Shown here piece by piece: positions 1-64,000 of a stretch of 64,000 nucleotides of DNA. The notes beneath the pieces are model-generated. The model saw nothing but the letters and a program-made list of their open reading frames with translations. It ran no database searches and was not told where the DNA came from. How positions within the stretch are numbered: position 1 is the first letter of the stretch; each line of letters begins with the position of its first letter. The DNA comes from Minisyncoccota bacterium (lineage in GTDB: Bacteria > Patescibacteriota > Minisyncoccia > Phycocordibacterales > UBA9973): NCBI GenBank assembly GCA_041663185.1, contig JBAZQY010000001.1, positions 117,298-181,297 of the forward strand. The letters are read 5' to 3'. A program made the translations under genes and the position numbers.

Positions 1-338
1 GCTTTCTGAGGCACAAATGAAAGTAATGTCCCTGCCTCACAATCTTTTGGATCAAGATATCCGGTGCCGGGGACTTCGCCCCCACCTTCGACACAGACAT
101 AATTAGTTCCCATGCGAATAGAACGAGTCATGCTTTCCATTGTAAAATTAATATTATCCATGGCGGTTCTCAACCCTCGAGCTTTCCTAGCTGAATCCAT
201 AGTGATAAGTAAGGCCCCCATTGAAGCCAACATAATCGCTGTGAAAATAAAAGTCGCCACCATTAATTCTACTAGCGTGAATCCATTATTTTGCTTTTTA
301 TTTTTAATATTCATTTTAGGTAACACTAATTTGCCCAT
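1..338 (-). CDS. Type IV pilin-like protein with prepilin N-terminus, partial (runs off the left edge of the window)
   Basis: Minus-strand translation from the ATG at 338 gives MGKLVLPKMNIKNKKQNNG|FTLVELMVATFIF, a prepilin leader plus hydrophobic helix. An alternative start (MNIKN) is at 314. The + ORF 112..363 is its antisense. Confidence 0.55.
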   Translation of the reverse strand, partial: MGKLVLPKMNIKNKKQNNGFTLVELMVATFIFTAIMLASMGALLITMDSARKARGLRTAMDNINFTMESMTRSIRMGTNYVCVEGGGEVPGTGYLDPKDCEAGTLLSFVPQK

Positions 339-1059
339 TATTCCAAATAGTTATAATTTTTAATACATTCGGATCACTGATATTTGAGATTTCTATTTTG
401 ATATAATAAATAACATCTTTTTGGTCACATCCTGGTGGAATTGGAGGGAGATCATCGGGTAGAGCAGTAGTATCGTTAGCGGATGATGTATTTTTTTTAT
501 AACAAAAAATTGGCTCCGGATTGGGACGATTAAAAAATATTTCAACCAGATCATTCTTATCAATCGCCTTTTCATTATCTTTACTATAACCTAGATAAAT
601 ATTTGATATTACGTCGGCACTGGTGATCTTGAGAGCTTCTAGGCATTCATTCTCGGCTGTCGGCTTTCCGCATTCATTCGACTTGTCGTAATCATAAGTC
701 ATATTATTATTAATGTTGGCAAAAATAAGAAATAATTTATTTGAGCCAAAATAATTTTTTGTTACCGAATTTAAGCTGAAATGTACACCATAACCAAAAT
801 CAAACGCACTACTTGAGCCACGAACTCCGATCGCATAACTTTGAGCTTTACGGACAGACAAAGCGATATCGTCCGCTAGATTTTGAATAGAAGTGGCTGA
901 ACGAAATTGTCCGTAATTAAAAAGCACAATCAAAGACATGACTAAAAATATGGAGATGACAACAATGAGCTCGATTAGAGTCACCCCGCCTTCGTTTCCT
1001 TGAGACTTCGGTGAGGCAAGCCCAGAATTAGATTTATTTTTGTAAAAATTTTTTAACAT
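316..1059 (-). CDS. Pilin-like / pseudopilin protein with prepilin N-terminus
   Basis: N-terminus ...GNEGG|VTLIELIVVISIFLV is a class III signal-peptide motif followed by a TM helix. It sits immediately downstream of pilD in a pilus operon. Confidence 0.6.
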   Translation of the reverse strand: MLKNFYKNKSNSGLASPKSQGNEGGVTLIELIVVISIFLVMSLIVLFNYGQFRSATSIQNLADDIALSVRKAQSYAIGVRGSSSAFDFGYGVHFSLNSVTKNYFGSNKLFLIFANINNNMTYDYDKSNECGKPTAENECLEALKITSADVISNIYLGYSKDNEKAIDKNDLVEIFFNRPNPEPIFCYKKNTSSANDTTALPDDLPPIPPGCDQKDVIYYIKIEISNISDPNVLKIITIWNNGQISVT

Positions 1060-1068
1060 TTTTTAATA

Positions 1069-1920
1069 TTATTTAATATTAAATATATTCACTAAAGAAA
1101 AAAGATTTAAGTTGAATAAAAAAGTAATGAGAGCACTGATGGCCAAAAATGGACCAAAAGGGATCTCTGTTTTCATATTAATTTTACGCTTAGAGGCTCC
1201 CATCAATAACAAACTCACAATCGTGCCTATCCAAAACGATAAGATAACCGCGCAAAGACCAGCAATTAACCCCAACATCCAGCCAATACCGAGAATTAAC
1301 TTGCCGTCACCAAGCCCCATCAAACGCCCCTTAGAAAAAAACCAGAGAAGGACAAAAGGTAAAGAAAGAAGTGGCCCCGCTAATAAATTAGACAAAGTTG
1401 GTAAAGTGAAAAATGAACCTACTGGAGAGAAATTTATAAAAATGGACAAAAAGGATAGGACGATAAAAATAATGACTAATTTATCGGGAATAATTTTATG
1501 CCGAATATCGTAAACTGAAATGACAATCAGTAATGAGAAAATAAAAACAAAAAACACAACAAAAAAGATATAGGACCAATAAGACATATAAAGAATAGGT
1601 AGGAACTTATAAGCAATAAGCGCAAAAATCAAACCAGTCCCGAATTCGACAAGTGGATATTGATGAGAGATGTGGCTAGCACAACGACGACATTTGCCTG
1701 ATTGAATCAGAAAACTAAGAACGGGAATAAGCTCATACCATCTCAAATTGTTATTACAAGTCATACAAATAGACCTTCCTCTGGTAATCTTCCGCCCTGT
1801 ATTAAATCGAAAAATGACAACATTCAAAAAACTTCCAATAATAGTTCCTAATAAAAAAATGAAGACAAATATAAGTAAACTCATGTTTTTATTATAACAT
1901 CCACCCCAACAAAAAACCAC
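1069..1920 (-). CDS. pilD: Prepilin peptidase (A24 family, PilD-like)
   Basis: Polytopic membrane protein with a CxxC...CxxC region (CMTCNNNL...CRRCASHIS) typical of prepilin peptidases. It is adjacent to the pilin genes. Confidence 0.75.
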   Translation of the reverse strand: MVFCWGGCYNKNMSLLIFVFIFLLGTIIGSFLNVVIFRFNTGRKITRGRSICMTCNNNLRWYELIPVLSFLIQSGKCRRCASHISHQYPLVEFGTGLIFALIAYKFLPILYMSYWSYIFFVVFFVFIFSLLIVISVYDIRHKIIPDKLVIIFIVLSFLSIFINFSPVGSFFTLPTLSNLLAGPLLSLPFVLLWFFSKGRLMGLGDGKLILGIGWMLGLIAGLCAVILSFWIGTIVSLLLMGASKRKINMKTEIPFGPFLAISALITFLFNLNLFSLVNIFNIK

Positions 1921-1930
1921 CTAATCCTAG
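1901..1930. terminator. Intrinsic terminator hairpin downstream of the pilin-1 gene
   Basis: aaaaaaccacc-taatcctag-ggtggtttttt: a GC stem flanked by A/T tracts, usable in both directions. Confidence 0.55.
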
Positions 1931-1988
1931 GTGGTTTTTTAACTACAAAATACTCTTGCTCATTTACATAACCCCTGTAAAATTTTTA

Positions 1989-2498
1989 CTAGTCACAATC
2001 ATACTCAGATGCACTTATTGGAACACTAGTGATGATTGCCTTACCTGTACTGTCAACACAAAACATTTTAGGGATTGCTGAAGTACTATCAGATAATGGT
2101 GCTTCAACAGCATAGGCTGTGGTTGTACCACCAACAGCATGACATGTTACTTTATTATAAGTGCCTGCGGTTATATTCGAAGTAACAGGAGCACCTGCAC
2201 CACCATCAACCCCTGAGGCATCAGCTATTGACTTGAGTAATCCAGGACCAGTGGCTCCCCCTAATCCTTTATTAACAACTGTGGCTGTACATAACCCTGA
2301 ATATATATTAGTCGGACTTTGTGAATAATAATATAATTCAGATTGTTTTTTTATTTGATCCATTTGACCTTTTACAGCTCCATCCTTTCCTTTATTACGA
2401 GCATCTCCTAATGAACTTAAAACGATAGCTGCTAAAATACCAATGATTGCGATAACGACCAACAATTCGATTAACGTAAAACCTTTATTTTTTTGCAT
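1989..2498 (-). CDS. Type IV major pilin, paralogue 1
   Basis: The true start is at MQKNKG|FTLIELLVVIAIIGILA, a canonical prepilin. The C-terminus has two Cys (FCVDSTG...YDCD). The listed ORF 1989..2819 is an upstream extension into the neighbouring gene. Confidence 0.8.
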   Translation of the reverse strand: MQKNKGFTLIELLVVIAIIGILAAIVLSSLGDARNKGKDGAVKGQMDQIKKQSELYYYSQSPTNIYSGLCTATVVNKGLGGATGPGLLKSIADASGVDGGAGAPVTSNITAGTYNKVTCHAVGGTTTAYAVEAPLSDSTSAIPKMFCVDSTGKAIITSVPISASEYDCD

Positions 2499-2560
2499 AA
2501 TATTTTCCGCTTTATGCGGGTCCGCACTTGGCGGAAATTTTAATAATTTTTTAATAAAAA
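2499..2560 (-). promoter_or_regulatory. Conserved pilin 5'UTR, copy 1 (duplicated with 3175..3235)
   Basis: Nearly identical to the region upstream of pilin 2 (cataatattttccgctttatgcgggtccgcac(t/a)tggcggaaatttt). It contains two small hairpins, ccgc-ttta-tgcgg and ccgc-ac(t/a)tg-gcgg. Confidence 0.5.
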
Positions 2561-2656
2561 CGACCTTAGCGAATAATATTTGGAAATTTGGAAATTGATT
2601 CTTATCTCTCTCCATCAAAATTATAACATATAACAAAATATAATCTAACAAGTTAT

Positions 2657-2694
2657 AAACAGAAAAACCACCCAATGGGTGGTTTTTCTGTTTA
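2657..2694. terminator. Intrinsic terminator downstream of the pilin-2 gene
   Basis: aaacagaaaaaccaccca-at-tgggtggtttttctgttt is an 18-bp perfect inverted repeat followed by a T-run. Confidence 0.6.
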
Positions 2695-2727
2695 TAAAAA
2701 GCAATTTTATAAATTTTTTTAAATAAA

Positions 2728-3174
2728 TTAGGCGTTATCACAAACAACATCAGTGGTTGCAGTAATTTCCGTTCCGGGAGCAACAGTAGAAGTCCCAGCA
2801 AATCCAGTACTATCAACACAGAAATTACCTCCTACTGGCAATGTAATAGCCCATCCCCAAGCTGTTGGAGCAGTAAGTGCAGCTGTATTCTGCGCACAAG
2901 TCGATACAGTTCCACCACCATTAGTTGCAGCTGTAACTAAAGTACCTAAACCTCCATCAGCAGTACTAGTGCAAAGACCATCAAGATAAGTTCCTGCAGT
3001 AGTCATACCAAGTTCAGCTTGAACTCTTGCAGAACTAACAGTAGATTGAACAGCTGCTGCCTTACCCTTATTTCTTGCAGTATTCAAACTTGCCAAAACG
3101 ACTGATGCCAAAATACCAATGATTGCGATAACGACCAACAATTCAATTAACGTAAAACCTTTATTTTTTTGCAT
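2728..3174 (-). CDS. Type IV major pilin, paralogue 2
   Basis: MQKNKG|FTLIELLVVIAIIGILAS... The first ~30 residues are identical to paralogue 1, the C-terminal region is divergent, and the FCVDSTG motif and C-terminal Cys are conserved. Confidence 0.8.
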   Translation of the reverse strand: MQKNKGFTLIELLVVIAIIGILASVVLASLNTARNKGKAAAVQSTVSSARVQAELGMTTAGTYLDGLCTSTADGGLGTLVTAATNGGGTVSTCAQNTAALTAPTAWGWAITLPVGGNFCVDSTGFAGTSTVAPGTEITATTDVVCDNA

Positions 3175-3235
3175 AATATTTTCCGCTTTATGCGGGTCCG
3201 CACATGGCGGAAATTTTATTAATAATTTTTTAATA
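3175..3235 (-). promoter_or_regulatory. Conserved pilin 5'UTR, copy 2
   Basis: Duplicate of 2499..2560. A TATAAT-like -10 (gatataatg on the minus strand) lies about 80 nt upstream of the start codon. Confidence 0.45.
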
Positions 3236-3355
3236 AGAAACACGACCTTATTTTTAATAATACCATTATATCATAAAACTAACTTAAAAATACAATGCGA
3301 TGCGACCTGTGGATAAGTTTGAATCAGTAGCAAGTAGTAAGGAGGATTTAGAGAT

Positions 3356-4564
3356 TTATACTCCACCGGCGATATTGTAAATCGGCATTAAGATTGATGA
3401 TAATAAGATACCAACTCCAAGCCCCAAAATAACAATCATAACTGGTTCAATTAATCCGACAAGAGTATCGACGGCTTCGTTAACTTCCCGAGCATAAAAA
3501 CGCCCGAGAGTTTTTAGAATATTCCCCAGGGACCCCGTCTCCTCCCCCACTCTTATCATCCCTGGCATAATTGGAGGAACTTCTTTGTGTTTAGAAAAAG
3601 CATCCGACAAAGAACTACCGCCTTTGACGGCTTCAGAAACATCTTTTAATATTCCTTCAAAAACCCGATTGCCAACCACCGCACTCGTCAACTCAATCGA
3701 TCGAACAATCGGGATACCCGATGAAAGCATAGTGTCCATATTGTCCGAAATTCTTGAAAGATAAAGTTTGGTGTAAATACTTTTGAAAACTGGGGTGTTA
3801 ATTTTTAATCGGTCAAAATATAATCGTCCAGCTGGAGATTTGGAATAGTGAATAATATAAACAACAAAGATAACTACTGCAATTAAAATGAAAACTCCGT
3901 AACGGACAAAAAGGTCACTCAACGACATAATAAGTCGAGTGAAAAATGGTATTTCAGCACTTGATTCTCGAATAATAAGCGCTAGTTTTGGAATAATAAA
4001 GACAAACATCATACACATCACGAGGATGAAAACACCGACAACAAAGGCTGGGTAGATCAGAGCATTTTTAGTTTTCGAAGTAAGTTGATATTGACGATCG
4101 AGATAATCGGCCAAATAAGAAAATGTTTGGGTAAGTTTACCCGTCTCTTCTCCAGCCCGAATCATATTGACATAAAAATCAGAGAAAACTACTTTGTGCT
4201 TCGCTAAAGCTCCGGAAATCGAAACTCCTGATCGAATATCTTCTGCAACTTCATTCAAAACTGCCACCAAAGCTTGATTTTCACTATTCTCAGCGAGCAG
4301 AGTGAAAGCTTTCAGGGCTGAAACTTGTGATTCAAAGAGCGTCGACATTTGTCGTGACATGATGACGATGTCTTTCATTTTTATTTTTGATTGCCCAAAG
4401 AAGGAAATATTAAACATCCCCTTTTTGGCTTTTTCTTCATCAATCGATGAGATGAAAAATCCGCGACGCTGAAGAGCAACAATCGCCAAGTCTTTCGAAC
4501 TTGCATCAATTGTCCCAACTTTATTCTCACCAGTACTGGTGATGGCTTTGTAATTGAATAACAT
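3356..4564 (-). CDS. pilC: Type IV pilus inner-membrane platform protein (PilC/GspF family)
   Basis: 402 aa with a duplicated T2SS-F-like architecture and 3 TM segments. It is adjacent to the pilT/pilB ATPases. Confidence 0.8.
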   Translation of the reverse strand: MLFNYKAITSTGENKVGTIDASSKDLAIVALQRRGFFISSIDEEKAKKGMFNISFFGQSKIKMKDIVIMSRQMSTLFESQVSALKAFTLLAENSENQALVAVLNEVAEDIRSGVSISGALAKHKVVFSDFYVNMIRAGEETGKLTQTFSYLADYLDRQYQLTSKTKNALIYPAFVVGVFILVMCMMFVFIIPKLALIIRESSAEIPFFTRLIMSLSDLFVRYGVFILIAVVIFVVYIIHYSKSPAGRLYFDRLKINTPVFKSIYTKLYLSRISDNMDTMLSSGIPIVRSIELTSAVVGNRVFEGILKDVSEAVKGGSSLSDAFSKHKEVPPIMPGMIRVGEETGSLGNILKTLGRFYAREVNEAVDTLVGLIEPVMIVILGLGVGILLSSILMPIYNIAGGV

Positions 4565-4566
4565 AA

Positions 4567-5649
4567 TTAAAACATTTGCTCTAATGATTTAGGATTAATA
4601 GAAAATTCATAAGCACTCTCGAGACTTATTTCTCCCCTCTGCACAAGATCAATCAGACATCGGTTCATATCAACCATCCCTTCATGGGACGAAGTTTCAA
4701 TGACGACATCGATCTCATGGGTTCTTTTTTCACGAATTAAATTGGCAATCGCTTTGTTATTGATCAAAAGTTCATAAGCGGGAATACGCCCACCGGCAAT
4801 CCGCGGAATTAAACGTTGCGAGAATATTCCAAGCAAACTTGAAGCGAGCTGTAAACGAATCTGGCCTTGTTGTTCGGCGGGGAATGAGTCGATAATACGA
4901 TCAATAGTTTGTGAAGCATTGTTGGTATGCAGAGTTGAAAGGACCAAGTGCCCCGTCTCAGCAGCTGTCACCGCAGCGGCGATGGTTGATGGATCACGCA
5001 TTTCTCCAATTAAAATAACATTGGCATCTTCACGGAAAGTTGACTTCAGAGCTTTCAAAAAATCATCCGTATCAATACCAATTTCACGTTGATTGATGAT
5101 TGATTTGTCGGGCTGATAGATGAATTCAATAGGATCTTCGATCGTCATAATGTGTGCTGCGGTTTGTGTATTGATCATATTAATCATCGTAGAGAGGGTT
5201 GTTGATTTACCTTGTCCGACTGGCCCAACAACAAGAAAGAATCCTTGTTTTTTCATAGTGAAATCTTTAAGGATCATCGGTAAATTTAATTCTTCAAATG
5301 ATTTAGCTTTAGGAATTAGCCGGATAGCGATGCAGACGAGCCCACGCTGAAAGAAAGCATTGCCTCGGAGTTGAACTTGACCATCTTTCAAATTACTCGA
5401 GAAATCAACATCCTTGTTTTCGATAAATTTCTTGACTCTTTCGCTGCCAATCAATTCCTCTAAAAGACCAAGCACATCATCTTCAGTCATAACTTTATGG
5501 TTAACCAAAGAGATAAGTTGGCCATTTACTCGGATGTATGGTTTGCGCCCGATACCAAGATGCAAATCTGAGCCATCTTCATTGATCAGGTTTTCAATTA
5601 ATTCATTGAGTAATTTTTTATATTCCATATTAGTTTTTGTGTGCGTCAC
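4567..5649 (-). CDS. pilT: Twitching-motility retraction ATPase PilT
   Basis: Walker A GPVGQGKST. The PilT-type motifs IEDPIE and ...GGRIPAYELLINN... are present. Confidence 0.8.
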   Translation of the reverse strand: MTHTKTNMEYKKLLNELIENLINEDGSDLHLGIGRKPYIRVNGQLISLVNHKVMTEDDVLGLLEELIGSERVKKFIENKDVDFSSNLKDGQVQLRGNAFFQRGLVCIAIRLIPKAKSFEELNLPMILKDFTMKKQGFFLVVGPVGQGKSTTLSTMINMINTQTAAHIMTIEDPIEFIYQPDKSIINQREIGIDTDDFLKALKSTFREDANVILIGEMRDPSTIAAAVTAAETGHLVLSTLHTNNASQTIDRIIDSFPAEQQGQIRLQLASSLLGIFSQRLIPRIAGGRIPAYELLINNKAIANLIREKRTHEIDVVIETSSHEGMVDMNRCLIDLVQRGEISLESAYEFSINPKSLEQMF

Positions 5650-6025
5650 TTATTATTTTAACAACTTTCTCGACTACTTCACTCGGCGTACTCGAAGCTT
5701 TGACAATATAGCCGGAGGCACCCATCGCTTCGGCGCGAGTAATATCTGTTTGTTGTCCACGATTAGAAAGAAAGACAATAATGGAATTCGGAGCAATTTT
5801 TTCTTTTCTAATTTTCTCAAGTAATTCAAACCCATCCATAACGGGCATCATAATATCTAAAATAATGAGATCCGGAGAAAGTCCTTGCTGAAGTTTCTCG
5901 AGAGCTAACTCCGGGCCTAAAGCAGTCGAAACATTAAAATTTGATTTACTAAATTTCAATGCATACATATCAAGAAGAAAGCTATCATCGTCGACAATCA
6001 GAATCTTTTTAAGTTCTTTATCCAT
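5630..6025 (-). CDS. Standalone response-regulator receiver domain (CheY/PilH-like)
   Basis: KILIVDDD...DIMMPVMDGFELL...K receiver signature, with no output domain. It is embedded in the pilus operon. Confidence 0.75.
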   Translation of the reverse strand: MDKELKKILIVDDDSFLLDMYALKFSKSNFNVSTALGPELALEKLQQGLSPDLIILDIMMPVMDGFELLEKIRKEKIAPNSIIVFLSNRGQQTDITRAEAMGASGYIVKASSTPSEVVEKVVKIISDAHKN

Positions 6026-6056
6026 ACATTTATATTATAATATAATTGTCAATATT

Positions 6057-7793
6057 TTAAAAGTTATAAACTTCTTGAAGTGGTATATCTCCTCGAATAC
6101 TTTTGACGATTGCATCTTCACGAATTGTCAGCATTCCACGTGAGCGAGCGAGCTTATAGATATCTTGCTCAACTGGATGTTTGAGGATTATCGCTTGCAT
6201 CTCCTTATCAATTTTAAACATTTCAAATAGTGATATACGGCCTTTTAGTCCGGAGGCGCATTCGGCCGACGGCACCGCTTCATAAATAGTGTTGCCGATA
6301 TTTAATTTCGATTTAAATTCTTCTGGCAAATCAGCAAATTGTTTATCAAACATTAATTTGGTCGCTTCATCAATCGGAATTTCGTGTTTAGAATTTGGAT
6401 GAATTCTGCGAGCTAGACGTTGAGCCATACAGAGAATCAAAGTTGGAGCAATTAGATATGGGTCTATTCCCATATCAATCAAACGTGGAATTGCCCCGAC
6501 AGAATTATTGGTGTGAAGTGTTGAAAGAACCAAGTGCCCGGTCAGGGCTGCTTGAATAGCAAGCTCGGCAGTTTCTTTATCACGAATTTCTCCGACTAAT
6601 ATAATATTGGGGTCTTGACGTAGAATTGACCTGAGTCCTGAAGCAAAAGTGTATCCAATCTCGGGCATAATCTGAGATTGATTAACTCCATCAATTTTAT
6701 ATTCAACTGGATCTTCTAGGGAAACAATATTCTTATCTTCCTTATCGAGTTCATTCAACATTGAGTAGAGAGTAGTTGTTTTACCACTTCCAGTTGGACC
6801 AGTAATAAGAAGTAATCCATATGGGCGAGACAATGAATCTCGAATAAGGACTAAATTCTCTTTTGACAATCCCAGGTCGTCGAGTTTCTGAATCCCTCTT
6901 TGAGAATCCAAAATACGCATCACAATCTTTTCTCCATAATAAGCCGGCATAGTCGAGACACGGAAATCAATTTTTCGGCCTTCAATTTTGGCTGAGAAGC
7001 CACCATCTTGTGGTTTACGTTTTTCATCGAGTCGTAATCGCGCCAAAATTTTAATACGCGCAACGACGCCATTATAGACAGAAAGTGGTAAAGTCAAAGA
7101 AGTATGTAAAATACCATCAACACGAAAACGCACTTTGACTCTATCCCCTGTATTTTCTATATGGATATCCGAAGCTAAACCTTCGGTGGCATTACGGAGA
7201 ATAACGGCGACAATCTTGACTATCGGCGCTTCTTCAACTATTTTCTCATCACCTGCTTTCTGAGTATCTGGTGATTTAATATTTGTTTCAATAATAACTC
7301 CACTGTCATTATAATCTGCAAACTCAGAATCAAGCTCACTGAGAGCTTGGTCAACTTCGGTACCACTTGTCCCTTCATACATTTCTATTAATTTATTGTA
7401 GACAGAAGTTGCAATCAAAAATAATTTAAATGGTTTATTTAATTTGGAGGTAATGAAAGTCAGCGCATCTATGGCTTGAATATTCTCTGGATCAACAATC
7501 CCAACTTCTAGAAAATTATCTGTTAAATTAATTGGAATAAAATGATAGATTTTAGCTGCATCAACTGGAATTAATCTTAGGATGGTCGGATCAACACTTC
7601 TCGGGTCAACTTTTTTAATTGGCACACCAAAAATATCTCCTTTGACTTCAAGAATTTTTTCTTCATCTAAATCGAAAACAACAAGTGCCTGGTCAATACT
7701 GCCCTCATATTTTTCATTAGCAATTTTGACGATTTCAGGTATTTGGTCTTCTTTTATAATTTCACGTTTTACAAGTTCTTCTAAAAGTATCAT
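6057..7793 (-). CDS. pilB: Type IV pilus assembly ATPase PilB (GspE family)
   Basis: N-terminal GSPII_E_N-like domain. Walker A LLITGPTGSGKTTTLYS and the T2SS-E secretion-ATPase core are present. Confidence 0.85.
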   Translation of the reverse strand: MILLEELVKREIIKEDQIPEIVKIANEKYEGSIDQALVVFDLDEEKILEVKGDIFGVPIKKVDPRSVDPTILRLIPVDAAKIYHFIPINLTDNFLEVGIVDPENIQAIDALTFITSKLNKPFKLFLIATSVYNKLIEMYEGTSGTEVDQALSELDSEFADYNDSGVIIETNIKSPDTQKAGDEKIVEEAPIVKIVAVILRNATEGLASDIHIENTGDRVKVRFRVDGILHTSLTLPLSVYNGVVARIKILARLRLDEKRKPQDGGFSAKIEGRKIDFRVSTMPAYYGEKIVMRILDSQRGIQKLDDLGLSKENLVLIRDSLSRPYGLLLITGPTGSGKTTTLYSMLNELDKEDKNIVSLEDPVEYKIDGVNQSQIMPEIGYTFASGLRSILRQDPNIILVGEIRDKETAELAIQAALTGHLVLSTLHTNNSVGAIPRLIDMGIDPYLIAPTLILCMAQRLARRIHPNSKHEIPIDEATKLMFDKQFADLPEEFKSKLNIGNTIYEAVPSAECASGLKGRISLFEMFKIDKEMQAIILKHPVEQDIYKLARSRGMLTIREDAIVKSIRGDIPLQEVYNF

Positions 7794-7796
7794 GAA

Positions 7797-8441
7797 TTAT
7801 TTAGTCGTAAAAGAAACTATTTCTCCACAAAGCTCAGCATTATTAACTTTGGCGCAGGCTTTAAAGAAATAAGTTGTCCTAGGATTTAGTCCTAAAACAT
7901 TTTTAATAAATGTCCCAACAAGCGATTGTTCTACTTTAGTTGTTACGAGACCCAAATTCTCTGTCGTCCCGTATTTAAAATAAGTATCGGTCACCCCATT
8001 TGTAATATTCATTGTTCCATTTAAAACAGCAGTTTTATCAGTAATCTGAGTCGCTGATTCAGTAATAATACTAGAACCTTGAGGTATACTATTACCATTA
8101 CTATCGACTGGAGCAAAAGGATTCGGACGGCCAGGAACAACTGGCTCTATTTTGACAGTATTGTCTATAAGTAAATTAAAAGATTTATTTGAAAATAAAG
8201 TTGTATCAATACTGATAGTTTTCAAAGCAACTAAAGTTGAAAGAAAAGAAATATCGGAAGTAATATCACTTCCAAGTGGTGAAGTCGCAGATTCCCCTTC
8301 TGTCGAAGATGCCAACGAACTACCAAAAGCAACCGGAATTAGACTTTCTGATTTTAAATCTCGTGAAGAATATAAATAAAAACCACCAATAAGTAGAAAG
8401 AGTGTTGAGACGATTAAAAATTTGTTGTACTTTGTTTTCAT
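7797..8441 (-). CDS. Pilus-associated hypothetical protein (N-terminal TM, PilP-like Pro-rich motif, C-terminal FN3-like domain)
   Basis: N-terminal TM helix, then PGRPNPFAP. The C-terminus has an ...LNPRTTYFFKACAKVN... fibronectin-III-like signature. It lies between pilO and pilB. Confidence 0.4.
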   Translation of the reverse strand: MKTKYNKFLIVSTLFLLIGGFYLYSSRDLKSESLIPVAFGSSLASSTEGESATSPLGSDITSDISFLSTLVALKTISIDTTLFSNKSFNLLIDNTVKIEPVVPGRPNPFAPVDSNGNSIPQGSSIITESATQITDKTAVLNGTMNITNGVTDTYFKYGTTENLGLVTTKVEQSLVGTFIKNVLGLNPRTTYFFKACAKVNNAELCGEIVSFTTK

Positions 8442-8442
8442 A

Positions 8443-9054
8443 TTATTTAAGCCAATAGGTATTGACTTCTAATTTATAACTATAGATATTTGGATTTGTT
8501 GTATCGGTTGGGTTAGCACTTGGTACTGGAACAGTGAAAGAAACTGACTTAATATCGACTAAACGAAGATTATGTTCCAAATCATTCAAAAAAACCAGGA
8601 AGGAGTCGTATTTGCCCTCAATAACAAAATTCATAGTAAAGACTCCATATGGAAGATAATCGGATGGGTCTTCTTCGGCGGCGACGACCATTTCTTCACT
8701 AGCTGCTGAACTCTCACTCTTCTTCTCTGTATTCTTAGTATCGAATGAAATATTTTTTATTGGCAAACCATGTAAATTAGCAATTTTTTCAATTTCGAGA
8801 ATTAATTCAATATTATTAATAGTACTAGGCAAGAAATGACTTAAGCGATCACGATCTTCTTTTTTGATATTTTTATATATTTCAACCAGTGAATCGCGAG
8901 TCTGTTGTAATTCAGTAGAATTACTGAGCGCTGTATTATAAGTCGCCACATCAGTTCTCAACACCTTTACATCACTATAAATCGGATTAACCGCCACGAA
9001 AAACAGAGCTACGGCCACAACAATAAATGTAATTGAAAGAATTAATCTCATCAT
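8443..9054 (-). CDS. pilO: PilO-like pilus biogenesis protein
   Basis: Single N-terminal TM plus a coiled-coil region. It occupies the expected position after pilN. Confidence 0.5.
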   Translation of the reverse strand: MMRLILSITFIVVAVALFFVAVNPIYSDVKVLRTDVATYNTALSNSTELQQTRDSLVEIYKNIKKEDRDRLSHFLPSTINNIELILEIEKIANLHGLPIKNISFDTKNTEKKSESSAASEEMVVAAEEDPSDYLPYGVFTMNFVIEGKYDSFLVFLNDLEHNLRLVDIKSVSFTVPVPSANPTDTTNPNIYSYKLEVNTYWLK

Positions 9055-9058
9055 AAAA

Positions 9059-9718
9059 TTATGGAGTGTTATTTTCTAAACTAGGTGATAATGGCATCGA
9101 GACAGGATCGGGAATTACTGGATTTTGTATTTTTTCAATTAAACTATTTTTCTCATAAGAAAGCAGAGTTGGGTCGACACTGAATTCAACCTTGAAACTA
9201 ATTTTATTACTTTTATCTTTAACAATCTCAGAAAAAATTACATCTTTAAAAACTTGACCCTTTGGTGTATTAAAAGCATCGGCTTGCAGAGCAATTGATC
9301 GATAATCCCGAGCTAGCCCGTCAATCCGAACCACAAAACCTTTATCAGTAGTCATATGACTAAAACTTGTATATTGCACTGAGGGAATTGTAATTTCTCC
9401 GAGTCGGGTAAAAAGTGGAGTTAAAACAATATGATTATTTAAAATTTGCTTAGCGGTTTCTGTGCGTTTATTAAACAAACTTAATTCATCAACTGTTTCC
9501 TTTTCAAAAGTATCTCGGACCACAGCCAAAGATGATGAAAGTGATTCTTTGTGTTTAGTTAAATAATTTTTATAAACAAATAACCCAAGCGACCCGAGAG
9601 CAGAGACAACTAATAAGAAAATAGCAATAATCAATAAAAGACTTCTCGGTGCCTTATCTGACACAGCTGAGGTGATAGGCTTCTTGGGGATAAAAGATGT
9701 TTGAAATGAATTTTCCAT
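9059..9718 (-). CDS. pilN: PilN-like pilus biogenesis protein
   Basis: Bitopic protein with an N-terminal cytoplasmic tail and TM helix, immediately downstream of pilM. Confidence 0.5.
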   Translation of the reverse strand: MENSFQTSFIPKKPITSAVSDKAPRSLLLIIAIFLLVVSALGSLGLFVYKNYLTKHKESLSSSLAVVRDTFEKETVDELSLFNKRTETAKQILNNHIVLTPLFTRLGEITIPSVQYTSFSHMTTDKGFVVRIDGLARDYRSIALQADAFNTPKGQVFKDVIFSEIVKDKSNKISFKVEFSVDPTLLSYEKNSLIEKIQNPVIPDPVSMPLSPSLENNTP

Positions 9719-9727
9719 GTTATATAT

Positions 9728-10864
9728 TTATGACAATTGACGAAGGGCCAATCCTACCGCAACCGTAAACTCAGGGCCACTCGTTTCTAAAATTGGTTCT
9801 AGGAAGGCAGGAGCTTCTGTTTTTGCAAAAGGATTACCGTAAACAACTTCTGTATGAAAATTTTCCTTTGCCCGATCTAGTAAACCTTTTAATAAAGAAC
9901 CTCCTCCAACTAAAACAACTTTACTTATATTCTTATTATACTTCTTCTCATAAGCAAGCACAACACTATTCACATCAGAAAAAATATAGTCGATTGATAA
10001 ACGAGCAATATTCTCGACTCGTGCATCAATTTTGGCATCCAGCCCAACGGCGCGTTTTAATTTCTCAGCTTCTTCAAAAGTAACACTCAATGATTGAGAG
10101 ATGTTTCGACTGATATCTTGTGAACCTCGATTAATAACGTGGAAAACTCGGACAACTCCAGCTTCAACGATTGAAGCTTTGGTTTTCGAAGCTCCAAAAT
10201 CAAGGAGTAGGACTGGAGCCAAATCGCGATTAAATGATGAACGAATATTGCTGAAAATTTCCATTTCAAAAGAATCGGACTGTAATCCGGTCTTTTTTAA
10301 AATATCTTGATACTTTGATAATGTATCATTATGAATTGCAACGACCAAAATTTCTATCTTGGTTTGAACATTATTCTGATTAGTTTCATCGCTTTCAACT
10401 GATTCGACTTCTTGAGGAATTAAGAACCAATCGAGAGTAACTTCAGAAATTGGCACAGGAATATATTTACGCGCCTCAATCGGTACAATTTTTGATAATT
10501 GACTTTCTTCAACTTTACTAGGAAGCGAGATAGTAAAAATTAAACTCGAAAGTGATGGAATCGAGATGACTGCTTGCTTGGTGGTAACATTGGCTTCTTT
10601 GATGACATCAAGTAAAGCTTTAGAGATATCTTCGGTTGGTAAATTTGTGACTGTCCCTACATCAGTTTTCCCATAAGGACCCAAGGAAAGAATGCCATAC
10701 GTCTCAAGCACCGCTTTACCGTTTTTCTTTTTTAGTTGCACAACTTTTATGGCTGAGGATCCAATGTCTATACCAAGTATTTCTTTGTTGGATTTATCAG
10801 AATTAAAAACATTCGATAAACTAGCAAACCCTTCAGAAATTATTTTTTTTAGTGAATTATCCAT
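9728..10864 (-). CDS. pilM: PilM, actin-like ATPase of the type IV pilus
   Basis: ILGIDIGSSAIKVVQL... and an FtsA/actin fold signature. It is the first gene of the operon. Confidence 0.8.
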   Translation of the reverse strand: MDNSLKKIISEGFASLSNVFNSDKSNKEILGIDIGSSAIKVVQLKKKNGKAVLETYGILSLGPYGKTDVGTVTNLPTEDISKALLDVIKEANVTTKQAVISIPSLSSLIFTISLPSKVEESQLSKIVPIEARKYIPVPISEVTLDWFLIPQEVESVESDETNQNNVQTKIEILVVAIHNDTLSKYQDILKKTGLQSDSFEMEIFSNIRSSFNRDLAPVLLLDFGASKTKASIVEAGVVRVFHVINRGSQDISRNISQSLSVTFEEAEKLKRAVGLDAKIDARVENIARLSIDYIFSDVNSVVLAYEKKYNKNISKVVLVGGGSLLKGLLDRAKENFHTEVVYGNPFAKTEAPAFLEPILETSGPEFTVAVGLALRQLS

Positions 10865-10918
10865 ATTAAATCCTTTTAATCAGTATTCATTATAACATAT
10901 ATATTGTAAAATAAAGAA

Positions 10919-11590
10919 ATGAAATCATTCCCATACCTCAAATCAATTAAAAAATTTCTATTGGATATTTTATTTCCAGCAAAATGTACAGGTTGCCGGA
11001 CAAAAAATGAAATTCTGTGTGATAATTGCATATTAAAAATACGCCCAGCCGAGAGAGAAACAGAAAGAGATATCATCGCTGTCTTTGATTATAGAGACCC
11101 AGTGATCAAAAAGGCTATCTGGGAATTAAAATACTATCATAAGCGTTATTTGGGAGAAAAAATGGGGCAATTATTGTATGAATCTTTAATTGAAGAGATT
11201 GCCGATTTAAAAACTGAAGTCGCGGGCCGATCTATCTATGTTGTCCCTGTACCTATTTCAAAAAAGAAAACACATGCTCGAGGATATAATCAAGCCCTTA
11301 TCATTGCCCGGGGATTTTGTCATTTCGGAGAACCTGGAGTTTTAGAATTAAAAAATAATCTGGTTATTAAAAAAATCGAAACCACCCCGCAAGCAAAAAT
11401 TACAAATAGGAAAAGACGCTTGCAGAATGTTCGAGGAGTTTTTGAAACGATAAATCCTGATTTAATTCGTGGCCGAACTATCATCATTATTGATGATGTC
11501 ACAACCACCGGAGGAACAATATCTGAGATTATAAAAATTCTTAAAAAGGCTGGAGCCAAAAAAGTTATCGGCTTCACTGTGGCGCATTAG
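10919..11590 (+). CDS. comFC: ComF family phosphoribosyltransferase (competence protein ComFC-like)
   Basis: N-terminal Cys4 region (CTGCRTKNEILCDNC) and a PRTase motif IIIIDDVTTTGGT. It is divergent from the pilus operon. Confidence 0.75.
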   Translation: MKSFPYLKSIKKFLLDILFPAKCTGCRTKNEILCDNCILKIRPAERETERDIIAVFDYRDPVIKKAIWELKYYHKRYLGEKMGQLLYESLIEEIADLKTEVAGRSIYVVPVPISKKKTHARGYNQALIIARGFCHFGEPGVLELKNNLVIKKIETTPQAKITNRKRRLQNVRGVFETINPDLIRGRTIIIIDDVTTTGGTISEIIKILKKAGAKKVIGFTVAH

Positions 11591-11597
11591 GGTCAGG

Positions 11598-11629
11598 GCA
11601 TGAAAATTTTTAATTAAAAATTTTCATGC
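11598..11629. promoter_or_regulatory. 32-nt perfect AT-rich palindrome (candidate operator or terminator)
   Basis: gcatgaaaatttttaa|ttaaaaattttcatgc lies between the comFC stop and the ATP-grasp gene start. tattatac follows it. Confidence 0.4.
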
Positions 11630-11641
11630 TATTATACATAT

Positions 11642-12832
11642 ATGAAAAAAAATAAAAACTATTGTCCAGATTGCGGGGGAGCTCAAACTATTCATTTTGT
11701 CGCTTATGTCTCTGTGTTGCTAGGTGCATTATTCGAACCTTGGACAAATTGGATAGGTAAAGTTATTCCTGAATCATCTTTCGATTGGTTGGGACCAACT
11801 TTGACAAAAATTTTAACTTTTTTAAAACTCGGTAAAATAACTTATGAACCAAAAGAAGATGATAGTGGCCGAACTCGAGTTCTTTGGGAAGAAGCCATTA
11901 AAAGAGGTATCAAAATGTATGAGTTTCGTTTATTTGGAATTGGCCACGATATTTTTGTTTCAGAATACAAAGGACATAAAAGATTTTTTGATGTTTTACC
12001 CCGTCCAGATAAATACAATCCCAAGGGTTTGGAATGGATGGATGATAAAGGTAAGATGAAAAAACATTTCAAAAAAGCAGGAATTAAAGTTGCAAATGGT
12101 AGAGTTGTCCACTCTGTCCGAAAGGCTTTAAAAGTTTTTAACTCTCTAGAAAAACCAGTCATTACTAAGCCAAATTTGGGTTCAAGGAGTCGCCATACTA
12201 CAACTCACATAAGTGATAAAAAAGAATTTATTATTGCTTTCAAGAAAGCTCGCCAACTTTCCCCTTGGGTGATGATTGAAGAGGAACTTTCTGGGTATGT
12301 TTTCAGGGGGACATTAATTGGTGGGAAATTAATCGCCGTTCTGCGTCGTGAGCCAGCTTATGTGATCGGTGATGGAATTCATAATGTAAAAGAATTAATT
12401 GAAATTGAAAATAAAAATCCCCTACGCACTGGTCCAATTTTCCATCAATTAAAATTAGACAGTGAAGCAATCAAAGAATTAACTCACTTTGGTCACACGG
12501 AAAATACAATCCCTAAAAAAGATGAAATCATAACTCTCGGACAAAAGACCAGCCGATCTGTCGGCGGAGGAATTACTGACATGACCGATATCGTCCACCC
12601 CGATAATAAAATATTATTGGAAAAAGTCGCAAAAGTTCTCGATGACCCACTGATCGGTGTAGATTTTATCATGGATGATGTCGCTATCTCTTGGCGTGAC
12701 CAACCAAAATGTGGAGTTATCGAATGCAACAGCGCTCCGTTCATTGACCTACACAGCTTCCCTCTTGTCGGCCGTCCTCACAACGTCGCAAGCGCCCTTT
12801 GGGATATTGTTTACCCAGATTCAAAAACGTAA
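11642..12832 (+). CDS. ATP-grasp domain ligase (RimK / cyanophycin-synthetase-like) with an N-terminal Cys motif
   Basis: CPDCGG at the N-terminus. The central and C-terminal regions resemble an ATP-grasp fold (…GKLIAVLRREPAYVIGDG…, …VGGGITDMTDI…). Confidence 0.5.
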   Translation: MKKNKNYCPDCGGAQTIHFVAYVSVLLGALFEPWTNWIGKVIPESSFDWLGPTLTKILTFLKLGKITYEPKEDDSGRTRVLWEEAIKRGIKMYEFRLFGIGHDIFVSEYKGHKRFFDVLPRPDKYNPKGLEWMDDKGKMKKHFKKAGIKVANGRVVHSVRKALKVFNSLEKPVITKPNLGSRSRHTTTHISDKKEFIIAFKKARQLSPWVMIEEELSGYVFRGTLIGGKLIAVLRREPAYVIGDGIHNVKELIEIENKNPLRTGPIFHQLKLDSEAIKELTHFGHTENTIPKKDEIITLGQKTSRSVGGGITDMTDIVHPDNKILLEKVAKVLDDPLIGVDFIMDDVAISWRDQPKCGVIECNSAPFIDLHSFPLVGRPHNVASALWDIVYPDSKT

Positions 12833-12838
12833 AAATAA

Positions 12839-12929
12839 CCAGCATATATAAAAATTTATGAGTAGGTGTGGGCGCGCCGGAGCCCGAAGGGCGTAGAGGG
12901 ATAAGCGAATAAATTTTTATATATACTGG
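12839..12929. repeat. Palindromic repeat element with conserved GC-rich core, copy 1 of 3
   Basis: ccagc-atatataaaaatttat-GAGTAGGTGTGGGCGCGCC...GGGATAAGCGAAT-ataaatttttatatat-actgg. Related copies are at 21805..21905 and 31511..31608. Confidence 0.8.
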
Positions 12930-12960
12930 CTATTTTTTGATTACCAAGAATTATTTTTAT

Positions 12961-13494
12961 TTATTTTTTACTCTGGTCAATAGTAATTTCCGAATCGGGA
13001 GCGATGTTCACGTCTGGTCTCAAATGTGAAATATGTTTACGTTGGACGATATAATCACCTAAAAATTTCTTAAAATCATCTATCCGAGCCTGTTCATCCA
13101 TTTCAGTAAAATGAGCAAGCGGTTTACTCTCAGGAGTATATTCATAATGCCCCCTTATTTCTCCATCTCGAAAAACTCGAATGTGGTATTGGTAATCAAA
13201 ATTTTCTAATTTACGCCAAGAGAGAACTTGTGATTTATCTGTCCAAGCCACGAAGTGGTTTCCAAAATTCCATTCATTATGTAAATGCTTTTCTAAATCT
13301 TTTAAATTTTTTCCAGGAGCAAGCCAGCCAATATGATAAGGCTGACGGCCCTTTTCATGCCAAGCTAAGTGCCATTTTAAAAAATGTTTTTGCAACCATG
13401 GAAACACTGGGTAAATATGCCGCCAGATACTTTTCTTAATTCTTTGGTTGAGTGTTAGTTTGATTATTTTATTCATAATAAATACTTTTTTCAA
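12961..13494 (-). CDS. Hypothetical protein
   Basis: 177-aa ORF with no recognisable motif. The likely start is the internal ATG (MNKIIKL). Confidence 0.4.
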   Translation of the reverse strand: MKKVFIMNKIIKLTLNQRIKKSIWRHIYPVFPWLQKHFLKWHLAWHEKGRQPYHIGWLAPGKNLKDLEKHLHNEWNFGNHFVAWTDKSQVLSWRKLENFDYQYHIRVFRDGEIRGHYEYTPESKPLAHFTEMDEQARIDDFKKFLGDYIVQRKHISHLRPDVNIAPDSEITIDQSKK

Positions 13495-13656
13495 TAATAC
13501 TTTTCGCTACGTAGCTTTCTAATTTATTCGACATTACCGTAAAAATTAATATATTGACGACAATACATACTGCGACAAACATCCAATATTTATTAAAAGT
13601 AAACTTCATGCTCTATATAATAACATTAAAAAAGAAAATTATTAAATAAAAAAATG

Positions 13657-13684
13657 TCGCCTCCTGGTGGGCGACATTAAATCT
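13657..13684. terminator. Terminator hairpin downstream of the DksA/TraR-like gene
   Basis: atgtcgcc-tcctggtg-ggcgacat is an 8-bp stem in an A/T context. Confidence 0.5.
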
Positions 13685-13707
13685 TAAAATCTTATTAACA
13701 TCCAGTT

Positions 13708-14130
13708 TCACTTCTGGTTAAGCTTGGCTTCAACGCTAAGCGTGGCATGCGGTACACTCTTCAGCCTTTCCTTGCAGATCAGCTTCCCGGTTACCCTGCA
13801 AATGCCATAGGTTTTATTCTCTATGCGCAATAAAGCGTTCCCGAGATTGTTGATGAACTTCTGCTGGCGTCCAGCCAGACGGCTGTTCTCTTCTTTGGAC
13901 ATGACCTGGTATCCCTCTTCAAGGATCTTGAATGTTGGCGAAGTGTCATTGGTTCCATGCTCTCCGCCGGGATCTTGGTATGCCTCCATCAGCAATTTCA
14001 GATCTTCATTGGCTGTTTCAAGTTTGCTCATAATAAGCTCCTTGAATTCCTCGAGTTCCTCGTCTGAGTACCTTGTTTTTGTTCTTGGCTCCTCTGCTGT
14101 GGCCACGCTGTGACCATTTAATTTTCCCAT
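13708..14130 (-). CDS. DksA/TraR-family C4-type zinc-finger protein (degenerate finger)
   Basis: Coiled-coil N-terminus and ...GICRVTGKLICKERLKSVPHATLS..., which resembles the DksA/TraR C-terminus. The gene sits in a ~50% GC island that contrasts with its ~30% GC surroundings. Confidence 0.55.
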   Translation of the reverse strand: MGKLNGHSVATAEEPRTKTRYSDEELEEFKELIMSKLETANEDLKLLMEAYQDPGGEHGTNDTSPTFKILEEGYQVMSKEENSRLAGRQQKFINNLGNALLRIENKTYGICRVTGKLICKERLKSVPHATLSVEAKLNQK

Positions 14131-14381
14131 TCTGTCTTGTGTTTTAAAGGTTAGTTATTTCAGTTCGTTTCTGGGGGGAAATTAAAAAAAAATATAATTA
14201 ATAATGAACTTTGGGCTTTTACTTTTGTGGTTATTATACACAAGAGATGATAATTGTCAATGCGGAGGCACTTGTGTTAGGACTTATCACCGACAAGCCC
14301 TGTGATGTTTTTTTTAATAATTCCATATTATCATAACGACGTATCTCGTGCGAATTTCAAAATTGTAAGAAAACAAAAAAT

Positions 14382-15239
14382 ATGTATAATTCAAGTATGA
14401 TAATATTGTCCTATATATTTTATTTTCTTGTAGCAACAATCGCTCCAATTCAACGTCGTTGGCTTTCAGTAAAAAATGAAGGTGGAAATAAAATCGATCT
14501 TTCTTTTAAGGTTACTCTCGTTTCTTCTTTATTAATTCTAATTCTTCCTTTATTTTCTCCTTTCGAATTACATGGTTCATGGTTAAAAATAACATTACTT
14601 TTAATTGCTTCCAGCGTTGGTGGAATGGGTTACTATATAAGCTATTTTACAGCACAAAGACACGTTGAAGCTGGAGTAACTTCTGTTCTTGGTAATACTT
14701 ATGTCCCTATTACTATTTTATTAAGTACTGTGTTTCTTGGAGAAGGACTTAAGGGATTGCAAATAATTGGGGTATTGCTTCTAATTACTGCAATGGTTAT
14801 TGTTTCAAAAAAACACAAGATAGGAAAAATGAAATATGATAAATATTTTTGGTTAATGATATTTAGCGGAATTTCACTATCAATACTTTTGGTCGCCAGT
14901 CGTGAATTAATGAAAATTACAGGATTTACAGCATCTCTTATACTAAGTTGGTGGGCTATATGTATAGGGCTTGGAATTCTTGCTTTCTTTTCAAAAGGAA
15001 AAACTACTTATACTAAAAAAGATCTGGTTATTACTGGATTTTTAAAATTTATTCAAGATCTTTCTTGGGGGATGCTTACTTTTTTCGTAGCCAATTTAAG
15101 TTTAGTCTCATCAATAACAACATTTAAAGTAGTTATCATGTTTATAGTTGCTGCAATTTTCTTAAAAGAGAAAGATGGAATTTGGAGAAAAATTTTTGGA
15201 AGTTTAATAGCCGTAATTGGTTTACTTTTGATGAGATAA
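14382..15239 (+). CDS. DMT-superfamily (EamA-like) permease
   Basis: 285 aa with ~10 predicted TM helices in a duplicated EamA-like arrangement. Confidence 0.6.
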   Translation: MYNSSMIILSYIFYFLVATIAPIQRRWLSVKNEGGNKIDLSFKVTLVSSLLILILPLFSPFELHGSWLKITLLLIASSVGGMGYYISYFTAQRHVEAGVTSVLGNTYVPITILLSTVFLGEGLKGLQIIGVLLLITAMVIVSKKHKIGKMKYDKYFWLMIFSGISLSILLVASRELMKITGFTASLILSWWAICIGLGILAFFSKGKTTYTKKDLVITGFLKFIQDLSWGMLTFFVANLSLVSSITTFKVVIMFIVAAIFLKEKDGIWRKIFGSLIAVIGLLLMR

Positions 15240-15258
15240 TTTAAATTTTTATTAATTG

Positions 15259-15345
15259 CGGATGGGGTGAGATTCGAACTCACGGAACCGGTTAGGGTTC
15301 GGCGGTTTAGTAAACCGCTGCCTTAAGCCTCTCGGCCACCCATCC
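15259..15345 (-). tRNA. Class II tRNA (Ser-like, long variable arm) with an apparent anticodon ACU (non-canonical)
   Basis: Cloverleaf on the minus strand: acceptor GGATGGG/CCCATCC, T-arm GTGAG-TTCGAAT-CTCAC, a ~19-nt variable arm, and anticodon arm GCGGT-TTACTAA-ACCGC. Confidence 0.6.
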
Positions 15346-15364
15346 CTAACTAGCTCATGTTACT

Positions 15365-16384
15365 TTAAATTTTAAATTTTTCCAAGTGTTTTGGGTTATT
15401 TGTTCCAACAATACTTAAATATCTTTTTACCTGCGTTTTAGAATTTATTCTAACATCCACCCCCTTAGTCAAAACACATTTTATATTAAGATCTTTTAAA
15501 GTATCCAAAACAAATTGCAGGAGAGGTATTGATCTATTGGTAAACGCAATTTTTTTATAAAAATATTTTTTTTTATTTACAGAATAAATATTTTTATAAA
15601 AACAACCATCTGTATCAATGAGTCCTCTTAAACAGGCAATTCTATATTTCTTATTATTGAGAATCCATTGTGGCACTTCAATTTGATTTTTAACTTTATT
15701 TCCAACTATCAAGCCGAGAGCCTTTAAATAATCAACTAGTTCTACCCTAGATACTTGGATTACTGCAACTGATTTTCTTATTGGGTCATTCAAATATGTA
15801 TAAATTGATGGTTTAATTTTAAATAATTGACATATTAAATCTGAAACAAATTTAATATATTTTTTATCTGTATTTCTATTTAAAGTTATTTTAACCATAT
15901 ACTTTGACAATCCACCATCTCCAAGCATTATTCCGATGAATTCCGCAAGATTCTTCGATTTCTTTATTTTGTATATAGACTTTCGAACATTTATAATTGG
16001 ATGACTACCAAAACGCCCTTTTGAATTCCACCACTTCTCCCAAGCAATTTTCCTTTTTTCTAAATTACCTCCTACAGTAGAGTTTTTTAAGACATTATTT
16101 CTTCCACCCTTACTACTAATAATTTTTAAATGTTCATTAAAAGATACAATTTTTTCTATTTCGGGAATTCTAACTTTGTATTGATGACTCAATCCCTTAA
16201 CTGTTTCAAAGGGTAATCGTGTTACTCCGCTTCTCCAATCACGCAAAGTTCTAGATGAAACACTTAATAATTTTGCAAAATCATCAAATTCTTTTTTAGA
16301 TTTATATATTAAATTTTGAACAAATTCAGTCTGTTCTTTTTTATTTTTAAAAACTATTCTTTTATATATAAACCTCTTATCCAT
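15365..16384 (-). mobile_element. Free-standing LAGLIDADG-family homing endonuclease-like ORF with an N-terminal HTH
   Basis: Two LAGLIDADG-like motifs are present (LAEFIGIMLGDGGL and LRGLIDTDGCF). The N-terminus ...LLSVSSRTLRDWRSG... is HTH-like. The ORF sits between two divergent tRNA genes. Confidence 0.65.
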
Positions 16385-16444
16385 TCTTCCATTATATACT
16401 TATGCTAGAAAAATCTCAATAATAATGATAGATTACAGATATAG

Positions 16445-16531
16445 GGAGCCGTGTCAGAGTGGTCTAACGTACCTCTTTGCTAAAGAGGCAGGGTGTAAAA
16501 GCCCTCACAGGTTCGAATCCTGTCGGCTCCG
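16445..16531 (+). tRNA. tRNA-Ser (anticodon GCU)
   Basis: Acceptor GGAGCCG/CGGCTCC, anticodon arm CCTCT-TTGCTAA-AGAGG, a long variable arm, and T-loop TTCGAAT. Confidence 0.8.
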
Positions 16532-16557
16532 CAATTGTTTATGCTATAATACACTAC

Positions 16558-17298
16558 ATGGATGAAATAGAAAAATTAAAAAAGGAAGTTGAGCGAGTAA
16601 AAAAAATCAGTGAAACAAAATCGGATATTATATCTATTACTGCTCATCAACTCCGCACATCACTATCGGCTCTTAAATGGATTTTAAAAATGTTTATCGA
16701 TGAAGATGTCGGTAAACTCAATAATGAACAAAATGAATTAATAAAAAAAGCATATAACAGTAACGAAAGAATGCTTCTGCTTGTGAATGATTTACTAACT
16801 CTCAATCATAGTGAAGATGCTTCCATTCCTTATAAATTTAAAAAGATAGATATCATTTATCTTATAGAGCAAACTCTATTTGAATTCTCCGGTGAAACAA
16901 ATAAGAAAGAAATTGAATTAATCTTTCTTAAGCCAGATATGCAAATACCACTCATTAACTGTGATGAGCAAATGATTCGTGTTGTTTTCCAAAATTTAAT
17001 TGAAAATGCTATTAAGTATAGTAATAAAGATGGGAAAATTTTCATCTCCGTCGGGCAAAAGGACAACAATGTTCAAATTTCTGTTCATGACACAGGTATT
17101 GGAATTAAAAATGAAGATAAGGAAAATATTTTCAAAAAATTCTTTAGATCACCAAATGCTATTGAGAAAGATGCAATCGGTTCAGGATTGGGATTATTCA
17201 CAACCAAAAATATTATTGAGAAGCATAATGGTAAAATCTGGTTTGAAAACGGCGAAGGAGGAGGAACAACATTTTTTGTTGTATTGCCTATTACTTAA
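16558..17298 (+). CDS. Sensor histidine kinase, cytoplasmic (HisKA + HATPase_c, no TM)
   Basis: H-box ITAHQLRTSLSAL. N, G1 and G2 boxes are present (NLIENAIKYS, HDTGIGI, GSGLGL). The listed ORF start at 16477 overlaps the tRNA, so the start was moved to MDEIEKL. Confidence 0.75.
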   Translation: MDEIEKLKKEVERVKKISETKSDIISITAHQLRTSLSALKWILKMFIDEDVGKLNNEQNELIKKAYNSNERMLLLVNDLLTLNHSEDASIPYKFKKIDIIYLIEQTLFEFSGETNKKEIELIFLKPDMQIPLINCDEQMIRVVFQNLIENAIKYSNKDGKIFISVGQKDNNVQISVHDTGIGIKNEDKENIFKKFFRSPNAIEKDAIGSGLGLFTTKNIIEKHNGKIWFENGEGGGTTFFVVLPIT

Positions 17299-17321
17299 CT
17301 AATATAGTATAATATCCTCGT

Positions 17322-17687
17322 ATGAAAAAAGTACTTATAATCGAAGACGACAGTTTCCTGCAAGGACTTGAGGCTGGCAAATTAAAAAAGGAAGGCTATG
17401 AGATAGTGACAGCTTCGACCGGTGAAGAAGCCATGAAGAAAATTACCGACCCTGAGATAAATATAATTCTCTTGGATTTAATTCTTCCGGGAATTGATGG
17501 CTTTGAAGTCCTTCAGAAAATCAGATCGACTGAGGCGTCAAAAAATATTCCAGTCATTGTCTTTTCAAACTTGTCTGAAGAAAAAGATATCAAAAAATCC
17601 AAAGAACTCGGAGCAACTGATTTTATGGTCAAATCAAATTTCACTCTAGATGAGCTCGTCGAACACGTCAAAAAAACTCTAAAATAA
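17322..17687 (+). CDS. Standalone response-regulator receiver domain
   Basis: KVLIIEDD...DLILPGIDGFEVL...K receiver signature, directly downstream of the kinase. Confidence 0.75.
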   Translation: MKKVLIIEDDSFLQGLEAGKLKKEGYEIVTASTGEEAMKKITDPEINIILLDLILPGIDGFEVLQKIRSTEASKNIPVIVFSNLSEEKDIKKSKELGATDFMVKSNFTLDELVEHVKKTLK

Positions 17688-17688
17688 A

Positions 17689-17712
17689 ATCCGCCTGATG
17701 GCGGTTTTTTAT
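17689..17712 (+). terminator. Intrinsic terminator
   Basis: ccgcc-tgat-ggcgg followed by tttttt. Confidence 0.6.
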
Positions 17713-17851
17713 TATATGTTATAATTTAAGAGTATGAAAAAAGAACTCAGCAAAAAACATGCGATAATTCTTCTTATTATTTTTATTGCTATTGGTGGAC
17801 TTATTTTATACAAAGAAGATCCCAGTCATAATAATTTTTCTCCCTTAGATT

Positions 17852-20035
17852 ATGTATTTAAACGATAATATCGAATCTCATTTTCGAATTGATATAAATC
17901 AAAAAAAAGCCCTCGCCAGACTTAGAATAATTACAATCCGCGATTTATTATATTATTTCCCTTCTCGTTATACAGATATTAGTGAATTTCGTCATATCAA
18001 TACACTCAAGGATGGTGAACTGGCCACAGTCATTGGACAAATTTCAAATTTAAAAACAAAAAAAGGATTCAAAAGCAAAATCCCAATGGGCCAAGCAGTG
18101 ATAACTGATCTAACAGGAAAAATAAATATTATTTGGTTCCATCAGCCATACCTGGCAAAAATGTTACGTGAAGGGACAACTGTCCGAGTAACTGGTAAAA
18201 TATCTGAGAGTAAAAATTATGGATTAACTTTAACTAATCCAGAAATCAGCAAAGAAGATATCTTGCCGATTGATTTACACGATTCTCTTTTTCAAAAAAA
18301 GGAATCCGGGGAACAATATGGGTTTCCTGTTTATCCTGAGTCAAAAGGAATTACTTCTAAGTGGATGTATCACGCAATTGGGAAAATATTAAAAAATGAT
18401 TGCGTTAAAAATATTCCCGATTACCTTGATAAGAAAACTTTAGAAAAATATAAATTGCCTAGCTTACACACTGCCCTTGTTTGGATACATACACCACAGA
18501 AAAAAGAGCACGCCGAGATTGCCAGAAAAAGATTTGCTTTTGAAGAAGTATTTTTTATTCAACTGGCCCGCCAACAAGAGCGAAAAAGATACGAAGAATT
18601 ATTTTCATATAAAATGGTGGTTCATGATAAAGATATAAAAGATTTTATTTCCAGATTTCCGTTTAAACCAACTCATTCACAAGAAAATGCAATCAAAATT
18701 ATTTTAGATGATTTAAAGAAAGATAAACCGATGTCGCGACTCATCGAAGGTGATGTCGGTAGTGGGAAAACATTCGTCGCCGCAACCGTCGCTTATGCAG
18801 TTATAAAAAATAGACCGGTTGGGGTTGATTTTGGAAATTTACAGGTTGCATACATGGCTCCAACGGAAGTACTGGCCGTCCAACTTTTTGAGAATTTTAT
18901 CAAATATTTTGAACACACTGGTATCTCTATTGCTCTTATGACCTCTTCTGGATGTCGTAAATTCCCTAGTAAATCGGCTAGTTGGGAAAATGGTAAGCAA
19001 ATAAAAACTTGGACATCTATTGCTAGGAATCAACTTCTTAAATGGATTAAAAATGGTGAAATCCCGATAGTTATCGGAACCCATTCCCTAATCTCGACAA
19101 AAGTTGAGTTTGAGGACTTAGGTCTTGTGATTATTGACGAACAACATCGTTTTGGAACAAACCAGAGAATGAAGTTAGCCAAAAAAGAAGGTCACTCGCC
19201 TCATTATCTTTCAATGACCGCGACACCTATACCTCGAACTTTAGCACTGACAATATACGGCGATTTGGATCTTTCAATAATTGATGAAATGCCAGCCGGA
19301 CGCAAGCAAGTAATAACCGAAATTGTGACTGAAAATAAAAGAGCTGTTGCCTATGAAAAAATTAAAAAAGAATTAGAGAGTGGCAGGCAAGTTTATGTTA
19401 TTTGTCCAAAGATTGATGAGAGCGACGATGAAGAAAAAATAAAATTAGATGTGAAAAATGTCACGGGCGAAGCCAAGCGACTCAAAAAAGAAATTTTTCA
19501 AGATTATCGGATTGAAATAATGCACAGCAAAATGACAAAAATCAAAAAAGAGAAAGTTATGAGTGATTTTTCTAAACACTTGATTGATATTCTTGTTTCA
19601 ACTTCAGTGATCGAGGTTGGAGTTAATATCCCAAATGCAACTGTCATTGTCATTGAGGGAGCTGAACGTTTTGGCCTGGCTCAACTCCACCAACTTCGCG
19701 GACGAGTTATTCGTTCAACATATCAATCTTATTGCTATCTTTTTGCTGACGCTAAAACAGAAAAAACAATAGAAAGGTTAAAGGCTCTAACAAAAGCCTC
19801 AAACGGCTTTGAGCTAGCTGAACTTGATTTGTCCCTCCGAGGCGCCGGACTTTTATCGGGAGATAAGCAATGGGGTATTACTGACCTTGGAATGGAGGCT
19901 ATGAAAAATATTAAAATGGTGGAAGCCGCCAGAACCGAAGCAATTAGTTTGATTGAAAAAGATATCGATTTGAAATCCTATCCCCTCCTTGCTGAAACTC
20001 TAAAACAAAAAAACATTAAATTGCATTTTGAATAA
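17852..20035 (+). CDS. recG: ATP-dependent DNA helicase RecG
   Basis: N-terminal wedge/OB region. SF2 helicase motifs are present (GDVGSGKT, DEQHRFG, ...QLHQLRGRV...). Confidence 0.8.
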   Translation: MYLNDNIESHFRIDINQKKALARLRIITIRDLLYYFPSRYTDISEFRHINTLKDGELATVIGQISNLKTKKGFKSKIPMGQAVITDLTGKINIIWFHQPYLAKMLREGTTVRVTGKISESKNYGLTLTNPEISKEDILPIDLHDSLFQKKESGEQYGFPVYPESKGITSKWMYHAIGKILKNDCVKNIPDYLDKKTLEKYKLPSLHTALVWIHTPQKKEHAEIARKRFAFEEVFFIQLARQQERKRYEELFSYKMVVHDKDIKDFISRFPFKPTHSQENAIKIILDDLKKDKPMSRLIEGDVGSGKTFVAATVAYAVIKNRPVGVDFGNLQVAYMAPTEVLAVQLFENFIKYFEHTGISIALMTSSGCRKFPSKSASWENGKQIKTWTSIARNQLLKWIKNGEIPIVIGTHSLISTKVEFEDLGLVIIDEQHRFGTNQRMKLAKKEGHSPHYLSMTATPIPRTLALTIYGDLDLSIIDEMPAGRKQVITEIVTENKRAVAYEKIKKELESGRQVYVICPKIDESDDEEKIKLDVKNVTGEAKRLKKEIFQDYRIEIMHSKMTKIKKEKVMSDFSKHLIDILVSTSVIEVGVNIPNATVIVIEGAERFGLAQLHQLRGRVIRSTYQSYCYLFADAKTEKTIERLKALTKASNGFELAELDLSLRGAGLLSGDKQWGITDLGMEAMKNIKMVEAARTEAISLIEKDIDLKSYPLLAETLKQKNIKLHFE

Positions 20036-20064
20036 AAAAACACCTTAATGTAAGGTGTTTTTTT
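20034..20064. terminator. Bidirectional intrinsic terminator
   Basis: aaaaaaa-cacctta-atg-taaggtg-ttttttt. Confidence 0.6.
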
Positions 20065-20079
20065 ATTATTTCAAAACAA

Positions 20080-20640
20080 TTAAGCCGTTTGCGTTTTTTG
20101 TCCCATTAATTTTTTTACTTTTTTAACTTCATTTATTCCTTCTCTCACTAGATGAATAGTACCAGCTATCCCTACTGCAACTACCCCCTCAAGAACAATT
20201 TTACAGATAGCATCTAGTTGTTGAACTTTAGCAGGTATTTCTTCTACATGTGTTATAGGGGCCAAAGCTTCTAGAGCTGTTAGATTACTATTTTGCATAA
20301 TATTACGAAGATTATCAGCATAATTCAAATCGTGAAGCGTGACACCCTCAAAAAGATAGCGACTAGCAAGAGCAGAAAGAAAAGCTACAGTTAATAATAC
20401 ACCTCCAGCTATTAGGTTTTCTTTTCGAGTTTTTTTAGCTTCCTCCTGCATCTTATCTAATTCATATTGAGACATTCCCCTAACAGCAGTTTGTATTCCT
20501 TTTTCTTGTCCAACCTCATTATATAATTTTTCAACTTCATTAAGTTTATTTTCAATTCCTTCAATCCTTATCTCTGGAGATTTTGATTTTAATTCTTGGG
20601 ATTCTGGAATATTTTGTTTTATATTTTTTTGTTTTTCCAT
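20080..20640 (-). CDS. Hypothetical membrane protein with coiled-coil N-terminus
   Basis: One TM helix (LIAGGVLLTVAFLSALASRYLF). A sigma70-like promoter (TTGACA-16-TAGAAT) lies at ~20846-20878 on the minus strand. Confidence 0.4.
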   Translation of the reverse strand: MEKQKNIKQNIPESQELKSKSPEIRIEGIENKLNEVEKLYNEVGQEKGIQTAVRGMSQYELDKMQEEAKKTRKENLIAGGVLLTVAFLSALASRYLFEGVTLHDLNYADNLRNIMQNSNLTALEALAPITHVEEIPAKVQQLDAICKIVLEGVVAVGIAGTIHLVREGINEVKKVKKLMGQKTQTA

Positions 20641-20990
20641 ATTAAAATACTAGACTTTTAATTTTGTTTCGACTGTTTTTCTTTTACGGCTTCTAATAGA
20701 ATTTTCATAGCATCTAAGGAAGCATCGAGGGCTATAAGCAAAGAATTTTTTTCTTCTTCTGTCGCTTCGCCTCTTTTTATTTTATCCAAAAGCTCTTTAT
20801 ATTCATCCATAATTTTAATGAATTAGTTTTATAATATCCATATTCTACACCCCCAACGGGGATTGTCAAACTTTGATTGAAAATCCTAACATAGAAATTG
20901 ACACCAAAAATAAATTCCTGTCATTGCTCAAAATTTTAGTGGTCCTGTCTTTTTTATCAAAAAACTTCAAACCGTATTTTGAATAAAAAA

Positions 20991-21653
20991 TTAAATTTCC
21001 TTATATATTTCAAGTTTTTGTTTTATTGATTTTATAACTTGATTAAGAAACTCCCACCGCTTAGGATCAACATCTTCTCCTGGTGCATTCTTTAATTCAT
21101 ATCCTAAAATTTTTGCCATGTATTCCGCAGCTTCGTTTACATTTATTATAAATTGTTTATTCGAAGGTAATTGCTTAACTTGTTCATTTGTTCCAACCTG
21201 TGATTTCCATATATCATCATTAAATAATTTCTGTTGTTCTTCATTAAGCAAATTGTCATAAAGATATTCCGGTAATACTTGATTCAGATATTCCATCATT
21301 TTTTTTATTTCAGGAATATCATAACCCCTTTTGGAATCTTCCGTCTTTCCTTTTATTAACCAAGATCCTCTGTTACCAAAAAATGGGTACCATTCTCCCC
21401 CAACCTTACCACTTGTTCCTCTACTACTTTGATAAAAAGGCACTTTTATACTATTTATATCTGCAATAACAGCTATTCTTGTGCCGGGTTGAACAATATA
21501 TCTCTTTCCTTCTGCGTTTTCATATAAAACTTTGTTTTTAAATAATTCATCTATCCTTTCCTTAAAAGGTAATCTCTTTTCTATTTGCGATAAATCGAGT
21601 TTCTTTTCTTTGTCAAAAAAATCGTCTTCAATTTTAGGTTGGTTAAAATTCAT
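20991..21653 (-). CDS. Hypothetical protein
   Basis: 220-aa ORF co-oriented with, and immediately downstream of, tRNA-Ile. No recognised motif. Confidence 0.4.
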   Translation of the reverse strand: MNFNQPKIEDDFFDKEKKLDLSQIEKRLPFKERIDELFKNKVLYENAEGKRYIVQPGTRIAVIADINSIKVPFYQSSRGTSGKVGGEWYPFFGNRGSWLIKGKTEDSKRGYDIPEIKKMMEYLNQVLPEYLYDNLLNEEQQKLFNDDIWKSQVGTNEQVKQLPSNKQFIINVNEAAEYMAKILGYELKNAPGEDVDPKRWEFLNQVIKSIKQKLEIYKEI

Positions 21654-21657
21654 ATTG

Positions 21658-21731
21658 TCCGCCTGCTACGATTCGAACGTAGGACCCTCGAGGTATAAGC
21701 TCGATGCTCTAACCAACTGAGCTACAGGCGG
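21658..21731 (-). tRNA. tRNA-Ile with anticodon UAU (AUA decoder)
   Basis: Acceptor CCGCCTG/CAGGCGG, D-arm GCTCAGTTGGTTAGAGC, anticodon arm TCGAG-CTTATAC-CTCGA, and T-arm CTACG-TTCGAAT-CGTAG. Confidence 0.75.
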
Positions 21732-21779
21732 ATTGGTTATAGAAATATATTACAGAAAAAACACTATATTTGCAAACTG

Positions 21780-21796
21780 CCCCGCCGAAGGCGGGG
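21780..21796. terminator. GC hairpin (terminator-like)
   Basis: ccccgcc-gaag-gcgggg followed by cagtttt. Confidence 0.5.
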
Positions 21797-21804
21797 CAGT
21801 TTTA

Positions 21805-21905
21805 GAAAACCGAGAATATTGAAAAATAAATGAGTGGGTGTGGGCGCGCGCCGAGCGAAGCGAGGTAGGGATAAGCGAGTTTATTTTTTAATATTCTCGG
21901 TTTTC
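21805..21905. repeat. Palindromic repeat element with conserved GC-rich core, copy 2 of 3
   Basis: gaaaaccgagaat-attgaaaaataaa-TGAGTGGGTGTGGGCGCGCGCCGAGCGAAGCGAGGTAGGGATAAGCGAGT-ttattttttaat-attctcggttttc. It is immediately 3' of ftsH. Confidence 0.8.
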
Positions 21906-21906
21906 T

Positions 21907-23823
21907 TTATATTGTGTCTTTAACTTTCGGAACTATCCCATTTGCAATGATAAGATCGTTGTATTCTTTTTGCTCCAGAGTTTCTACTTCAATTAATTTC
22001 TTTGCAATTACATCGAGAATATTTTTCTTCTCTAAGAGAATTCTTTTTGCTTCGGCAAGTGAATTATTCATTATTTTTGCAACTTCAGCATCAATGACTG
22101 AACTCATCTTCTCAGAATACTCTTTGTCGTCTACTCCTTGACCAAACATAACTCGTCCACCATCCCCTTCAAGAGCAATCGGGCCAATTTCATCACTCAT
22201 TCCCCAGCGAGTAACCATTGCACGAGCAAGATTTGTCGCCACCTGTAAATCATTCGATGGGCCTGTTGTAATATCTCCGAAAATCATCTCTTCGGCCACG
22301 TATCCGCCGAGCGACATGGTAATGTCATCAATAAATTCTTTTTTACTTTGTAATCGTCGCTCTTCAAGTGGAAGTTTGAGGGTATACCCGCCAGCCCTTC
22401 CGCGAGAAACAATTGAGACCTTGTGTACTGGATCTGCATATGGAAGCATCGAGGCAAGCAATGCATGCCCTGCTTCATGATAAGCTGTAATTTCTTTTTC
22501 TTTTTTGGAAAGTAAATGACTTTTTCGCTCTGGGCCCATCATCACTTTTTCAATCGAACGAATAAGGTCAAATTGAGCAACTTTTTTTCTATCTTCACGA
22601 GCGGCAAGTATTGCTCCTTCATTCATCAGTGAATACAAATCCGCACCCGAAAATCCTGGTGTGCGCTCAGCGATAACTTTCAAATCCACATCCTCAGCAA
22701 ACGGCTTTTTTCTAGAATGAATTCCGAGTATCTCTTCGCGATCTTTTCTATCTGGTAATTCAAGGACTACCCGGCGATCAAATCGTCCCGGGCGAAGAAG
22801 TGCTGGGTCAAGAACGTCTGACCTATTTGTTGCCGCCATAACAATAACTTTCTCATTCGGTTCAAAACCATCCATTTCAACTAGAATTTGGTTTAATGTT
22901 TGTTCACGCTCATCATTACCTCCTCCGACTCCAGTTCCTCGCACTCGACCGACAGCATCTATCTCATCAATAAAGACGATAGACGGCGCGGCTTTTTTAG
23001 CCATTTTGAATAAATCGCGGACGCGTGATGCCCCAACTCCGACAAACATTTCGACGAATTCACTTCCGGACAAATGGAAAAATGGCACACTGGCTTCCCC
23101 AGCAACAGCCCTGGCTAGTAATGTCTTCCCTGTCCCTGGCGCGCCAGTGAGTAACACTCCTTTGGGAATTCGTGCTCCGATATCCAAAAACTTTTTAGGG
23201 TTACGAAGGAAATCTACAATTTCTTTTAATTCTTCTTTGGCTTCTTTACTTCCGGCTACATCTTTGAAAGTAACTTTGTTATTTTTATCGTTAGGGTCAG
23301 TAATACGTGCTTTTGATTGACCAAAAGTAAATGCTTGCATGCCCTGACCTTTGACTTGGCGAGTTAGCATCCAGATAAAGAAAACAATTAACAAGACGGG
23401 AATTAGAAATGGCAAAATATTTAGTAACCAATATCCAAAACCAGATTCCGTTTTGATTTCAATCGGAGTTGCTGAGAGTTCCTCGGGGGTTACTCCATAA
23501 TTAAAAAGTGTTTCCGAAAGAGAACTCTCTACTTCCTTCTTGGCTTTACCTTTTGTCTCATCTTTGAAAATTACATTAACATCACTACCAGAGACTTCTA
23601 TGCTTGTAAGCGTCTCAGTTTTGATAGCATTGGCAACATCAGAAATAGTTATACTTTTGATATCTTCTGGTGATTTAGTTAGGAAGGTGTACAGCAAAGT
23701 AATCCCCATAAAGATAAATATCGCGATAGTGATCTGATTTATAATGTTTGGCTTCTTGGGCATTTGGGGTAAGCCTGATTTATTTTTCATTTTTGGATTT
23801 ATTTGGTTCATTGGATTTTTCAT
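21907..23823 (-). CDS. ftsH: ATP-dependent zinc metalloprotease FtsH
   Basis: N-terminal TM helices. AAA Walker A GAPGTGKT, the second region of homology, and the zinc motif HEAGHAL are present. Confidence 0.9.
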
Positions 23824-23907
23824 AGTGCATTAGATTATACACGTAAAATGGATAAAAATAAAGGTCGTATTTTTGATATTATTGCTATTTGCTGATAACA
23901 TATAAGG

Positions 23908-24354
23908 ATGGCCGTATATATAGACAACAGAAAAGCTCACTTTAATTACAGCATCGAGGATACTTACGAGGCTGGTATTGAATTACTCGGGCATGAAGTC
24001 AAATCAATCAAGAGTGGAAGCGGGAATATTAACTCGGCTTTTTGTATCGTCCGTGGTGGTGAAGCGTATATCATAAATATGAAAATTCCTCCTTACCAAC
24101 CACACAATATGGATCTTGGATACGACCCTGAAAGGACCCGTCGCTTATTATTATCAAAAAAAGAAATAAAGAAGTTAGCGGATCAAGATGATAAAAAAGG
24201 ATTGACTCTCATCCCTATTTCATTATATAGTAAGGGTCCTTATATAAAAGTCTCTATCGCTGTGGCTCGCGGGAAAAAAGAATTCGACAAAAGAGAAACA
24301 ATCAAAAAACGCGAAACAGATAGAGAGATAAGGAGAACTTTGAAAACAGGGTAG
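23908..24354 (+). CDS. smpB: SsrA-binding protein SmpB
   Basis: 148 aa with a conserved SmpB core (…NRKAHFNY…GIELLGHEVKSIK…) and a basic C-terminal tail. It lies immediately upstream of tmRNA. Confidence 0.85.
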   Translation: MAVYIDNRKAHFNYSIEDTYEAGIELLGHEVKSIKSGSGNINSAFCIVRGGEAYIINMKIPPYQPHNMDLGYDPERTRRLLLSKKEIKKLADQDDKKGLTLIPISLYSKGPYIKVSIAVARGKKEFDKRETIKKRETDREIRRTLKTG

Positions 24355-24422
24355 GAAGTAGCAAGTAGTATGTAGTAAGGAATTAATTTCCCTTTCTACT
24401 TTCTACTTACTACCTACTACTT
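24355..24422. repeat. GTAG-heptad imperfect hairpin (REP-like repeat family member)
   Basis: Left arm gaaGTAGcaaGTAGtatGTAGtaagg and right arm cctttCTACtttCTACttaCTACctaCTACtt, built from 7-nt units GTAGNAA/TTNCTAC. Confidence 0.6.
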
Positions 24423-24428
24423 AATACT

Positions 24429-24819
24429 GGGGATGATCGGCTTCGACAAAATGAATCCTCTTATATATGCATGTAAAGTACCCAGGAATCTTTTAAAACT
24501 TCTTGGAAAAGACTAAGTGCAAACAAAGTCGCTTCAGTTCTTTCACCTTACTCTTTTGGGTTAGGTCAAAGAGCTCTTGCTTACGCCTAAACGGCTCCGG
24601 CAAGTGTTCATTCTTTTGACATCCGATATAAAGAGTGGGCATAATTTATCGGGTTACGATTTTACAAATGTCCGATGTAGAATTCGACAATTTAGGACTC
24701 GGTGTTTATCTTTCCTGTATGTCCTCTAGGATAAACATTTAAACCCAAGTGGACATAACAAACATGTAGAATTATCTAAGAGTTCCTTTTGCACGCGGGT
24801 TCGATTCCCGCCATCTCCA
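24429..24819 (+). ncRNA. ssrA: tmRNA (ssrA)
   Basis: 5' end GGGGATGATCGGCTTCGAC. The 3' T-arm GCGGGTTCGATTCCCGC plus acceptor CATCTCC pairs with the 5' end. An internal reading frame gca aac aaa ... gct ctt gct tac gcc taa encodes a tag ending ...RALAYA. Confidence 0.8.
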
Positions 24820-24865
24820 CAATTAAAAAACGTCCAGCAATGGGCGTTTTTTAATTGTGGAGATG
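24812..24865. terminator. 21-nt perfect inverted repeat incorporating the tmRNA 3' terminus
   Basis: catctccacaattaaaaaacg-tccagcaatggg-cgttttttaattgtggagatg. Confidence 0.55.
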
Positions 24866-25227
24866 AGAAAGCCAACTGCTTGGCTTTCGGCGGGAAGCGA
24901 AAGACTTTTCGTTATTTGCGAAGCAAATCGAAAAGTACCTGGCGATGTAATCGCCGATAAGTGTACTCACGGTCCCGCTATTTCTTGCGTGGAAATCAAA
25001 AGGTATACTGTCCTCGTAGAGGAAGATACTCAGACATCTCCACAACATTTTAAACCTTATTTTGTAAGGGTTATTTTACTTGACTTTTTTGTCAATCTAT
25101 GCTATCATTCTACTGGGTCAGTTCTTTGATATTTGGTTTTAAATTAAATTTGTTGGATTGTCTTTGCTCCCCTTTCTATGGAATAAAGACAATTCAATAA
25201 ATTTTTAAACACAAAAAACCAGAAAAA

Positions 25228-25725
25228 ATGAAAAAAATAATATTAACTTCAGAAACGGGATTAGAAATAATCAATGCCCTAAATAAAATTACTCAAAATC
25301 ATTATTTCACGATTGAGAAATGGTATTCAAATGAAAATCTTCCTTTATCTGATGATGATGTTAGTAATATTAAATGGGGGGAACAAAAAGATACTCTCAA
25401 AAATATCACCGTGAAAGCAGGATACACATCCGGAAAAGGTTACAATAGTGATTATGGTTGTATCGTTATGTCGCTATCACCCCTAGCTTTTGCGACACAT
25501 TTCGAAACAGGTTCTATTTTTTATATTTTTGATGATGAAATAGTTGTTGGAATATTAAATGGAAAAAATCAATTCCTATACAGGCGATATTCCATTGAAA
25601 AAGATAGCCCCGAAACTAAGAATCGCGAATACTGCAATCAGTCCGAAGCTGACAACTACAGGATGCATTTGGGTGAAAAGTGGGAAAATGACAACATGTT
25701 TGGAGTATCGGAAGAAGAGGATTAG
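25228..25725 (+). CDS. Hypothetical protein
   Basis: 165-aa ORF followed by a hairpin and T-tract at ~25726-25790. Confidence 0.4.
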   Translation: MKKIILTSETGLEIINALNKITQNHYFTIEKWYSNENLPLSDDDVSNIKWGEQKDTLKNITVKAGYTSGKGYNSDYGCIVMSLSPLAFATHFETGSIFYIFDDEIVVGILNGKNQFLYRRYSIEKDSPETKNREYCNQSEADNYRMHLGEKWENDNMFGVSEEED

Positions 25726-26116
25726 GCAATCCGCTTTTGCAGAAAAGGAAAATCCCTTTTCATTATGCAGAGCGGATTTTTCTTTTTATTCAATTCTCGT
25801 TGTAATACTAATAAGAAATTAACAAGAAATCACCTTTTTTGCTCTATTTTAGGAGTTTATTTAGATTAATGGTAAAATTACAAAAAATACTAAAACTATG
25901 AAAATACTAAAATATCTTTATTATTTTTGTGAACTTGGAAAAGATCCGTCGATATTGCGCACCAAATGACTGTCCTCATTTATTATGTCGAAAACGAAAA
26001 AATATTCATAAAAATGAAGAATGGTAAATACTTATAAAAAAGGGAGTTGGCATTAGTCAATCTCCCTTTTAAATTTTCTCATAAATTATTTATATCTTTA
26101 ACTTTTTCGTTTTTAT

Positions 26117-26416
26117 ATGCTACTCTTAAAGAAACTTAAAAAAATGGGAACACTGGAACCACTTAGTAGACGCACTCGCCTACTCTGGATGTATAATACT
26201 CTTATTCATCCACACCGTATCAAAATAATAATCGTATGTTTTGATTCTCGTGATAAAGCACTATATCCCTGTCATTTATCTCGTGACCAGGATGTTGAGA
26301 AAAAAATAAACAATATTTCAATCGAAACTCCAAATGTAATCATCATTGAGGTTATTGATTTGGATAAAGAACCGTTTGATGTATTCGATATGTTCGAGCT
26401 TGAAAATTTTTACTAG
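26117..26416 (+). CDS. Hypothetical protein
   Basis: 99-aa ORF followed by a bidirectional hairpin at ~26443-26480. Confidence 0.35.
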   Translation: MLLLKKLKKMGTLEPLSRRTRLLWMYNTLIHPHRIKIIIVCFDSRDKALYPCHLSRDQDVEKKINNISIETPNVIIIEVIDLDKEPFDVFDMFELENFY

Positions 26417-26510
26417 TAAAAATTTTCAAGCTCTTTTTTTATTACCAAAATTAAAAATTCCCACACCGAGTGTAGGAATTTTTAATTAAATAAATCTTTG
26501 TATTAAACAA

Positions 26511-26756
26511 TTACATAGGATTACTTGTTGGGGCACTTGTAGGCATTGCTTTAGCTTCACAGTGCTTACAATCTTTGCAGTGAGTAGCAACCAAAAAGAT
26601 TGCGGACAAACCAACTAGAATGTAAATGATTTTAGAGATTAGAGCATCTTGTCCTCCAAAAATCATTCCTACATCCCAACCAAAGAGACCCACAAGAAGC
26701 CAATTAAGACCTCCGATGATAACTAGAACAAATGCGATACCATGTATAACTTTCAT
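26511..26756 (-). CDS. DUF378-family small membrane protein
   Basis: GGLNWLLVGLFGWD motif and two TM helices, typical of DUF378. Confidence 0.55.
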   Translation of the reverse strand: MKVIHGIAFVLVIIGGLNWLLVGLFGWDVGMIFGGQDALISKIIYILVGLSAIFLVATHCKDCKHCEAKAMPTSAPTSNPM

Positions 26757-26864
26757 TTTTTTATTGTTAATTAAAAATTAATAATTCGACTCTTAGAACT
26801 TATATGCAGATATTATACCAAATATAAAAATCTTGGATAGCAATTTTTATGCTAAAATGGCATT

Positions 26865-28310
26865 ATGACACCACAACCAAAACTTACAGTTTCAGGATAT
26901 CGCGGGATTTGGGGAGAGAGTTTAACTCCTTTGATTATAGAGAATTATGTTTCTGCTTTTATTCAATTTGTGAAAGAAGATATAAATGATAAGCCGACAA
27001 TTCTTCTCGGGCGTGATGGTCGCGAAAGTGGCCCAGATATTAAAAAAATAGTGACAAGAACACTCCAGAAACTCGGTGTGAATTTCATTGATGGGGATAT
27101 TCTCCCAACTCCGACCGTTCTTTTCGCCGTCCGAAAACACAAATACGATAGCGCAATAATCATTACCGCTAGTCACAATCCGAGAGAATATAATGGACTA
27201 AAATTTGTAACCAACAAAGCACTTTTCACGGACGAAAAAGAAGTGGCAAAAATAAAAGAAAATTATGAAAAAATCACCAATAAAAATAAACTCCAACAGA
27301 ATATTCTTTCTGAAAGCACACATAAAACCCTACTGGGTTTTTGCTCTGCTCGGCCCGTCGGCCTGCGCAAGTCTTTCATAAAGAACATTCTGTCTTCGTT
27401 TATTAAAAAAATCAATTTCCCCAAAGAACACGCGGACCAAATTTTAAAACATATCAACGTAGAAAAAATTCGAGCTCATAAATTCAAAGTGGCTGTCGAT
27501 ATGATAAACGCTTCGGCTTGTGTCCTTGATCCATATTTATTTGAGCAACTTGGAGTCGAACTTATTCCTCTTAATAATATTCCTGATGGTAAATTTGCCC
27601 ATAAGCCAGAACCACTCCGAGAGAATTTAGGAGATATCGCGCAACTTGTAAAAGAAAAAAATTGCAACCTTGGCTTTGCTCACGACCCCGATGCTGACCG
27701 TCTGATTGTTATAAATGAAAAAGGTGAGGCCATTTCAGAAGAATATACTCTTGCCCTCGGGGTTGAAGCAATTCTTTCTAAAAACCATAACAATATCGCT
27801 GTTGTAAATATGTCCACCTCTCAAATGAATAGAGATATTGCCGAAAAATATGGTGGCAAATGTATCCGGACAAAAGTCGGTGAAGCAAACGTCGTTGCTG
27901 GTATTTTAGAGAACAATGCAATAATTGGTGGTGAAGGTGGTGGAGGAATTATTTACCCCACTATTAATATGGCTCGCGATAGTTTTGTTAGTTTGGCTTT
28001 AATTTTGGAATTATTGGCAGAAAGAGATCAAACTGTCACCGAATGTTTAGAAACACTTCCAAAATATGAAATGTGCAAAGACAAAGTGTCTGTTGTGGGT
28101 AGTTTAGAAGAAATGTATCTGAAGATGAAAAATCATTTCAAAAACGGAACTATAAATGAGCTTGATGGCCTTCGCCTCGACTTCCCTGATAACTCTTGGA
28201 TTCACTTACGACCCTCAAATACTGAGCCAATAGTTCGTCTTTATGGCGAAGCCCAGACAAAAGAAAGAATTACCGAATTATTCAAAGAAGCCCATGCTGT
28301 ACTTGCCTAA
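26865..28310 (+). CDS. Phosphoglucomutase/phosphomannomutase-family enzyme (GlmM/ManB-like)
   Basis: Active-site loop ITASHNP. The metal-binding loop FAHDPDADR is present. An unusual GC-rich in-frame segment lies at ~27316-27400. Confidence 0.75.
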   Translation: MTPQPKLTVSGYRGIWGESLTPLIIENYVSAFIQFVKEDINDKPTILLGRDGRESGPDIKKIVTRTLQKLGVNFIDGDILPTPTVLFAVRKHKYDSAIIITASHNPREYNGLKFVTNKALFTDEKEVAKIKENYEKITNKNKLQQNILSESTHKTLLGFCSARPVGLRKSFIKNILSSFIKKINFPKEHADQILKHINVEKIRAHKFKVAVDMINASACVLDPYLFEQLGVELIPLNNIPDGKFAHKPEPLRENLGDIAQLVKEKNCNLGFAHDPDADRLIVINEKGEAISEEYTLALGVEAILSKNHNNIAVVNMSTSQMNRDIAEKYGGKCIRTKVGEANVVAGILENNAIIGGEGGGGIIYPTINMARDSFVSLALILELLAERDQTVTECLETLPKYEMCKDKVSVVGSLEEMYLKMKNHFKNGTINELDGLRLDFPDNSWIHLRPSNTEPIVRLYGEAQTKERITELFKEAHAVLA

Positions 28311-28373
28311 AGATAGTCTTTATGCTAATATTCCCATTAGGTAGGTAATCTATTTTTCTATCGGACAATAAAA

Positions 28374-28877
28374 TTGAGAGAAAGAATAAACAATCAAATA
28401 CGAGCTTCTGAGGTTCGAGTAATCTCAAACGAAGGAGTTAATCTTGGTGTTTTAAGTATAAAAGAGGCCCAAGCACAAGCTGATTCGCAAGGACTTGATT
28501 TGATTGAAATTTCTCCCAATACTAATCCACCGATAGTCAAAATAGCAAATTTTGGTAAGTATCAATACGAACAAAATAAGAAACAGAAAAAAGCTAAAGC
28601 TGGAGCAAAAACAACCGAAACCAAAGCTGTTCAAATAAAAATCGGCACCGGCGACAATGACCTGGCTCTCAAGGCTAGAAAAGCATCAGAATGGCTCAAA
28701 GAAGGACATCGTATAAAAGTGGAATTATTTTTGTCAGGACGTTCCAAATATATGCCAGATGCATTCTTAAAAGAGCGGTTAGATCGTATTCTTCATCTTA
28801 TTACCGAAAATTATAAAATTGCCGAAAATTATAAAAAAGGTCCAAAAGGTCCAACAATTACAATTGAGAAGCAGTAG
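28374..28877 (+). CDS. infC: Translation initiation factor IF-3
   Basis: Conserved IF3 N- and C-domains (…INNQIRASEVRVI…, …LFLSGRSKYM…). The track uses a TTG start; an in-frame ATA at 28368 is an alternative, since IF3 genes typically use atypical start codons. Confidence 0.8.
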   Translation: MRERINNQIRASEVRVISNEGVNLGVLSIKEAQAQADSQGLDLIEISPNTNPPIVKIANFGKYQYEQNKKQKKAKAGAKTTETKAVQIKIGTGDNDLALKARKASEWLKEGHRIKVELFLSGRSKYMPDAFLKERLDRILHLITENYKIAENYKKGPKGPTITIEKQ

Positions 28878-28953
28878 AAAATAGCAAGCAGTAAGTAGAA
28901 AGGAAATTAAAAAAATAAATACCTTACTACATACTACCTACTACATACTACTT
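28871..28953. repeat. GTAG-heptad imperfect hairpin (REP-like family) between infC and rpmI
   Basis: Left arm gcaGTAGaaaaTAGcaagcaGTAAGTAGaaagg and right arm ccttaCTACataCTACctaCTACataCTACtt. Confidence 0.6.
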
Positions 28954-28960
28954 ATTATAT

Positions 28961-29158
28961 ATGTCTATTAAAACAAATAAATCTTTAACAAAGCGTTTAA
29001 AAATTACTAAAAATGGTAAGATATTGTCTCGTGCACCAGGATTCAATCATTTTAATGCGAAACAATCTAGAAAAAAACAATTAGGCGGTAAAAAAACAGC
29101 AAATTTTGCTATTTCAAATAGAAACCGACGTACATATCTGGCTACGTCAAAAATATAA
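28961..29158 (+). CDS. rpmI: 50S ribosomal protein L35
   Basis: 65 aa, basic, in the infC-rpmI-rplT arrangement. Confidence 0.8.
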   Translation: MSIKTNKSLTKRLKITKNGKILSRAPGFNHFNAKQSRKKQLGGKKTANFAISNRNRRTYLATSKI

Positions 29159-29185
29159 AAATTAATAATTTAATAATTAATCAAC

Positions 29186-29530
29186 ATGACAAGAGTTAAA
29201 AGAGGAACAATGAAAAATAAGCGCCGAAAGAATATCCTTGCCCAAACAAAAGGATTCCGTTTCGGACGCAGTACAAAAAAGATACAAGCTAAAGATGCAT
29301 TATTACACGCAGGGAATTATTCTTTTGCCCATCGCAAAGACAAAAAAGCAGATGCGAGAAGTTTGTGGACTACTAGAATTAACGCCGCAATCAGACCATT
29401 TGGAATGTCATACAGTAAATTCATTGATGGTTTAAAAAAGAAAAATATTATGGTTGACCGTAAAATTTTATCTGATATTGCTCAAAATAACCCAGAAGTG
29501 TTCGAAAGAATTGTAAAAAATATCGCATAA
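29186..29530 (+). CDS. rplT: 50S ribosomal protein L20
   Basis: MTRVKRG...KRRKNILAQTKGFRFGRS... conserved L20 N-terminus. Confidence 0.85.
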   Translation: MTRVKRGTMKNKRRKNILAQTKGFRFGRSTKKIQAKDALLHAGNYSFAHRKDKKADARSLWTTRINAAIRPFGMSYSKFIDGLKKKNIMVDRKILSDIAQNNPEVFERIVKNIA

Positions 29531-29558
29531 AAAAACCCTCCTCTCGGAGGGTTTTTTT
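29529..29558. terminator. Bidirectional intrinsic terminator
   Basis: aaaaaaa-ccctcc-tctc-ggaggg-ttttttt. Confidence 0.65.
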
Positions 29559-29561
29559 ATT

Positions 29562-30938
29562 TTAGCATTTTAGGATAACTGTCTCATTGTTTGTTGGGGT
29601 ATAAGCATCAACCCCAAGATTATCTTTCAACTTCTGAGCCAGAAACATTGCCGATTTCGGTTCTCCCATTACAACAAAAACTTTTTTTAAGGTATGAGCT
29701 GTATTTTCTACAAATTCAACTAAATGATCAGAGTCTTTGTGCCCCGAGTAGCCACTAATCATCTCTACGTGGGCGCGAACGATAGTCTCTTCACCAAAAA
29801 TGTGGACTTTTTTAGCTCCATCATAAATAAGTCGCCCGAGTGTCCCAATCGACTGATAACCAATCAATAGGATAGTATTATTCTTATCAGGTAGATAATT
29901 CTTTTCATGGTGCATTATACGACCACCTTTTGACATACCACTACCAGCAATAATTATTTTAGGTGGGGGTACTTTTAAAATTGCTTTCGATTCTTCTGTC
30001 TCCATTGTTTCTATTAAGCCTGGAAAATCAAAAAGTTTATCACCTGTTGCAATTATATCGCGGGCTGTTTTATTAAAATACTTATCATATTTCAAATAAA
30101 TATCTGTGAGTTTTATTGAAAGTGGTGAATCAAGAAATATCGGCAATTTAGACATTTCATCATTCTCATTAATAAAAGAATTCATTTCATAAAGTAATTC
30201 TTGTGTTCGCTCAAGGGAAAAAGTCGGTATCATAAGTACTCCCTTGCGAGTGTAATTTTCTCTTATTATTTCTTCAAGCTTCTTTTTACGCAAATCACGA
30301 TGTTCGTGATTGCGGTCTCCATAACATGATTCCATTATTAAATAATCCACGTTCTCAATTGGTTCATTATCCGGTAATAATGGCGATGGAGAATTACCAA
30401 GGTCCCCTGTGAAAACTATTTTCTTACCATTATAAATTATTTCCAGCATTCCAGAGCCAAGAATATGCCCAGAATTTTTGAAAGAAAATTGGAAGCCGTG
30501 GTCAATATTTATCTTCTGCCCATACTCAAATGTCTCCCATAGGTCCATAGCTTTCTTAATATTCTCTGGTGAATAAATTTTTGCCAAATCATATTCTGTA
30601 TCTTTCGATAAAATGTGGGCCGTGTCGGCCAACATCACTTCCGTAATTTCTTTTGTTGGAACAACTGAAATTATTCGCCCATTAAAACCTTCACTGATAA
30701 GCTTTGGAATACGCCCAATATGATCGACATGTCCATGGGTTATAAAAAGAATATCAATAGTCGAAGCATCATATGGAAACTTGTCCCAGTTTAGGTCGTC
30801 GGCGATTTTTTCTCCCTGAATTAATCCACAATCAATCAAAAATTTCTTGTCATTTCCCTCCAATAAAAAATTTGCTCCGGTAACAGTCCCTGCTCCAGAA
30901 CAAAAAGTCACTTTTAGATTTGTCTCATTTGTCATCAA
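29562..30938 (-). CDS. MBL-fold beta-CASP family ribonuclease-like hydrolase
   Basis: HxHxDH metallo-beta-lactamase motif (THGHVDHIG) plus a C-terminal beta-CASP-like region with conserved His. Confidence 0.65.
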   Translation of the reverse strand: MMTNETNLKVTFCSGAGTVTGANFLLEGNDKKFLIDCGLIQGEKIADDLNWDKFPYDASTIDILFITHGHVDHIGRIPKLISEGFNGRIISVVPTKEITEVMLADTAHILSKDTEYDLAKIYSPENIKKAMDLWETFEYGQKINIDHGFQFSFKNSGHILGSGMLEIIYNGKKIVFTGDLGNSPSPLLPDNEPIENVDYLIMESCYGDRNHEHRDLRKKKLEEIIRENYTRKGVLMIPTFSLERTQELLYEMNSFINENDEMSKLPIFLDSPLSIKLTDIYLKYDKYFNKTARDIIATGDKLFDFPGLIETMETEESKAILKVPPPKIIIAGSGMSKGGRIMHHEKNYLPDKNNTILLIGYQSIGTLGRLIYDGAKKVHIFGEETIVRAHVEMISGYSGHKDSDHLVEFVENTAHTLKKVFVVMGEPKSAMFLAQKLKDNLGVDAYTPTNNETVILKC

Positions 30939-30960
30939 ATCAATTATACCTTATATAGTT

Positions 30961-31075
30961 GAAAAATGGAATTTAAATAGCTCTTCTCGAAATACGCACA
31001 TAAAATTCTGCTGAATTTTTGCTATGCTCGGGCCGTCGCCCTGCGCAATGTATTTCTCAAAGACTATTTTAATTC
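30961..31075 (+). other. Diverged copy (about 80% nt identity) of an internal phosphomutase-gene segment (27301-27400); pseudogene fragment or mobile in-frame element
   Basis: Nucleotide alignment includes a GC-rich hairpin with a compensatory change (gggc...gccc versus ggcc...ggcc). The same-frame translation LNFCYARAVALRNVF resembles LGFCSARPVGLRKSF and is preceded by a stop. Confidence 0.5.
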
Positions 31076-31084
31076 CATTTTTCA

Positions 31085-31206
31085 ATAATCTTATAAAAAG
31101 ATAAACAAAATAGTCTTATCAGAGGGGCTTTTGAGCGCGACGGCGTGAAAACTGATCAAATTTCTAGTAAGAAATTTGATGTACCCTCTGGGAAGAGCTA
31201 TTTTGT
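31085..31206. repeat. ~120-nt nested imperfect palindrome
   Basis: Outer perfect 19-bp arms aaaaagataaacaaaatag/ctattttgtttatcttttt. Inner stems are cagaggg/ccctctg and atcaaatttc-tagtaa-gaaatttgat, with an asymmetric GC-rich bulge. Confidence 0.55.
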
Positions 31207-31510
31207 TTATCTTTTTTGTTTTCCTAATAAAAAATCCTCCCAAAAATGGAAGAATTTCTTATTAGGACTATCGAAGTTGTATTACCGTAGCACTAAGACT
31301 AGGTGGGATTACGGATAATAGGGATTTGTTAACGTAAAATTGTTTACAGTTCCTTATTAAAACTCTATATCCCCTAAAAAATTGTTCTAGGTAACACATT
31401 TCAAATAATCCTATCTTGAGTATACCCTCCGAAAATAATTACACAAGCGTTTTTACAAAAATAACACACTTTTGACAGCCCTTCAAATTGAGTTTTGAAT
31501 AAAGATATCG

Positions 31511-31608
31511 AAAAAACCCAATATAAAAATTTTATGAGTAGGTGTGGGCGCGCGCCGAGCGAAGCGAGGTAGGGATAAGCGAATAAAATTTTTATATTGG
31601 GCTTTTTT
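31511..31608. repeat. Palindromic repeat element with conserved GC-rich core, copy 3 of 3
   Basis: aaaaaaccca-atataaaaattttat-GAGTAGGTGTGGGCGCGCGCCGAGCGAAGCGAGGTAGGGATAAGCGAAT-aaaatttttatat-tgggctttttt. It is 3' of the CYTH gene. Confidence 0.8.
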
Positions 31609-31622
31609 ATAAGAAAAACTAT

Positions 31623-32180
31623 CTAAAAATCTTCCATTCCGTATTTTTCAAAAAGCATAATGTCATATTTACTACCAGCCAGATGATCCTCTTTTGAAAC
31701 TCCTAAATCCGAGAGGAAATTAAGCAATTCTTCTTGAATTTTTTGTCTAGATTCTGCATTTTCTTCAGAAACAATCCTTTCAACTTCAATAAATTCACCC
31801 AAATTCTCAACAACATCAATAACTATTTCCATCCCCTGTAGTTTTGTCTTAATTCTTTTCTTGTTTACAACTGGAACTTTTTTATAGTTAATAAGATGCA
31901 TAATTTCTAGCATTTTTTCTCCATCTGATATCTCGAGTTCGTGCTCAATGCAGTCCTGTCTATTGGATTGGGAAATTTTCATAGTGAAAATATTTTTATC
32001 GTTTTGCTTCCTGACTCTTAAAACAGGAACATTATAGGGTGGAGGAAAAACCATCTCTTTTGGAATAAAAATGTGGTCAATCTGGTGTAATTCTTCACCA
32101 AAAGAACAGCCCATATCCTCGAGTTTTTTAATTATTTCATCTTTATTTTTTAACCTTGCTTTTACTTCAACTTCGTACAT
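31623..32180 (-). CDS. CYTH-domain protein (class IV adenylate cyclase / triphosphate tunnel metalloenzyme family)
   Basis: N-terminus MYEVEVKARL and alternating charged beta-strand motifs typical of CYTH. About 185 aa. Confidence 0.5.
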   Translation of the reverse strand: MYEVEVKARLKNKDEIIKKLEDMGCSFGEELHQIDHIFIPKEMVFPPPYNVPVLRVRKQNDKNIFTMKISQSNRQDCIEHELEISDGEKMLEIMHLINYKKVPVVNKKRIKTKLQGMEIVIDVVENLGEFIEVERIVSEENAESRQKIQEELLNFLSDLGVSKEDHLAGSKYDIMLFEKYGMEDF

Positions 32181-32191
32181 ATTTGTATCAT

Positions 32192-32222
32192 ATCACAAAA
32201 TCCCCTTACGGGGATTTTGTGA
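32192..32222. terminator. Bidirectional terminator between ndk and the CYTH gene
   Basis: aaaatcccc-ttac-ggggatttt. Confidence 0.6.
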
Positions 32223-32226
32223 TTTA

Positions 32227-32742
32227 TTATTTCTTTTTTGCTTGTGTAAACTTTTCATGAACTGTTTCATAAGAGAACAGCTCTGCTTCAGAAAACCAGT
32301 GCGCTATCTCCTGCTCTGCATCAGAAGCATCGCCTGAGGCATGTATTATATTTGGAATACCTAAATCATTAGCATCGGCATGTCCAAAACTCATGTGTGA
32401 ATAATCCCCTCTAATAGTTCCAGGAAGAGCTGCTTTGGGTTCTGTTGCCCCAACCATTTTACGGATAAGAGATATTGCCTCAACACCCTCCATAACAAAA
32501 GCAATAACAGGGCCCTCGTTCATCATAGATAATGTGACATCAAAAGCTTTTTGCCCACGACGAGAAATCATTTTTCCAATATTTTCATAGTGATGAAAAT
32601 AATGATCATAACCTGGTTGAATCATTTTTGCTCCAACAATTTTTAATCCAATTTTCTCAAAACGGGCCAAAATTTCTCCAACAATTCCACGTTGAACTGC
32701 GTCTGGTTTAAAAATAATTAATGAACGTTCTATAGTTACCAT
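32227..32742 (-). CDS. ndk: Nucleoside diphosphate kinase
   Basis: MVTIERSLIIFKPD...NIIHASGDASDAEQEI signature. The listed ORF start at 32793 is an upstream extension. Confidence 0.85.
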   Translation of the reverse strand: MVTIERSLIIFKPDAVQRGIVGEILARFEKIGLKIVGAKMIQPGYDHYFHHYENIGKMISRRGQKAFDVTLSMMNEGPVIAFVMEGVEAISLIRKMVGATEPKAALPGTIRGDYSHMSFGHADANDLGIPNIIHASGDASDAEQEIAHWFSEAELFSYETVHEKFTQAKKK

Positions 32743-32815
32743 AATATAAATTCTATTAATAAATAATAATGTGATTCTAGCACAAAAAAACACTAAATCA
32801 AAATCATTTTTATTA

Positions 32816-35554
32816 TTACTCGCGACGATACTTGGCCATTATTTCCTCTTCAATTTCTTCGCGAGGACGACCATACTTAAGATATGATAATTCTTTTATT
32901 TTTTCAACTATTTCGGTATTGCCTTTTGGTGTTAAGCTCCAATGTGAAGTCATACTGAAAGGTTTTGTTGGTGTCCCATTCACAAGCATACTGACATAAG
33001 AATTAAAGTTATCTAGTTTCATAATATCTGAAGCGGTAAATGTCGGCTTGAATTTCTGCTCAACAAAATTTGCATCTTCGGTACTGATACGATAGACCGC
33101 CATAGATCCAACGTTTCCAAAAACTGCATTCTTAATATTTTCTTCAAGTTGTGAGATGTACTGGTGAGCAATAGTCAAAGACAAGCGATATTTGCGGGCT
33201 TCTGAAAGAATTGAGGCGATAGAATCGGTTGTGACATTTTGGAATTCATCGATGTAAAGATAAAAATCATTCATTTTCTGGCCATACATATCAACACGAG
33301 AAAGGGCGGCCATTTGAATTTTACCAACTAACAACAAACCAATAAGGTTAGCGTTAACTTCTCCAAGTCTTCCTTTTGAAAGATTAACTAGTAAAATCTT
33401 TTTATTGTCCATTATTTCACGGAAATTAAATACTGATTTTTCTTGTAGGACAACTGGGCGCATGATATCGTTCGAAATAAAGTTATCGAACTTGGAAGTA
33501 ATATAGGGGACAAAGTTTGCAATAGATTGATCACCGGTAGTTTTTTCGGCATTTTTCCAAAACTCCACAACGATTGGATTTTTACATTTTGCCATCAGCG
33601 CATGACGATATTCATCATTACCCAAAATACGACTAATTTCAAGAAGAGTCGCCGGATGATCAGGATCATCCATCGCAAGGAAAGCACTATTTTTGAAATA
33701 CTGATCAAACATAGGGCCTCCAGTGGCTTTCATGTCAAAAAGTTTATTGAAAATCGCCATCAGTTCGTTGACCACAAATGTCTTCTGCTCAGGATATTTT
33801 GGATCATATTCAAGCATGTTGAGGCCCATTGGGCGTGCAGTATATGCTGGGTCAAAATAAATAACATCATCAATACGTTCTCTTGGAATATAACTTAAAA
33901 TATCTTGAATATCACTGCCGTGTGGATCAATAAAACAACAACCGTCACCATTTTTAATATCTTGGGCAATCATGTTCTTCAAAATTGTCGTCTTACCAGT
34001 TCCTGTCTGTCCGATGACGTACATGTGGCGCAACCTATCTTCACGAGTCATACGAACTTCAGTGTCTTTGCCATGATAACTATTTATACCAAGCAAAATA
34101 CCCTGGTCTCCCATTTCCATTGGAGCTGGAGCAATACCCGCCTTTGCTTGTTTAAGTTGTGGAGAAACAATCCCATATGGAAAATGGAAAATTGTCGCTA
34201 ATTCTTTAAGGTTAAGGGGCATTCCATATTCATTTGAGAATGTTCGATAAGAAAAATCATGGACTAGTTGTGTTAACTCCTTTCCTTCGGGATGTCTAAA
34301 ATTAAATCCATTGCGATCTGCTTCTGTGAATTGGTTAAATGTCGATTCGACGTCTGCAAGAATTTGTTTTGCCCGCGACTCACTTTCAGCTGAAGCAACG
34401 ATACGGATATTTACCGCCATGATAGTGCTTTTCATCTTTTCGGTAATATTTTCTACCGCCTTATCATTCACCTTTTTTTCTTCTTTCTTTTTTGATGAAC
34501 CTAAAAATAAATCTCCAGCCAATGATTTAAATTCTTTGGTTATCTGGCGAGTTAAACTTCCAGCTGTTCGAACCGACATTCCTTCTTTGACATCAGCTAG
34601 CATAATATGAAACTTCTTCATTATTTCATCATCTTCAGGGCAAATTGTAAACTGAATAGATGCTCCTTCTCCACTTTTTTTAAGTTTGGTAAAAAGATTT
34701 AAAATAATATTTAGTGGATCATGATCAATCGCATCGTATAATTTTATTGGGTAAACATCATGGTGGGCAAGCTTGGCATATGAACCAACAACAGATGCAT
34801 TTTCAGAAAAAATATTATAATCATCTGGAATCTCAACAATTTTAGCATTAGAATGAACTCCAAATAACTGTTTTTCAAATAAATCTGCTTTGTTACTTGG
34901 GACAGAAGCATAAAAAACAAAATTATCACTACCTTCAGCAAGAGCAATCTCTAAAGTAAAATGATTTCGACTATAATTCTGCCGTCCCTCGCCGACTGAG
35001 TGCATACCTGCGTAAAATTGCTCCATTGCACTCAATAATTCTTTCAATCCTTTTTTATTACCTGTCTCATCATCAATATCAGGAAGAGTTATTTCAAAAA
35101 GTCGCATATCAAGTGATTTGAAAAGTGGCGTTCCTTCTTTCAGTCCTGGAACTTTGTGGGTACTGTATAAATATTGAACAAGAAAACGGTGGAAGTCATC
35201 ATCAATGTGTGGATTATTCATTTTTTCGACAACAGAAAGTGCATTTGAAATCCCCTTATCAAGTAAAATGCCGAGTAATTCTTCCATTTTGTTATCGTGA
35301 GTTTCTGGTTTTAATCTTAAAACTAATTCTTCGATAACATTCTGTTTGACAACAGCACTTTTGTGCATGACTTCTTCCGGCTCATATTTTTTATATTCAT
35401 TTATCACATTGTGAGCAAGTTGCTCTTTGTTCACTTCTTGACCTTGTCCACTAATGGCTTTCTCTCGTTCAGCAATATGTGCCCGCAAAAATTCCAATTC
35501 TTCTTGTGGAGTTTTGAATTTGGGTGCGTTGTTTAAGTTTAATCCTTCCAACAT
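32816..35554 (-). CDS. Large P-loop ATPase with a TraD/VirD4/TraG-like (DUF87/AAA_10) C-terminal domain and a ~480-aa N-terminal domain of unknown function
   Basis: Walker A VIGQTGTGKTT followed by CCFIDPHGS. Walker B/DExx-like LYIDEFQN and a C-terminal ...TIAHQYISQL... are present. No TM helices were found. Confidence 0.5.
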   Translation of the reverse strand: MLEGLNLNNAPKFKTPQEELEFLRAHIAEREKAISGQGQEVNKEQLAHNVINEYKKYEPEEVMHKSAVVKQNVIEELVLRLKPETHDNKMEELLGILLDKGISNALSVVEKMNNPHIDDDFHRFLVQYLYSTHKVPGLKEGTPLFKSLDMRLFEITLPDIDDETGNKKGLKELLSAMEQFYAGMHSVGEGRQNYSRNHFTLEIALAEGSDNFVFYASVPSNKADLFEKQLFGVHSNAKIVEIPDDYNIFSENASVVGSYAKLAHHDVYPIKLYDAIDHDPLNIILNLFTKLKKSGEGASIQFTICPEDDEIMKKFHIMLADVKEGMSVRTAGSLTRQITKEFKSLAGDLFLGSSKKKEEKKVNDKAVENITEKMKSTIMAVNIRIVASAESESRAKQILADVESTFNQFTEADRNGFNFRHPEGKELTQLVHDFSYRTFSNEYGMPLNLKELATIFHFPYGIVSPQLKQAKAGIAPAPMEMGDQGILLGINSYHGKDTEVRMTREDRLRHMYVIGQTGTGKTTILKNMIAQDIKNGDGCCFIDPHGSDIQDILSYIPRERIDDVIYFDPAYTARPMGLNMLEYDPKYPEQKTFVVNELMAIFNKLFDMKATGGPMFDQYFKNSAFLAMDDPDHPATLLEISRILGNDEYRHALMAKCKNPIVVEFWKNAEKTTGDQSIANFVPYITSKFDNFISNDIMRPVVLQEKSVFNFREIMDNKKILLVNLSKGRLGEVNANLIGLLLVGKIQMAALSRVDMYGQKMNDFYLYIDEFQNVTTDSIASILSEARKYRLSLTIAHQYISQLEENIKNAVFGNVGSMAVYRISTEDANFVEQKFKPTFTASDIMKLDNFNSYVSMLVNGTPTKPFSMTSHWSLTPKGNTEIVEKIKELSYLKYGRPREEIEEEIMAKYRRE

Positions 35555-35690
35555 ATGAGATTATTATAGCACAATCGATACACAATGAGGATAATTTTAG
35601 TCGATTTTTGTCTTTGACTTATCTTAGAAAGTTTAATATAATACCAAAAGTCGGTAATTATATTAAATTTAATCAAAAAAAGAAAAATAT

Positions 35691-36275
35691 ATGTACGGAA
35701 AAGAAAAGCCATTATTAGTGAACAAATATGAAGAAAAGCCATCATCCACTACAGTAGAAAAAAAAGAAGGTGTATCTCAGCAAAGTCAAGATTTTGCAAA
35801 CAAAACTGCACAACAAATCGAAGGTGAAATGGGCACAATCCCTGACGCTTCTGTAGAATTAGCTCGAGAAGGTGCAAAAGTAGGAGATACACTAGGAACC
35901 AAAGAAGACGCCTTCAGTAAAAATGAGATGTTGCAACAACAGATGTTAGATTTTATTGATAAACAAGAAAAACATGCCAAAGAATTAATGAGTGTTCGAC
36001 AAAAAATAGCAGATTCTTTGGGACAAGTTTTTTTGGGGAAATCTTCTGTGGGAAATTTTTTCGCAACAGCCAAAGAAAAGATCCCCGTTTGGGCAATAAA
36101 GCCAGATTTTGAAGTTACTATGAAGGATTTGGAAAATATTATGGCTGAAGCTTCAAAAGATAATTATCTGGGTTCGTTATCTGGGAAAAAAGATGAAAAG
36201 GGAATGTACCACGCATTTTATCAACCAGAAAAAAATACCAATTGGAATGTTGAAAAAACTGGGCTTACAAACTAA
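35691..36275 (+). CDS. Hypothetical protein
   Basis: 194-aa hydrophilic ORF followed by the terminator at 36289..36316. Confidence 0.4.
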   Translation: MYGKEKPLLVNKYEEKPSSTTVEKKEGVSQQSQDFANKTAQQIEGEMGTIPDASVELAREGAKVGDTLGTKEDAFSKNEMLQQQMLDFIDKQEKHAKELMSVRQKIADSLGQVFLGKSSVGNFFATAKEKIPVWAIKPDFEVTMKDLENIMAEASKDNYLGSLSGKKDEKGMYHAFYQPEKNTNWNVEKTGLTN

Positions 36276-36288
36276 ATTGCAACATAAT

Positions 36289-36316
36289 AAAAAATCCCCC
36301 GCTCGGGGGATTTTTT
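36289..36316. terminator. Bidirectional intrinsic terminator
   Basis: aaaaaatccccc-gctc-gggggattttttg. Confidence 0.65.
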
Positions 36317-36319
36317 GTT

Positions 36320-37087
36320 TTAAAGTTGAGTTAAAATTTCCGCCTCTCCTTCAGTTATTAAAATTGTATGTTCAAAGTGTGCTGATCGCGAACCGTCAGC
36401 TGTTTTTATTGTATATCCATCAGAACCATTTACAATATTATCCTTGCCGATATTTAGCATTGGTTCAATCGCGACAACCATCCCTGGAATTAATTTTTGC
36501 CCCTTTCCTGCCTTTCCATAATTCGGAATATAAGGATCCTCGTGGACTGCTTTCCCGACTCCATGCCCTGCAAGCTCTCTTACTATCCCATAACGCCCAT
36601 GGACGAATGATTCTATTGCATGCCCTATATCACCCACGGTCGCTCCACCACGAGCCGCCCAGATACCGATTTCAAGCGCCTTTTTTGTGTCATCGATAAG
36701 AGCTTGGTCTTTTTTTGAAATTTTCCCAACAGGCACCGTGACAGCATGGTCAGTGAAAAGACCTTTGTGATTTATCCCAAGGTCTAAAGAAACAATATCT
36801 CCCTCTTTTAAGATTTTATTTTTACCCGGAACACAATGAACTATCTCATTGTTGACTGAAGTGCAAAGAGTTGCCGGATAGCCACTTACTGCTCCCTCTG
36901 GTTTATAATCCAAAAAAGCTGGAACATCTCCTCCGTCTTTTATAAGTTTATAAGCAAATTGATCAAGCTCGTAAGTAGAAATACCAGGCTTAACTTGTTT
37001 AACAGTTTCTGCCAAAACAAAAGCCAACCTCTTCCCTCCTTCACGAATTATCTCTATTTCTTCTAGTGTTTTGATAATGACTGACAT
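36320..37087 (-). CDS. map: Methionine aminopeptidase, type I
   Basis: Pita-bread fold metal ligands in conserved context (…DIVSLD…, …HGVG…, …EPM…). Confidence 0.85.
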   Translation of the reverse strand: MSVIIKTLEEIEIIREGGKRLAFVLAETVKQVKPGISTYELDQFAYKLIKDGGDVPAFLDYKPEGAVSGYPATLCTSVNNEIVHCVPGKNKILKEGDIVSLDLGINHKGLFTDHAVTVPVGKISKKDQALIDDTKKALEIGIWAARGGATVGDIGHAIESFVHGRYGIVRELAGHGVGKAVHEDPYIPNYGKAGKGQKLIPGMVVAIEPMLNIGKDNIVNGSDGYTIKTADGSRSAHFEHTILITEGEAEILTQL

Positions 37088-37125
37088 ATAAATTCTATAC
37101 TAGATGAATTTTGCTAAATAAGCAA

Positions 37126-38831
37126 TTAAAAATATTCCTTTTTATAACATTCTTTACAGTAAATAATAGGGGCTTCTTTTTGATGATAATTAGTTTTAAA
37201 AACATTTCTACATTTATTACATTTTCTTTCTATTAAAGACATCTGTTGCGCCCATCTTTTTATCTTATTTTCAATTCTACAAAAAGGACAACGACGTGGA
37301 AGTGGAAGATTGTGTTGTCTTAAAAATTGAAGTTCTTGATTTGTTATTTTGTATCCTCGAGGACAAGTTGCACATTTAATTGATTCATTTAATATATCAT
37401 CTTTTATGTCTCTGATATTATCAGGTAAATCAATAAAATTCATTGTTATTAAATGTTCGCTGATAGGAATGTCTGCCCAAGATAGTTCTTTTAATATAAC
37501 TTCTTTTTTGGATAAAGGATTAAATAAATAGGCAAAGGTATCGTTATAATCATGTGGAGAAAACTCCATTGGAAAAAATCACCGTATTTATATATTATCC
37601 CATTTTTATTTTCATATGGATTTCTTTCCATATCGAATATAATTTTTTTTCTAAGCTCATCAAAAGTTTTTGGGTCGTATTTTTTATTTAAAATATAATA
37701 TTCTTTATTTCGTATCCCTGAACAACCAAATAGAAACGCTCCCCCCATACAACTTTTTGAATATTCTATATGGTGACCATTGTGTATATCCTGACTAAAT
37801 CGTACATCAGAAACTTTGTTTCCAACTGTAATACATTCATATATTCTTTCTGCCCCTTCTCCCCAATCAATATAATCATAACTATCTTTAACACTCGGTG
37901 TTTTAATAAGCATCATATATTTACAATCTTCACAATACCCTGAGTCGTAACATTCTTTACAATTTTTAGAATAAAACACATAGTTGCCAGTACAATCTTT
38001 ATTAAACATATAGTCATAACATGGATTTGGAATCGAGTTCTTCCAAATTTCTTCTGCTTTAATTTTTATTTCTTGATATGTTTTGTAAGAGCCAAGGTCT
38101 ATACTTTTTATTTGTTCTTTATAATTTTCTTTGGTAAGTTGTTCATTAAAGAAAACATATTTCTTATTATATAAATTAGAAGATCCAAAACAATATTGTG
38201 AATTTTTTGCATCACGAATAAAAAAACAATCAAGTGATGTATGGACATTGCCCCTAGATCCGTGGACTCTGTTATTTCGAAATCCATTTAATCCATCATA
38301 GCATTGCTCACATTCCCAATAGACACTACAATCAAGAACTGATTTGTCTCGAGTTAGATAAAAACCGTGTTGACAATCTTCATCATAATCGGAATAGAAA
38401 ATTAAGTAACAATTCTTAGAATGATCACAATGATTAGTATATGGCGATAATTCTGATGTACTTTTAGTAACAGCAATTCCCCTAATAGGGACACGATGTA
38501 GATGCTCATTTAATTGTTCAAAAAATGAACGAGAGGGATTATAATCCATGGCATATTTTTCAGGATTCCATTTATCACTCCACCAACAATCAGAACAATA
38601 AATCGTATAAGGTGAATCGGGTGGATACATTGATATTTTTTCTTCTCCACACAAATCACATTTTCTCTTATATAAACGAAATCCTTTTAACCAAATTAAA
38701 CGTCTCTGTTTCCTACACTCCGGACAAAAAGTCGGCGGAGGAACTTTAATTTTCTCATAAAAAGAAAAATCATCAGGCTCGATTATAAAGTCATTTTTGC
38801 AGTTCTGACAAACCCTAGTTTCTTCTTTCAT
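37126..38831 (-). CDS. Cysteine-rich protein with N- and C-terminal CxxC...CPxCR zinc-ribbon-like modules, interrupted by a frameshift at an A6/T6 run (37573-37578)
   Basis: Track ORFs 37491..38831 and 37126..37569 overlap in different frames. Adding one T (T6 to T7) on the coding strand gives a continuous ~568-aa product (...KYGDFFPMEFSPHDY...). Both termini carry CxxC-(14-17)-CPxCR modules. Confidence 0.5.
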
Positions 38832-38873
38832 AATCTTAATTATACTAAATAATACTAAAATATATAATATCCT

Positions 38874-38912
38874 TTATAACCTGTTGTGACGATCGTCTGA
38901 ATAGGTTATAAT
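38874..38912. promoter_or_regulatory. 39-nt palindromic operator-like element, copy 1
   Basis: ttataacct-gttgt-GACGATCGTC-tgaat-aggttataat. The TATAAT at its 3' end lies 9 nt before the regulator ATG. It sits in the divergent intergenic region shared with the Cys-rich gene. Confidence 0.5.
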
Positions 38913-38921
38913 AAGCAGATT

Positions 38922-39404
38922 ATGAATATGATAAAAGAAACATTACACGCAATAAGCAATTACCCTGGTGGATATGGGGCAATATATGATTTAATCTATC
39001 CAAATGAAAGCAACCCAAAAGATAACAGCCAGGTGCTTAGGAACAGATTATCAAAATTGAAGAAAGGGGGGTTACTCTCTAACGAAAAAGGAATTTGGAA
39101 AATTACCCCAGAAGGAAAAATATTTTTGAAAAAAGAAAAATCAACATTAATTAAATTTACTAGTTTTAAAAATATAAAACTAAATCCACAAAAAACAATG
39201 CTGGTAATTTTTGATATCCCGGAGAAAAAAAGATTATATAGAAATTGGCTTCGTAATGAACTCGTTGGTTTTGGGTTTACTCTTATTCAGAAAAGCGTCT
39301 GGTTCGGTCCAACTCTTCCTAAGGAATTTATAACATATTTATCAGACCGTAAAATTCTTGAATATATAAAATTTTTCAAAGCCACTGAAAAAGATTTAAT
39401 ATAA
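38922..39404 (+). CDS. PaaX-like transcriptional regulator (winged helix N-terminus, Cas2-like PaaX_C C-terminus)
   Basis: N-terminus ...YPGGYGAIYDLIYP...LRNRLSKLKKGGLL...W.ITPEG... is wHTH-like. C-terminus LVIFDIPEKKRLYRNWLRNELVGFGFTLIQKSVWFGP matches the PaaX_C/Cas2-like motif (…GFG.L..SVW..P). Confidence 0.45.
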   Translation: MNMIKETLHAISNYPGGYGAIYDLIYPNESNPKDNSQVLRNRLSKLKKGGLLSNEKGIWKITPEGKIFLKKEKSTLIKFTSFKNIKLNPQKTMLVIFDIPEKKRLYRNWLRNELVGFGFTLIQKSVWFGPTLPKEFITYLSDRKILEYIKFFKATEKDLI

Positions 39405-39417
39405 TTCTTAAAAAACA

Positions 39418-39456
39418 TTATAACCTATTTAGACGATCGTCTAGTTTGGTTATAAT
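39418..39456. promoter_or_regulatory. 39-nt palindromic operator-like element, copy 2
   Basis: ttataacct-attta-GACGATCGTC-tagtt-tggttataat, with a perfect 14-bp core tagacgatcgtcta. It is a direct repeat of copy 1 at the convergent 3' ends of the regulator gene and pyrH. Confidence 0.5.
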
Positions 39457-39478
39457 GTATTTTATATTTAAATATTAA

Positions 39479-40165
39479 TTATTTAATTACTGTCCCAATA
39501 AAAGATTCTCCGTCGAGATAGGCCCTTAGATTGTCTATTTTTTTACCATTTAGGATTATAACTTCATAACCAAGTTTTTCGGCTTCATAGGCGGCAATTG
39601 GATCAAATGGGGCATTAATTCCTGGTTTCCAATCTTTTGGAAAAAGTAATCGGAAATCTACCCATGATATTTTATCGATTGATTTAGCATCGGGATTAAA
39701 TTTGGGGTCTTTGTCATAAACGAAATCAATATTGGAAAGATTTATAATTTTTGTTGCTCCGACACTTGTCGCCGAGCGAACTGCAGCCAAGTCACTACTA
39801 TTCCCTGGTCTCCACCCCCCTCCAACAATAATTGGTTTGTCAGTTGTAGGAATATTTTCTGGATCGAGTACAACTTTTTCGTAAGCTAAATCTTCAAAAC
39901 AAATTCTAACAAGTTCAGCATTAACTCTTGTGATCGAGATCCCAAGCCAATCAAGATCCTCAATTGAAGGGTCTGTGATTTTTTTTAATGAATCATTATA
40001 TTTACGACAAAGTTTTCCGCCTCCGGTGATAATTAAAAAGGTAAACCCACGAGAAACGTATTCTTTAATTGTTGTTACAAATAATTTCAAAAAGTCTGCA
40101 TCAACTTCATCTTGAACGATAAGCGAACCACCAAGAGAAATTATAATTTGTTTCTTTTTATCCAT
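39479..40165 (-). CDS. pyrH: Amino-acid-kinase-family UMP kinase (archaeal-type PyrH-like)
   Basis: IIISLGGS...IITGGG... and ...IIVGGGW.PG.SSD.AA... carbamate-kinase-fold motifs. 228 aa. Confidence 0.55.
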   Translation of the reverse strand: MDKKKQIIISLGGSLIVQDEVDADFLKLFVTTIKEYVSRGFTFLIITGGGKLCRKYNDSLKKITDPSIEDLDWLGISITRVNAELVRICFEDLAYEKVVLDPENIPTTDKPIIVGGGWRPGNSSDLAAVRSATSVGATKIINLSNIDFVYDKDPKFNPDAKSIDKISWVDFRLLFPKDWKPGINAPFDPIAAYEAEKLGYEVIILNGKKIDNLRAYLDGESFIGTVIK

Positions 40166-40170
40166 ATATT

Positions 40171-40773
40171 TTATAATCCAAGGGAATTAATAATTTCTTT
40201 ATGAACATCTTCCTTGCTTTGATCGCCATTTATGGTGTAAATTGTATAATTTTCTTTTCCTTTAAAATAATTCATCGATGGAATCACATTATTAACATAT
40301 TCGTCGAAACGCTTGCTAATCCCATCATCCGTATCATCTGCTCTTCCTCGCAGTTTCATTCTTTTCACCGCTTCTTCTTTGCTTAATTCAATATACACAA
40401 TTTTTATATCTTCACGATTATAAAATTCCATCATATGAGCAAAAGATTCCGATTGCTCAATTGTACGAGGAAAACCATCCGCGATAAGACACGTTTCTTC
40501 TTTCATGTTCGTCGTTAAAATATTTGTGAATAAACTGATTGTTAAAAAATCAGGCTGAAGAAAACCTTTTTCTAAACTTGTTTTTACTTTTGATCCCGTA
40601 TAACTTCCACTTTCAATTAATTTTCTATATTCTACTCCTGTCGAAGTGTATAAAATATCATTAGCAATATTTTTTTCTTTTAAGTATTGTTGTAAAAATT
40701 CTACTTGAGTCCCTTTCCCTGACCCAACTATTCCAAAAAACATAAATGTACACGGTTTTTTTTGCATATTCAT
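40171..40773 (-). CDS. adk: Adenylate kinase
   Basis: P-loop GIVGSGKGTQ, ...DGFPRT.EQ... and the RxDD LID motifs (RGRADDTDD). It is downstream of secY. Confidence 0.75.
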   Translation of the reverse strand: MNMQKKPCTFMFFGIVGSGKGTQVEFLQQYLKEKNIANDILYTSTGVEYRKLIESGSYTGSKVKTSLEKGFLQPDFLTISLFTNILTTNMKEETCLIADGFPRTIEQSESFAHMMEFYNREDIKIVYIELSKEEAVKRMKLRGRADDTDDGISKRFDEYVNNVIPSMNYFKGKENYTIYTINGDQSKEDVHKEIINSLGL

Positions 40774-40826
40774 GTATTATACTAAAAACTTGACCATTAA
40801 AAAAGACCCATGATTGTGGGTCTTTT

Positions 40827-42098
40827 TTAATATTCTCTCATTGATAATTGCGCCTCTGTTTTCTTAATTAAATCAAGAACAACTGAAACAACAATCAAGA
40901 GAGCTGTTCCGCCAATAGCAAAAGCACTTATGCCAGTGACTGCTCGAATAATAAGTGGAAGCACAGCAATGACACCAAGAAAGACTGCTCCCATTGTGGT
41001 TGTGCGAATTAGAATTTTAGAAATATATTCTTTGGTAGCTTGACCTGGACGAATACCTGGAACAAAAGCTCCATTCTTCTGCAGGTTTGTAGATAATTGT
41101 TCTGGATCAAAAGTAACAGCTGTATAAAAGTAGGTAAATAGGAAAACAAATATGAAATAGAAAATGGCATACAACCAAGTATTCTGCACAAACCAAAGCA
41201 TTGCTCGAGAAATTGCCAAAAGTGTTGGGCTTTCCATTCCCGCAAAGAAATTTCCTATCAACTGAGGGAAAAGCAAAATAGACAGAGCAAAAATTATTGG
41301 AATAACTCCCGCTTGATTGATACGAATTGGTAGATATGTCTGTGTTCCTCCGGCCACATGATCACCCCTGACTTGTTTAGCATAAGTCACTGGCACTGGA
41401 CGCTCAGCTTCTGAAACAACCACAACTCCTGCCACGATTAATAAGCCAACAGCTAAGAATAGGATGTAAACTGGCAAATTGGACATATCAAAAGTAAAGA
41501 AAAATCTGGAAATCTCGGTCGGAATACTGGCGACAATCCCAGCAAAAATTATGAGTGAGACACCATTACCAATTCCAAACTCAGAAACAAGTTCACCAAT
41601 CCACATAATGAGCATTGAGCCCGCCACGATAACTGAAAGGTTAGTGAATGTTCCAAATAGTGATGCATCAATCATGATTCCTTGTTTGCGTAGTAAAACT
41701 AATAACGCCAAACCTTGAACAATCGCAAGTGGAATAGTAAGCATTCTACTAAATTGAGTAAATTTCTTGCGTCCAATCTCACCATCTTCTTGATACATAG
41801 CCTTCAAACGAGGAGACATGATAGTCAAAAGTTGCATGATAATCGAAGATGTAATGTATGGACCAACACCAAGCATGATAATTGATAAAGTCGAAAGTCC
41901 ACCACCAGAGAAAATATTTAAAACCCCAACAAATTGATTATTGGTTATAAAATTTTGAAGTTTGATAGCATCAACTCCTGGAATTGGAATAGCGGAAAGA
42001 AGTCGGAAAACAACAAGAGCTCCGAGCACAAATAAAACACGATTTCTCAATGTTTTATCTGTAAATATTGCTTTTATTTTATTGAAAACAATTTCCAT
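40827..42098 (-). CDS. secY: Preprotein translocase subunit SecY
   Basis: 423 aa, 10 TM helices, and the conserved SecY plug/TM2-TM7 regions. Confidence 0.9.
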   Translation of the reverse strand: MEIVFNKIKAIFTDKTLRNRVLFVLGALVVFRLLSAIPIPGVDAIKLQNFITNNQFVGVLNIFSGGGLSTLSIIMLGVGPYITSSIIMQLLTIMSPRLKAMYQEDGEIGRKKFTQFSRMLTIPLAIVQGLALLVLLRKQGIMIDASLFGTFTNLSVIVAGSMLIMWIGELVSEFGIGNGVSLIIFAGIVASIPTEISRFFFTFDMSNLPVYILFLAVGLLIVAGVVVVSEAERPVPVTYAKQVRGDHVAGGTQTYLPIRINQAGVIPIIFALSILLFPQLIGNFFAGMESPTLLAISRAMLWFVQNTWLYAIFYFIFVFLFTYFYTAVTFDPEQLSTNLQKNGAFVPGIRPGQATKEYISKILIRTTTMGAVFLGVIAVLPLIIRAVTGISAFAIGGTALLIVVSVVLDLIKKTEAQLSMREY

Positions 42099-42100
42099 AA

Positions 42101-42529
42101 TTATTTTATAGTTCCTCCAGCTTTTTCAATCTTGAGGCGAGCACTAGTTGAAACTTTGCAACCTGTAATTGTGAGTTTCTTACTAATTTCTCCCGTTCCA
42201 AGAATTTTAACATTTGGAAGTGACCCCCTGACACGACGAACAAGATTTTTGGTAAATAGTATTTCTGGATTAATGACTGTCTCCGCGTCAAAAACATTCA
42301 AAGCTCCAACATTGACTGGTGAAAACTTAACGGCAAAAGATTTAAAGCGATACCCTCTTTGTTTAGGTAACTTTTTAATTATATCACGCATTTGTGGACG
42401 ACGCTTATTTCCGGCACGAGCAGTCTGCCCCTTTCCTCCACGACCAGATGTTTTACCTCGAGTTCCTCCACGACCAACTTGTCTGGATTTTTTATTTGGA
42501 TGTTCTCTTTTTAGTGTGTGTAATTGCAT
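42101..42529 (-). CDS. rplO: 50S ribosomal protein L15
   Basis: GRGGTRGKTSGRGGKG Gly/Arg-rich L15 N-terminus. It directly follows rpsE with no rpmD (L30) between them. Confidence 0.85.
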   Translation of the reverse strand: MQLHTLKREHPNKKSRQVGRGGTRGKTSGRGGKGQTARAGNKRRPQMRDIIKKLPKQRGYRFKSFAVKFSPVNVGALNVFDAETVINPEILFTKNLVRRVRGSLPNVKILGTGEISKKLTITGCKVSTSARLKIEKAGGTIK

Positions 42530-42534
42530 AAAAT

Positions 42535-43152
42535 TTATTTAACTTCTTCTTTAACTTGTTCATCAATAAAAGCAGGGGCTACTTTAGCAACTCCTCCAGT
42601 TTTATCGCGAAGTTGATAAAGTGTCTTATAAGCAACTCGAGCATTGTTCAATTTATTTTTACTTCCAGAATGTAATTTGGCAGTAACATTTTTAATACCA
42701 GCTAAAGTGAGCATATCGCGAACAGTACTTCCTGAAACTAACCCTTTCCCTCGGTTTGGCATTATAGTTAATTTGGAGCTTGCAAACTTTCCTGAAACTT
42801 CATGAGGAATAGACATTTCTTTGGTTGTTTTAATCTTAAACATATTTTTCTTTGCCTGACGAAGAGCTTTGGCAATCGCCACAGCTGTATCTCCCCCCTT
42901 ACCAGTTCCTAGACCTACTGAGCCTTTTTTATCGCCAATCGCTATAGCCACAGCAAATGTCATTCGGCGACCACCAGCAACCACACGAGTAACTCGACGA
43001 ATCGAAACCATTTTTTGATCAAATTCTGGCTTTGGTCTCTCAAAAGATGGTCGTGAACGACGATTATCTCCTTCTCCTTTCTTATTTGAAAAGACTGGTT
43101 TATTTGAACCGCGGTTATTGTTTGTATTTTGTTTTGGCTTTGTTGTATCCAT
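42535..43152 (-). CDS. rpsE: 30S ribosomal protein S5 (with basic N-terminal extension)
   Basis: ...IRRVTRVVAGGRRMTFAVAIAIGDKKGSVGLGTGKG... S5 dsRBD-like core. Confidence 0.85.
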   Translation of the reverse strand: MDTTKPKQNTNNNRGSNKPVFSNKKGEGDNRRSRPSFERPKPEFDQKMVSIRRVTRVVAGGRRMTFAVAIAIGDKKGSVGLGTGKGGDTAVAIAKALRQAKKNMFKIKTTKEMSIPHEVSGKFASSKLTIMPNRGKGLVSGSTVRDMLTLAGIKNVTAKLHSGSKNKLNNARVAYKTLYQLRDKTGGVAKVAPAFIDEQVKEEVK

Positions 43153-43178
43153 ATGTTTATTATATCAATTATGAAAAA

Positions 43179-43523
43179 TTAAAACTTGAGACCTCCAGTT
43201 CGAGCTCCATCAGCTAGAGCTTTTATTCGGCCAGTATATTTAAATCCATTGCGATCAAAAACACATGTCTTAATTCCTTTTTCAATCGCTTTTTTGGCAA
43301 CTTCTTCTCCAATATTTTTTGCTCGTTCAGTCTTTGTTCCTTTTTTTAAATTCATATCCGAAGAAGCAATAAGTGTATTGTGATTCAAGTCATCAATGAC
43401 TTGCGCGTAAATATAATTATTGGAACGAAAAACAGAAAGACGTGGACATTTTGTTGTACCAAAAATTTTAGTCCTTATTTTCTTCTTCAATCTTATTCTT
43501 TTTTCTATTTTCTTGTTTTTCAT
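43179..43523 (-). CDS. rplR: 50S ribosomal protein L18
   Basis: Assigned by size, basic N-terminus, position in the spc-cluster order and the ...RLSVFRSN.YIYAQVIDD... motif. Confidence 0.85.
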   Translation of the reverse strand: MKNKKIEKRIRLKKKIRTKIFGTTKCPRLSVFRSNNYIYAQVIDDLNHNTLIASSDMNLKKGTKTERAKNIGEEVAKKAIEKGIKTCVFDRNGFKYTGRIKALADGARTGGLKF

Positions 43524-43552
43524 TGCATTTTTTTGAATTTATAATTCGTATT

Positions 43553-43587
43553 TTAATTCTTAATTCGTAATTATTAATTCTTAATTA
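43553..43587. repeat. 35-nt conserved AT-rich intergenic motif, copy A (rplF/rplR junction)
   Basis: ttaattcttaattcgtaattattaattcttaatta is identical to the copy at 44143..44177 and related to 47541..47573. Confidence 0.7.
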
Positions 43588-43588
43588 T

Positions 43589-44125
43589 CTACGCTGCTTT
43601 CTTACCTTGCTTACGACGAATAACTTCATCAGAATAACGGAATCCTTTCCCTTTATAAGGTTCTGGTTTTTTCATGGCACGAACCGAGGCCGTAAATAAA
43701 CCAACTAACTCTTTATCAATACCCGAAACAGTAATATTATTCTTTTCAGCAGTTACAGTAATGCCAGCGGGAATTGTAACTTTAACTGGATGAGAAAAAC
43801 CTAAAGCTAGATTAAGAGTTTGCCCGGCAACTTCAGATTTGAAACCAACTCCTTCTAAAATAAGTTTCTTGGTGTAACCTTCATTGACTCCATCTACCAT
43901 ATTCTTAACATGCGAAGCATATGCACCCCATAGAGCATTAATACTTCGATCTCCTTCTTTATTAGGAGTAAAAGTTATTTCATTACCATTGATATGGATA
44001 GTTACTTCGCCAGGGAAATCACGAACAAGAGTCCCTTTTGGGCCCTTCACAGAAAAAGTAGTTCCAGAGAGTTTAACTTCTGTACCGGCGGGAACTATAA
44101 CTGTTTGTTTTCCGATTCTACTCAT
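43589..44125 (-). CDS. rplF: 50S ribosomal protein L6
   Basis: MSRIGKQTV.VP.GV.V conserved L6 N-terminus and two-domain length. Confidence 0.85.
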   Translation of the reverse strand: MSRIGKQTVIVPAGTEVKLSGTTFSVKGPKGTLVRDFPGEVTIHINGNEITFTPNKEGDRSINALWGAYASHVKNMVDGVNEGYTKKLILEGVGFKSEVAGQTLNLALGFSHPVKVTIPAGITVTAEKNNITVSGIDKELVGLFTASVRAMKKPEPYKGKGFRYSDEVIRRKQGKKAA

Positions 44126-44142
44126 AAATTTTAATATCTCGT

Positions 44143-44177
44143 TTAATTCTTAATTCGTAATTATTAATTCTTAATTA
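44143..44177. repeat. 35-nt conserved AT-rich intergenic motif, copy B (rpsH/rplF junction)
   Basis: Identical 35-mer to copy A. Confidence 0.7.
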
Positions 44178-44184
44178 ATAATGA

Positions 44185-44565
44185 TTACCATAGTCTAAAT
44201 AATACTTCTCCTCCGACCATTTCTTTTCTAGCTTCTTTATCAGTCAAAATACCCTTGGGGGTAGAAAGAACTGTTAATCCATGACTTCTCTTTATATCTT
44301 TTACTCCTTTATAAACACGACAAGATGATTTGGAAATGCGATCAACGTCGGTTACTCTTGGGGCTCCATCTTCTACATAAGCCAATTCCAATTCGATAGT
44401 CGGAAACCCTTTTTTAGTTTTCTTGGTAACTCCCTTCAAATAACCTTCTTTAACTAGGCATTCAGCAATAGAAAATTTGAGTTTTGAATGAGGAACAACA
44501 ACAAACTCGTGGTGAGCTCGCCCTGCATTTTTTATCATATTCATCATGTTTGCTATTTGATCCAT
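44185..44565 (-). CDS. rpsH: 30S ribosomal protein S8
   Basis: MDQIANMMNMIKNA... conserved S8 N-terminus. Confidence 0.85.
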   Translation of the reverse strand: MDQIANMMNMIKNAGRAHHEFVVVPHSKLKFSIAECLVKEGYLKGVTKKTKKGFPTIELELAYVEDGAPRVTDVDRISKSSCRVYKGVKDIKRSHGLTVLSTPKGILTDKEARKEMVGGEVLFRLW

Positions 44566-44635
44566 AATTTTAATTTTGAGTGTTAGGTTTTGCCTTTATT
44601 GAGCCCAAGGCAATTCCTAGCGCACTTTATTTATA

Positions 44636-44821
44636 TTACCAACTTGATTTTCTTACTCCTGGAAGCATGCCTTCGTTAGCAAGTTCACGGAAACAAATAC
44701 GGCATAGTCCGAAATCTCTCATATAAGCATGTCCACGGCCACAACGAAAACAACGATTTGTTTCTCGTGTGCTAAATTTTGATTTCTTTATGTGTCTTGC
44801 AATAACTGATTTTTTTGCCAT
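44636..44821 (-). CDS. rpsZ: 30S ribosomal protein S14, zinc-binding type Z
   Basis: 61 aa with CxxC...CxxC (CFRCGR...CRIC). Confidence 0.85.
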
Positions 44822-45078
44822 CCCAGTACTAAAATTTTAATATTAATATATATTTTATTTAACCTTTAACCCTTGTACTATGTTTTTTGACGATATCAAA
44901 TAATCAAAAATTTAGTACGGGACAAGTAAAAAAATATTTCGGGCACTACCCCTCATAAGTGTGATATCTCGTTTATTTTCTTAATGGTATTGATTTCTCA
45001 AGGCCATCAAGGAGACAAACGGATCCAAAACCTATGTGCTCCTATACTAGCAAATAGAGGAGAGAGTGTCAAATAAAA

Positions 45079-45110
45079 AAAACCCCGCGATTGTGCGGGG
45101 TCTTTAAGTA
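45079..45110. terminator. Intrinsic terminator downstream of the inserted gene 45129..45749
   Basis: aaaaaaaa-ccccgc-gattgt-gcgggg-tcttt. A minus-strand extended -10 (TGcTAGTAT) for the rpsZ operon follows at ~45040-45060. Confidence 0.6.
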
Positions 45111-45128
45111 TTGGCAAGACAAGAAGGG

Positions 45129-45749
45129 TTACTCTTTGTATTTATAACCCTCTTCATAATCCTTGAAACCAAGATTCATATTTCTCCAGTTAAACGCTGG
45201 ATAGTAGTCGAGGAGGTTAGGATCTTCCGTACTGGCCAGGTTTTCAAGTCGGTAATCAATCAACCGGCCGGCTTTTTCAGTAAAATCATCAGCATTCCGG
45301 AATTCACGGTACTTGGGAAGATGTGCGCCGGAGGCCCCTTCATAATCAGCAAATACAAACTGGTGCATTATTATCTTAGTTGAATCATTGCTAAGATAGA
45401 AAAAAATGTTTTGGGTTAATTCACCATCGGAATAATAATCATTATCTACATCATACTCATAAGCGAGTCCACTTGTTGTTTGATGACCTCCAAGTTCAAG
45501 CTCGAGTAAATTCCATTCAGTGAATCGGCGATGGATATCGCGAACGTTTATTACTTCTGTCGAGTCCGCAACATAATAATTACTATCATAAAGGACCTGT
45601 GCCCTGGAGATGATTTCTTCCATGGCATTAGCCAACTCTTTTTTACTGGATTGTGGGTTGTTTCCGAACATAATCCACCAGAACAATAATCCGGCTACAA
45701 TACAGGCTACAATACAAGCAATTAATCCTACAAATGTTGTTGTTTTCAT
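45129..45749 (-). CDS. Hypothetical membrane-anchored protein inserted within the ribosomal-protein cluster
   Basis: N-terminal TM (TTFVGLIACIVACIVAGLLFWWIMF). It has its own promoter and leader at 45750..45915 and its own terminator. Confidence 0.5.
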   Translation of the reverse strand: MKTTTFVGLIACIVACIVAGLLFWWIMFGNNPQSSKKELANAMEEIISRAQVLYDSNYYVADSTEVINVRDIHRRFTEWNLLELELGGHQTTSGLAYEYDVDNDYYSDGELTQNIFFYLSNDSTKIIMHQFVFADYEGASGAHLPKYREFRNADDFTEKAGRLIDYRLENLASTEDPNLLDYYPAFNWRNMNLGFKDYEEGYKYKE

Positions 45750-45915
45750 AGTGTTTTGTTTTTTAAAATGAGTGAATAGTGAATTACCTTAAGCTACTAA
45801 ATGTCTAATAATTCAAGGCAATTCACTATTTCTCCTCAAAACAAAAATTATGAAAATTTTCAAAGAACTAAACACTCCTTATAGTATAGCATAATTGGGT
45901 AAAAAAGTCAAGAGA
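45750..45915 (-). promoter_or_regulatory. Conserved promoter + ~130-nt structured 5' leader, copy 1
   Basis: Minus strand: TTGACT-N17-TATACT, then a leader with hairpin gaaatagtgaattgcc...ggtaattcactattc. It is 85-90% identical to 46529..46700. Confidence 0.6.
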
Positions 45916-46003
45916 TTTAACCTGACAAAATAAGGACTTTTTGCAATAAAAAAGACCTGCCAGAAATTCTGACAGGCCTTGAAGTTTGGGATTATTTGCA
46001 ATA

Positions 46004-46528
46004 TTATTTATCCCACCATGGCAAATATTCGAAAAAAATCGTTTGATATCCTCTTCTTCCTTCGACTTTTACGATAATGTCACCAACCGACCATTGATTA
46101 TTTTTAAAACAAATATACGGTGTTGTTTTTTCGCCAGAGTCATAGTCGATACCCAAAAATTGGTCATAATTATAACCGATAATCCGGTTGTAATCGAGGA
46201 AAAGCGACCTATGTTTCATGGCTATAAGTGATTTCAGATCGCTTTTCTTGGGCAAGGTGTAGTTCATATACTCAGCAAATTTTAATACCAACCTTTGGCT
46301 GGTATGCTTTTTGAATGAGTATATTATACAGGTCCTGAACGTTCCACCTTGACCAATATTTGGTGTAATCTCCGATATACTATCTCCGGAAAGGAAAACG
46401 GGTTTTTCCCAGTAAAAATGTCGGTTGAATTTACGTTCAATCCGTGTCTGCTGAGCGCTGGCTGATGATGTGGCAACAATCATCATGATGATGATTGCAA
46501 AGAATGAGAATAATCTAACATTTTTCAT
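46004..46528 (-). CDS. Hypothetical secreted protein inserted within the ribosomal-protein cluster
   Basis: Start at MKNVRLFSFFAIIIMMIVATSSASA (signal peptide). The listed ORF start at 46642 extends into the conserved leader. No similarity to the neighbouring inserted protein. Confidence 0.5.
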   Translation of the reverse strand: MKNVRLFSFFAIIIMMIVATSSASAQQTRIERKFNRHFYWEKPVFLSGDSISEITPNIGQGGTFRTCIIYSFKKHTSQRLVLKFAEYMNYTLPKKSDLKSLIAMKHRSLFLDYNRIIGYNYDQFLGIDYDSGEKTTPYICFKNNQWSVGDIIVKVEGRRGYQTIFFEYLPWWDK

Positions 46529-46700
46529 AATAATATTTGTTTTTAAATTGTGAGTGAATAGTGAATTACCTTGAGCTATTAAATGTCTAATAATCCAGGG
46601 CAATTCACTATTCTTTAAAACAAATATTATGAAAATTTTCAAAGAACTACATACTACTTATAGTATAGCATGATTAGGTGTAAAAGTCAATAGATAAAAC
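46529..46700 (-). promoter_or_regulatory. Conserved promoter + structured 5' leader, copy 2
   Basis: Minus strand: TTGACT-N17-TATACT with a near-identical leader hairpin to 45750..45915. Confidence 0.6.
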
Positions 46701-46727
46701 CCTTTAATTGCAAGCTTATTAATGAAA

Positions 46728-46765
46728 TAGCCCCGCCGACAGCTGTCGGCGGGGCTATTTCATTT
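46728..46765. terminator. Strong intrinsic terminator downstream of rplE
   Basis: aaatagccccgccgacagc|tgtcggcggggctattt is a 17-bp GC-rich stem followed by T-runs. Confidence 0.7.
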
Positions 46766-47305
46766 TTATTTTTTAAATGGAACACCTATCATTTGGAAAA
46801 AATCAGTCGCTTCGTCTTTTGTTTTGGCAGTTGTAACAATTGTCACCGCAAGACCAAAGACATCTTTCAGTTCTTCATCTCCTGTTTCAGGGAAAATTGT
46901 GTGCTCTTTAATACTCATTGTTAAGTTTCCGATATTATCAACAATTTTTTTATCAATTCCACGAAAATCTTTCGTACGAGGAATAGCAACATTGATTAGT
47001 TTATCTAAAAATCCATACATCCGAGCTCCACGAAGAGTAACCATTACTCCAACCGGGTCTCCAAGACGAATCTTAAAACTAGCAATCGATTTCTTGGCAC
47101 TCTTGGTTGCGGGCTTTTGTCCAGTAATCTTTGTAAGGCGATCAATAACAAGATTATTATAATCTTTATTGCGCTTAATTCCCGAACCTGTTCCACTCGA
47201 AATCACCACCTTCACAAGTCGAGGTGAAGCCATAACATTTTTGTATCCATATTTGGCTTTAAGCGAACTATATGATTTTTTTTCTTTTTGTCTAATTGTT
47301 TCCAT
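46766..47305 (-). CDS. rplE: 50S ribosomal protein L5
   Basis: ...ASPRLVKVVISSGTGSG... conserved L5 core. Confidence 0.85.
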   Translation of the reverse strand: METIRQKEKKSYSSLKAKYGYKNVMASPRLVKVVISSGTGSGIKRNKDYNNLVIDRLTKITGQKPATKSAKKSIASFKIRLGDPVGVMVTLRGARMYGFLDKLINVAIPRTKDFRGIDKKIVDNIGNLTMSIKEHTIFPETGDEELKDVFGLAVTIVTTAKTKDEATDFFQMIGVPFKK

Positions 47306-47313
47306 AAATAATT

Positions 47314-47532
47314 TTAATCAACTTTTTTAACATTTGATACGTGAATAGGCATCGCTATCTCAAGAATCTGACTTGGGTCACCTTTCTTTTTTGAACGATG
47401 AGCCTTTTTTCGAACATTGACTCCTTCAACAACAACTTTATTCATAGTCGGAATTGATTTTAAAACCTTTCCCTTCTTTCCCTTGTTGCTTCCAGATATA
47501 ACTATTACATTGTCTCCTTTCTTAATCTTCAT
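47314..47532 (-). CDS. rplX: 50S ribosomal protein L24
   Basis: MKIKKGDNVIVISG..KGK.GKV KOW motif. Confidence 0.85.
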   Translation of the reverse strand: MKIKKGDNVIVISGSNKGKKGKVLKSIPTMNKVVVEGVNVRKKAHRSKKKGDPSQILEIAMPIHVSNVKKVD

Positions 47533-47540
47533 TGTATTTA

Positions 47541-47573
47541 AATTCGTAATTGTTAATTATTAATTCTTAATTA
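47541..47573. repeat. Conserved AT-rich intergenic motif, copy C (rplN/rplX junction)
   Basis: aattcgtaattgttaattattaattcttaatta is a related variant of the 35-mer. Confidence 0.6.
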
Positions 47574-47574
47574 T

Positions 47575-47946
47575 TTATATAACTTCTTGGGCTAATGAAA
47601 TAATCTTTTGGTAACCGCGCTCAGCTAATTCTCTTGGAATTGGTCCGAAGACACGTCCACCCTTTGGATCAAGTTTATCCTTTTCTAAAATCACGACAGC
47701 ATTGTCATCAAAGCTAATATAAGAACCGTCTTTTCTTCTGAAGGTTTTTACTGTTCGAACAACAACGGCTTGGCAGACATCTTTTTTCTTGATTATTTTT
47801 CTTGGTTCAGCAATTTTTACTGAAATAATTACCTTGTCACCAATCGAAGCATAGCGACGCTTCGAAGAACCAAGTATTTTGAAAACCTTGCCAACCTTAC
47901 CGCCGGCATTGTCTGTGATATTTACTATTGTTCCGTCTTGAATCAT
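47575..47946 (-). CDS. rplN: 50S ribosomal protein L14
   Basis: MIQDGTIVNI.DN.G.K conserved L14 N-terminus. Confidence 0.9.
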   Translation of the reverse strand: MIQDGTIVNITDNAGGKVGKVFKILGSSKRRYASIGDKVIISVKIAEPRKIIKKKDVCQAVVVRTVKTFRRKDGSYISFDDNAVVILEKDKLDPKGGRVFGPIPRELAERGYQKIISLAQEVI

Positions 47947-47950
47947 ATAT

Positions 47951-48208
47951 TTAAATTACTTTAAAATGCTTATCTTTCGATATTGGCTTTGTTTCTTCTA
48001 TTTCGACGACATCTCCAATTTTTTTAATATTACCTTCATCATGAGCCTTGTATTTCTTTGTCTTTTTTATGCGTTTACCATATTTCTTGTGCTCAACAAA
48101 GCGGGAAACTTTAACAACCACAGTTTTATCCATTTTGTCTGAGACAACTACTCCTTTTAGAACTTTATTTGTTTTTTTGTTTTGTTTTTCCATAATTTTA
48201 TCGAGCAA
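47951..48208 (-). CDS. rpsQ: 30S ribosomal protein S17
   Basis: ...[21 protein letters not shown]... S17 OB-fold. It directly follows rplP with no rpmC (L29) between. Confidence 0.85.
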
Positions 48209-48614
48209 CCACCCGAGTAGTAACTGGTAATTTTGTTCCGGCTTTTCTTAGTGCTTCTTTGGCTGTTACTTCTGGAACTCCATCGACTTCAAATATTATC
48301 CTCCCTGGTCGAATATCTAAACAATATCCTTGTGGGTCTCCTTTACCTTTTCCCATTCCAACCTCAGCTGGTTTTGCAGTAAAAGGTCTATCAGGGAAAA
48401 TTCGAATCCACATCCTGCCAGTCTTACCAAGAGTTCGGGAAGTAACTTTACGGGCTGATTCTATCTGATTTGAACGAATTCGTCCACCAGAAGTTGCTTT
48501 CAATCCAAATGCCCCAAATGAAATTGTTGTTCCACGTGTATCAGGAGTCACCTTTGTCATATCGGTGCGTCCTGTTTGCCATTTTCTAAATTTTACTTTT
48601 TTGGGTACTAACAT
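48198..48614 (-). CDS. rplP: 50S ribosomal protein L16
   Basis: [14 protein letters not shown]... conserved L16 N-terminus. Confidence 0.9.
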
Positions 48615-48619
48615 AAAAA

Positions 48620-49315
48620 TTATTTATTAAACTTTTCATTTCTGCCCGAAGCAGATCCGACTTGATCAGAAAAAATTTCTCCACGATATATCCAAACTTT
48701 AATTCCAATATCTCCATAACTCATGTGAGCTTTCTCACGAGCAAAATCAACATCAGCACGGAATGTTTGAAGTGGAATTGAGCCACGCTTTATCTGCTCA
48801 CTGCGGGCAATCTCAGCCCCAGCCAAACGTCCACCCAAATATATACGAGCTCCTTTGACTCCACGAGCTGACATTACTTTCTCTATTGCTTGCTTCATAA
48901 CTCGGCGAAATGGAAGACGCTTCTCTAGTCCTTCAGCAATAGAACAAGCAACGATTGTGGCATCAGCATCTGGATTTGTAACTTCGACAATATCAAGCTT
49001 GAAATCTTCAGGAATAGCGACATCTTTTTTATTAAGAGCTTTCACTAATTCACTCTTTAATTTGTTTACCCCATCTCCTCCTCGGCCAATAATCATACCT
49101 GGACGTGAAGTGTGAATCATAATTTTTGTAGCTTTGGCATTACGCTCAATCTCAACTCGAGAAATATAAAAACCGCGAAGCTTCCTTGTTAGAAATTCAC
49201 GAATAACTACATCACTTTTTAAAAGAGTTTTGTATTTTTTATCAGCAAACCAACGTGATTTCCAATCGCGGAGAGTTACTAATCTATGAGCATATGGGTG
49301 AACAACTTTTGACAT
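48620..49315 (-). CDS. rpsC: 30S ribosomal protein S3
   Basis: KH domain plus S3-C domain (...GIKVWIYRGE...). Confidence 0.9.
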   Translation of the reverse strand: MSKVVHPYAHRLVTLRDWKSRWFADKKYKTLLKSDVVIREFLTRKLRGFYISRVEIERNAKATKIMIHTSRPGMIIGRGGDGVNKLKSELVKALNKKDVAIPEDFKLDIVEVTNPDADATIVACSIAEGLEKRLPFRRVMKQAIEKVMSARGVKGARIYLGGRLAGAEIARSEQIKRGSIPLQTFRADVDFAREKAHMSYGDIGIKVWIYRGEIFSDQVGSASGRNEKFNK

Positions 49316-49324
49316 ATATAAATA

Positions 49325-49735
49325 TTAATCTTTAGATTCTAATTTTTTAACTGGCTTTGTTTTCTTTCCTCGACCCGCCGTAACCTTGGCGGAGGTAGCC
49401 TTCTTGGCTAATACTTTTTCGATCAAAGTTAGCATAACATGACTGGTGCGTTTATTAATACGGGAAGCACTTCCACGAGCTCGTGGCATTGAACGCTTTA
49501 GAACAATCCCTTTATTAACTGTAACATTTTCAACAAAAAGGTCATCCTCTTTGATTCCAGCTTGTTTGGCATTTGAAATAGCTGAAGCAAGTAACTTCAT
49601 AACAGGTAGAGATGCTCTTTTAGGCAAAGTATCCAATATTAAAATTGCCTCAGCAACCCTTTTGCTTTTGATGAGTTCCGCTACAAGGCGAACCTTGCGG
49701 GGGGACTGTCTGTAATTTTTTAAAAATGCTTTCAT
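49325..49735 (-). CDS. rplV: 50S ribosomal protein L22
   Basis: MKAFLKNYRQSPRKVRLVA... conserved L22 N-terminus. Confidence 0.9.
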   Translation of the reverse strand: MKAFLKNYRQSPRKVRLVAELIKSKRVAEAILILDTLPKRASLPVMKLLASAISNAKQAGIKEDDLFVENVTVNKGIVLKRSMPRARGSASRINKRTSHVMLTLIEKVLAKKATSAKVTAGRGKKTKPVKKLESKD

Positions 49736-50018
49736 TGTTGTGTATTTAACTATTTTTCTTCTATCTTGCTCGTTGAGACTATAACTAATTTTTTAAAAAT
49801 GCTTTCATGGCTGATTTTTAAGGAGTGAAGCGACTTTATAAATCGTCACCCCGTGAAATAACATTTGCAAACTATTTTATAATTATTCTACCTTTTTAAT
49901 ATGCTTACCTCCATAATATTCCCTACCCTTGTGCCACCTTTTTGCAAATGTTCTTTTGTAAACAAAAGATTTCACAGGGGTAAGGAAAATCATATTCGCT
50001 CTGCTCATTGATTTTCAC
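49736..50018 (-). promoter_or_regulatory. Atypical 283-nt spacer between rpsS and rplV with a long-range hairpin and a duplicated rplV start region (7-codon uORF)
   Basis: A 23-nt direct repeat taattttttaaaaatgctttcat occurs at 49713..49735 and 49786..49808. A long-range pairing joins ccccgtgaaat...aacatttgcaaa (49847-49870) with tttgcaaatgtt...atttcacagggg (49937-49979). Confidence 0.5.
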
Positions 50019-50360
50019 TTATTTCTTCGATTCGGTAGCAGCTTTGGCTGACTTGGCTGCGGATACTTCGGCTTCTTTTTTCTTCATCTCAAGTTCTTTC
50101 TGCATTTTACCTCCGTGTCTGACGAACTTGCGGGTTAGTGAGAATTCTCCCAATCTGTGCCCAACCATATCTTCACTTATTAAAACTTCAACATGGGTTT
50201 TACCATTATGAACACCAAAAACAAATCCTACCATTTCTGGAGAAATCTGACATGCTCGTGACCAGGTTTTAATCATCCCTGTTTCTAGGGGCTTTTTCCC
50301 AGCTATCTTTTTCAAAAGACGAGCATCGACGTATGGACCTTTTTTGAGTGATCTTGTCAT
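50019..50360 (-). CDS. rpsS: 30S ribosomal protein S19 (with Lys/Ala-rich C-terminal extension)
   Basis: [14 protein letters not shown].....G... conserved S19 core. Confidence 0.9.
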
Positions 50361-50548
50361 CCCGTTAGAGATAGGAAGTCCTTAGACTTCCGTGTATTGT
50401 TAAGTATGGTTGATAATATAAAACTTATATTTGATTATTAACTCCGTGAGAATATAACATGCATATCTCTAACGGGATCATAACAATATAAATAAGCTCA
50501 ACTGAGCTCGTTCGTCCATACTATCAAATATAAATATAAAGTCAATGT

Positions 50549-50941
50549 TTATAAAAATCCAATTATTTTGGGTAAAAAAATTATAAGCCCTATAAAAGCA
50601 GCTGTAGCGGCAGAAATTAAAACCGCTCCTGACGCAACATCTTTTGTATCGCGAGCATACGGATGATAATTGGGGCTTGTTAGATCAATATCAATTTCAA
50701 TAGCGGTATTAAGCGCTTCGGTTATTAATACAAGCCCAATAGCTAAAATGAGAAAAAGCCATTCTATAAGTGACACTTTTAATATAAAACCAAATAAGAT
50801 AACAAATATGGTAATGATGAGATGGACCCACAAGTTATGAGTACTTTTTACCAATATACCAATTCCACGAAATGCATGATTAAAACTTTTAGCACGAGCC
50901 ACAATTGAAAATCTTTTTTTCTCTGATAGTTTTTGTTCCAT
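50549..50941 (-). CDS. dgkA: Diacylglycerol kinase / undecaprenol kinase family (DgkA-like) membrane protein, inserted between rpsS and rplB
   Basis: Start at MEQKLSEKKRFSIVARAKSFNHAFRGI.... There are three TM helices and a conserved EALNTAIE motif. Confidence 0.6.
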   Translation of the reverse strand: MEQKLSEKKRFSIVARAKSFNHAFRGIGILVKSTHNLWVHLIITIFVILFGFILKVSLIEWLFLILAIGLVLITEALNTAIEIDIDLTSPNYHPYARDTKDVASGAVLISAATAAFIGLIIFLPKIIGFL

Positions 50942-50976
50942 TTTCTTATTATACATCAAAAAATGGTTCCCTGTAT

Positions 50977-51018
50977 ATGTGTAACACTTGCAGACGGCCG
51001 TCTGCAAGTGTTACACAT
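50977..51018. promoter_or_regulatory. 42-nt perfect GC-containing palindrome upstream of dgkA
   Basis: atgtgtaacacttgcagacgg|ccgtctgcaagtgttacacat (symmetric about 50997/50998), 36 nt upstream of the dgkA ATG. Confidence 0.6.
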
Positions 51019-51039
51019 TAGATTTTATCTATATTAATA

Positions 51040-51075
51040 AAAAACAAAACCACCCAAATATCGGGTGGTTTTGTT
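51040..51075. terminator. Bidirectional intrinsic terminator downstream of rplB
   Basis: aaaacaaaaccaccc-aaatatc-gggtggttttgtttttt. Confidence 0.65.
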
Positions 51076-51077
51076 TT

Positions 51078-51929
51078 TTATTTTGCGTTTTTGTTTTTAC
51101 CTACTTTTCTACGAGTGACAATCCACATATTTGAATATTTCTTTGGTGTTCGTGTCTTCTGTCCTTTACCAGTTGGTTTACCCCACATACTTTTCGCTCG
51201 TCTGATTCCACGGCCTTGTCGTCCTTCACCTCCACCGTGTGGATGATCAACTGGGTTCATGGCAGTTCCACGGACAGTTGGTCTTATTCCCTTCCAGCGA
51301 CTTCGTCCTGCTTTACCAAAATTTTGAAGTTTATATTCACTATTTGAAACTTCACCAATACAAGCATAACAATTTTCAGAAACTTTTCGTATTTCAGTAG
51401 AAGGCATTTTAATGTTTGTATATCCAAGGTCGTTTGCCACTACCTGCCCAAAAACTCCAGCAGAACGTGCGAGCTTGGCCCCATTGCCTGGTTTAATTTC
51501 TATATTATAAACAAATGTTCCGATTGGAATGATTTTAAGAGGTAATCTGTTTCCAACTGAAAGTGAAGCTTTATCTCCTATTATAAAACTATCTCCGACT
51601 TTCATTGATTTAGGAACTACAACATATCTCTTTTCTCCGTCAGCGTAACAAACCAAACTTATGAACGCATTGCGATTTGGGTCGTATTCAATTGAGGTTA
51701 TCTTGGCAGGAATATCACGCTTGTTGTACATAAAATCAATCTCGCGATAGAGACGTTTATGTCCACCTCCTTTATGGCGAGTTGTGATGCGTCCTTGATT
51801 ATTTCTTCCAACCGAACGTTTGAAGCCACGAGTTAAAGATTTTTCAGGGCTTCCCTTGGTTAACACACCACGGTATGAAACTGTAGTGTGGTGACGTTTT
51901 GATGGAGTTGTAGGTCTATATGTTTTCAT
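51078..51929 (-). CDS. rplB: 50S ribosomal protein L2
   Basis: 283 aa with ...HPHGGGEG... L2 signature. Confidence 0.9.
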   Translation of the reverse strand: MKTYRPTTPSKRHHTTVSYRGVLTKGSPEKSLTRGFKRSVGRNNQGRITTRHKGGGHKRLYREIDFMYNKRDIPAKITSIEYDPNRNAFISLVCYADGEKRYVVVPKSMKVGDSFIIGDKASLSVGNRLPLKIIPIGTFVYNIEIKPGNGAKLARSAGVFGQVVANDLGYTNIKMPSTEIRKVSENCYACIGEVSNSEYKLQNFGKAGRSRWKGIRPTVRGTAMNPVDHPHGGGEGRQGRGIRRAKSMWGKPTGKGQKTRTPKKYSNMWIVTRRKVGKNKNAK

Positions 51930-51931
51930 AA

Positions 51932-52264
51932 CTATGTAAATATTATTTTATCTCCCTTTTTCAAATGAACGACCGCTTTTTTCCCTCCTTGTTTTACACT
52001 TACAATTCCACGGCGAGTAACCGTCTTTTTTGCAATCTGAGTCATTGAAACTCTTACTGGCATCACGTTGTAAACTAATTTAATAGCTTTTTTAATTTCA
52101 TTTTTATTAGCATTCGAAGAGACATTGAAAGTATAAACGCCGCGCTCAGCTAGAATTGCTGACTTTTCTGTTACTCGAGCTCCTTTTAGAAGTGGGTGAG
52201 TTTTCTCTTTTTTATTATCCACGACTTCGTCTTTTTTATTCTTTTTTGTTTTTTTTGTGTCCAT
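51932..52264 (-). CDS. rplW: 50S ribosomal protein L23
   Basis: 110 aa. Assigned by position between rplD and rplB and the L23 core (...EKS...FNVS..ANK.EIK.A....V.V..V...). Confidence 0.8.
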   Translation of the reverse strand: MDTKKTKKNKKDEVVDNKKEKTHPLLKGARVTEKSAILAERGVYTFNVSSNANKNEIKKAIKLVYNVMPVRVSMTQIAKKTVTRRGIVSVKQGGKKAVVHLKKGDKIIFT

Positions 52265-52276
52265 ATTTTTTTCTTA

Positions 52277-53062
52277 CTACTTACTACTTACTACTTTTTC
52301 AATCTTCCCACCCAAAAAAGCAATGCTTTCCTTGGGTTGTGAAATTATAATGTATCGGAATGCGAGTAAATCAACAGGATTAATATTGCGAATTTCATCT
52401 ATCTCAACTGTTTTTATATTTGCAAAACTTTTCTTAATAGTATCTGTTTTTGCAGGAATTGTGATGTAGGTATTTGGATTTTTCCCTCCAACCATCCTCT
52501 CAAAACCCTTGATGGTACTCAATTCCTTGATAACATTTACAGCATCTTTTGTTTTGATATTTTTCAAAGTTAGTTCTTCTAAGAAAAGAACTTGCCCTTT
52601 TCGAAACTTTTCTGACAAAACACTAAAGAGCGCTCCGACTTTCATTTTTTTGTTTATTTTTTGTTCATAGCTCTTCTCATTTCGTGGACCATGAGTTACA
52701 CCTCCACCTTTCCAGATAGGAGAACGTGTCGACCCATGACGAGCACGTCCAGTTCCTTTTTGACGCCATGGTTTTTTACCTCCCCCACGAACCTCTCCGC
52801 GTGTTCTTGTGTGTGCAACTGGAGTTCGAGCATTTGCTTGCATCGCAGTCACAACTTGGTGAACCAAGTCACCATTCCATTTAAGTCCAAAAATTGATTC
52901 AGGAAGAGAAAGCTTCCCGACAGATTTTCCTTTTTGGTTGTAAACTTCTGTCTCTATCCCGGCAGGAATTGCTTTTGGGGCTTTTTCTTTGGGTGTTGCT
53001 GTGGTCTTTTTTGTCGCCGTCACTGTAGTTTTATTCTTTTTTTGTGTGTTATCTTTTTCCAT
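52277..53062 (-). CDS. rplD: 50S ribosomal protein L4 (Lys/Thr-rich N-terminal extension)
   Basis: ...RGEVRGGGKKPWRQKGTGRAR.GS.RSP.W.GGG... conserved L4 loop. The last 5 codons (VVSSK) are encoded by a (CTTACTA)3 heptad array at 52273..52293. Confidence 0.85.
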   Translation of the reverse strand: MEKDNTQKKNKTTVTATKKTTATPKEKAPKAIPAGIETEVYNQKGKSVGKLSLPESIFGLKWNGDLVHQVVTAMQANARTPVAHTRTRGEVRGGGKKPWRQKGTGRARHGSTRSPIWKGGGVTHGPRNEKSYEQKINKKMKVGALFSVLSEKFRKGQVLFLEELTLKNIKTKDAVNVIKELSTIKGFERMVGGKNPNTYITIPAKTDTIKKSFANIKTVEIDEIRNINPVDLLAFRYIIISQPKESIAFLGGKIEKVVSSK

Positions 53063-53104
53063 AAAATTTAGCCCTATACGTAGTCGGGCGATCAATATAT
53101 TGAT

Positions 53105-53725
53105 TTAGCCGATAATTTCTACAAGCGTTCCGCGACGACCTGGAATCGCACCTTTAATAATTAATTCATTATTTTCTGTATCAACACCAATAACTTCTAA
53201 ATTTTTGATTGTAATACGATCACCACCCATACGGCCGGCCATGCGCATTCCCTTTGGAACTTTATTACGAAGACCTCCTCCAATCGAACCTGGTTCACGT
53301 TCAGAATGTTTTTGGCCGTGACTTCGTGGCCCTCCATGGAATCCGTGACGTTTAACAACACCCTGAAAACCTTTACTTTTTGAAATACCTGAAACGGTTA
53401 TCACATCTCCTGTATTGAAAACTGAAACTGTTATTTTGTCTCCCTCTTTTATATCTTCAATATCACGGAATTCACGAAGATGTTTATAAGCTCCCCCCTC
53501 CTTTTCAGTTTGTGATGCTAAAACGTGGCCAAGGTGTGCCTTTGTTGCTCGGTTTGTTTTTTGTTCATCATACGCAACTTGAACTGCTGTATATCCATCT
53601 ACGTCAGGACTTTTTACTTGTGTCACAACAAGAGGACCAGCGGAAATTACTGTTGCGGGAACTGCGGTACCATCTTCTAGAAAGCACTGCATCATATGCT
53701 GTTTTTTACCAAGAATGAATTTCAT
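53105..53725 (-). CDS. rplC: 50S ribosomal protein L3
   Basis: MKFILGKK..M.Q.F...G...P.TVI conserved L3 N-terminus. Confidence 0.9.
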   Translation of the reverse strand: MKFILGKKQHMMQCFLEDGTAVPATVISAGPLVVTQVKSPDVDGYTAVQVAYDEQKTNRATKAHLGHVLASQTEKEGGAYKHLREFRDIEDIKEGDKITVSVFNTGDVITVSGISKSKGFQGVVKRHGFHGGPRSHGQKHSEREPGSIGGGLRNKVPKGMRMAGRMGGDRITIKNLEVIGVDTENNELIIKGAIPGRRGTLVEIIG

Positions 53726-53729
53726 AAAT

Positions 53730-54083
53730 TTACATCATTTTCACATCAATATCGACACCGGATGGCAGAGATAGATTTGTGAGTGCTTCGATAGTTTTTG
53801 GATTTGGATTCAAAATATCGATAACACGTTTATGGATTCTTATTTCAAATTGTTCTCGAGCATTTTTAAACACAAACGATGCTCGGTTTACTGTATACTT
53901 TTTTATTTCTGTTGGAAGTGGAATTGGCCCAACGATTTTTGCATCATAGCGAAGAGCGGTATCAATAATCTGCTTGACGGATGCGTCAAGAATCTTATTC
54001 TCGTAAGCTCTTACTCGAATACGAAGTTGGACAACGACATCCTCCTTTCCTTTTTTTGATTTAACCACTTTCTTTGTTGTCAT
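53730..54083 (-). CDS. rpsJ: 30S ribosomal protein S10
   Basis: ...LRIRVRAYENKILD.S...I.....GPIPLPT... conserved S10 core. Confidence 0.9.
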   Translation of the reverse strand: MTTKKVVKSKKGKEDVVVQLRIRVRAYENKILDASVKQIIDTALRYDAKIVGPIPLPTEIKKYTVNRASFVFKNAREQFEIRIHKRVIDILNPNPKTIEALTNLSLPSGVDIDVKMM

Positions 54084-54116
54084 AGTTTGTAATTAAAAGA
54101 ACGGAATAAATTTACC

Positions 54117-55316
54117 TTACTTGATGATTTTTGTTACAACTCCTGCACCGACGGTCTTTCCTCCTTCACGGATTGCAAAGTGCATTTGATCTTCAAGAGC
54201 AACTGGAGTAACAAGTTTAACAGTAAGTTTGACTGTGTCTCCTGGCATAACCATTTCTACTCCAGCAGGTAGTGCAGCTTCTCCGGTCACATCTGTCGTA
54301 CGAATGTAGAATTGAGGTTTGTATCCAGTAAAGAATGGAGTATGACGTCCACCTTCTTCTTTTTTCAAAATGTAAACTTCACACTCAAACTCTGAGTGAG
54401 GAGTCACAGTTCCTGGCTTTACAAGAACTTGTCCACGAGTGACATCTTCTTTCTTAATACCACGGATAAGGATTCCAGCGTTGTCGCCGGCCATACCTTC
54501 TTTCAAGTTTTTATTAAACATTTCAATGCCAGTGACTGTTGTTTTTGCTGTGTCCTTAATACCAACAATTTCTACGTCTTCACCAACTTTCACAATTCCA
54601 CGTTCGATCTTACCAGTCACGACTGTTCCACGACCTTCAATAGAGAAGATGTCTTCAATCGGCATTAAGAATGGCTTTGTAATATCGCGTTCTGGAACTG
54701 GAATATAAGTATCAAGAGCATTCACTAGGTCAAGAATTCCTTTTGCATATGGGTCATCATTACTTGTAGATTCAAGTGCCTTGAGAGCTGATCCACGAAT
54801 AACTGGAGCATTTGCACCATCGAAACCTTGCTTAGTAAGAAGTTCACGAACTTCTTCTTCCACCAAATCAAGCATGTCGGCATCATCTACCATGTCACAC
54901 TTGTTTAGGAAAACAATAATTTTAGGAACGTTCACTTGCTTTGCAAGCAAGATGTGCTCACGTGTTTGTGGCATCACTCCATCTGTCGCTGCAACAACGA
55001 TAACTGCACCGTCCATTTGGGCAGCACCAGTAATCATGTTCTTAATATAGTCAGCGTGTCCTGGAGCATCGATGTGCGCATAGTGACGTGTTGGTGTCCA
55101 GTATTCATTGTGAGAAAGAGCGATCGTGATACCACGAGCTTTTTCTTCTGGAGCTGAGTCGATTTGATCAACTCCCTTAATCTTAGCTCCATATTCACCT
55201 CCTTGACGAGCCAAAATACTTAAAATAGCCGCGGTCAATGTAGTTTTCCCGTGGTCAACGTGACCAATAGTTCCCACATTTACGTGTGGCTTGTCTCTGT
55301 TAAATTCTTCTGCCAT
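54117..55316 (-). CDS. tuf: Elongation factor Tu
   Basis: [29 protein letters not shown]-motifs. 399 aa. Confidence 0.95.
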
Positions 55317-55513
55317 ATATTTTTTTATTGGTTGATAAAAAGAATAAAATATACGAGAACCTTACTTTATTCAAACTATCAACATAAATTATTAATAATA
55401 TTTACCTCGCCTCAAAGCGAGGTTACCGCCTCTAGGCGATAATTGATGACTCTCATACTAGCAAATCTAAAAATAAAGTCAACACTGCAAAAATTTAGAT
55501 TGACAATGGGCAC

Positions 55514-55541
55514 AAAAAATCCCCTCGCGAGGGGATTTTTT
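55514..55541. terminator. Bidirectional intrinsic terminator downstream of the giant surface-protein gene
   Basis: aaaaaatcccctc-gcga-ggggattttttg. Confidence 0.65.
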
Positions 55542-55553
55542 GTGCTACTTATT

Positions 55554-58500
55554 TTAGTTCTCAATTATTATTGGATTAATAACTGTGATTTTTTGAGTAT
55601 CCTGAGCCTGAGCTAATGATCCTCCATCTGTACAAGTAATCGTATAAGTCGTCGTTGTTAATGGGAAAACTGTCGTACTTCCAGAAGTTGCTCCACCGGT
55701 TTCAAATACATCACCAGTACAAGATGTTGCTCCGGTTGAAGTCCAGACAAGATCTGATGATTTACCTTTGAAGATAATTGGCTTAGTTGCCGAAAGATCG
55801 ACAGTCACCGCTCCTCCACCACCAGAACATGCTTGTGTATTACATATTTGAGTCATTTCAGCTGGAGGAGGACAATCTGCTCCTCCATTTTGAGGTACTG
55901 GATTTGTACATGTTCTTATACATGTTTGAGTGCCTCCACCACAAGGAACACTACAAGCACTCCAATCTCCTGCACCACAAATACTCCAACCACCATCAAT
56001 TGGTATCACTGCACATTTTGCTCCATCCCAATCTGTCCCCAAAACACACGCTGTAGTTACATTCGTTTGTGCTAATAGAATCTCACTATTATAAAGGAAG
56101 AAATTAACACCCAAATCATTATGAGGTACAGTAAATGATTGAGAACCATTATTTCCATTGACTGGACTTGGAATACCTGTAGGACTAGTAACGGCAGATG
56201 TCCCAATAGGGTTTATCGTTGTCCAGGTTAGAGTTTGAGTACAGCTAGTACCATTCAAAGGAATAAAACAAGTAGGGTTAAAAGGCAGAAGTGTTCCAGA
56301 CATATCATTACTTACTGTTATTGTCGTCCACTCACCACTACAATTGTTTAATTCATTTGATTCTGGAATATCTCCAGTATCTATTTGTGAACTCTTGTCA
56401 GCACACACTCGCATATAATATGTCCCCACATTAAATGTAAATGCTCGCGAAGTAGTAGCTGATGCTCCTTGAGCAAGAGCATTCATTTCGGGAATAACTG
56501 GATAATCTGTCACTATTCCATTGCCATTAGGTAATGTTGATAATTGAAATAGATTAGTAAATTTATTCACAGTTGAAGCATTACCTTGATTAGTAATAGT
56601 TGAAGAAAATAATGTAGATACCCCAGGAGATACTGTTGTAGGAGTAGGAGAAGAGGCGATCAGGTCTGGTCCTGACATAGTTCCAGGGACTGTAATCATT
56701 GTCCATTCTCCACAGTTATTACTTTCGCTTGATTCCCCTACAACCCCATAATTAGATGCTGAGTCTTTATCGGCACATACACGCATATAATATATTCCTG
56801 CTTGAGTGAATTTATAATTTTTAGTCAAGACACGTGTCTCTCCACTTGCAAGTGCAATTGTCGCAATTACCCCTACGTCATCAGGGGCATTAAATCCACT
56901 TGGACTATTAGTCATTTGAACTAAGTTTTTAAAACCTATAACTGTTCCTGCTGTTCCAATATTTGATATCGTCACACTAAATGGAGTGTCAACTCCAACT
57001 AGCGCTGTTGTTGGTGTAATAGACGAAGTAATAAGATCAGGTAATGAACCCCCTACCGTGATAGATGTCCAGCCACTACAATTATTTCCTTCATTTGATT
57101 CAATTGTAATAGTTCCAGGATTATTAGGAGGCATGTCTGCACAAGCCTGGATGTCATAGGTTCCTGCTAGAGAGAAAGTAATAGCACGTGATGTAACAGC
57201 TGTTGCTCCTGGACCAAGAGGTGACATTGGAGCACCTAAAACTGGGTAATCAACTACTACTCCAATACTATTTCTTGTCTGAAATTTATTTGCAAAACTT
57301 CCTCCAGTTGAAGCAATACCCCGATTTGTAATAGTTGAATAAAACGTTGTGGAAACTCCTGTTTGGGCGACAGTTGGAATAGGCGTAGAGGCAATAAGAT
57401 CTGGTTGTCCTCCAAATAACGCAACGGTAATGGCAGTCCAAGGACTACAATTATTATTTTCATTATATTCGTTAGTAATAGTTCCAGGATTATCTGGTGG
57501 AAGGTCAGCACATACTCGCATATAATATGTACCAGCAGTATTAAATGTAATTGATTTTGAAGTAGGAGTTGAAGATCCCGGACCAAGAGCAGACATTAGG
57601 GGACTTACATTCACCGGATAATTAATCAAACCAAGAGGATTATTGTCACCATCAAATCCCGTTGCTGTCTGGAACAAATTACTAAATCCCGAACCAGTAG
57701 ATCCACCACCTTGATTAGTAATAGTTGATGAATAAGTTTTTGCTATATTAGGAAGCGCCATTGTTGGAGAGGGAGCAGAAGCAACAAGATCTGGAGGACC
57801 AACTGGAGAAGTTACTGTGATCATTATCCATGGACTACTACAATTATTTCCTTCATTTGATTCTGGCTCTGAGCCATTCATTGACATATTTTTATCAGCA
57901 CAAACACGCATATAATATGCCCCGGCTGAAAAGTTAATAGATCTTTGGGTAGTTGTTGATGCTCCTGAAGCAAGAATTGATGTTGAAGAAGTCACATAAT
58001 TTACTACTCCTTCAGGACCATTATCACCAATACTTGTAGCTGTTTGAAATACATTTGTAAAAGTTGACAAAGTAGAAGCATTCCCTTGATTAGTGATGGT
58101 TGAATAAAACGTCGTGGTTCCTGGGCTTGCAGTTGTAGGAGTGGGAGTTGAAGCAATCAAATCTGGTAATGAACCAGATGCGACTGTGATTGTTGTCCAA
58201 CTACTACAATTATTTCCTTCGTCTGATTCATTATCAATAGTTCCAGGACTAACAGGAGGGAGATCGGCACAGACTCGCATACCATATTCTCCTGCTGTAT
58301 TAAATTTTATTGATTTTGAGGTTGCATTCGATTCTCCTCCAAGCAAGATATCCATATTAGGAGAAACGGCATAATCTGTTATAGTTCCTTCTCCGTTTGG
58401 TAATGTTGAAGTCTGGAATTTATTTGCAAATGATCTCTCAGTTGAGCCTTGTCCCTGGTTAGTAATCACAGCTGAGAAAGTTTTATACACTCCCGGAACA

Positions 58501-59717
58501 GCCGTTGTTGGATTTGGGGCAGAAGCGATAAGATCAGCGACGGTTGCAGTACATTTTGCTCCATCCCAACTACTCCCCGTAGCACAATTCAAAGTAATCG
58601 TCTGACTTGCAAGATCATTCGAGGCATAAGTTGGATTGTTTAGTGTATTATTTTGTCCATCAACTCTATTTTTAGAAATTAAAGTTCCTGTTCCGCTAGT
58701 TGCTCCTAGTGGAATTACACCAATTCCAGAAAGAGTTACGAGACTAGAGTTTCCTGAGGTTCCAACAGTACTATTATTACCGTTCCAAACAAAAGTATTG
58801 TAATTATCTTTCGGACTAGTTGTTGTCCAATTCATAGAAATCTGACAACTATTGCCATTAGCTGGAATTATACAAGAAGATGATCCAGCCGGAACCAGAG
58901 TTCCAGATTGTCCTTGAACATTTTCTGTGGAACTTGAAAAAATAGGATTTGATATATCAGGACCACATTTTAATTGGAAAAGGTTTGTATCGTTCTGGTT
59001 TAGAACATCTATATTTTGATTAAAAACAAAAGACGAAAAAGGAAGAAGGGCTTCCGTTGCACCTGAAGGAAGCACTTTAAATGCTGTAGTTCCACTATTT
59101 TTCAATACACAACTATCTCCTGTAGGGAAATCCCATGCAGTAACAGTCAAATATGCTGTCCCTATACCAGAGGTGTTAGAATCATTCTTCTTTACTATAT
59201 TTTTAATTCGAGTTTGATCTTTTGAAAGAGAAACTGCTGCTACCAAAACCGTAGCTTCTCCAGAAATTGAGCCGTTGGAGCCAGTACAAACTATAGGGTA
59301 AGAAGTGTGTTCTGTAGGGCTCACAGAAATACTTCCTCCTGTCGCAGTAGAACCGAGTACTCCCGTATCACAACTATCAGCACCAACTGATGACCAAGTA
59401 ATAGTTGAATTTTGTCCAGGATATATATATGCCGGGTTTGCAGTAACATTAATATCCATTCCTTCACCCCCGCCACCATTATTATCACCTATCCATTGGC
59501 ACCATGTTGCTTTGTTTAAATGGTAATATGGGTCTTGGTCACATTCAATGTCTGTATGGCGATTTGTGCAATGTTCATTTTCCTGATGAAATGGTTCCGT
59601 GTCTGGAACAGTATAATCAACAGTACAATATCCTTCTGCATTAACAATCGAACTTGAACTCAAAAAAATAGTAAAAATAAAGACAAACAATAAAAGAGAA
59701 TATTTAAATAGTTTCAT
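55554..59717 (-). CDS. Giant (1387 aa) secreted/surface protein with ~6 tandem CARDB-like repeats and a thrombospondin-type-1-like (TSP1) Cys module
   Basis: Signal peptide MKLFKYSLLLFVFIFTIFLSSSSIVNA. The ~110-aa repeats each have PDLIAS.P.PT...G....F...ITN.G.A and MRVCAD....E.NE.NNCS.WT.ITV. The segment WSICGAGDWSACSVPCGGGTQTCIRTC matches the TSP1 pattern. Confidence 0.6.
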   Translation of the reverse strand: MKLFKYSLLLFVFIFTIFLSSSSIVNAEGYCTVDYTVPDTEPFHQENEHCTNRHTDIECDQDPYYHLNKATWCQWIGDNNGGGGEGMDINVTANPAYIYPGQNSTITWSSVGADSCDTGVLGSTATGGSISVSPTEHTSYPIVCTGSNGSISGEATVLVAAVSLSKDQTRIKNIVKKNDSNTSGIGTAYLTVTAWDFPTGDSCVLKNSGTTAFKVLPSGATEALLPFSSFVFNQNIDVLNQNDTNLFQLKCGPDISNPIFSSSTENVQGQSGTLVPAGSSSCIIPANGNSCQISMNWTTTSPKDNYNTFVWNGNNSTVGTSGNSSLVTLSGIGVIPLGATSGTGTLISKNRVDGQNNTLNNPTYASNDLASQTITLNCATGSSWDGAKCTATVADLIASAPNPTTAVPGVYKTFSAVITNQGQGSTERSFANKFQTSTLPNGEGTITDYAVSPNMDILLGGESNATSKSIKFNTAGEYGMRVCADLPPVSPGTIDNESDEGNNCSSWTTITVASGSLPDLIASTPTPTTASPGTTTFYSTITNQGNASTLSTFTNVFQTATSIGDNGPEGVVNYVTSSTSILASGASTTTQRSINFSAGAYYMRVCADKNMSMNGSEPESNEGNNCSSPWIMITVTSPVGPPDLVASAPSPTMALPNIAKTYSSTITNQGGGSTGSGFSNLFQTATGFDGDNNPLGLINYPVNVSPLMSALGPGSSTPTSKSITFNTAGTYYMRVCADLPPDNPGTITNEYNENNNCSPWTAITVALFGGQPDLIASTPIPTVAQTGVSTTFYSTITNRGIASTGGSFANKFQTRNSIGVVVDYPVLGAPMSPLGPGATAVTSRAITFSLAGTYDIQACADMPPNNPGTITIESNEGNNCSGWTSITVGGSLPDLITSSITPTTALVGVDTPFSVTISNIGTAGTVIGFKNLVQMTNSPSGFNAPDDVGVIATIALASGETRVLTKNYKFTQAGIYYMRVCADKDSASNYGVVGESSESNNCGEWTMITVPGTMSGPDLIASSPTPTTVSPGVSTLFSSTITNQGNASTVNKFTNLFQLSTLPNGNGIVTDYPVIPEMNALAQGASATTSRAFTFNVGTYYMRVCADKSSQIDTGDIPESNELNNCSGEWTTITVSNDMSGTLLPFNPTCFIPLNGTSCTQTLTWTTINPIGTSAVTSPTGIPSPVNGNNGSQSFTVPHNDLGVNFFLYNSEILLAQTNVTTACVLGTDWDGAKCAVIPIDGGWSICGAGDWSACSVPCGGGTQTCIRTCTNPVPQNGGADCPPPAEMTQICNTQACSGGGGAVTVDLSATKPIIFKGKSSDLVWTSTGATSCTGDVFETGGATSGSTTVFPLTTTTYTITCTDGGSLAQAQDTQKITVINPIIIEN

Positions 59718-59900
59718 ACTTATCTAGCCATAGCTATTTGCGTAGGCGAATTAATTTAATAATGATGTCAAAAACTAAATTTATTTAGTTATGTAAATTA
59801 TACCATAAAATGTAATACAAAAATATAAAGAGTAGTTATCCACAAATAAAAAAGAGGCTACTTTATAAAAGCAGCCTCAAAGTTACTAACAAAAATCTAT

Positions 59901-60863
59901 CTAATTATGGATACGTATAAATGTTTCCCTTGTCATCAGTTGAGCCCCCAGCGGATGATATTGCCAGACCAAAGTATCTGAAGAAAGAGAAACAATTTCA
60001 CGAGTATCAATGTTACCATTGTTACTAAGAATCAATGTGTTTCCTTCTAAAGACCAATTGAATTCGGCCATTGTGGGTTCAGTACCACATTTAATTTCTC
60101 CAAAATTCGCTATCATTCTTGAATCCGGACAATATGTAGTTGTGTCATCAGAAAAACAAAGTCTCGGTTCTCCAGGCACCCATTCGTTCCCAGGAGGAAC
60201 CTCGAAATATATTGCCGATATTCCTCCCCATGAGCCCATTTTGGAAGAGATAGTATCAGCTCTTGTTGGAGCATTAACTGTGATGGAAACACTACATCTC
60301 CCTTCTTCAACACCATTATTATAACCAATGGCATCATAGGTTTTGGAAGCATCCAAAAGTGGTGTCTCAATGGTATCACTGGAAGAACTGTTCCAGTTCC
60401 AACCCTCTATGTTGGTCCAAATGGAGTCACAACCATAACTTTCGATTGTGATTGAAGTAGCTGTCCGCCAGGGAATCTGAGTACTTGAAGCACTCATCTT
60501 AAGTGGCAGGTGGCCAAACACGTAGCATATTTTTTCTACACTTATCGGGATACGTTCGTCCCAATAAAATGTAATCGTGACGGAGCTCATACCCTCTTCT
60601 GCCATAATGACAGTGGTGGTATCTTGTAACGGGTCTTTGTCGAATATTGTATCTCCGGTGGGGAATACAACGCTCACCCTGTCAGCACCGTTTGATGAGA
60701 ATGGGATACTAATCACTTTTCCTACCATTCCATGCACCTGGCTGGGAACGTTAGTGATTTTATATTTTTGTGTATCTTCATTCGGAGGACTTTCTTTCTC
60801 GCATCCTGTTAAAAACCACAGGGAAAGAGAAAAGACGATTATCAGAAAAGTCTTGGTCTTCAT
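59901..60863 (-). CDS. Hypothetical lipoprotein
   Basis: Lipobox ...LWFLTGC at residues 17-21. GC appears higher (low-to-mid 40s %) than the surroundings. Confidence 0.5.
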   Translation of the reverse strand: MKTKTFLIIVFSLSLWFLTGCEKESPPNEDTQKYKITNVPSQVHGMVGKVISIPFSSNGADRVSVVFPTGDTIFDKDPLQDTTTVIMAEEGMSSVTITFYWDERIPISVEKICYVFGHLPLKMSASSTQIPWRTATSITIESYGCDSIWTNIEGWNWNSSSSDTIETPLLDASKTYDAIGYNNGVEEGRCSVSITVNAPTRADTISSKMGSWGGISAIYFEVPPGNEWVPGEPRLCFSDDTTTYCPDSRMIANFGEIKCGTEPTMAEFNWSLEGNTLILSNNGNIDTREIVSLSSDTLVWQYHPLGAQLMTRETFIRIHN

Positions 60864-61031
60864 ATTGTTCAGTTTTTTGTTTTTTTGTGAATAGGTTAAT
60901 TTATATTTATCCCGACAAACCCTTATTTCTCAAGATAAATATAAATTAACCCGAACAAAGTACTTACCCATATTATCCTACTTTACTAGAGGTTTTGTCA
61001 AGGAGTTATCCCCATTTTATCCCCACCCACA

Positions 61032-61058
61032 ATATAGCGAAGTCCGACTTCACTATAT
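61032..61058. repeat. REP-like palindrome immediately 3' of the RAYT-like gene
   Basis: atatagcGAAGTC-c-GACTTCactatat. Confidence 0.6.
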
Positions 61059-61790
61059 CTATTCCATATCTAAAATAACCTCTTGTGGTAAATTTTCATT
61101 ATTTTTTAAATTAAATGATTCAATCCAATTTAAAATTTCCTTTTTCTGTTTTTCTTCACCCCCTAATCTATGTAATAAAAAATCTTTTTTAATTATCGAT
61201 GGAAAATTTTTTTGACCAACATAGTCCAAATAACTGCTCCATCTGTATTTATTCAAAAAATCAATAGCTTTTTCGAGATCATTAATTTTTCCCTCTCTCC
61301 ACTCTTTAAATTTATAATCAAGCGGATTTAAGTGGATATATATCGGTAAATACATCAAATGTGAATCTTTTTTTAGATTGACTGATTTAAATTTCCCCTG
61401 AAAAAGTGCCCCAGTTCTTTCATATTTTTTATTAAAATAATTTGTATATCCAGTTCCTAATTTCCGCATGAATTCTGTAATTCCATTTTCTGTCTTTTGT
61501 CTAACCATCAAATGAAAATGATTATCCATCAAACAATAAGCCAAAATCTCCACCAATACTTCCCTAGGTTTTCTCGTAATATTAGGAAGTCCGACTTCCT
61601 TAAGTTTATTATTTTTTGACTTGAGGTATAAAGCTAAGTTAATTGTTGGGTTCTTATCATTAAACTCAAATAAATCGTGAACGAAGCGAAATCTATCATC
61701 GTCATCCATGAAAATATTGCGTTTATCTACACCTCTATTATAAATATGATAGATTTCTCCAAAAACTAAATGTGTTTTTCTTAATGACAT
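61059..61790 (-). mobile_element. RAYT-like Y1/HUH transposase-like protein (REP-associated tyrosine transposase family)
   Basis: YHIYNRG, DDDDRFRF, HUH motif YCLMDNHFHLMV, then ...GTGYTNYFNKKYERTGALFQGKFKS...IYIHLNP, matching the family signature. An internal REP-like palindrome lies at 61582..61603. Confidence 0.6.
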
Positions 61791-61816
61791 AATTGTATTA
61801 TATCACCAAAAACAAA

Positions 61817-61841
61817 CTATAGGAAGTCGGACTTCCTATAG
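61817..61841. repeat. REP-like perfect palindrome immediately 5' of the RAYT-like gene
   Basis: ctataGGAAGTC-g-GACTTCCtatag. Confidence 0.65.
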
Positions 61842-61887
61842 TTTTAAATTTGACCGCGAAGACACTTTATAGTAGTATTTATTTTGT

Positions 61888-61910
61888 AAGTCCGTTCTCG
61901 AACCGGACTT
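61888..61910. repeat. REP-like hairpin followed by a T-tract
   Basis: AAGTCCG-ttctcgaac-CGGACTT followed by ttatttttat. agtagtat lies just upstream. Confidence 0.5.
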
Positions 61911-62026
61911 TTATTTTTATCAGCCCTCGCACAGAGCCACGGCTAGATGAAAGGAAAATTATAATTTAATAAAAAGGTATTCGGATTTTAGCTAGCACCT
62001 AGAAACTGGAACCTAGAAACTAATCT

Positions 62027-63211
62027 ATGTTAGATTTAAAAACAATGAAGTCGGCCCTCGAGCAACTCGAGCAGGAAAGAAAAATTCCTCGCGAAAAAAT
62101 AATCGACGCTATCGAACAAGCTCTGGCTGCCGCCTATAAAAAAGATTACGGGAAAAAAGGTCAAATCATTCGCGCCAAGATAGATATTGAAACTGGCGTG
62201 ATGGAATTTTATCAAATCAAAATTGTTGTCGACGATACACTAGTTCGGATGACTGAAGAAGACGAGGAAGAAGAAATCGCTGAAGACGATGAGAGAGTTC
62301 GTTTCAACGAGGAACATCATATCCTGATCGAAGATGCAAAAAAAATAAAAAAGAATGTTGTACCTGGAGAAGAATTAGTCTTCCCTCTTGAAAATAAAGA
62401 TGATTACGGCCGTATCGCTGCTCAAACCGCCAAACAAGTTATTATTCAAAAAATTCGCGAAGCAGAACGTGGAGCGATTATTGATGAATATGGAAATAAA
62501 GAAGGAGAAATAATAAATGGCTTCGTTTCAAAAGTAGAAAGGGGAATTGTTTATATTGATTTCAATCGGGCAACAGGAATTATTTTACCTGAAGAACAAA
62601 TCCCTGGCGAATTCTATCGCCGTGGCGATAGAATTCGCGCCTATTTATATTCCGTCGAAGAAACTCCCCGTGGCGTAAATCTTAAACTTTCACGAACTCA
62701 TCCTGAACTTATTGATGGATTATTCGCCATGGAAGCCCCAGAAATTGCTTCGGGTGTTGTCGAAATAAAATCAATCGCCCGTGAAGCTGGAAGTCGTTCA
62801 AAGATCGCAGTTTTCTCAAATGATGAGCATGTTGACCCTGTCGGTTCATGTGTCGGACAAAAAGGTGTTCGCGTCACAACTGTCATGAGTGAATTAAATG
62901 GTGAAAAAATAGATATTATTCCTTGGTCCGCCGACCCAGAAAGTTATATTGCAAGTGCTATTTCTCCAGCCAATGTTCTTTCTATTGATGTAAATGAAAA
63001 TGAACACAAGGCCGTAATTGAAGTTGCAAATGATCAACTCTCTCTTGCCATCGGAAAGGGTGGACAAAATGTCCGCCTAGCTGCCAAACTTACTGGTTGG
63101 AGAATAGATATAAAAAGTACAGAAGGAAAAATTGAAACCTCTGGAGAAATTGCCGATAGTGATGTTATACTAGATGATGGTATTGTTGATGATGGTACTG
63201 ATGATAAGTAA
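62027..63211 (+). CDS. nusA: Transcription termination/antitermination factor NusA
   Basis: N-terminal RNAP-binding domain, an S1 domain, tandem KH domains (...IGKGGQNVRLA...) and an acidic C-terminus. Confidence 0.9.
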   Translation: MLDLKTMKSALEQLEQERKIPREKIIDAIEQALAAAYKKDYGKKGQIIRAKIDIETGVMEFYQIKIVVDDTLVRMTEEDEEEEIAEDDERVRFNEEHHILIEDAKKIKKNVVPGEELVFPLENKDDYGRIAAQTAKQVIIQKIREAERGAIIDEYGNKEGEIINGFVSKVERGIVYIDFNRATGIILPEEQIPGEFYRRGDRIRAYLYSVEETPRGVNLKLSRTHPELIDGLFAMEAPEIASGVVEIKSIAREAGSRSKIAVFSNDEHVDPVGSCVGQKGVRVTTVMSELNGEKIDIIPWSADPESYIASAISPANVLSIDVNENEHKAVIEVANDQLSLAIGKGGQNVRLAAKLTGWRIDIKSTEGKIETSGEIADSDVILDDGIVDDGTDDK

Positions 63212-63295
63212 TTAGTAGTAGGTAGAAAGTAGCAGGTAGTAAGAAAAAGAATTTGGAATTTCCCTTACTACTTACTACATATTACTTGCTACATT
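63212..63295. repeat. GTAG-heptad imperfect hairpin (REP-like family) downstream of nusA
   Basis: Left arm ttaGTAGtagGTAGaaaGTAGcagGTAGtaag and right arm cccttaCTACttaCTACatattaCTtgCTACatt. Confidence 0.6.
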
Positions 63296-63365
63296 ATTAA
63301 AAAGGTCAAATTATTATAAATAAAAAATTCTAGTAGCTAATATTTAGTTACTAAAAGCTAATCAG

Positions 63366-64000
63366 ATGAATCCTTTCATTATATTCGCATTAGTTTCCTC
63401 AGTTATCGCAATTGTTTACGGTTTGTTTTTAATTAGAGTCGTCATGAAAAAGGGCACAGGTGATGCCAAAATGCAAAGTATTGCTCTTGCAATTCAGCAA
63501 GGAGCCAAAGCATATTTGAATCGCCAATACAAAACAATCGGCATCATTGCTGTTGTTTTATTCTTAATTATCGGTTTCGTCCCAATGCTTGGCTGGATGA
63601 TGGCCATTAGCTTCTTGGTTGGAGCAATACTCTCTGCACTGGCTGGATACATCGGTATGAATGTTTCCGTCCGTGCAAATGTTCGTACAACTGAAGAAGC
63701 AAAGAAGGGATTAAAAGAAGCTCTTGGTCTTGCCTTCAAAGGTGGAACTGTCACTGGACTTCTCGTTGTTGGACTTGCACTTCTCGGAGTTACTTTATTT
63801 TATATAATCGCTGACAAATTTGTCGGAGCTGGAGCTGTCCGCTCTCTTATCGGACTTTCATTCGGTGCCAGTTTGATTTCGGTTTTCGCTCGACTTGGTG
63901 GAGGAATATTTACCAAGGCCGCTGATGTCGGAGCTGACCTTGTCGGAAAAGTTGAAGCTGGAATTCCTGAAGATGATCCTCGTAATCCTGCTGTCATTGC
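63366..64000 (+). CDS. hppA: Membrane-bound proton/sodium-translocating pyrophosphatase (HppA), N-terminal part; continues past the window end
   Basis: [20 protein letters not shown]..., multiple TM helices, and ...[35 protein letters not shown], a conserved M-PPase motif. No stop before 64000. Confidence 0.75.

Follow-up and report, generated by a model that had tools for sequence, protein, structure and literature searches.

What kind of element is repeated where three palindromic segments with a common GC-rich core lie at gene 3' ends, within a 64,000-nt stretch of DNA (the window) from a Minisyncoccota bacterium? We found that these segments belong to an apparently undescribed family of hairpin repeats from tiny bacteria of the candidate phyla radiation (CPR). 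The explanation that we favor, and in which we place about even confidence, is a non-autonomous mobile repeat of the REP or Rickettsia palindromic element (RPE) kind, read in single-stranded form, some copies of which double as terminators.

The element is a hairpin repeat of ~70-110 nt with a nearly invariant GC-rich tip. Its AT-rich stem of 20-30 bp, P1, varies in sequence while its pairing is kept. The tip on P1 is a nearly invariant, strand-asymmetric three-way junction, which comprises, in order, a closing triplet (GAG or UCG, pairing with CGA), UA, the small G·U-containing hairpin Pa (GGUGU-GGGC-GCGCC), the variable hairpin P2, which is rich in tandem G·A mismatches and spans 18-40 nt between the two conserved halves of the core, and the single-stranded AGGGAUAAG. 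The palindrome GGCGCG(CG)CC, previously singled out within the core, is indeed present, but the variation among relatives fits the overlapping G·U hairpin GGUGU/GCGCC instead.

The window contains three copies, all on the + strand, in agreement with the single orientation originally noted. The limits given here are those of the full hairpins; they include the outer stems and extend a few bases beyond the earlier ones. A covariance model built from relatives matched the copies with 73-87 bits (E 1e-19 to 1e-23) and, with filters off, revealed no fourth copy in the window, all other matches being plain hairpins. The core, GGTGTGGGCGCG...GGGATAAGCGA, lies at 12865-12908, 21837-21878 and 31541-31582, and GGGATAAGCGA has exactly three occurrences against 0.57 expected by chance. 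Folding of the + strand of the three copies gives -32 to -44 kcal/mol, with z from -3.8 to -7.5.

Copy 1 sits between two genes that converge on it: it overlaps the stop codon of ORF 11642-12832 (+) by 2 nt and faces the 3' end of ORF 12961-13494 (-). Its P1 has 27 Watson-Crick pairs out of 29 and two A·C mismatches.
12831-12937, + strand: copy 1, full hairpin (87.4 bits)
12831-12859, + strand: P1 5' arm of 29 nt, pairing with 12909-12937
12860-12908, + strand: core module
12860-12864, + strand: closing triplet GAG and UA
12865-12878, + strand: hairpin Pa, GGTGTGGGCGCGCC
12878-12896, + strand: P2 of the CGGAGC...GCGTAG subtype
12897, + strand: single A
12898-12908, + strand: GGGATAAG and closing CGA
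12909-12937, + strand: P1 3' arm, then TTTTTT

Copy 2 ends 1 nt before the stop codon of ftsH (21907-23823, -), and an orthologue of this copy adjoins ftsH in two relatives (L111 and L002). On its other side lie a separate GC-rich hairpin (21774-21802) and a tRNA-Ile gene (21657-21731, -).
21804-21906, + strand: copy 2, full hairpin (73 bits)
21832-21878, + strand: core module
21832-21836, + strand: GAGTG
21837-21849, + strand: GGTGTGGGCGCGC
21850-21866, + strand: P2, GCCGAGCGAAGCGAGGT, with GCGAAGC within
21867, + strand: single A
21868-21878, + strand: GGGATAAGCGA

The 3' end of the CYTH gene (31623-32180, -) is followed after 15 nt by copy 3, which has an A-run next to one edge and a T-run next to the opposite edge.
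31510-31608, + strand: copy 3, full hairpin (81.8 bits)
31536-31582, + strand: core module
31536-31540, + strand: GAGTA
31541-31553, + strand: GGTGTGGGCGCGC
31554-31570, + strand: P2
31571, + strand: single A
31572-31582, + strand: GGGATAAGCGA

Copy 1 had been described as differing from the others by substitutions that retain length; its core is in fact 2 nt longer, and its P2 is of the CGGAGCCCGAAGGGCGTAG subtype as opposed to GCCGAGCGAAGCGAGGT in copies 2 and 3. With regard to the neighboring genes, Pfam confirmed the FtsH and CYTH labels but not "ATP-grasp", as the search with ORF 11642-12832 gave no match.

An exact-pattern scan of 185,579 species genomes identified 51 loci, all from Parcubacteria, Paceibacterota, Nomurabacteria or CPR MAGs with generic labels; the richest MAG has at least 13 copies. 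The covariance model found 60 copies in the genome loci and, among the matches listed, at least 87 in 80 metagenome loci. Together these make at least 147 further copies, spread over more than 130 contigs of Parcubacteria/Paceibacterota. The viral sequences searched gave no match. At the copies, Rfam 15, whose families include ribozymes, riboswitches, attC and STAXI, returned no gathering-score match and only chance-level hairpin matches at E up to 10, and a literature search for the repeat family yielded no match. The expectation of an uncharacterised family with further copies in related genomes was thus borne out.

Could the element be a structured RNA useful to its host? The G-rich-strand three-way junction would then bind a conserved host factor or protect or process 3' ends; RNase III could release the module from the long AU-rich stem, and the copies would have spread by duplication and been kept by selection locus by locus. 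We regard this as a tentative alternative with a limited chance of being correct. In its favor, the core is nearly invariant over ~150 copies from many genomes while the stems and P2 covary. Covariation supports the structure: P1 is paired at 93-95%, 15 of 15 pairs changed on both sides, the covariation score of P1 reaches 0.74 and 0.55, compared with 0.17 and 0.13 after shuffling, and RNAalifold recovers P1 unaided. Compensated changes also appear in the closing triplet (UCG/CGA, GGC/GCC and UCC/GGA). In Pa, 12 of 17 variant cells of the metagenome set are pair-preserving one-sided changes (U·G to C-G, U·G to U-A), and the same kinds of change recur among the genome-locus copies. The variation examined held no double compensatory change in Pa, which counts against an RNA. 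Template-switch correction of quasi-palindromes could also mimic covariation. P1 stems stay paired even in copies with a decayed core, so that stem maintenance is independent of the core.

The strand asymmetry of the element suits an RNA as well as a mobile repeat read in single-stranded form, given that the G·U pairs and the purine-purine loops with tandem G·A work on the G-rich strand only. Mismatches in P1 are G·U in 70 cases and A·C in 32 (132 unique copies, p = 2e-4), an excess which shared ancestry of the copies may inflate; the bias persists, at 12:2, where host genes run the other way. The extra 38-nt hairpin inserted at the junction in L008 is a modular addition that points in the same direction.

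With regard to genomic position, intergenic copies occupy otherwise tiny spacers, mostly at gene 3' ends, and the location noted for the three window copies is therefore the usual one of the family. Among 48 copies with two near neighbors (-- 22, +- 12, ++ 6, -+ 8), 40 face at least one gene 3' end, and the distance from core to ORF end is 30-50 nt, about the length of the stem. Certain positions are conserved, namely after ftsH, upstream of a beta-CASP RNase gene, and within tgt and uvrB. The preference for 3' ends, the conserved positions and the T-runs at a third to a half of the intergenic copies would all suit a structured RNA. Its orientation, however, does not follow transcription: of 28 copies between co-directional genes, 22 have the G-rich strand in antisense, in-gene copies run both ways, and opposite orientations occur at one site (L007 and L037), as with the UvrB copy of L078, which is inverted relative to other UvrB copies. 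No conserved promoter was found to accompany the element, and the lack of an Rfam family match and the many orthologous sites without the element also weigh against an RNA.

About one fifth of the copies are inside ORFs, where no terminator could have pre-existed. The stop-free UCG subtype lies in frame, in either orientation, within housekeeping proteins, among them UvrA, UvrB, Tgt, MurB, CysRS and ArgRS; further hosts of in-frame copies are an M1 aminopeptidase, a PMT_2 glycosyltransferase, a ComF-like protein and RNase HII. UCG accounts for 21 of 25 in-gene copies, and GAG for 86 of 105 intergenic copies. In-frame copies inside essential genes are difficult to reconcile with a structured RNA, as a processing site would destroy the mRNA.

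A function independent of orientation, the occurrence within genes as well as between them and the invariance of the core in all genomes would be compatible with a DNA-level site for a conserved host protein involved in supercoiling, the nucleoid or replication, recognized as duplex or extruded cruciform, with transcription and mobility being secondary; roles of this kind have been suggested for REP/BIME. The G-rich strand also shows a mild bias with respect to GC skew, tending to the C-rich strand (39:23), and a part in DNA supercoiling has been suggested for REPs (PMC3733652). We nevertheless consider such a site improbable: P2, unless extruded, is too variable in length (18-40 nt) and sequence to fit a duplex site, duplex recognition does not require the strand asymmetry of G·U and G·A, and many orthologous sites lack the element.

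Comparison of orthologous sites revealed which unit is gained and lost between relatives. Where the element is missing, the spacer measures -1 to 67 nt. In L020, stop and start codons overlap as TAATG at the position of a 117-nt insert in L012; in L019, the spacer is 8 nt at a site that carries the element in L005; and the MurB of L047, without the insert, is ~38 aa shorter. None of these three element-free sites has a hairpin, so the copy-specific outer stem comes and goes with the core. The spacers and the shorter MurB show that the insertion unit is the whole hairpin and not a core placed in a terminator loop. The outer stems of paralogous copies (L007a, L007b and L012) are homologous and differ by compensated changes; in two copies 1 kb apart, ~88 nt are identical and the outer stems differ by two compensated changes. 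Insertion polymorphism between relatives exists. Mobility is further favored by P2 subtypes common to 4-5 genomes and to non-orthologous sites, by opposite orientations at one and the same site and by decayed copies at orthologous sites. Four junctions were compared with their empty counterparts and showed neither a target-site duplication nor a conserved target motif.

As for terminators, at least six T in 10 nt are found at 17-50% of intergenic copies, depending on context, and at 4% of in-gene copies; in convergent contexts, this holds on both sides in 50-67%. The ~50-nt loop of the element is outside the model of a simple terminator scanner. The other earlier idea, a module added to terminators that acts as a structured RNA or binds a protein, stands as an alternative; a T-run accompanies just 17-50% of intergenic copies. 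The window also contains two core-less perfect palindromes with P1-like arms, at 11598-11629 (GCATGAAAATTTTTAATTAAAAATTTTCATGC) and at 26399-26430 (CTTGAAAATTTTTACTAGTAAAAATTTTCAAG, then a T-run), which partly favor the terminator-loop idea, but their kinship to the family is not established. The proposal that a mobile ~50-nt GC-rich core enters the apical loops of pre-existing AT-rich terminators, the stems being host terminators, draws on these palindromes, on the differing outer stems and on the frequent A- and T-run flanks, but is very unlikely, as it is contradicted at the sites examined by empty sites without a hairpin, by complete 20-30 bp stems in genes where terminators are impossible, by the mutual homology of paralogous outer stems and by the scarcity of in-gene T-runs.

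In the mobile-repeat reading, which we prefer, the element would be copied as a complete hairpin, and its core would be invariant because a trans-acting machinery reads the folded, single-stranded G-rich strand. The form read is more likely single-stranded DNA, with an RNA intermediate being possible. Copies would survive where harm is small, in gene-end spacers and protein surface loops. Between co-directional genes, selection may favor the orientation that leaves the C-rich, poorly folding strand in the mRNA. A hairpin whose stem is followed by a T-run could also be a (bidirectional) terminator, as a side effect or by co-option.

Several observations count against this mobile-repeat reading, including the lack of a target-site duplication or target motif at the junctions compared and the pairing of stems whose core has decayed. 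Five orthologous in-gene copies that were not used in finding the locus are either intact (three, with 1-3 substitutions) or fully decayed (two); decayed copies at orthologous sites include those in the Tgt of L046 and the UvrB of L048. This pattern resembles the outcome of purifying selection on the locus, or of gene conversion, more than that of selfish DNA decaying neutrally, and would suit a structured RNA. Furthermore, a conserved middle with variable ends is the reverse of MITEs and REPINs.

RPEs offer a close parallel: they are palindromic repeats of ~100-150 nt in a reduced genome, with several families per genome. They occur in spacers and, unusually often, in frame in unrelated housekeeping genes, adding a peptide segment (PMC10969869), and their listed hosts include uvrB, dnaE and truB (PMC3733652). 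Similar read-through insertion is predicted here from the ORFs of at least 10 protein families, which run across the element without a stop, and from the insert-free MurB of L047. Neither system has an established mobilising mechanism. Unlike in RPEs, both orientations of the element occur at the same protein site, and the host phylum differs (Paceibacteria here). We know of no RPEs with an invariant, strand-asymmetric three-way-junction center and variable arms. Given the confinement of the element to CPR genomes, homology to RPE-1 to RPE-10 is unlikely.

REPs are located mostly between unidirectional and convergent ORFs, near 3' ends, and also within uvrA, uvrB and tRNA-synthetase genes, and are thought to be moved by RAYTs (PMC3733652). 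The element resembles them in these locations and in sometimes supplying or overlapping stop codons, and resembles REPINs in its hairpins of ~100 nt. GTAG-tagged REPs are short imperfect palindromes with an unpaired GTAG (or CGTC) tetranucleotide at one end. A possible counterpart in the element is a G-T-A-G directly 5' of a small imperfect hairpin (GUAG and GGUGU/GCGCC) in ~90% of copies; here G21 never varies and G18, T19 and A20 hardly do, the variants being GCAG, GTGG, CTAG, ATAG and CCAG. Yet the first G of this motif is base-paired to the closing C, and Pa has just 4-6 bp. REPs are 20-40 nt long, as opposed to 70-110 nt here, and the element is present in tens of copies per genome, not hundreds. 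A REPIN consists of two inverted REPs and a variable spacer, whereas the element has one asymmetric core amid variable arms.

MITEs and terminator-like repeats (Correia, ERIC, BOX, RUP and SPRITE) are likewise small and non-autonomous, form stable hairpins in transcripts and often lie at gene ends, and some of them serve as terminators or as sites of processing (PMC10969869). Whereas MITEs share constant terminal inverted repeats with a parent insertion sequence and have target-site duplications, the outermost stem of the element differs at every locus, no duplication is seen at the junctions compared, and no insertion sequence was identified as a parent with matching ends. IS200/IS605-derived elements have two subterminal hairpins, no terminal inverted repeats, a fixed 5' target tetranucleotide and a lagging-strand-template bias. 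The core of the element has two hairpins (Pa and P2) and is enclosed in a long inverted repeat, the bases 5' of the core vary (TAC, TAT, TCT, AAT), and the 39:23 bias is in the unexpected direction if the G-rich strand is active.

The leading candidate for the machinery, through a weak link, is a RAYT-like Y1 HUH transposase in the same genomes, encoded in the window by a single gene, as in REP/RAYT systems.
61059-61790, - strand: Y1 HUH transposase homologue, RAYT/IS200-like, 243 aa, putative trans-acting partner only
Its product matches Pfam PF01797 (35 bits against a cut-off of 23) and the NCBIfam REP-associated tyrosine transposase at 35.7 bits, below the curated RAYT cut-off of 80. No transposase was found to be linked to the element: RAYTs are usually flanked by their cognate repeat, an arrangement called a REPtron (PMC5581495, PMC3733652), whereas none of the four Y1 genes examined (window, L035, L030 and L143) is flanked by the hairpin element, other, genome-specific palindromes taking its place. 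These different flanks leave the link between Y1 and the element unproven, and their variation between genomes, with a constant element core, is unexpected if one enzyme reads both. In the window, the gene is flanked by the palindrome CTATAGGAAGTCSGACTTCCTATAG at 61032-61058 and at 61814-61844, and contains it once more at ~61583-61600. The Y1 family has more than 7,400 homologues. The same genomes hold other hairpin-repeat families.

Re-reading of all three places in the window bore out the three same-strand copies of the original prediction. Each core, GGTGTGGGCGCG...GGGATAAGCGA, is bracketed by a long AT-rich inverted repeat, and GGGATAAGCGA occurs exactly 3 times in the 64 kb, against 0.57 expected.

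12865-12908, + strand, core of copy 1 (sequence reading)
12831-12937, + strand, complete hairpin of copy 1
21837-21878, + strand, core of copy 2 (sequence reading)
21804-21906, + strand, complete hairpin of copy 2
31541-31582, + strand, core of copy 3 (sequence reading)
31510-31608, + strand, complete hairpin of copy 3

The predicted position at gene 3' ends was likewise confirmed: the start of copy 1 overlaps the stop codon of the upstream + strand gene, copy 2 ends 1 base from the ftsH stop codon, and copy 3 ends 15 nt from the CYTH gene. The + strand fold of the three copies is stabler than that of shuffled sequence (z -3.8 to -7.5). They score 73-87 bits with a covariance model built from relatives, which, with filters off, found no fourth copy in the window. 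At gathering thresholds, Rfam returned only the tmRNA and three tRNAs from the whole window, with nothing relevant at the copies, and at E up to 10 it gave only chance hairpin matches (copy 2; 30900-31640). Full-text literature searches yielded neither an account of the element nor a mention of its sequence, and nothing relevant on CPR/Parcubacteria palindromic elements, MITEs, RNA motifs or the literal core sequence; the family is thus apparently uncharacterised, as had been claimed.

Exact-pattern and model scans revealed further copies in related genomes. The exact-pattern scan, with one genome per species, gave 51 loci, all of them in Parcubacteria, Paceibacterota or Nomurabacteria MAGs (some with generic CPR labels), and a single MAG gave at least 13 copies. 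The covariance model found 60 copies in these 51 loci, 6 of which have a diverged core. A looser pattern gave at least 115 metagenome loci, and the first 80 of these, on which the model was run, contained 87 copies. The exact pattern was not found in viral contigs, so the element is not phage-borne. The closest fetched relatives of the window share 76-84% DNA identity with it, and an orthologous copy adjoining ftsH is present among them. The core is essentially identical throughout this class-level lineage. Paceibacteria keep at least one family of ~100-nt hairpin repeats, and probably several.

Alignment of the copies revealed one common layout, with a median total length of 103 nt: the outer stem P1, a closing triplet, UA, the hairpin Pa, the variable hairpin P2, an A and the segment J, which is an invariant GGGAUAAG. 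P1 comprises 20-30 bp (mean 22 by strict count), and its sequence varies from copy to copy with pairing kept (93% paired in the genome set, 95.5% in the metagenome set). Changes on both sides were observed in all 15 modelled P1 pairs, and covariation reached 0.74 and 0.55, against 0.17 and 0.13 in shuffled controls and at most 0.24 with slid partners. The covariation envisaged in the original prediction was found in part: RNAalifold recovered P1 unaided, P1 and P2 covary, and Pa is without double compensatory change in the metagenome set.

The closing triplet occurs as UCG/CGA, with three Watson-Crick pairs, or as GAG/CGA, with one G-C pair and tandem G·A, and copies are assigned to a UCG or a GAG subtype by its 5' half; the rare variants GGC/GCC and UCC/GGA are fully compensated. 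Pa follows the UA as GGUGU-GGGC-GCGCC and contains two G·U pairs. In the metagenome set its variation is rare, despite three Pa pairs left unconstrained by the search pattern; 12 of the 17 variant cells are one-sided and pair-preserving (U·G to C-G, U·G to U-A, G-C to G·U), and no double compensatory change was found in that set. Pa is a plausible hairpin that falls short of proof. P2 differs between copies in both sequence and length (13-40 nt), with clear covariation (CCGAAUCC/GGAUUCGG, CUCCGACC/GGUCGGAG, AAAUUUGC/GCAAAUUU), and recurrently exhibits tandem G·A or 3x3 GNA/GNA loops and C-GAA-G tips. In some copies P1 is extended at its base by a GAA/GAA or GGA/GGA loop and another helix. In one of the numbered relative loci, L008, the copy (3871-3960, - strand) has a GC-rich hairpin of 38 nt added between UA and Pa, resulting in a four-way junction. 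This copy occupies the entire adk-map spacer of a secY-adk-map cluster, antisense to the genes.

Comparison of flanking ORFs across loci identified orthologous gene pairs with and without the element, which establishes the insertion polymorphism that had been proposed as a check. A 117-nt insert in L012 corresponds to an overlapping TAATG stop/start in L020, L005 carries the element where L019 has 8 nt, and the remaining empty spacers measure 3-67 nt. MurB contains ~38 extra residues in L024 and L028, which are absent from L047. These comparisons indicate that the indel unit is the whole hairpin, including the outer stem that had been regarded as copy-specific. Two copies located 1 kb apart in L007 are identical over ~88 nt and show two differences further out, each compensated on the opposite arm; the outer motif recurs in a third copy, which lies on a different contig of that MAG. 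The outer stems of paralogous copies are related. Subtypes of P2, among them GCAAGUUAAUACUUGC and GCGGAACGAAGUGGAGC, were found in 4-5 genomes, including at non-orthologous sites, as in a repeat that proliferates in sub-families. In one spacer the element is oriented one way in L007 and the other way in L037, with similar arms, and UvrB of L078 carries it in sense at a site where other UvrBs have an antisense copy. Such flips would follow if the two arms recombined, or if a different copy took the place of the first. The spacers occupied by the repeats are otherwise 0-60 nt long.

With regard to genomic context, the neighbour strands relative to the element, for copies with two near neighbours, are -- in 22 cases, +- in 12, ++ in 6 and -+ in 8, so that 40 of the 48 copies face at least one gene 3' end. 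Of 28 copies between co-directional neighbours, 22 have the G-rich strand antisense to transcription (two-sided binomial p ~0.004, with orthologous sites among them not independent). The G-rich strand more often coincides with the strand that is locally C-rich (39:23), and both element orientations are common at operon ends. A T-run follows the stem in 17-50% of intergenic copies, depending on context, compared with 4% of in-gene copies, and at least half of the convergent copies have T-runs on both sides. A terminator role is plausible for some copies; as T-runs occur in only part of them, it cannot be the general rationale for the element. Ordinary short GC-stem terminators are also present in the window.

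Approximately a fifth of the copies lie within long ORFs, with the reading frame open throughout. The hosts identified by Pfam are UvrA, CysRS, ArgRS, a PMT_2 glycosyltransferase, an M1 aminopeptidase, RNase HII and a ComF-like phosphoribosyltransferase; UvrB, Tgt and MurB were named from their sequences. In Xth of L018, an apparent host, the element probably lies 5' of the true start codon. The predicted peptide is NRRxGRA...GISD in sense and NRLSL...RAHTYDF in antisense, and ~35-40 residues would be added to UvrA, UvrB, Tgt, MurB and the tRNA synthetases. The UCG subtype accounts for 21 of the 25 in-gene copies and the GAG subtype, whose xTGAGTAGG blocks two of three forward frames, for 86 of the 105 intergenic ones. 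A forward frame is open in 80% of in-gene and 25% of intergenic copies. The same phase is open in both orientations in only 52% versus 24%, which is suggestive of flip tolerance of in-gene copies. The Tgt and UvrB inserts occupy the same protein site across many genomes. Among orthologous in-gene copies that were not the reason for fetching their locus, 3 are intact, with 1-3 core substitutions, and 2 have decayed beyond recognition with the stem still paired. Intron-like excision was rejected, as ORFs are open through the AT-rich arms in all in-gene copies.

The covariation of P1 and P2 alone does not prove function, because template switching at quasi-palindromes could maintain the pairing of stems even in the absence of selection. 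A better argument for a single-strand reading is that all G·U pairs and purine-purine loops are on the G-rich strand, so that the complement would carry A·C and pyrimidine-pyrimidine mismatches. P1 mismatches in 132 unique copies comprise 70 G·U and 32 A·C (p = 2e-4), under a scoring scheme that treats the two alike and with an excess that shared ancestry may inflate. The bias is 12:2 where both neighbour genes run opposite to the element, a context for which coding- or leading-strand deamination would give a bias of the other sign; mutational strand bias is thus unlikely to be the source of the G·U excess. We favour, at about an even chance, a mobile repeat whose core is read as a folded single-stranded G-rich form by trans-acting machinery, for which a Y1 transposase would be the leading candidate. 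Terminator activity would then be a by-product of the mobile hairpin. A structured RNA useful to the host is the main rival and could account for the conservation at locus level and the RNA-like modularity, but it is difficult to reconcile with the free orientation, the antisense bias of the G-rich strand, the frequent empty sites and the apparent translation through the element in genes, and we consider it unlikely. A protein site in duplex DNA fits less well beside the one-strand pattern and is improbable. Insertion of the core into terminator-hairpin loops, as in the original prediction, is very improbable, as no terminator hairpin is present at the empty sites and the claim is contradicted at every site examined.

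With regard to the machinery of the favoured mobile-repeat reading, tblastn was run with IS200 TnpA and E. coli RAYT sequences. The best match, to MurA, was spurious; through weaker matches, genuine Y1 HUH transposase homologues were identified in L030/L153, L143, L035 and the window.

61059-61790, - strand, Y1 HUH transposase homologue (RAYT/IS200-like), Pfam PF01797 above cut-off
61032-61058 and 61814-61844, palindrome flanking the window Y1 gene, CTATAGGAAGTCSGACTTCCTATAG / TATAGGAAGTCSGACTTCCTATA, with a third copy in frame in the gene at ~61583-61600
L035, palindrome flanking Y1, GCATAGGTCWGACCTATGC
L030, palindrome flanking Y1, CGACTAGGTCTTGCCTAGTCG
L143, palindrome flanking Y1, TCTACAGGCAAGACCTGTAGA

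The best NCBIfam model for the window Y1 is 'REP-associated tyrosine transposase', with a score below cut-off. The family comprises more than 7,400 homologues, mostly with one or two contigs per 90% cluster. All four Y1 genes have a short palindrome on both sides, different in each genome, and the element was not found as a flank of any of the four. As RAYT genes are usually flanked by their own repeats (PMC5581495, PMC3733652), the flanking palindromes are the cognate repeats by this criterion and the element is not. The palindromes change between genomes, whereas the element core does not. Y1 is therefore a candidate for moving the element, but an unlinked one. Hairpins with GGAAGTCSGACTTCC and ATAT-rich lower stems are dispersed in L002, L056, L091, L115, L151, L152 and L157.

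Like REPs and Rickettsia palindromic elements, the element, a non-autonomous hairpin, multiplies within its lineage, fills gene-end spacers and is tolerated in frame in protein loops. GTAG-tagged REPs have GTAG directly 5' of a small imperfect hairpin, and the element core likewise has G-U-A-G. REPs are known in uvrA, uvrB and tRNA-synthetase genes, and between unidirectional and convergent genes, near 3' ends (PMC3733652). In contrast to a REPIN, which is a doublet with the Y1 gene flanked by the repeat, the element is neither a doublet nor a Y1 flank; its variable ends, with no target duplication seen, also set it apart from MITEs. What is distinctive is an invariant strand-asymmetric three-way junction amid variable arms, kept across a whole class of CPR bacteria. 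Inspection argued against a hammerhead (core CUGAGUA, not CUGANGA) and a K-turn (3-nt bulge absent; tandem G·A replaced by Watson-Crick pairs in the UCG subtype). Integron attC has its conserved boxes at the ends, whereas the conserved part of the element is central, and GTAG is the sole likeness to RfaH ops. The loop E/helix IV region of 5S rRNA has GUAGUGUGGG- and GAGAGUAGGGA-like strings in common with it but gave no Rfam match.

A more speculative proposal, which we hold only tentatively, is that the three-way junction goes beyond a transposase handle. It might be a class-wide Paceibacteria nucleic-acid module with a host role, for instance an insulator that depends on orientation, or a 3'-end module, recognised by a conserved host protein, or the signature of a new propagation, in which the repeat would be copied as a complete folded hairpin via RNA or single-stranded DNA. 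If true, the element would be built for translation either way round and able to live in essential genes of the smallest known bacterial genomes. The genomes of CPR bacteria are among the smallest and most densely packed known and are thought to be poor in repetitive DNA. Alongside Rickettsia, the family offers another, independent case for studying the in-frame entry of palindromic repeats into proteins and the agents of their movement, and it comes with a specific enzyme candidate (the Y1 protein) and a folded substrate that is already defined for testing. The covariance model lets annotators flag inserts that distort CPR gene calls and protein alignments.

We also identified other long-hairpin elements in the window.

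30960-31086, element X, in the 570-nt gap upstream of copy 3
31093-31216, element Y, in tandem with X, upstream of copy 3

Both exhibit arms of 33-36 bp and three-way-junction folds, each with its own GC-rich core unlike that of the element. Their families recur in many Paceibacteria loci (blastn), partly at the same places, and the two may be related to each other. An X-like copy at ~27300-27400 lies in frame in the ORF 26865-28310 (+), a phosphoglucomutase/phosphomannomutase-family gene, with the insert between Pfam domains I and II (peptide ..NILSESTHKTLLGFCSARPVGLRKSFIKNIL..); this is a second repeat family entering proteins in frame. Two perfect AT-only core-less palindromes with P1-like arms, GCATGAAAATTTTTAATTAAAAATTTTCATGC at 11598-11629 and CTTGAAAATTTTTACTAGTAAAAATTTTCAAG, followed by a T-run, at 26399-26430, could be excision footprints, precursors or unrelated terminators. 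The non-coding stretch 31219-31490 shows 75-83% identity in L095, L142, L036 and L023, has a terminator-like hairpin on the - strand (~31235-31253) and gave no Rfam match; it could be a small RNA or a leader. Taken together, these features show that hairpin repeats are general in these genomes. A beta-CASP/metallo-beta-lactamase RNase gene (29562-30938, -) lies downstream of that stretch. A GC-rich hairpin with A and T runs beside it (21774-21802) lies between copy 2 and a tRNA-Ile (21657-21731, -) with the anticodon TAT (UAU), which is uncommon in bacteria. The tmRNA gene is located at 24429-24822 (+; Rfam, 119.9 bits), with an ARAGORN-predicted tag peptide ANKVASVLSPYSFGLGQRALAYA.

Follow-up and report, generated by a model that had tools for sequence, protein, structure and literature searches.

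Single-chain LAGLIDADG homing endonucleases are well described from archaeal rRNA introns, which encode the monomeric enzymes I-Tsp061I and I-DmoI. Homing endonuclease genes also occur outside introns. Phage T4 SegB is encoded by a free-standing GIY-YIG gene within a tRNA gene cluster, and free-standing LAGLIDADG ORFs lie between genes in the organelle genomes of fungi and algae. WhiA, a transcription factor of Gram-positive bacteria, carries a C-terminal helix-turn-helix (HTH), no longer has the catalytic acidic residues and is retained by all members of its lineages.

Adenosine at the first anticodon position (A34) is the substrate of TadA when it lies in the loop UACG (U33-A34-C35-G36). To our knowledge, bacteria are almost devoid of A34 except in tRNA-Arg(ACG), and A34 stays unmodified only in the family boxes of strongly reduced genomes. 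Furthermore, we know of no prior description of a tRNA-Ser(ACU) isoacceptor, nor was one found in the literature searched. As a general rule, A34-encoded tRNAs are nearly always converted to inosine, and unmodified A34 is reported from reduced genomes, in Mycoplasma tRNA-Thr(AGU) and yeast mitochondrial tRNA-Arg(ACG) (PMC11066159).

The locus analysed here lies in a stretch of 64,000 nucleotides from a Minisyncoccota bacterium (the window). It joins a tRNA-Ser gene with the anticodon ACU to a LAGLIDADG-type ORF and a tRNA-Ser(GCU) gene. The joint explanation that we favour, with somewhat better than even confidence, is that the ACU tRNA would be a working serine isoacceptor that reads AGU and that the ORF would be a free-standing homing endonuclease cassette in the promoter/leader space of AGY-reading tRNA-Ser genes. 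Neither of the two requires the other for its existence.

Layout of the locus and the encoded protein

The ORF codes for 339 amino acids and fills the space between two divergently transcribed tRNA genes (Table 1); its stop codon is 19 nt away from the ACU tRNA, and a gap of 60 nt separates its start from the GCU tRNA. ARAGORN places the ACU tRNA at 15258-15345 (-) and the GCU tRNA at 16445-16532 (+). Both tRNA genes score well over the gathering score of 29 for Rfam RF00005, the ACU tRNA with 52.6 bits (E 1.9e-8) and the GCU tRNA with 46.1 bits (E 1.2e-6). A sequence scan places the end of a predicted -10 element 6 nt before the ATG of the ORF, and the order -35, -10, GGAGGT, ATG is common to the upstream sequences of most family members.

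Table 1. Features of the tRNA-Ser/endonuclease locus (positions in the window)
Feature	Position	Strand	Evidence
tRNA-Ser(ACU), class II	~15259..15345	-	ARAGORN, Rfam, 14 related sequences
HTH + double-motif LAGLIDADG endonuclease gene (predicted), stop codon included	15365..16384	-	ORF list, Pfam
N-terminal helix-turn-helix region (predicted), residues ~33-75	16160..16288	-	weak Pfam HTH_3, model helices
First LAGLIDADG helix/motif LAEFIGIMLGDGG, acidic D156	15911..15955	-	D156 invariance, model helix 144-155
Second LAGLIDADG helix/motif ACLRGLIDTDG, D257 + D259	15605..15652	-	invariance, model helix 245-259
ORF promoter-like site TTGAGA-17-TATAAT	16391..16419	-	consensus scan, 11/12 matches
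Putative GCU-tRNA upstream spacer …GCTAGAAAAATCTCAATAATAATGATAGATT…	16385..16444	+	-10-like TAGATT at 16429-16434, inferred
tRNA-Ser(GCU), divergent from ORF	~16445..16531	+	ARAGORN, Rfam

The 60-nt spacer on the GCU side is similar by eye to the region upstream of the GCU tRNA in relatives that lack the ORF (…GCAGAAAAAATGGAAAAATAGCATTAATATGCTAGAGT…) and may be the native upstream region of this tRNA, kept in place. The GCU tRNA itself is 85-91% identical to those of other ACU-bearing genomes, with or without the ORF. No integrase was found near the locus, and no intron family was detected in the window by Rfam at gathering thresholds. The ORF is intergenic and has a promoter-like site of its own. 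It is a free-standing gene outside the classical group I intron or intein context; the earlier note had suggested a look for an intron-like or intein-like context in relatives.

The protein matches the Pfam family LAGLIDADG_3 (PF14528) with 33 bits (E 7e-8), above the cut-off of 22.5 bits, as do all 24 aligned homologues (best E 3.9e-15). Predicted helices 144-155 and 245-259 run into its two motifs, GIMLGDGG (residues 151-158) and LRGLIDTDG (252-260), respectively, and each helix ends in a conserved acidic residue. Residues D156, R253, G254, L255, D257, T258, D259 and G260 are invariant in the 24 homologues. The AlphaFold2 model (pLDDT 88.9) shows the tandem alpha-beta-beta-alpha-beta-beta-alpha arrangement, and its best Foldseek match is I-Tsp061I (2dch; E 4e-12, TM-score 0.75 on the target), which is also the best profile match (E 2e-8). 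There are 90 PDB matches at E<=0.001, and the 50 listed are LAGLIDADG enzymes, intein endonuclease domains, LAGLIDADG maturases and WhiA. The N-terminal part contains three model helices (33-39, 44-52 and 59-69) that overlap a weak HTH_3 match at residues 35-75 (E 0.008, below cut-off). In the aligned homologues, HTH_3 is matched by 12 of 24 and HTH_23 by 7 of 24. The two motifs, the LAGLIDADG assignment, the N-terminal HTH and the occupation of the whole inter-tRNA space had all been proposed in the earlier note and are borne out here, the HTH through the homologues and the model helices.

More than 1,200 homologues were found, and those that are named all come from metagenome-assembled genomes of the candidate phyla radiation; in phages, only remote intein-type matches were obtained. 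The protein would be a monomeric, two-domain LAGLIDADG homing endonuclease that carries an extra N-terminal HTH module for DNA binding and would be expressed from its own promoter.

Linkage to tRNA-Ser and patchy occurrence of the cassette

The family is closely tied to tRNA-Ser genes. In 71 of the 76 evaluable species-representative genomes, a tRNA-Ser gene starts within 100 nt past the ORF stop on the same strand (GCU in 70, ACU in one; median 18 nt). A frequent gene order is ComF-ORF-Ser(GCU)-Ser(UGA)-Arg(GCG)-RecG, and the cassette often adjoins comF and type IV pilus genes. The family would have its niche in the short promoter/leader stretch that immediately precedes a tRNA-Ser gene reading AGY codons; in the window, this is the space before the ACU tRNA of the divergent ACU/GCU pair.

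Such linkage could also be expected of a domesticated, vertically inherited host factor, comparable to WhiA, that binds close to the tRNA-Ser promoter through its HTH and LAGLIDADG scaffold, regulates or processes tRNA-Ser and was lost in several lineages. The placement directly upstream of tRNA-Ser(GCU) across many Parcubacteria lineages, often in conserved order, fits this explanation, as does the strong conservation of the family (52% mean column identity, with an invariant tryptophan cluster W115/W118/W119). Furthermore, ORF and RecG identities correlate overall (Spearman 0.43), and in some clades they track each other closely (75% against 73%; 60% against 70%), as under vertical inheritance. 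WhiA is among the structural matches and 4 of 24 family members weakly match the Pfam model LAGLIDADG_WhiA, whereas no matches to WhiA_N or HTH_WhiA were found in the family. However, the acidic residues at both catalytic positions, lost in WhiA, are invariant in the ORF family, and several aspects of its distribution argue in the same direction.

The closest relatives of the window, as judged by flanking genes, have the divergent ACU/GCU pair without the ORF, with a spacer of 87 nt in locus L146 (RecG 78%) and of 97 nt in L115 (RecG 75%, PilM 70%). Among 44 metagenome loci with ACU and GCU tRNA genes within 1.5 kb, which were picked through the tRNA and independently of the ORF (counts from loci sampled through the ORF being no measure of its prevalence), the ORF is present in 4 and absent from 40, the ORF-less loci being fragments of 1-15 kb from genomes in which the ORF could sit elsewhere. 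The ORF-less sites sampled all come from ACU-bearing lineages.

Near-identical GCU tRNAs are found in ORF-carrying (L040, L197) and ORF-less loci (L118, L125, L173). In loci of the L082 type, the last codons of the ORF run through the native GCU upstream sequence AAAAATGGAAAAA..AATATGTTAGAGTAA. This sequence is shared by ORF-less loci, which gives the insertion a sharp boundary. The ORF-less spacers of L146, L115, L173 and L206 centre on …GTATAGCAGAAAAAATGGAAAAATAGCA…. The ORF is thereby present and absent at the same site among close relatives, as in mobile genes, a pattern in which gain and loss are formally inseparable.

In addition, within the ACU-bearing group the divergence of the ORF is out of step with that of RecG, since a pair with 82% RecG identity (L073-L029) has only 52% ORF identity, and the window shows 56-63% against 38-44%. 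The ORF lies upstream of the ACU tRNA in one clade and of the GCU tRNA in others. Relative to the flanks (the ComF side and the HK-RR-RecG side), the orientation of the ORF in the window is kept and the two tRNA genes are swapped. A single inversion between the inverted tRNA genes fails to explain this, because the ORF orientation is kept and both tRNA orders occur among ORF-less relatives, so that independent insertions fit better. No immunity substitutions were seen in the tRNAs of ORF-carrying genomes when compared with ORF-less loci; as the tRNAs show no consistent difference between the two, there is no sign of an immunity change that would point to a target within the tRNA.

Of the two fates that the earlier note had proposed for the ORF, these sequences best support that of a homing or mobile endonuclease that is still active, given the empty sites in close relatives. 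The domesticated regulator fits less well, as the acidic residues never vary and most related loci lack the gene, and we consider it rather unlikely. If the ORF is such an endonuclease, the enzyme would cut this spacer where another genome has it without the ORF. The break would then be repaired from an ORF-carrying copy that the cell has taken up, which would bring in the cassette, as in standard homing.

The tRNA-Ser(ACU) gene and its decoding

The ACU tRNA has the features of a bacterial class-II tRNA-Ser: a cloverleaf with stems of 7 bp (acceptor), 3 bp (D) and 5 bp (anticodon, GCGGU/ACCGC), a long variable arm of 5 bp, G73 and a covariance score over threshold. The anticodon loop found by ARAGORN, UUACUAA, gives A34, C35 and U36, so that the anticodon arm had been parsed correctly in the earlier note. 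In 14 distinct sequences from related Parcubacteria/Paceibacterota genomes, 98.9% of the pair cells keep pairing, and 17 of the 25 pairs show compensatory changes on both sides. The covariation spans all five helices and its score was reached by none of 500 shuffles, while the loop YUACUAA is invariant.

Since the ACU gene adjoins a GCU gene and a mobile-looking ORF, and partial GCU fragments occur in some related spacers (L158, L193), one might suspect a G34A pseudogene, a GCU duplicate in decay or without function, or else a partial tRNA copy that an integrating element left behind. We consider this highly improbable. The gene is full length and outscores the GCU gene in Rfam, no integrase lies nearby, and ACU tRNAs occur independently hundreds of times; in our view, the compensatory covariation together with the invariant anticodon loop already refutes it. 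A mis-parsed anticodon or a pseudogene is ruled out by the ARAGORN structure, the Rfam score and the covariation. So is a simple origin from the neighbouring GCU gene by a G34A mutation. The backbone of the window ACU tRNA is only 0.54 identical to that of the resident GCU tRNA, and ACU tRNAs group together (mean identity 0.71 with one another, 0.60 with GCU tRNAs). Thus, the gene is not a GCU loop with G34 replaced by A in the window genome, as had been suggested, and the proposed variant, pseudo-tRNA or integration-associated copy gives way to a conserved isoacceptor.

The ACU tRNA adjoins the ORF in 4/4 members of the ORF clade of the window (the window, L001/L008, L006 and L007) and lies beside it in 11 more species-representative genomes. 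Genes of this type are present in at least 120 metagenome loci and at least 120 IMG/VR viral contigs (89 of the viral sequences being distinct). In phage tRNA arrays, a GCU tRNA accompanies the ACU tRNA in only 1 of 120. In deposited phage genomes, the nearest BLAST matches checked carry UGA (Bellamy, 121Q, Bastille) or GCU (S-CBWM1, S-PM2), and no ACU tRNA was found among these; one further match was to Salicola phage SCTP-2. On sequence grounds, the ACU tRNA is a conserved serine isoacceptor of low-GC Parcubacteria/Paceibacterota that is common in uncultivated phages too, and its identity elements suggest that it is charged with serine and functions on the ribosome.

Most likely, the ACU tRNA is an A34 decoder specific for AGU. 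A34 would stay unmodified and form a Watson-Crick pair with AGU, and the neighbouring tRNA-Ser(GCU) would read AGC, plus AGU by wobble. Charging by seryl-tRNA synthetase depends on the long variable arm and on the acceptor end (here G73), not on the anticodon, and AGY is for this reason the one two-codon NNY box in which a change of G34 to A should spare charging. We give about even odds to a reading in which tRNA-Ser(ACU) represents a naturally occurring case of unmodified A34 within a split two-codon box, a situation that only Ser would permit, with the tRNA dedicated to AGU and kept in a Parcubacteria clade and many uncultivated phages.

Alternatively, a TadA-type enzyme could deaminate the anticodon to ICU, which would read AGU and AGC and, to some extent, AGA. 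This would follow the general rule for A34-encoded tRNAs cited above, and the scarcity of GCU in phage arrays would be sensible if the ACU tRNA covers both AGY codons. However, I34 also pairs with A and would need one meaning for NNU, NNC and NNA, yet AGA is a frequent Arg codon. In ACU-bearing genomes, it is the commonest codon (35/75) at Arg columns that are at least 90% conserved; in the window, it is the codon for the invariant residues R9 and R253 of the ORF and has a frequency of 10.2 per 1000. As AGA still specifies invariant Arg, inosine at A34 is unlikely, and a reassignment of AGA to Ser, which would make ICU harmless, is ruled out by the same conserved positions. Furthermore, the loop is U-A-C-U-A in all 14 ACU tRNAs, with U at position 36 instead of the G of the TadA substrate loop. 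No tRNA-Arg(ACG) was found in the ORF-linked loci L001-L087, as opposed to 19 tRNA-Arg(GCG). A search of the window and of 2.4 Mb of related loci gave no TadA-like ORF, which weighs lightly, the query being approximate and the loci non-random samples of their genomes. Finally, an orthogonal tRNA with the ACU anticodon in E. coli decoded AGU at 9.4% and AGG at 0.36%, with AGC and AGA below detection (PMC11066159), which also speaks against a reading of both AGY codons. Taken together, we regard the deaminated form as improbable and retain the unmodified, AGU-specific A34 as the preferred reading.

A co-adaptation of AGU usage to the ACU tRNA was also considered. A first test gave p 7e-6 for an excess of AGU over AGC in ACU-bearing genomes, but this excess is non-specific, because it goes along with low GC3 and the boxes for Cys, Thr and Gly move with GC3 to the same extent. 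As pure speculation, phage ACU tRNAs, which largely replace GCU in the tRNA arrays, might evade host anticodon nucleases through their changed anticodon.

Significance and comparison with known systems

A conserved A34 tRNA in the split AGY/AGR box, found in hundreds of bacteria and phages from the environment, would be a natural test of why A34 is avoided and would allow one to ask how misreading of AGR is prevented. It may furthermore offer a ready-made AGU-specific decoder for codon reassignment work. The ORF family would represent a chromosomal lineage of free-standing LAGLIDADG genes that has become specialised in occupying the space upstream of a single tRNA species throughout one class of the candidate phyla radiation. 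Such specialisation would imply ongoing DNA exchange among episymbiotic bacteria, and the family would provide new long-site nucleases whose natural targets may be readable from ORF-less relatives.

Like the A34 tRNAs of Mycoplasma and yeast mitochondria, the ACU tRNA belongs to a small AT-rich genome and has a genomically encoded A34 that is probably left unmodified. Those tRNAs, however, serve four-codon boxes, in which loose reading is harmless, whereas the ACU tRNA belongs to the split AGY Ser/AGR Arg box, coexists with a G34 isoacceptor and is widespread in phages. With the TadA substrate tRNA-Arg(ACG) of bacteria it shares A34 followed by C35, as well as U33 and A37 in the loop. It differs in having U36 instead of G36, its inosine form would misread AGA, and the related loci use Arg(GCG).

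Like enzymes of the I-Tsp061I/I-DmoI type and archaeal intein endonuclease domains, the ORF product has two LAGLIDADG motifs in one chain, each with an acidic residue. In contrast to I-Tsp061I and I-DmoI, it is encoded outside an intron or intein, beside a tRNA gene on bacterial chromosomes of the candidate phyla radiation, and adds an N-terminal HTH/helical module of ~125 residues, joined by a low-confidence linker (~121-140). With WhiA it shares the two-domain LAGLIDADG fold and an HTH (structural match 8dy9_I, E 1e-6), whereas the N-terminal position of its HTH, the invariant Asp residues and the patchy distribution set it apart. SegB and the organellar free-standing genes resemble the ORF in their intergenic location, own expression signals, conserved tRNA neighbours and patchy presence. 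However, SegB is a phage GIY-YIG enzyme and the organellar genes are eukaryotic, while the ORF family is tied to one tRNA species across a class-level group of bacteria.

The two serine tRNA genes and the gene between them

Two of the four RNA genes that ARAGORN calls in the window are serine tRNA genes on either side of the LAGLIDADG ORF (see the table). The earlier note had read one anticodon as ACU, and the drawn structure bears this out: the tRNA has an acceptor stem of 7 bp, a D stem of 3 bp, a GCGGU/ACCGC anticodon stem with the loop U-U-A-C-U-A-A, a variable arm of 5 bp, a standard T arm and G73. Against the Rfam tRNA model (gathering score 29), the ACU gene scores 52.6 bits (E 1.9e-8), higher than the GCU gene with 46.1 bits. 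The positions given in the earlier note for both tRNAs hold, as do both of its LAGLIDADG motifs, and in the profile comparison that it had proposed the ORF passes Pfam LAGLIDADG_3 with 33 bits (cut-off 22.5).

Features of the window
Feature	Coordinates	Strand	Remarks
DksA-like gene	13708-14130		ends in TGA
tRNA-Ser(ACU)	15258-15345	-	ARAGORN, Ser(act)
LAGLIDADG ORF	15365-16384	-	339 aa
Family-wide ORF start pattern	16385-16419	-	TTGACT-N17-TAnnAT-GGAGGT-ATG
Promoter-like site of the ORF	16419-16391		TTGAGA-17-TATAAT; 11 of 12 consensus positions
tRNA-Ser(GCU)	16445-16532	+	ARAGORN, Ser(gct)
tRNA-Ile(UAU)	21657-21731	-	Rfam, 69.3 bits
Candidate smpB, by position	23908-24354		just 5' of the tmRNA, the expected place
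tmRNA	24429-24822	+	119.9 bits; tag peptide ANKVASVLSPYSFGLGQRALAYA
EF-Tu	54117-55316	-	

The ORF product is 100% identical to an NCBI protein assigned to a Candidatus Paceibacterota MAG. The window has a GC content of 36% and carries type IV pilus genes, comF, recG, a ribosomal protein operon and EF-Tu. It uses the standard code with TAA, TAG and rarely TGA as stops (51, 11 and 1 in a rough set of 63 ORFs, the sole TGA being that of the DksA-like gene). The AUA codon, usually decoded by a lysidine-modified CAU tRNA, occurs at 21.6 per 1000 codons and appears to be read by the UAU tRNA instead; this tRNA-Ile(UAU) is also found in six of the compared loci (L067, L077, L095, L115, L146 and L204) and recurs near recG in relatives.

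The ORF has more than 1,200 homologues, nearly all of about 335 aa, and those with a source name are all from MAGs of Parcubacteria-type members of the candidate phyla radiation. In an alignment of 24 homologues the mean column identity is 52%, while the key residues of LAEFxGIMLGD156GG and ACLRGLID257TD259G and the Trp cluster W115/W118/W119 are invariant. The family profile finds I-Tsp061I as its best PDB match (2dch, E 2e-8), spanning both LAGLIDADG halves. The AlphaFold model (pLDDT 88.9) consists of an N-terminal helical/HTH module, where residues 35-75 match Pfam HTH_3 weakly, a low-confidence linker (residues ~121-140) and a two-domain LAGLIDADG core. I-Tsp061I is likewise the top Foldseek match of this model (E 4e-12, TM 0.75 on the target), followed by intein endonuclease domains, the I-DmoI/I-CreI chimera E-DreI, LAGLIDADG maturases and WhiA. 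PHROGs annotates the ORF as 'endonuclease', and its relatives in deposited phages are remote intein-type ones alone.

Conservation and spread of tRNA-Ser(ACU)

The three nearest ORF homologues (50-56% identical, from other samples, one a Vogelbacteria MAG) each have tRNA-Ser(act) ~20-30 nt 3' of the ORF and, wherever the contig extends that far, a divergent tRNA-Ser(gct) 5' of it. A scan with the family alignment finds the ORF family in at least 578 species-representative genomes; among the best 80 of these, tRNA-Ser(act) adjoins the ORF in 11 further genomes, with Nomura-, Yanofsky- and Kaiserbacteria, Minisyncoccia and Paceibacterota in their record titles. Although they vary greatly in each stem, the 14 distinct ACU tRNA sequences keep standard pairs in 98.9% of pair cells, and 17 of 25 pairs show two-sided change. 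The covariation score was matched by none of 500 shuffles, slid registers are only 32-52% paired, and the anticodon loop YUACUAA does not vary. This covariation and the invariant loop are the signature, as read from sequence, of selection on the tRNA and on its anticodon. When the anticodon is masked, ACU tRNAs resemble one another (0.71) more closely than they resemble GCU tRNAs (0.60), and in genomes with an ACU gene the GCU tRNA can be recognised by a backbone of its own, GGAGCCGUG…CCUCUUUGCUAAAGAGG. The ACU gene is thus a distinct paralogue, and the differing backbones rule out a recent point mutant of the neighbouring GCU gene.

A pattern built from the anticodon and T arms, GTTTACTAAAC-N22-28-GTTCGAATC, matches at least 120 loci in JGI metagenomes. 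Among the matches listed, ARAGORN calls Ser(act) in 116 of 120; a GCU gene lies within 1.5 kb in 44 of these (25 in opposite orientation, 19 in tandem), 21 are inside dense tRNA arrays and 51 have the ACU gene alone on the fragment. At least 120 IMG/VR contigs (L208-L327) match as well. Among those listed, Ser(act) is called in 120 of 120 (89 distinct sequences), mostly within phage-type tRNA arrays, and a GCU gene is also present in one; the other NNY tRNAs of these arrays all carry G34 save three Gly(ACC). Array-borne ACU genes also occur in metagenome loci L100, L104, L111, L150 and L176. An ACU tRNA on a MAG contig labelled Patiriisocius (L085, 4559-4646) is 98% identical to that of L273, an IMG/VR 'viral' contig, so that either a candidate phyla radiation contig is mislabelled viral or the tRNA passed recently between phage and host. 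In deposited phage genomes, the nearest matches checked have UGA or GCU instead of ACU. Full-text literature searches of incomplete coverage returned nothing relevant on a tRNA-Ser(ACU) isoacceptor, and a 2026 survey of Patescibacteria tRNA genes is without mention of it; that it is undescribed is therefore provisional.

Probable decoding by tRNA-Ser(ACU)

An inosine in position 34 could form pairs with U, C and A. AGA still means arginine: it occurs at 10.2 per 1000 codons in the window, is the commonest codon in conserved Arg columns (≥90%) of the ORF family in ACU-bearing genomes (35 of 75) and is the codon of the invariant residues R9 and R253 in the window ORF. Among the Arg codons of the window it is second (180) to CGT (233). 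The 15 Arg codons of EF-Tu are CGT 13, CGC 1 and AGA 1, the last at a non-conserved position, which is either the usual codon bias linked to expression or an avoidance of AGR where expression is high.

ORF-linked loci (L001-L087) hold 19 genes for tRNA-Arg(GCG) (among others in L002, L005, L009, L012, L016 and L019), often alongside Arg(CCG), and none for Arg(ACG), which is seen in some tRNA-array loci of the tRNA-sampled sets. A G34 strategy for CGY is that of archaea, and its use here suggests that TadA may be dispensable or absent in these Parcubacteria. Neither the window nor 2.4 Mb of DNA from the compared loci shows a TadA-like ORF, which is weak evidence. In E. coli, an orthogonal tRNA with anticodon ACU read AGU at 9.4% and AGG at 0.36%, with AGC and AGA below detection (PMC11066159). 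Taken together, the arginine meaning of AGA, this E. coli test, the tRNA-Arg complement and the lack of a TadA-like ORF favour an A34 that is probably unmodified and reads AGU. The excess of AGU over AGC in the window (287 versus 59) is no specific support for this, since the Cys, Thr and Gly boxes are shifted as much in these low-GC3 genomes. To our knowledge, of the two-codon NNY boxes that of serine is the only one whose synthetase disregards the anticodon, and by extension of this established property A34 would be tolerated there. More surprising than the LAGLIDADG gene is this tRNA, a conserved isoacceptor that has A34 in a split codon box and is common to many Parcubacteria and uncultivated phages.

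The LAGLIDADG gene as a proposed cassette upstream of AGY tRNA-Ser genes

A tRNA-Ser gene starts on the same strand within 100 nt of the ORF stop in 71 of 76 evaluable genomes (70 GCU, 1 ACU; median distance 18 nt), and more distant members have the order ComF-ORF-Ser(GCU)-Ser(UGA)-x-Arg(GCG)-RecG. In L065 (1267-1340) all that follows the ORF is the remnant of a T arm (GTTTCGAATCCGC), with an ACU tRNA still present 5'; the tRNA-Ser that would lie downstream has apparently been deleted. The ORF start nearly always consists of -35, -10, GGAGGT and ATG (also, among others, in L002, L009, L012, L016 and L019). Only 6 nt separate the end of the -10 from the ATG, and this short distance suggests an mRNA that is leaderless or nearly so despite the conserved SD-like GGAGG. 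The near-universal linkage, together with partly vertical inheritance, speaks for the main rival reading, in which the ORF is a domesticated, tRNA-linked regulator that has been repeatedly lost.

Presence of the ORF is patchy, however. In ACU/GCU pairs sampled through the tRNA, independently of the ORF, it is present in 4 of 44 among the matches listed, and it is missing between the back-to-back tRNAs of the relatives whose flanking proteins are closest to those of the window: L146 (RecG 78% identical, same tRNA order) with a spacer of 87 nt and L115 (RecG 75%, p177 72%, p396 71%, PilM 70%) with one of 97 nt. GCU tRNAs are almost identical between ORF-carrying (L040, L197) and ORF-less loci (L118, L125, L173, L154). 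In the commoner ORF-carrying layout, ACU← ORF→ GCU→, the final ~10 codons of the ORF traverse AAAAATGGAAAAA…AATATGTTAGAGTAA, which is also found 5' of GCU in ORF-less loci (…GTATAGCAGAAAAAATGGAAAAATAGCAGGAATATGTTAGAGTAAATAAGTT); this shared sequence places the cassette exactly between the divergent tRNA upstream regions. Such sharp boundaries, the patchiness and the invariant catalytic residues argue against the regulator. The ACU-GCU spacers of L158 (9262-9543) and L193 (2755-2993) hold a 5' GCU tRNA fragment (GGAGCCGTGTC…) and, after it, 100-150 nt of inserted GC-rich sequence, and that of L158 also a degenerate remainder of the tRNA; these may be scars of past insertion or repair at the site.

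ORF identity follows RecG identity with an overall Spearman coefficient of 0.43. ACU-bearing pairs with RecG 73-82% identical have ORFs just 46-52% identical, and the window ORF is 38-46% identical to every partner compared, whether RecG is 42% or 63% alike, so that divergence of the ORF appears out of step with that of the host. Relative to the flanks, the window has the order ComF … EamA, ACU←, ORF←, GCU→, HK, RR, RecG, whereas L082-like relatives, once turned into the same orientation, have ComF, GCU←, ORF←, ACU→, HK, RR, RecG, and both tRNA orders are also seen in ORF-less loci. The ORF lies 5' of ACU in the window clade (window, L001, L006, L007) and 5' of GCU in the rest. A single inversion does not explain the window layout; the simplest account would be that diverged lineages of the cassette inserted independently, each upstream of an AGY tRNA-Ser that happened to be available.

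The best-supported reading is that of a putative free-standing LAGLIDADG homing-endonuclease cassette whose niche would be the promoter/leader space of AGY tRNA-Ser genes; in the window, on this reading, it is lodged between a GCU gene of the normal kind and an ACU gene that is conserved and unusual. A LAGLIDADG gene next to tRNA genes is an already known kind of element; new in this family are the N-terminal HTH and the fixed tie, throughout a class of the candidate phyla radiation, to a single tRNA species.

Follow-up and report, generated by a model that had tools for sequence, protein, structure and literature searches.

Hairpins of inverted GTAG heptad arrays in intercistronic spacers of a Paceibacterota genome resemble convergent heptamer repeats

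The window analysed here (64 kb of a 212 kb contig) contains three hairpins, W1 to W3, and two single arrays, all made of GTAG heptads. The hairpins are real and non-random, they lie inside essential operons, and they match a described, little-studied class of repeat and not a transposase-driven REP family. We favour, with moderate confidence, the interpretation that they are lineage-specific, fast-evolving heptanucleotide elements belonging to the 'convergent heptamer pair' type. The features are as follows:

24351-24428: hairpin W1, arms 24351-24378 (left) and 24393-24427 (right), after the smpB stop and ahead of the 5' end of the tmRNA; 5' arm GTAGGAA GTAGCAA GTAGTAT GTAGTAA, apex GGAATTAATTTCCC, 3' arm of five NNNCTAC-type units
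24429-24820: tmRNA, confirmed by ARAGORN
28874-28951: hairpin W2, arms 28874-28901 (left) and 28924-28951 (right), between infC and rpmI; 5' arm GTAGAAA ATAGCAA GCAGTAA GTAGAAA, with two decayed cores, apex GGAAATTAAAAAAATAAATACC, 3' arm TTACTAC ATACTAC CTACTAC ATACTAC
63215-63292: hairpin W3, arms 63215-63242 (left) and 63265-63292 (right), between nusA and the H+-PPase gene; 5' arm GTAGTAG GTAGAAA GTAGCAG GTAGTAA, loop end GGAATTTCCC, 3' arm of four units
3327-3344, plus strand: half copy CA-GTAGCAA-GTAGTAA-GGAGGA, between pilC and a pilin gene (both minus strand)
52273-52296, minus strand: direct array (GTAGTAA)3 at the end of rplD, without an inverted partner

Each hairpin is about 78 nt long and has (GTAGNAN)4 as its 5' arm and (NTNCTAC)4-5 as its 3' arm (4, 5, 4, 4, 4 and 4 units in the six arms), such that two inverted arrays of about four head-to-tail units each flank a short apex of the form GGAA...TTCC(C). 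Re-reading of the window confirmed the sequences given in the preliminary description for the hairpins after smpB, infC and nusA. Motifs of the apex and flanks (CA-GTAG..., AAGGAA...TTCCCTTA-CTAC) are common to copies at different loci, and the half copy at 3327-3344 comprises a left arm and the beginning of the apex motif, the right arm being absent. Among 51 units compared with the consensus G1 T2 A3 G4 n5 A6 n7, the deviations at positions 1 to 7 number 3, 2, 0, 3, 21, 0 and 15 respectively, a markedly uneven distribution (chi-square p = 3e-12). The order of the arms is likewise invariant, with 42 GTAG-then-CTAC pairs and 0 reversed pairs in bacterial and viral loci, extending an earlier count of 9:0.

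The genome has a G+C content of 34-39% and many further short tandem repeats, and heptad hairpins might in principle arise by chance in such AT-rich, low-complexity DNA. We regard the probability of this as virtually nil. The motif GTAGNAAGTAG, with at most one mismatch, has 24 matches in the window, as against 2.09 +/- 1.34 in dinucleotide shuffles, and none of 100 shuffles reached 24; the excess over shuffled sequence on which the preliminary description had made the family depend is therefore real (24 against 2.1 expected), and the shuffle test refutes a chance origin. GTAG-to-GTAG distances in the window peak at 7, 14 and 21 nt, and TRF calls period-7 arrays at all of the listed sites, so that motif count, spacing and TRF together bear out a non-random family of heptad-built hairpins and single arms at gene ends. 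The folding of W1-W3 is better than that of shuffles on either strand (z from -2.2 to -8.3), the intergenic lag-7 autocorrelation vanishes once GTAG and AATTA elements are masked, and a like architecture is present at orthologous sites of three other genomes.

Pfam upholds the gene calls around these elements (SmpB, IF3, L35, L20, NusA, H+-PPase, T2SSF for pilC, L4 and Y1_Tnp). Convergent gene ends, suggested earlier as the setting of the hairpins, are not where they lie: all three are flanked by co-directional genes on the plus strand, in intercistronic spacers inside operons, and are therefore co-transcribed with their neighbours. The distance from the upstream stop codon is 0 nt for smpB and infC, whose TAG stops (24352-24354 and 28875-28877 respectively) fall within the first heptad of W1 and W2, and 3 nt for nusA, which ends in TAA at 63209-63211. 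On the downstream side the tmRNA starts 1 nt past W1 and the rpmI ATG (28961) lies 10 nt past W2; the H+-PPase gene starts at 63366. In a check of 15 hairpins (three from the window, three from relatives and nine from other phyla), 13 had an ORF of 100 or more codons ending between -10 and +15 nt from the start of the array. Whichever of the six frames is read, W1-W3 contain a stop, and from either end the first stop is reached within 18 nt. As TAG or TAA occurs in three frames on each strand, a copy that overlaps the 3' end of a gene would simply provide a new stop codon, and at smpB, infC and rplD the stop is indeed supplied by the GTAG array.

The position of the elements directly after stop codons, together with the single arm order, purine-rich 5' and pyrimidine-rich 3' on both strands, would suit a bidirectional terminator, and the hairpins might be non-canonical (bidirectional or partial) terminators or attenuators in which an A/G-rich 5' arm and a U/C-rich 3' arm mimic A-tract, stem and U-tract. 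We give this very little credence. W1-W3 cannot be efficient terminators: because the tmRNA and rpmI start 1 and 10 nt beyond W1 and W2, a promoter would not fit in between, and efficient termination there would silence essential genes. A terminator scan of the window did not flag W1-W3, which lack a T-run after the stem, whereas canonical terminators with a GC stem and T-run are present elsewhere in the window at operon ends (for example 29527-29560 and 26396-26433). A search of Rfam 15 matched only the tmRNA and tRNAs, the hairpins giving chance-level hits to miRNA precursors below the gathering score.

The GTAG tetranucleotide invites comparison with REP elements, as GTAG tags the largest REP superfamily (PMC3733652), and the preliminary description accordingly pointed to a REP/BIME-RAYT system. 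In this reading the hairpins are REP/REPIN-like miniature elements moved in trans by a RAYT-like Y1 transposase, the GTAG cores being its recognition or cleavage tag. The likeness to GTAG-tagged REPs, REPINs and BIMEs (Di Nocera et al. 2013, PMC3733652; Bertels & Rainey 2011, PMC3116915) extends to inverted pairs (HH dimers) whose outer ends carry GTAG and which can form a single long hairpin, the arrangement of every GTAG hairpin here (GTAG arrays 5', CTAC arrays 3'), and to a location 3' of coding sequences, where the neighbouring genes are unidirectional or convergent. As in REP-RAYT systems, a Y1/RAYT-like gene is present in the same genome, 1.4 kb from W3; its product matches Pfam Y1_Tnp (E = 1.7e-8) and has HUH and YIHLNP motifs. 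A tblastn search of 204 loci with the Y1 protein gave matches in its own organism, L172 and L069 alone, of which the latter two have GTAG hairpins, and an HMM built from the three Y1 proteins added no match in 300 loci, viral ones included. Further points in its favour are the patchy spread among relatives, some viral contigs whose GTAG-heptad elements contain GTAG-tagged GC palindromes, and an element in L090 with an E. coli-like REP in its loop.

Nonetheless, we consider mobilization by this transposase unlikely, and the earlier REP/BIME-RAYT assignment is not supported. GTAG-tagged REPs are defined by a short palindrome, with a stem of 6-13 bp and a short loop, and by an unpaired terminal GTAG (PMC3733652), whereas the arms in the window are pure tandem heptads with no palindrome body to each GTAG. 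RAYT genes are flanked by the repeats that are dispersed, but the Y1 gene here has its own palindrome AGGAAGTCSGACTTCC, unrelated to the heptads and conserved in relatives; the palindrome (T)AGGAAGTCSGACTTCCTA lies on both sides of the gene and is confined within the window to these flanks, so the preliminary description was right that the palindromes beside this gene have a different core. The Y1 protein scores 35.7 bits against the NCBIfam model REP_Tyr_transpos, for which the cut-off is 80. Y1 orthologues with 83% and 74% identity retain the Y1-nusA-hppA synteny, and a 72% homologue lies elsewhere, in loci of 12-21 kb without a single GTAG array; in L301/L302, L304 and L305-L307, where the homologues are 72-83% identical, there is no GTAG array of at least two units. 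The Y1 family is also widespread (over 7000 homologues at E <= 1e-10, the best 120 hits being 60-83% identical), in contrast to the sporadic hairpins.

A closer counterpart is found in the convergent heptamers of Xanthomonas, (GGGAATC / GGGANTN)n, and Nostoc, GGGGA(C/T)T (Rehm et al. 2015, PMC4692102). In Xanthomonas there are about 185 heptamer repeats per genome, dispersed throughout, with 70-75 convergent pairs; positions 1-4 and 6 are conserved, most arrays have four units, the mean distance from the upstream ORF is 28 nt, flanking genes are mostly co-oriented, and length varies markedly among close species (PMC4692102). The GTAG elements share with them the 7-nt unit with positions 1-4 and 6 fixed and 5 and 7 free, the prevalence of four units, two convergent arrays able to form a stem-loop, an intergenic position far nearer the end of the upstream ORF than the downstream gene with mostly co-oriented neighbours, and strong variation in length and sequence among close relatives. 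They differ in core (GTAG, not GGGA), in having a stop codon in every unit, with copies that overlap or replace the stop codons of genes, and in their host, a CPR (Paceibacterota) bacterium. Because of this core, the GTAG elements are unable to form the G-quadruplex or i-motif that was offered as the rationale for the four-unit preference of GGGA heptamers (PMC4692102); the units have no G run, and G tracts are a trait of the described members and not of heptamer repeats as such. The preliminary description held that a REP/BIME-like heptad family had not been described; a literature search found no publication containing the GTAG hairpin sequences, but the anatomy, with a different core, was already known from Xanthomonas and Nostoc.

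There is also a partial resemblance to the TAACTGA heptamers (MacGregor 2015, PMC4679880), direct repeats known from marine Beggiatoaceae, cyanobacteria and Bacteroidetes. These too occupy intercistronic spacers, including those of ribosomal-protein operons, provide stops in three frames in the forward orientation, in some cases overlap the upstream stop codon, and occur in hosts with few Shine-Dalgarno sites. However, they are nearly all direct (169 direct sets and one inverted), whereas inverted pairs predominate among the GTAG elements, and the TAACTGA arrays lie just upstream of start codons.

The strict 7-nt period, the roughly four units per arm, and the fixed core at positions 1-4 and 6 with 5 and 7 free, as in the Xanthomonas heptamers, might alternatively reflect putative sites for an oligomeric protein that binds RNA or single-stranded DNA with one heptad per subunit and regulates the adjacent cistrons, for which HutP, TRAP and cold-shock proteins are models. 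HutP binds UAG-N4-UAG-N4-UAG, that is (UAG-N4)3, on Bacillus hut mRNA, and the UAG triplets of the GTAG arrays have the same 7-nt spacing. There is a further precedent in B. subtilis CspB, which, according to a passage of PMC4679880 that cites the work, binds heptamer repeats with one protein per heptamer. We nevertheless hold such sites to be decidedly improbable: no candidate protein came to light, the largely base-paired arms would mask the sites, most close relatives with the same operons have no such elements, and, while HutP recognises unpaired direct repeats within one regulatory leader of Firmicutes, the GTAG arrays are paired, dispersed and symmetric on both strands.

Returning to the convergent heptamer interpretation, comparison with relatives is consistent with rapid turnover. 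In the majority of some 60 related loci, infC and rpmI are separated by 5-15 nt, and a hairpin at this site is limited to three of them (L162, L164 and L172); the smpB-ssrA gap in relatives is 3-40 nt. The orthologous copies in L162, L164 and L172 vary in unit number and at positions 5 and 7, yet site-specific units are kept, namely CTACATA at the infC site in four genomes and CTACTTT at the smpB site in two. In a concatenated tree the window pairs with L125 and L172 with L159 (100% bootstrap each), and hairpin-bearing genomes have well-supported sisters that are hairpin-less. Despite these sisters, the junction attgagaag(t)caGTAG is near-identical in the window, L162 and L172, which is difficult to reconcile with simple vertical descent plus loss; a search for a recombination tract found none.

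A plausible scheme is that replication slippage lengthens, shortens and homogenises the arms, and that the element is dispensable, being repeatedly lost or else swapped between relatives. Slippage alone does not explain the fixed positions 1-4 and 6 or the sole arm order. At the RNA level the hairpin may act as a stop-flanked stem that parts neighbouring cistrons, for instance by keeping terminating ribosomes off the 5' end of the tmRNA, and after processing the stem could shield the upstream 3' end, by analogy with REP and STRR hairpins. In five of six copies the RNA of the sense strand is predicted to fold less stably than that of the antisense strand (-14.5 versus -33.4 kcal/mol for W2), which does not favour a role in the sense RNA. 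Units of the cyanobacterial STRR heptamers can reportedly lengthen both arms of an RNA helix (P12 of RNase P).

The single array at 52273-52296 encodes the final L4 residues V V S S K, followed by the stops TAG and TAA, and the rplD translation (ending KIEKVVSSK and two stops) thus agrees with the earlier proposal that the L4 C-terminus is encoded by the array. The ATG of rplW lies 9 nt further on.

Three hairpins built from GTAG heptads (W1–W3) and two sites carrying single arrays are present in the window, and their sequences read as the preliminary description had them.

GTAG-heptad elements in the window
24351–24428: hairpin W1, in the smpB–ssrA spacer
28874–28951: hairpin W2, in the infC–rpmI spacer
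63215–63292: hairpin W3, in the nusA–hppA spacer
3327–3344: copy with the left arm only
52273–52296, minus strand: single (GTAGTAA)3 array

W1–W3 are imperfect hairpins in which four GTAGNAN units make up the 5' arm and four to five NTNCTAC units the 3' arm, with a short apex between them. Arrays of period 7 are called by TRF at all GTAG-heptad sites, and distances from one GTAG to another in the window peak at 7, 14 and 21 nt. Low-complexity sequence throwing up such motifs by chance can be set aside, as GTAGNAAGTAG at one mismatch has 24 matches in the window against 2.09 ± 1.34 in dinucleotide shuffles. A general heptad periodicity of intergenic DNA was likewise rejected, because masking two element families, GTAG and the (AATTANN)n arrays described below, abolishes the lag-7 signal. 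Across 51 units from the window and three relatives, heptad positions 1–4 and 6 (G, T, A, G and A) are near-invariant and positions 5 and 7 are free to vary (chi-square p = 3e-12). Copies at different loci are also alike outside the heptads, with CA often 5' of the first GTAG and an apex of the form AAGGAA...TTCCC-TTA; CTAC-TTA(A) invariably forms the right end and CA-GTAG frequently the left, and a search of the hairpin ends for target-site duplications found none that was consistent. An independent assembly of the same organism (L122, Logan contig SRR6484324, equivalent to 28957–30903 of the window) breaks exactly at the 3' end of W2, consistent with multiple copies of the repeat in the genome. 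The window itself belongs to a 212-kb contig (ENA ERZ27249449 k141_786749), and a protein identical to its Y1 gene product is listed at NCBI under a Candidatus Paceibacterota bacterium, within the CPR.

The gene names at these sites are backed by Pfam and ARAGORN (SmpB, IF3, L35, L20, NusA, H+-PPase, PilC-type T2SSF and L4, with tmRNA at 24429–24820). None of the three hairpins lies at a convergent gene end, where a test for enrichment had been suggested; all are between co-directional genes on the plus strand (smpB to ssrA, infC to rpmI and nusA to hppA). The TAG of the first heptad is the stop codon of smpB at W1 and of infC at W2, and the TAA stop of nusA is situated 3 nt 5' of W3. As seven is not a multiple of three, each arm presents TAG in all three frames, and in W1–W3 every one of the six frames contains a stop, the first lying at most 18 nt from either end. 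Fifteen hairpins were checked for their position at gene ends, three of them from the window, three from relatives and nine from other phyla, and in 13 the stop of a long ORF overlaps or nearly adjoins the array start (–10 to +15 nt). The single array at L4 does encode the C-terminus of the protein, as first proposed: the L4 tail reads ...KIEKVVSSK followed by two stops, with the rplW ATG 9 nt beyond. Tandem duplications of 18-nt, 9-nt and 15-nt units occur at 28800–28854 and 63173–63205, within the 3' ends of infC and nusA and just 5' of W2 and W3, and IF3 C-termini are highly variable among relatives.

A reading of W1–W3 as terminators was rejected on position and on the missing T-run. The tmRNA 5' end lies 1 nt past W1 and rpmI 10 nt past W2, too close for a promoter to fit in between, and the hairpins have no T-run after the stem, so that efficient terminators are ruled out; canonical terminators with a G+C stem and a T-run are found at operon ends, for example at 29527–29560 and 26396–26433. 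All three hairpins fold better than shuffled controls. The antisense RNA is more stable than the sense RNA in five of six copies (for W2, –33.4 versus –14.5 kcal/mol), so that a consistent signature of selection acting on the sense RNA is lacking. Rfam searches of the window and 16 hairpin loci, in both gathering and E-value modes, gave nothing relevant.

Scanning metagenomes with IF3 yielded 80 related loci, and in most of them the infC–rpmI spacer is 5–15 nt. Only L162, L164 and L172 have a GTAG-heptad hairpin in this spacer; L164 also has the right arm of the smpB–ssrA hairpin, and the gap from smpB to tmRNA is 3–40 nt in other relatives. In a tree of concatenated IF3, L35, L20 and RNase J the hairpin bearers all fall within one clade (100% support), in which the window and L125 form one pair and L172 and L159 another, both at 100% bootstrap, and L159 keeps the ancestral short infC–rpmI spacer without a hairpin. 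The unit variant CTACATA at the infC site is common to four genomes, and CTACTTT at the smpB site to two. These pairings, together with the shared site-specific units, need repeated loss, allele exchange between relatives or repeated site-specific gain. No recombination tract that would explain the hairpin in L172 relative to its sister L159 is visible, and it is L159 that the flanks of L172 most resemble, to within some 10 nt of the hairpin junction. We conclude that the GTAG elements are inserted, co-transcribed, stop-flanked stems inside operons, that orthologous elements differ by whole heptad units, and that the elements are dispensable.

Hairpins made of repeated units have a hot spot in the infC–rpmI spacer. 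In L125, the nearest relative of the window, this site is occupied by a different hairpin, 122 nt long and composed of ACGAAT/ATTCGT units (6499–6620), and two more distant relatives, L184 and L188, have similar inserts after infC. At the place of W3, the nusA–hppA spacer of relatives with conserved synteny (L301/L302, 8384–8582; L304, 8366–8454) holds a small hairpin (ACTGATTACCAATT/AATTGGAATCAGT) together with heptads of two kinds, AATTANN and TTAGTAA, the latter differing from GTAGTAA by a single substitution.

The GTAG core had suggested REP elements and a link to the RAYT-like gene of the window, and neither suggestion was supported. The gene (61059–61790, minus strand) encodes a 243-aa Y1 HUH protein (Pfam Y1_Tnp, E = 1.7e-8) with HUH and YIHLNP motifs, which scores 35.7 bits against an NCBIfam RAYT model whose cut-off is 80. 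It is bracketed at 61030–61056 and 61815–61843 by its own palindrome, (T)AGGAAGTCSGACTTCCTA, which is unrelated to the heptads and which, in conserved form, also brackets the orthologues in L301, L304 and L305; that these palindromes differ in core from the GTAG arrays had been noted correctly. Orthologues with 83% and 74% identity occur in the same Y1–nusA–hppA synteny at loci lacking any GTAG array. The family is large: homologues at E ≤ 1e-10 exceed 7000, and identity is 60–83% for the best 120. Y1 homologues are indeed present at two loci that bear hairpins, L172 and L069, and each of these genes has its own, different flanking palindrome. Neither the flanking palindromes, nor tblastn and HMM searches of 300 loci, nor the neighbourhoods of three homologues support the link. 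The Y1 gene is syntenic with nusA–hppA in two lineages, and gene and palindromes together have the look of a cassette that is passed on vertically and may have been domesticated. The window hairpins resemble REPs in their GTAG core and in having GTAG outside, as in HH dimers. However, a GTAG-tagged REP is defined by a palindrome body beside an unpaired GTAG (PMC3733652), one body for each GTAG, which the heptads lack, so the likeness is a resemblance rather than demonstrated membership.

Beyond these relatives, when 185,579 species genomes were scanned for four GTAGNAN units, at least 120 loci in many phyla matched, and a viral scan for GTAG heptads gave 96. Among the matches listed, 42 inverted arm pairs (about 33 distinct hairpins) run from a 5' GTAG array to a 3' CTAC array, with no example of the reverse order; single GTAGNAN arrays among these matches are simple repeats of mixed kinds, many of which may be coding on the opposite strand. 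The elements of Clostridia and phage contigs (L015, L077, L110, L238, L240, L258, L262, L267 and L295) have GTAGGAG arms, which combine a UAG stop with an AGGAGG Shine-Dalgarno sequence, and CTCCTAC arms, which are anti-SD-like. These elements have a conserved palindromic core, GGTTTTATATAGTCATGACTATATAAAACC, in common, and several embed a GTAG-tagged GC palindrome, GTAGCGCGGCCTTCAGCCGC; up to three copies occur within 6 kb. L015 and L077 are two copies in one genome with a common internal segment, which is MITE-like behaviour. In a Verrucomicrobia hairpin (L090, 3681–3767) the loop holds GCCGGCCAGGCGGGGTGTACGCCTTATCTC-CTAC, which we take to resemble an E. coli-type REP.

Among the long simple repeats of bacteria, heptamers are the commonest. 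A literature search for the GTAG repeat sequences themselves found no relevant paper, in line with the earlier remark that no such family was known to be described for this kind of organism; its architecture, however, has been described elsewhere. The closest precedent is the heptameric repeats of Xanthomonas, (GGGANTN)n, and of Nostoc, in which positions 1–4 and 6 are conserved, the majority have four units, and no function was found (PMC4692102). In Xanthomonas there are 70–75 pairs per genome, "always" convergent and 89–93% intergenic, the mean distance being 28 nt to the upstream ORF and 160 nt to the downstream one, with mostly co-oriented neighbour genes and extensive variation between close species (PMC4692102). 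Over the 64 kb read, the GTAG hairpins share this anatomy in conserved positions, four units, convergence, nearness to the upstream ORF, co-oriented neighbours and variation. They differ in core, carry a stop codon in every unit and have no G tracts, hence no quadruplex, whereas the best-studied heptamer, GGGAATC of Xanthomonas, was rationalised by G-quadruplex formation (PMC4692102). The same anatomy with a GTAG core and six-frame stops suggests that the shared rules (positions 1–4 and 6, four units per arm, convergent order only) belong to the class and not to G-quadruplex chemistry. The GTAG family is real, its architecture is already described in other bacteria, and its kind is poorly understood.

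A plausible explanation is that slippage adds, removes and homogenises heptad units, and that gene ends can accommodate the element because stops in every frame come with it; in the RNA the stem would separate cistrons and may stabilise the upstream RNA or guide its processing. This proposal leaves three rules unaccounted for, namely the fixed positions 1–4 and 6, the preference for four units and the one-way arm order, and these are the basis for proposing heptad-specific machinery. On that proposal, which we consider unlikely, GTAG hairpins are one face of cross-phylum "heptad-coded" convergent repeats whose rules reflect heptad-reading machinery, not slippage or G-quadruplexes. The class may span CPR, Clostridia, Verrucomicrobia, Chloroflexi, Gammaproteobacteria and phage contigs, with Xanthomonas and Nostoc using another core. 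Its rules would be constrained positions 1–4 and 6, about four units per arm, the purine-rich arm first only, and a place right after stop codons; the putative machinery would be a mobilising or templating enzyme, or an RNA- or ssDNA-binding protein. A minimal CPR genome with intercistronic gaps of 5–15 nt here tolerates inserts of about 80 nt in essential operons (smpB–ssrA, infC–rpmI–rplT and nusA), and W1–W3 are natural test cases for hairpin effects on the coupling, processing and stability of polycistronic RNA.

The window holds other elements. Direct arrays of a second heptad family, (AATTANN)n, lie on the minus strand at 43542–43586, 44143–44187 and 47547–47575, with a common motif of about 35 nt, AATTAAGAATTAATAATTACGAATTAAGAATTAAA; the arrays begin at or right after a stop codon and fill spacers between ribosomal-protein genes. 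The TAACTGA direct repeats of Beggiatoaceae are, like the GTAG hairpins, intercistronic, found in ribosomal-protein operons and provided with stops in all frames (PMC4679880), and the (AATTANN)n arrays resemble them even more closely. The ribosomal-protein gene cluster also contains two copies of a palindromic element, AATAGTGAATTACCTTRAGCTAYTA/TAATAATYCARGGCAATTCACTATT (45775–45830 and 46556–46613). Three long AT-rich inverted repeats (12831–12937, 21804–21906 and 31511–31607) have arms of 25–29 nt and spacers of 47–49 nt, and two more (30959–31085 and 31095–31216) have spacers of 83–84 nt; these five may be further intergenic element families. Finally, ARAGORN predicts a tRNA-Ile with anticodon UAU (21657–21731) and a tRNA-Ser with anticodon ACU (15258–15345), both of which are unusual in bacteria.
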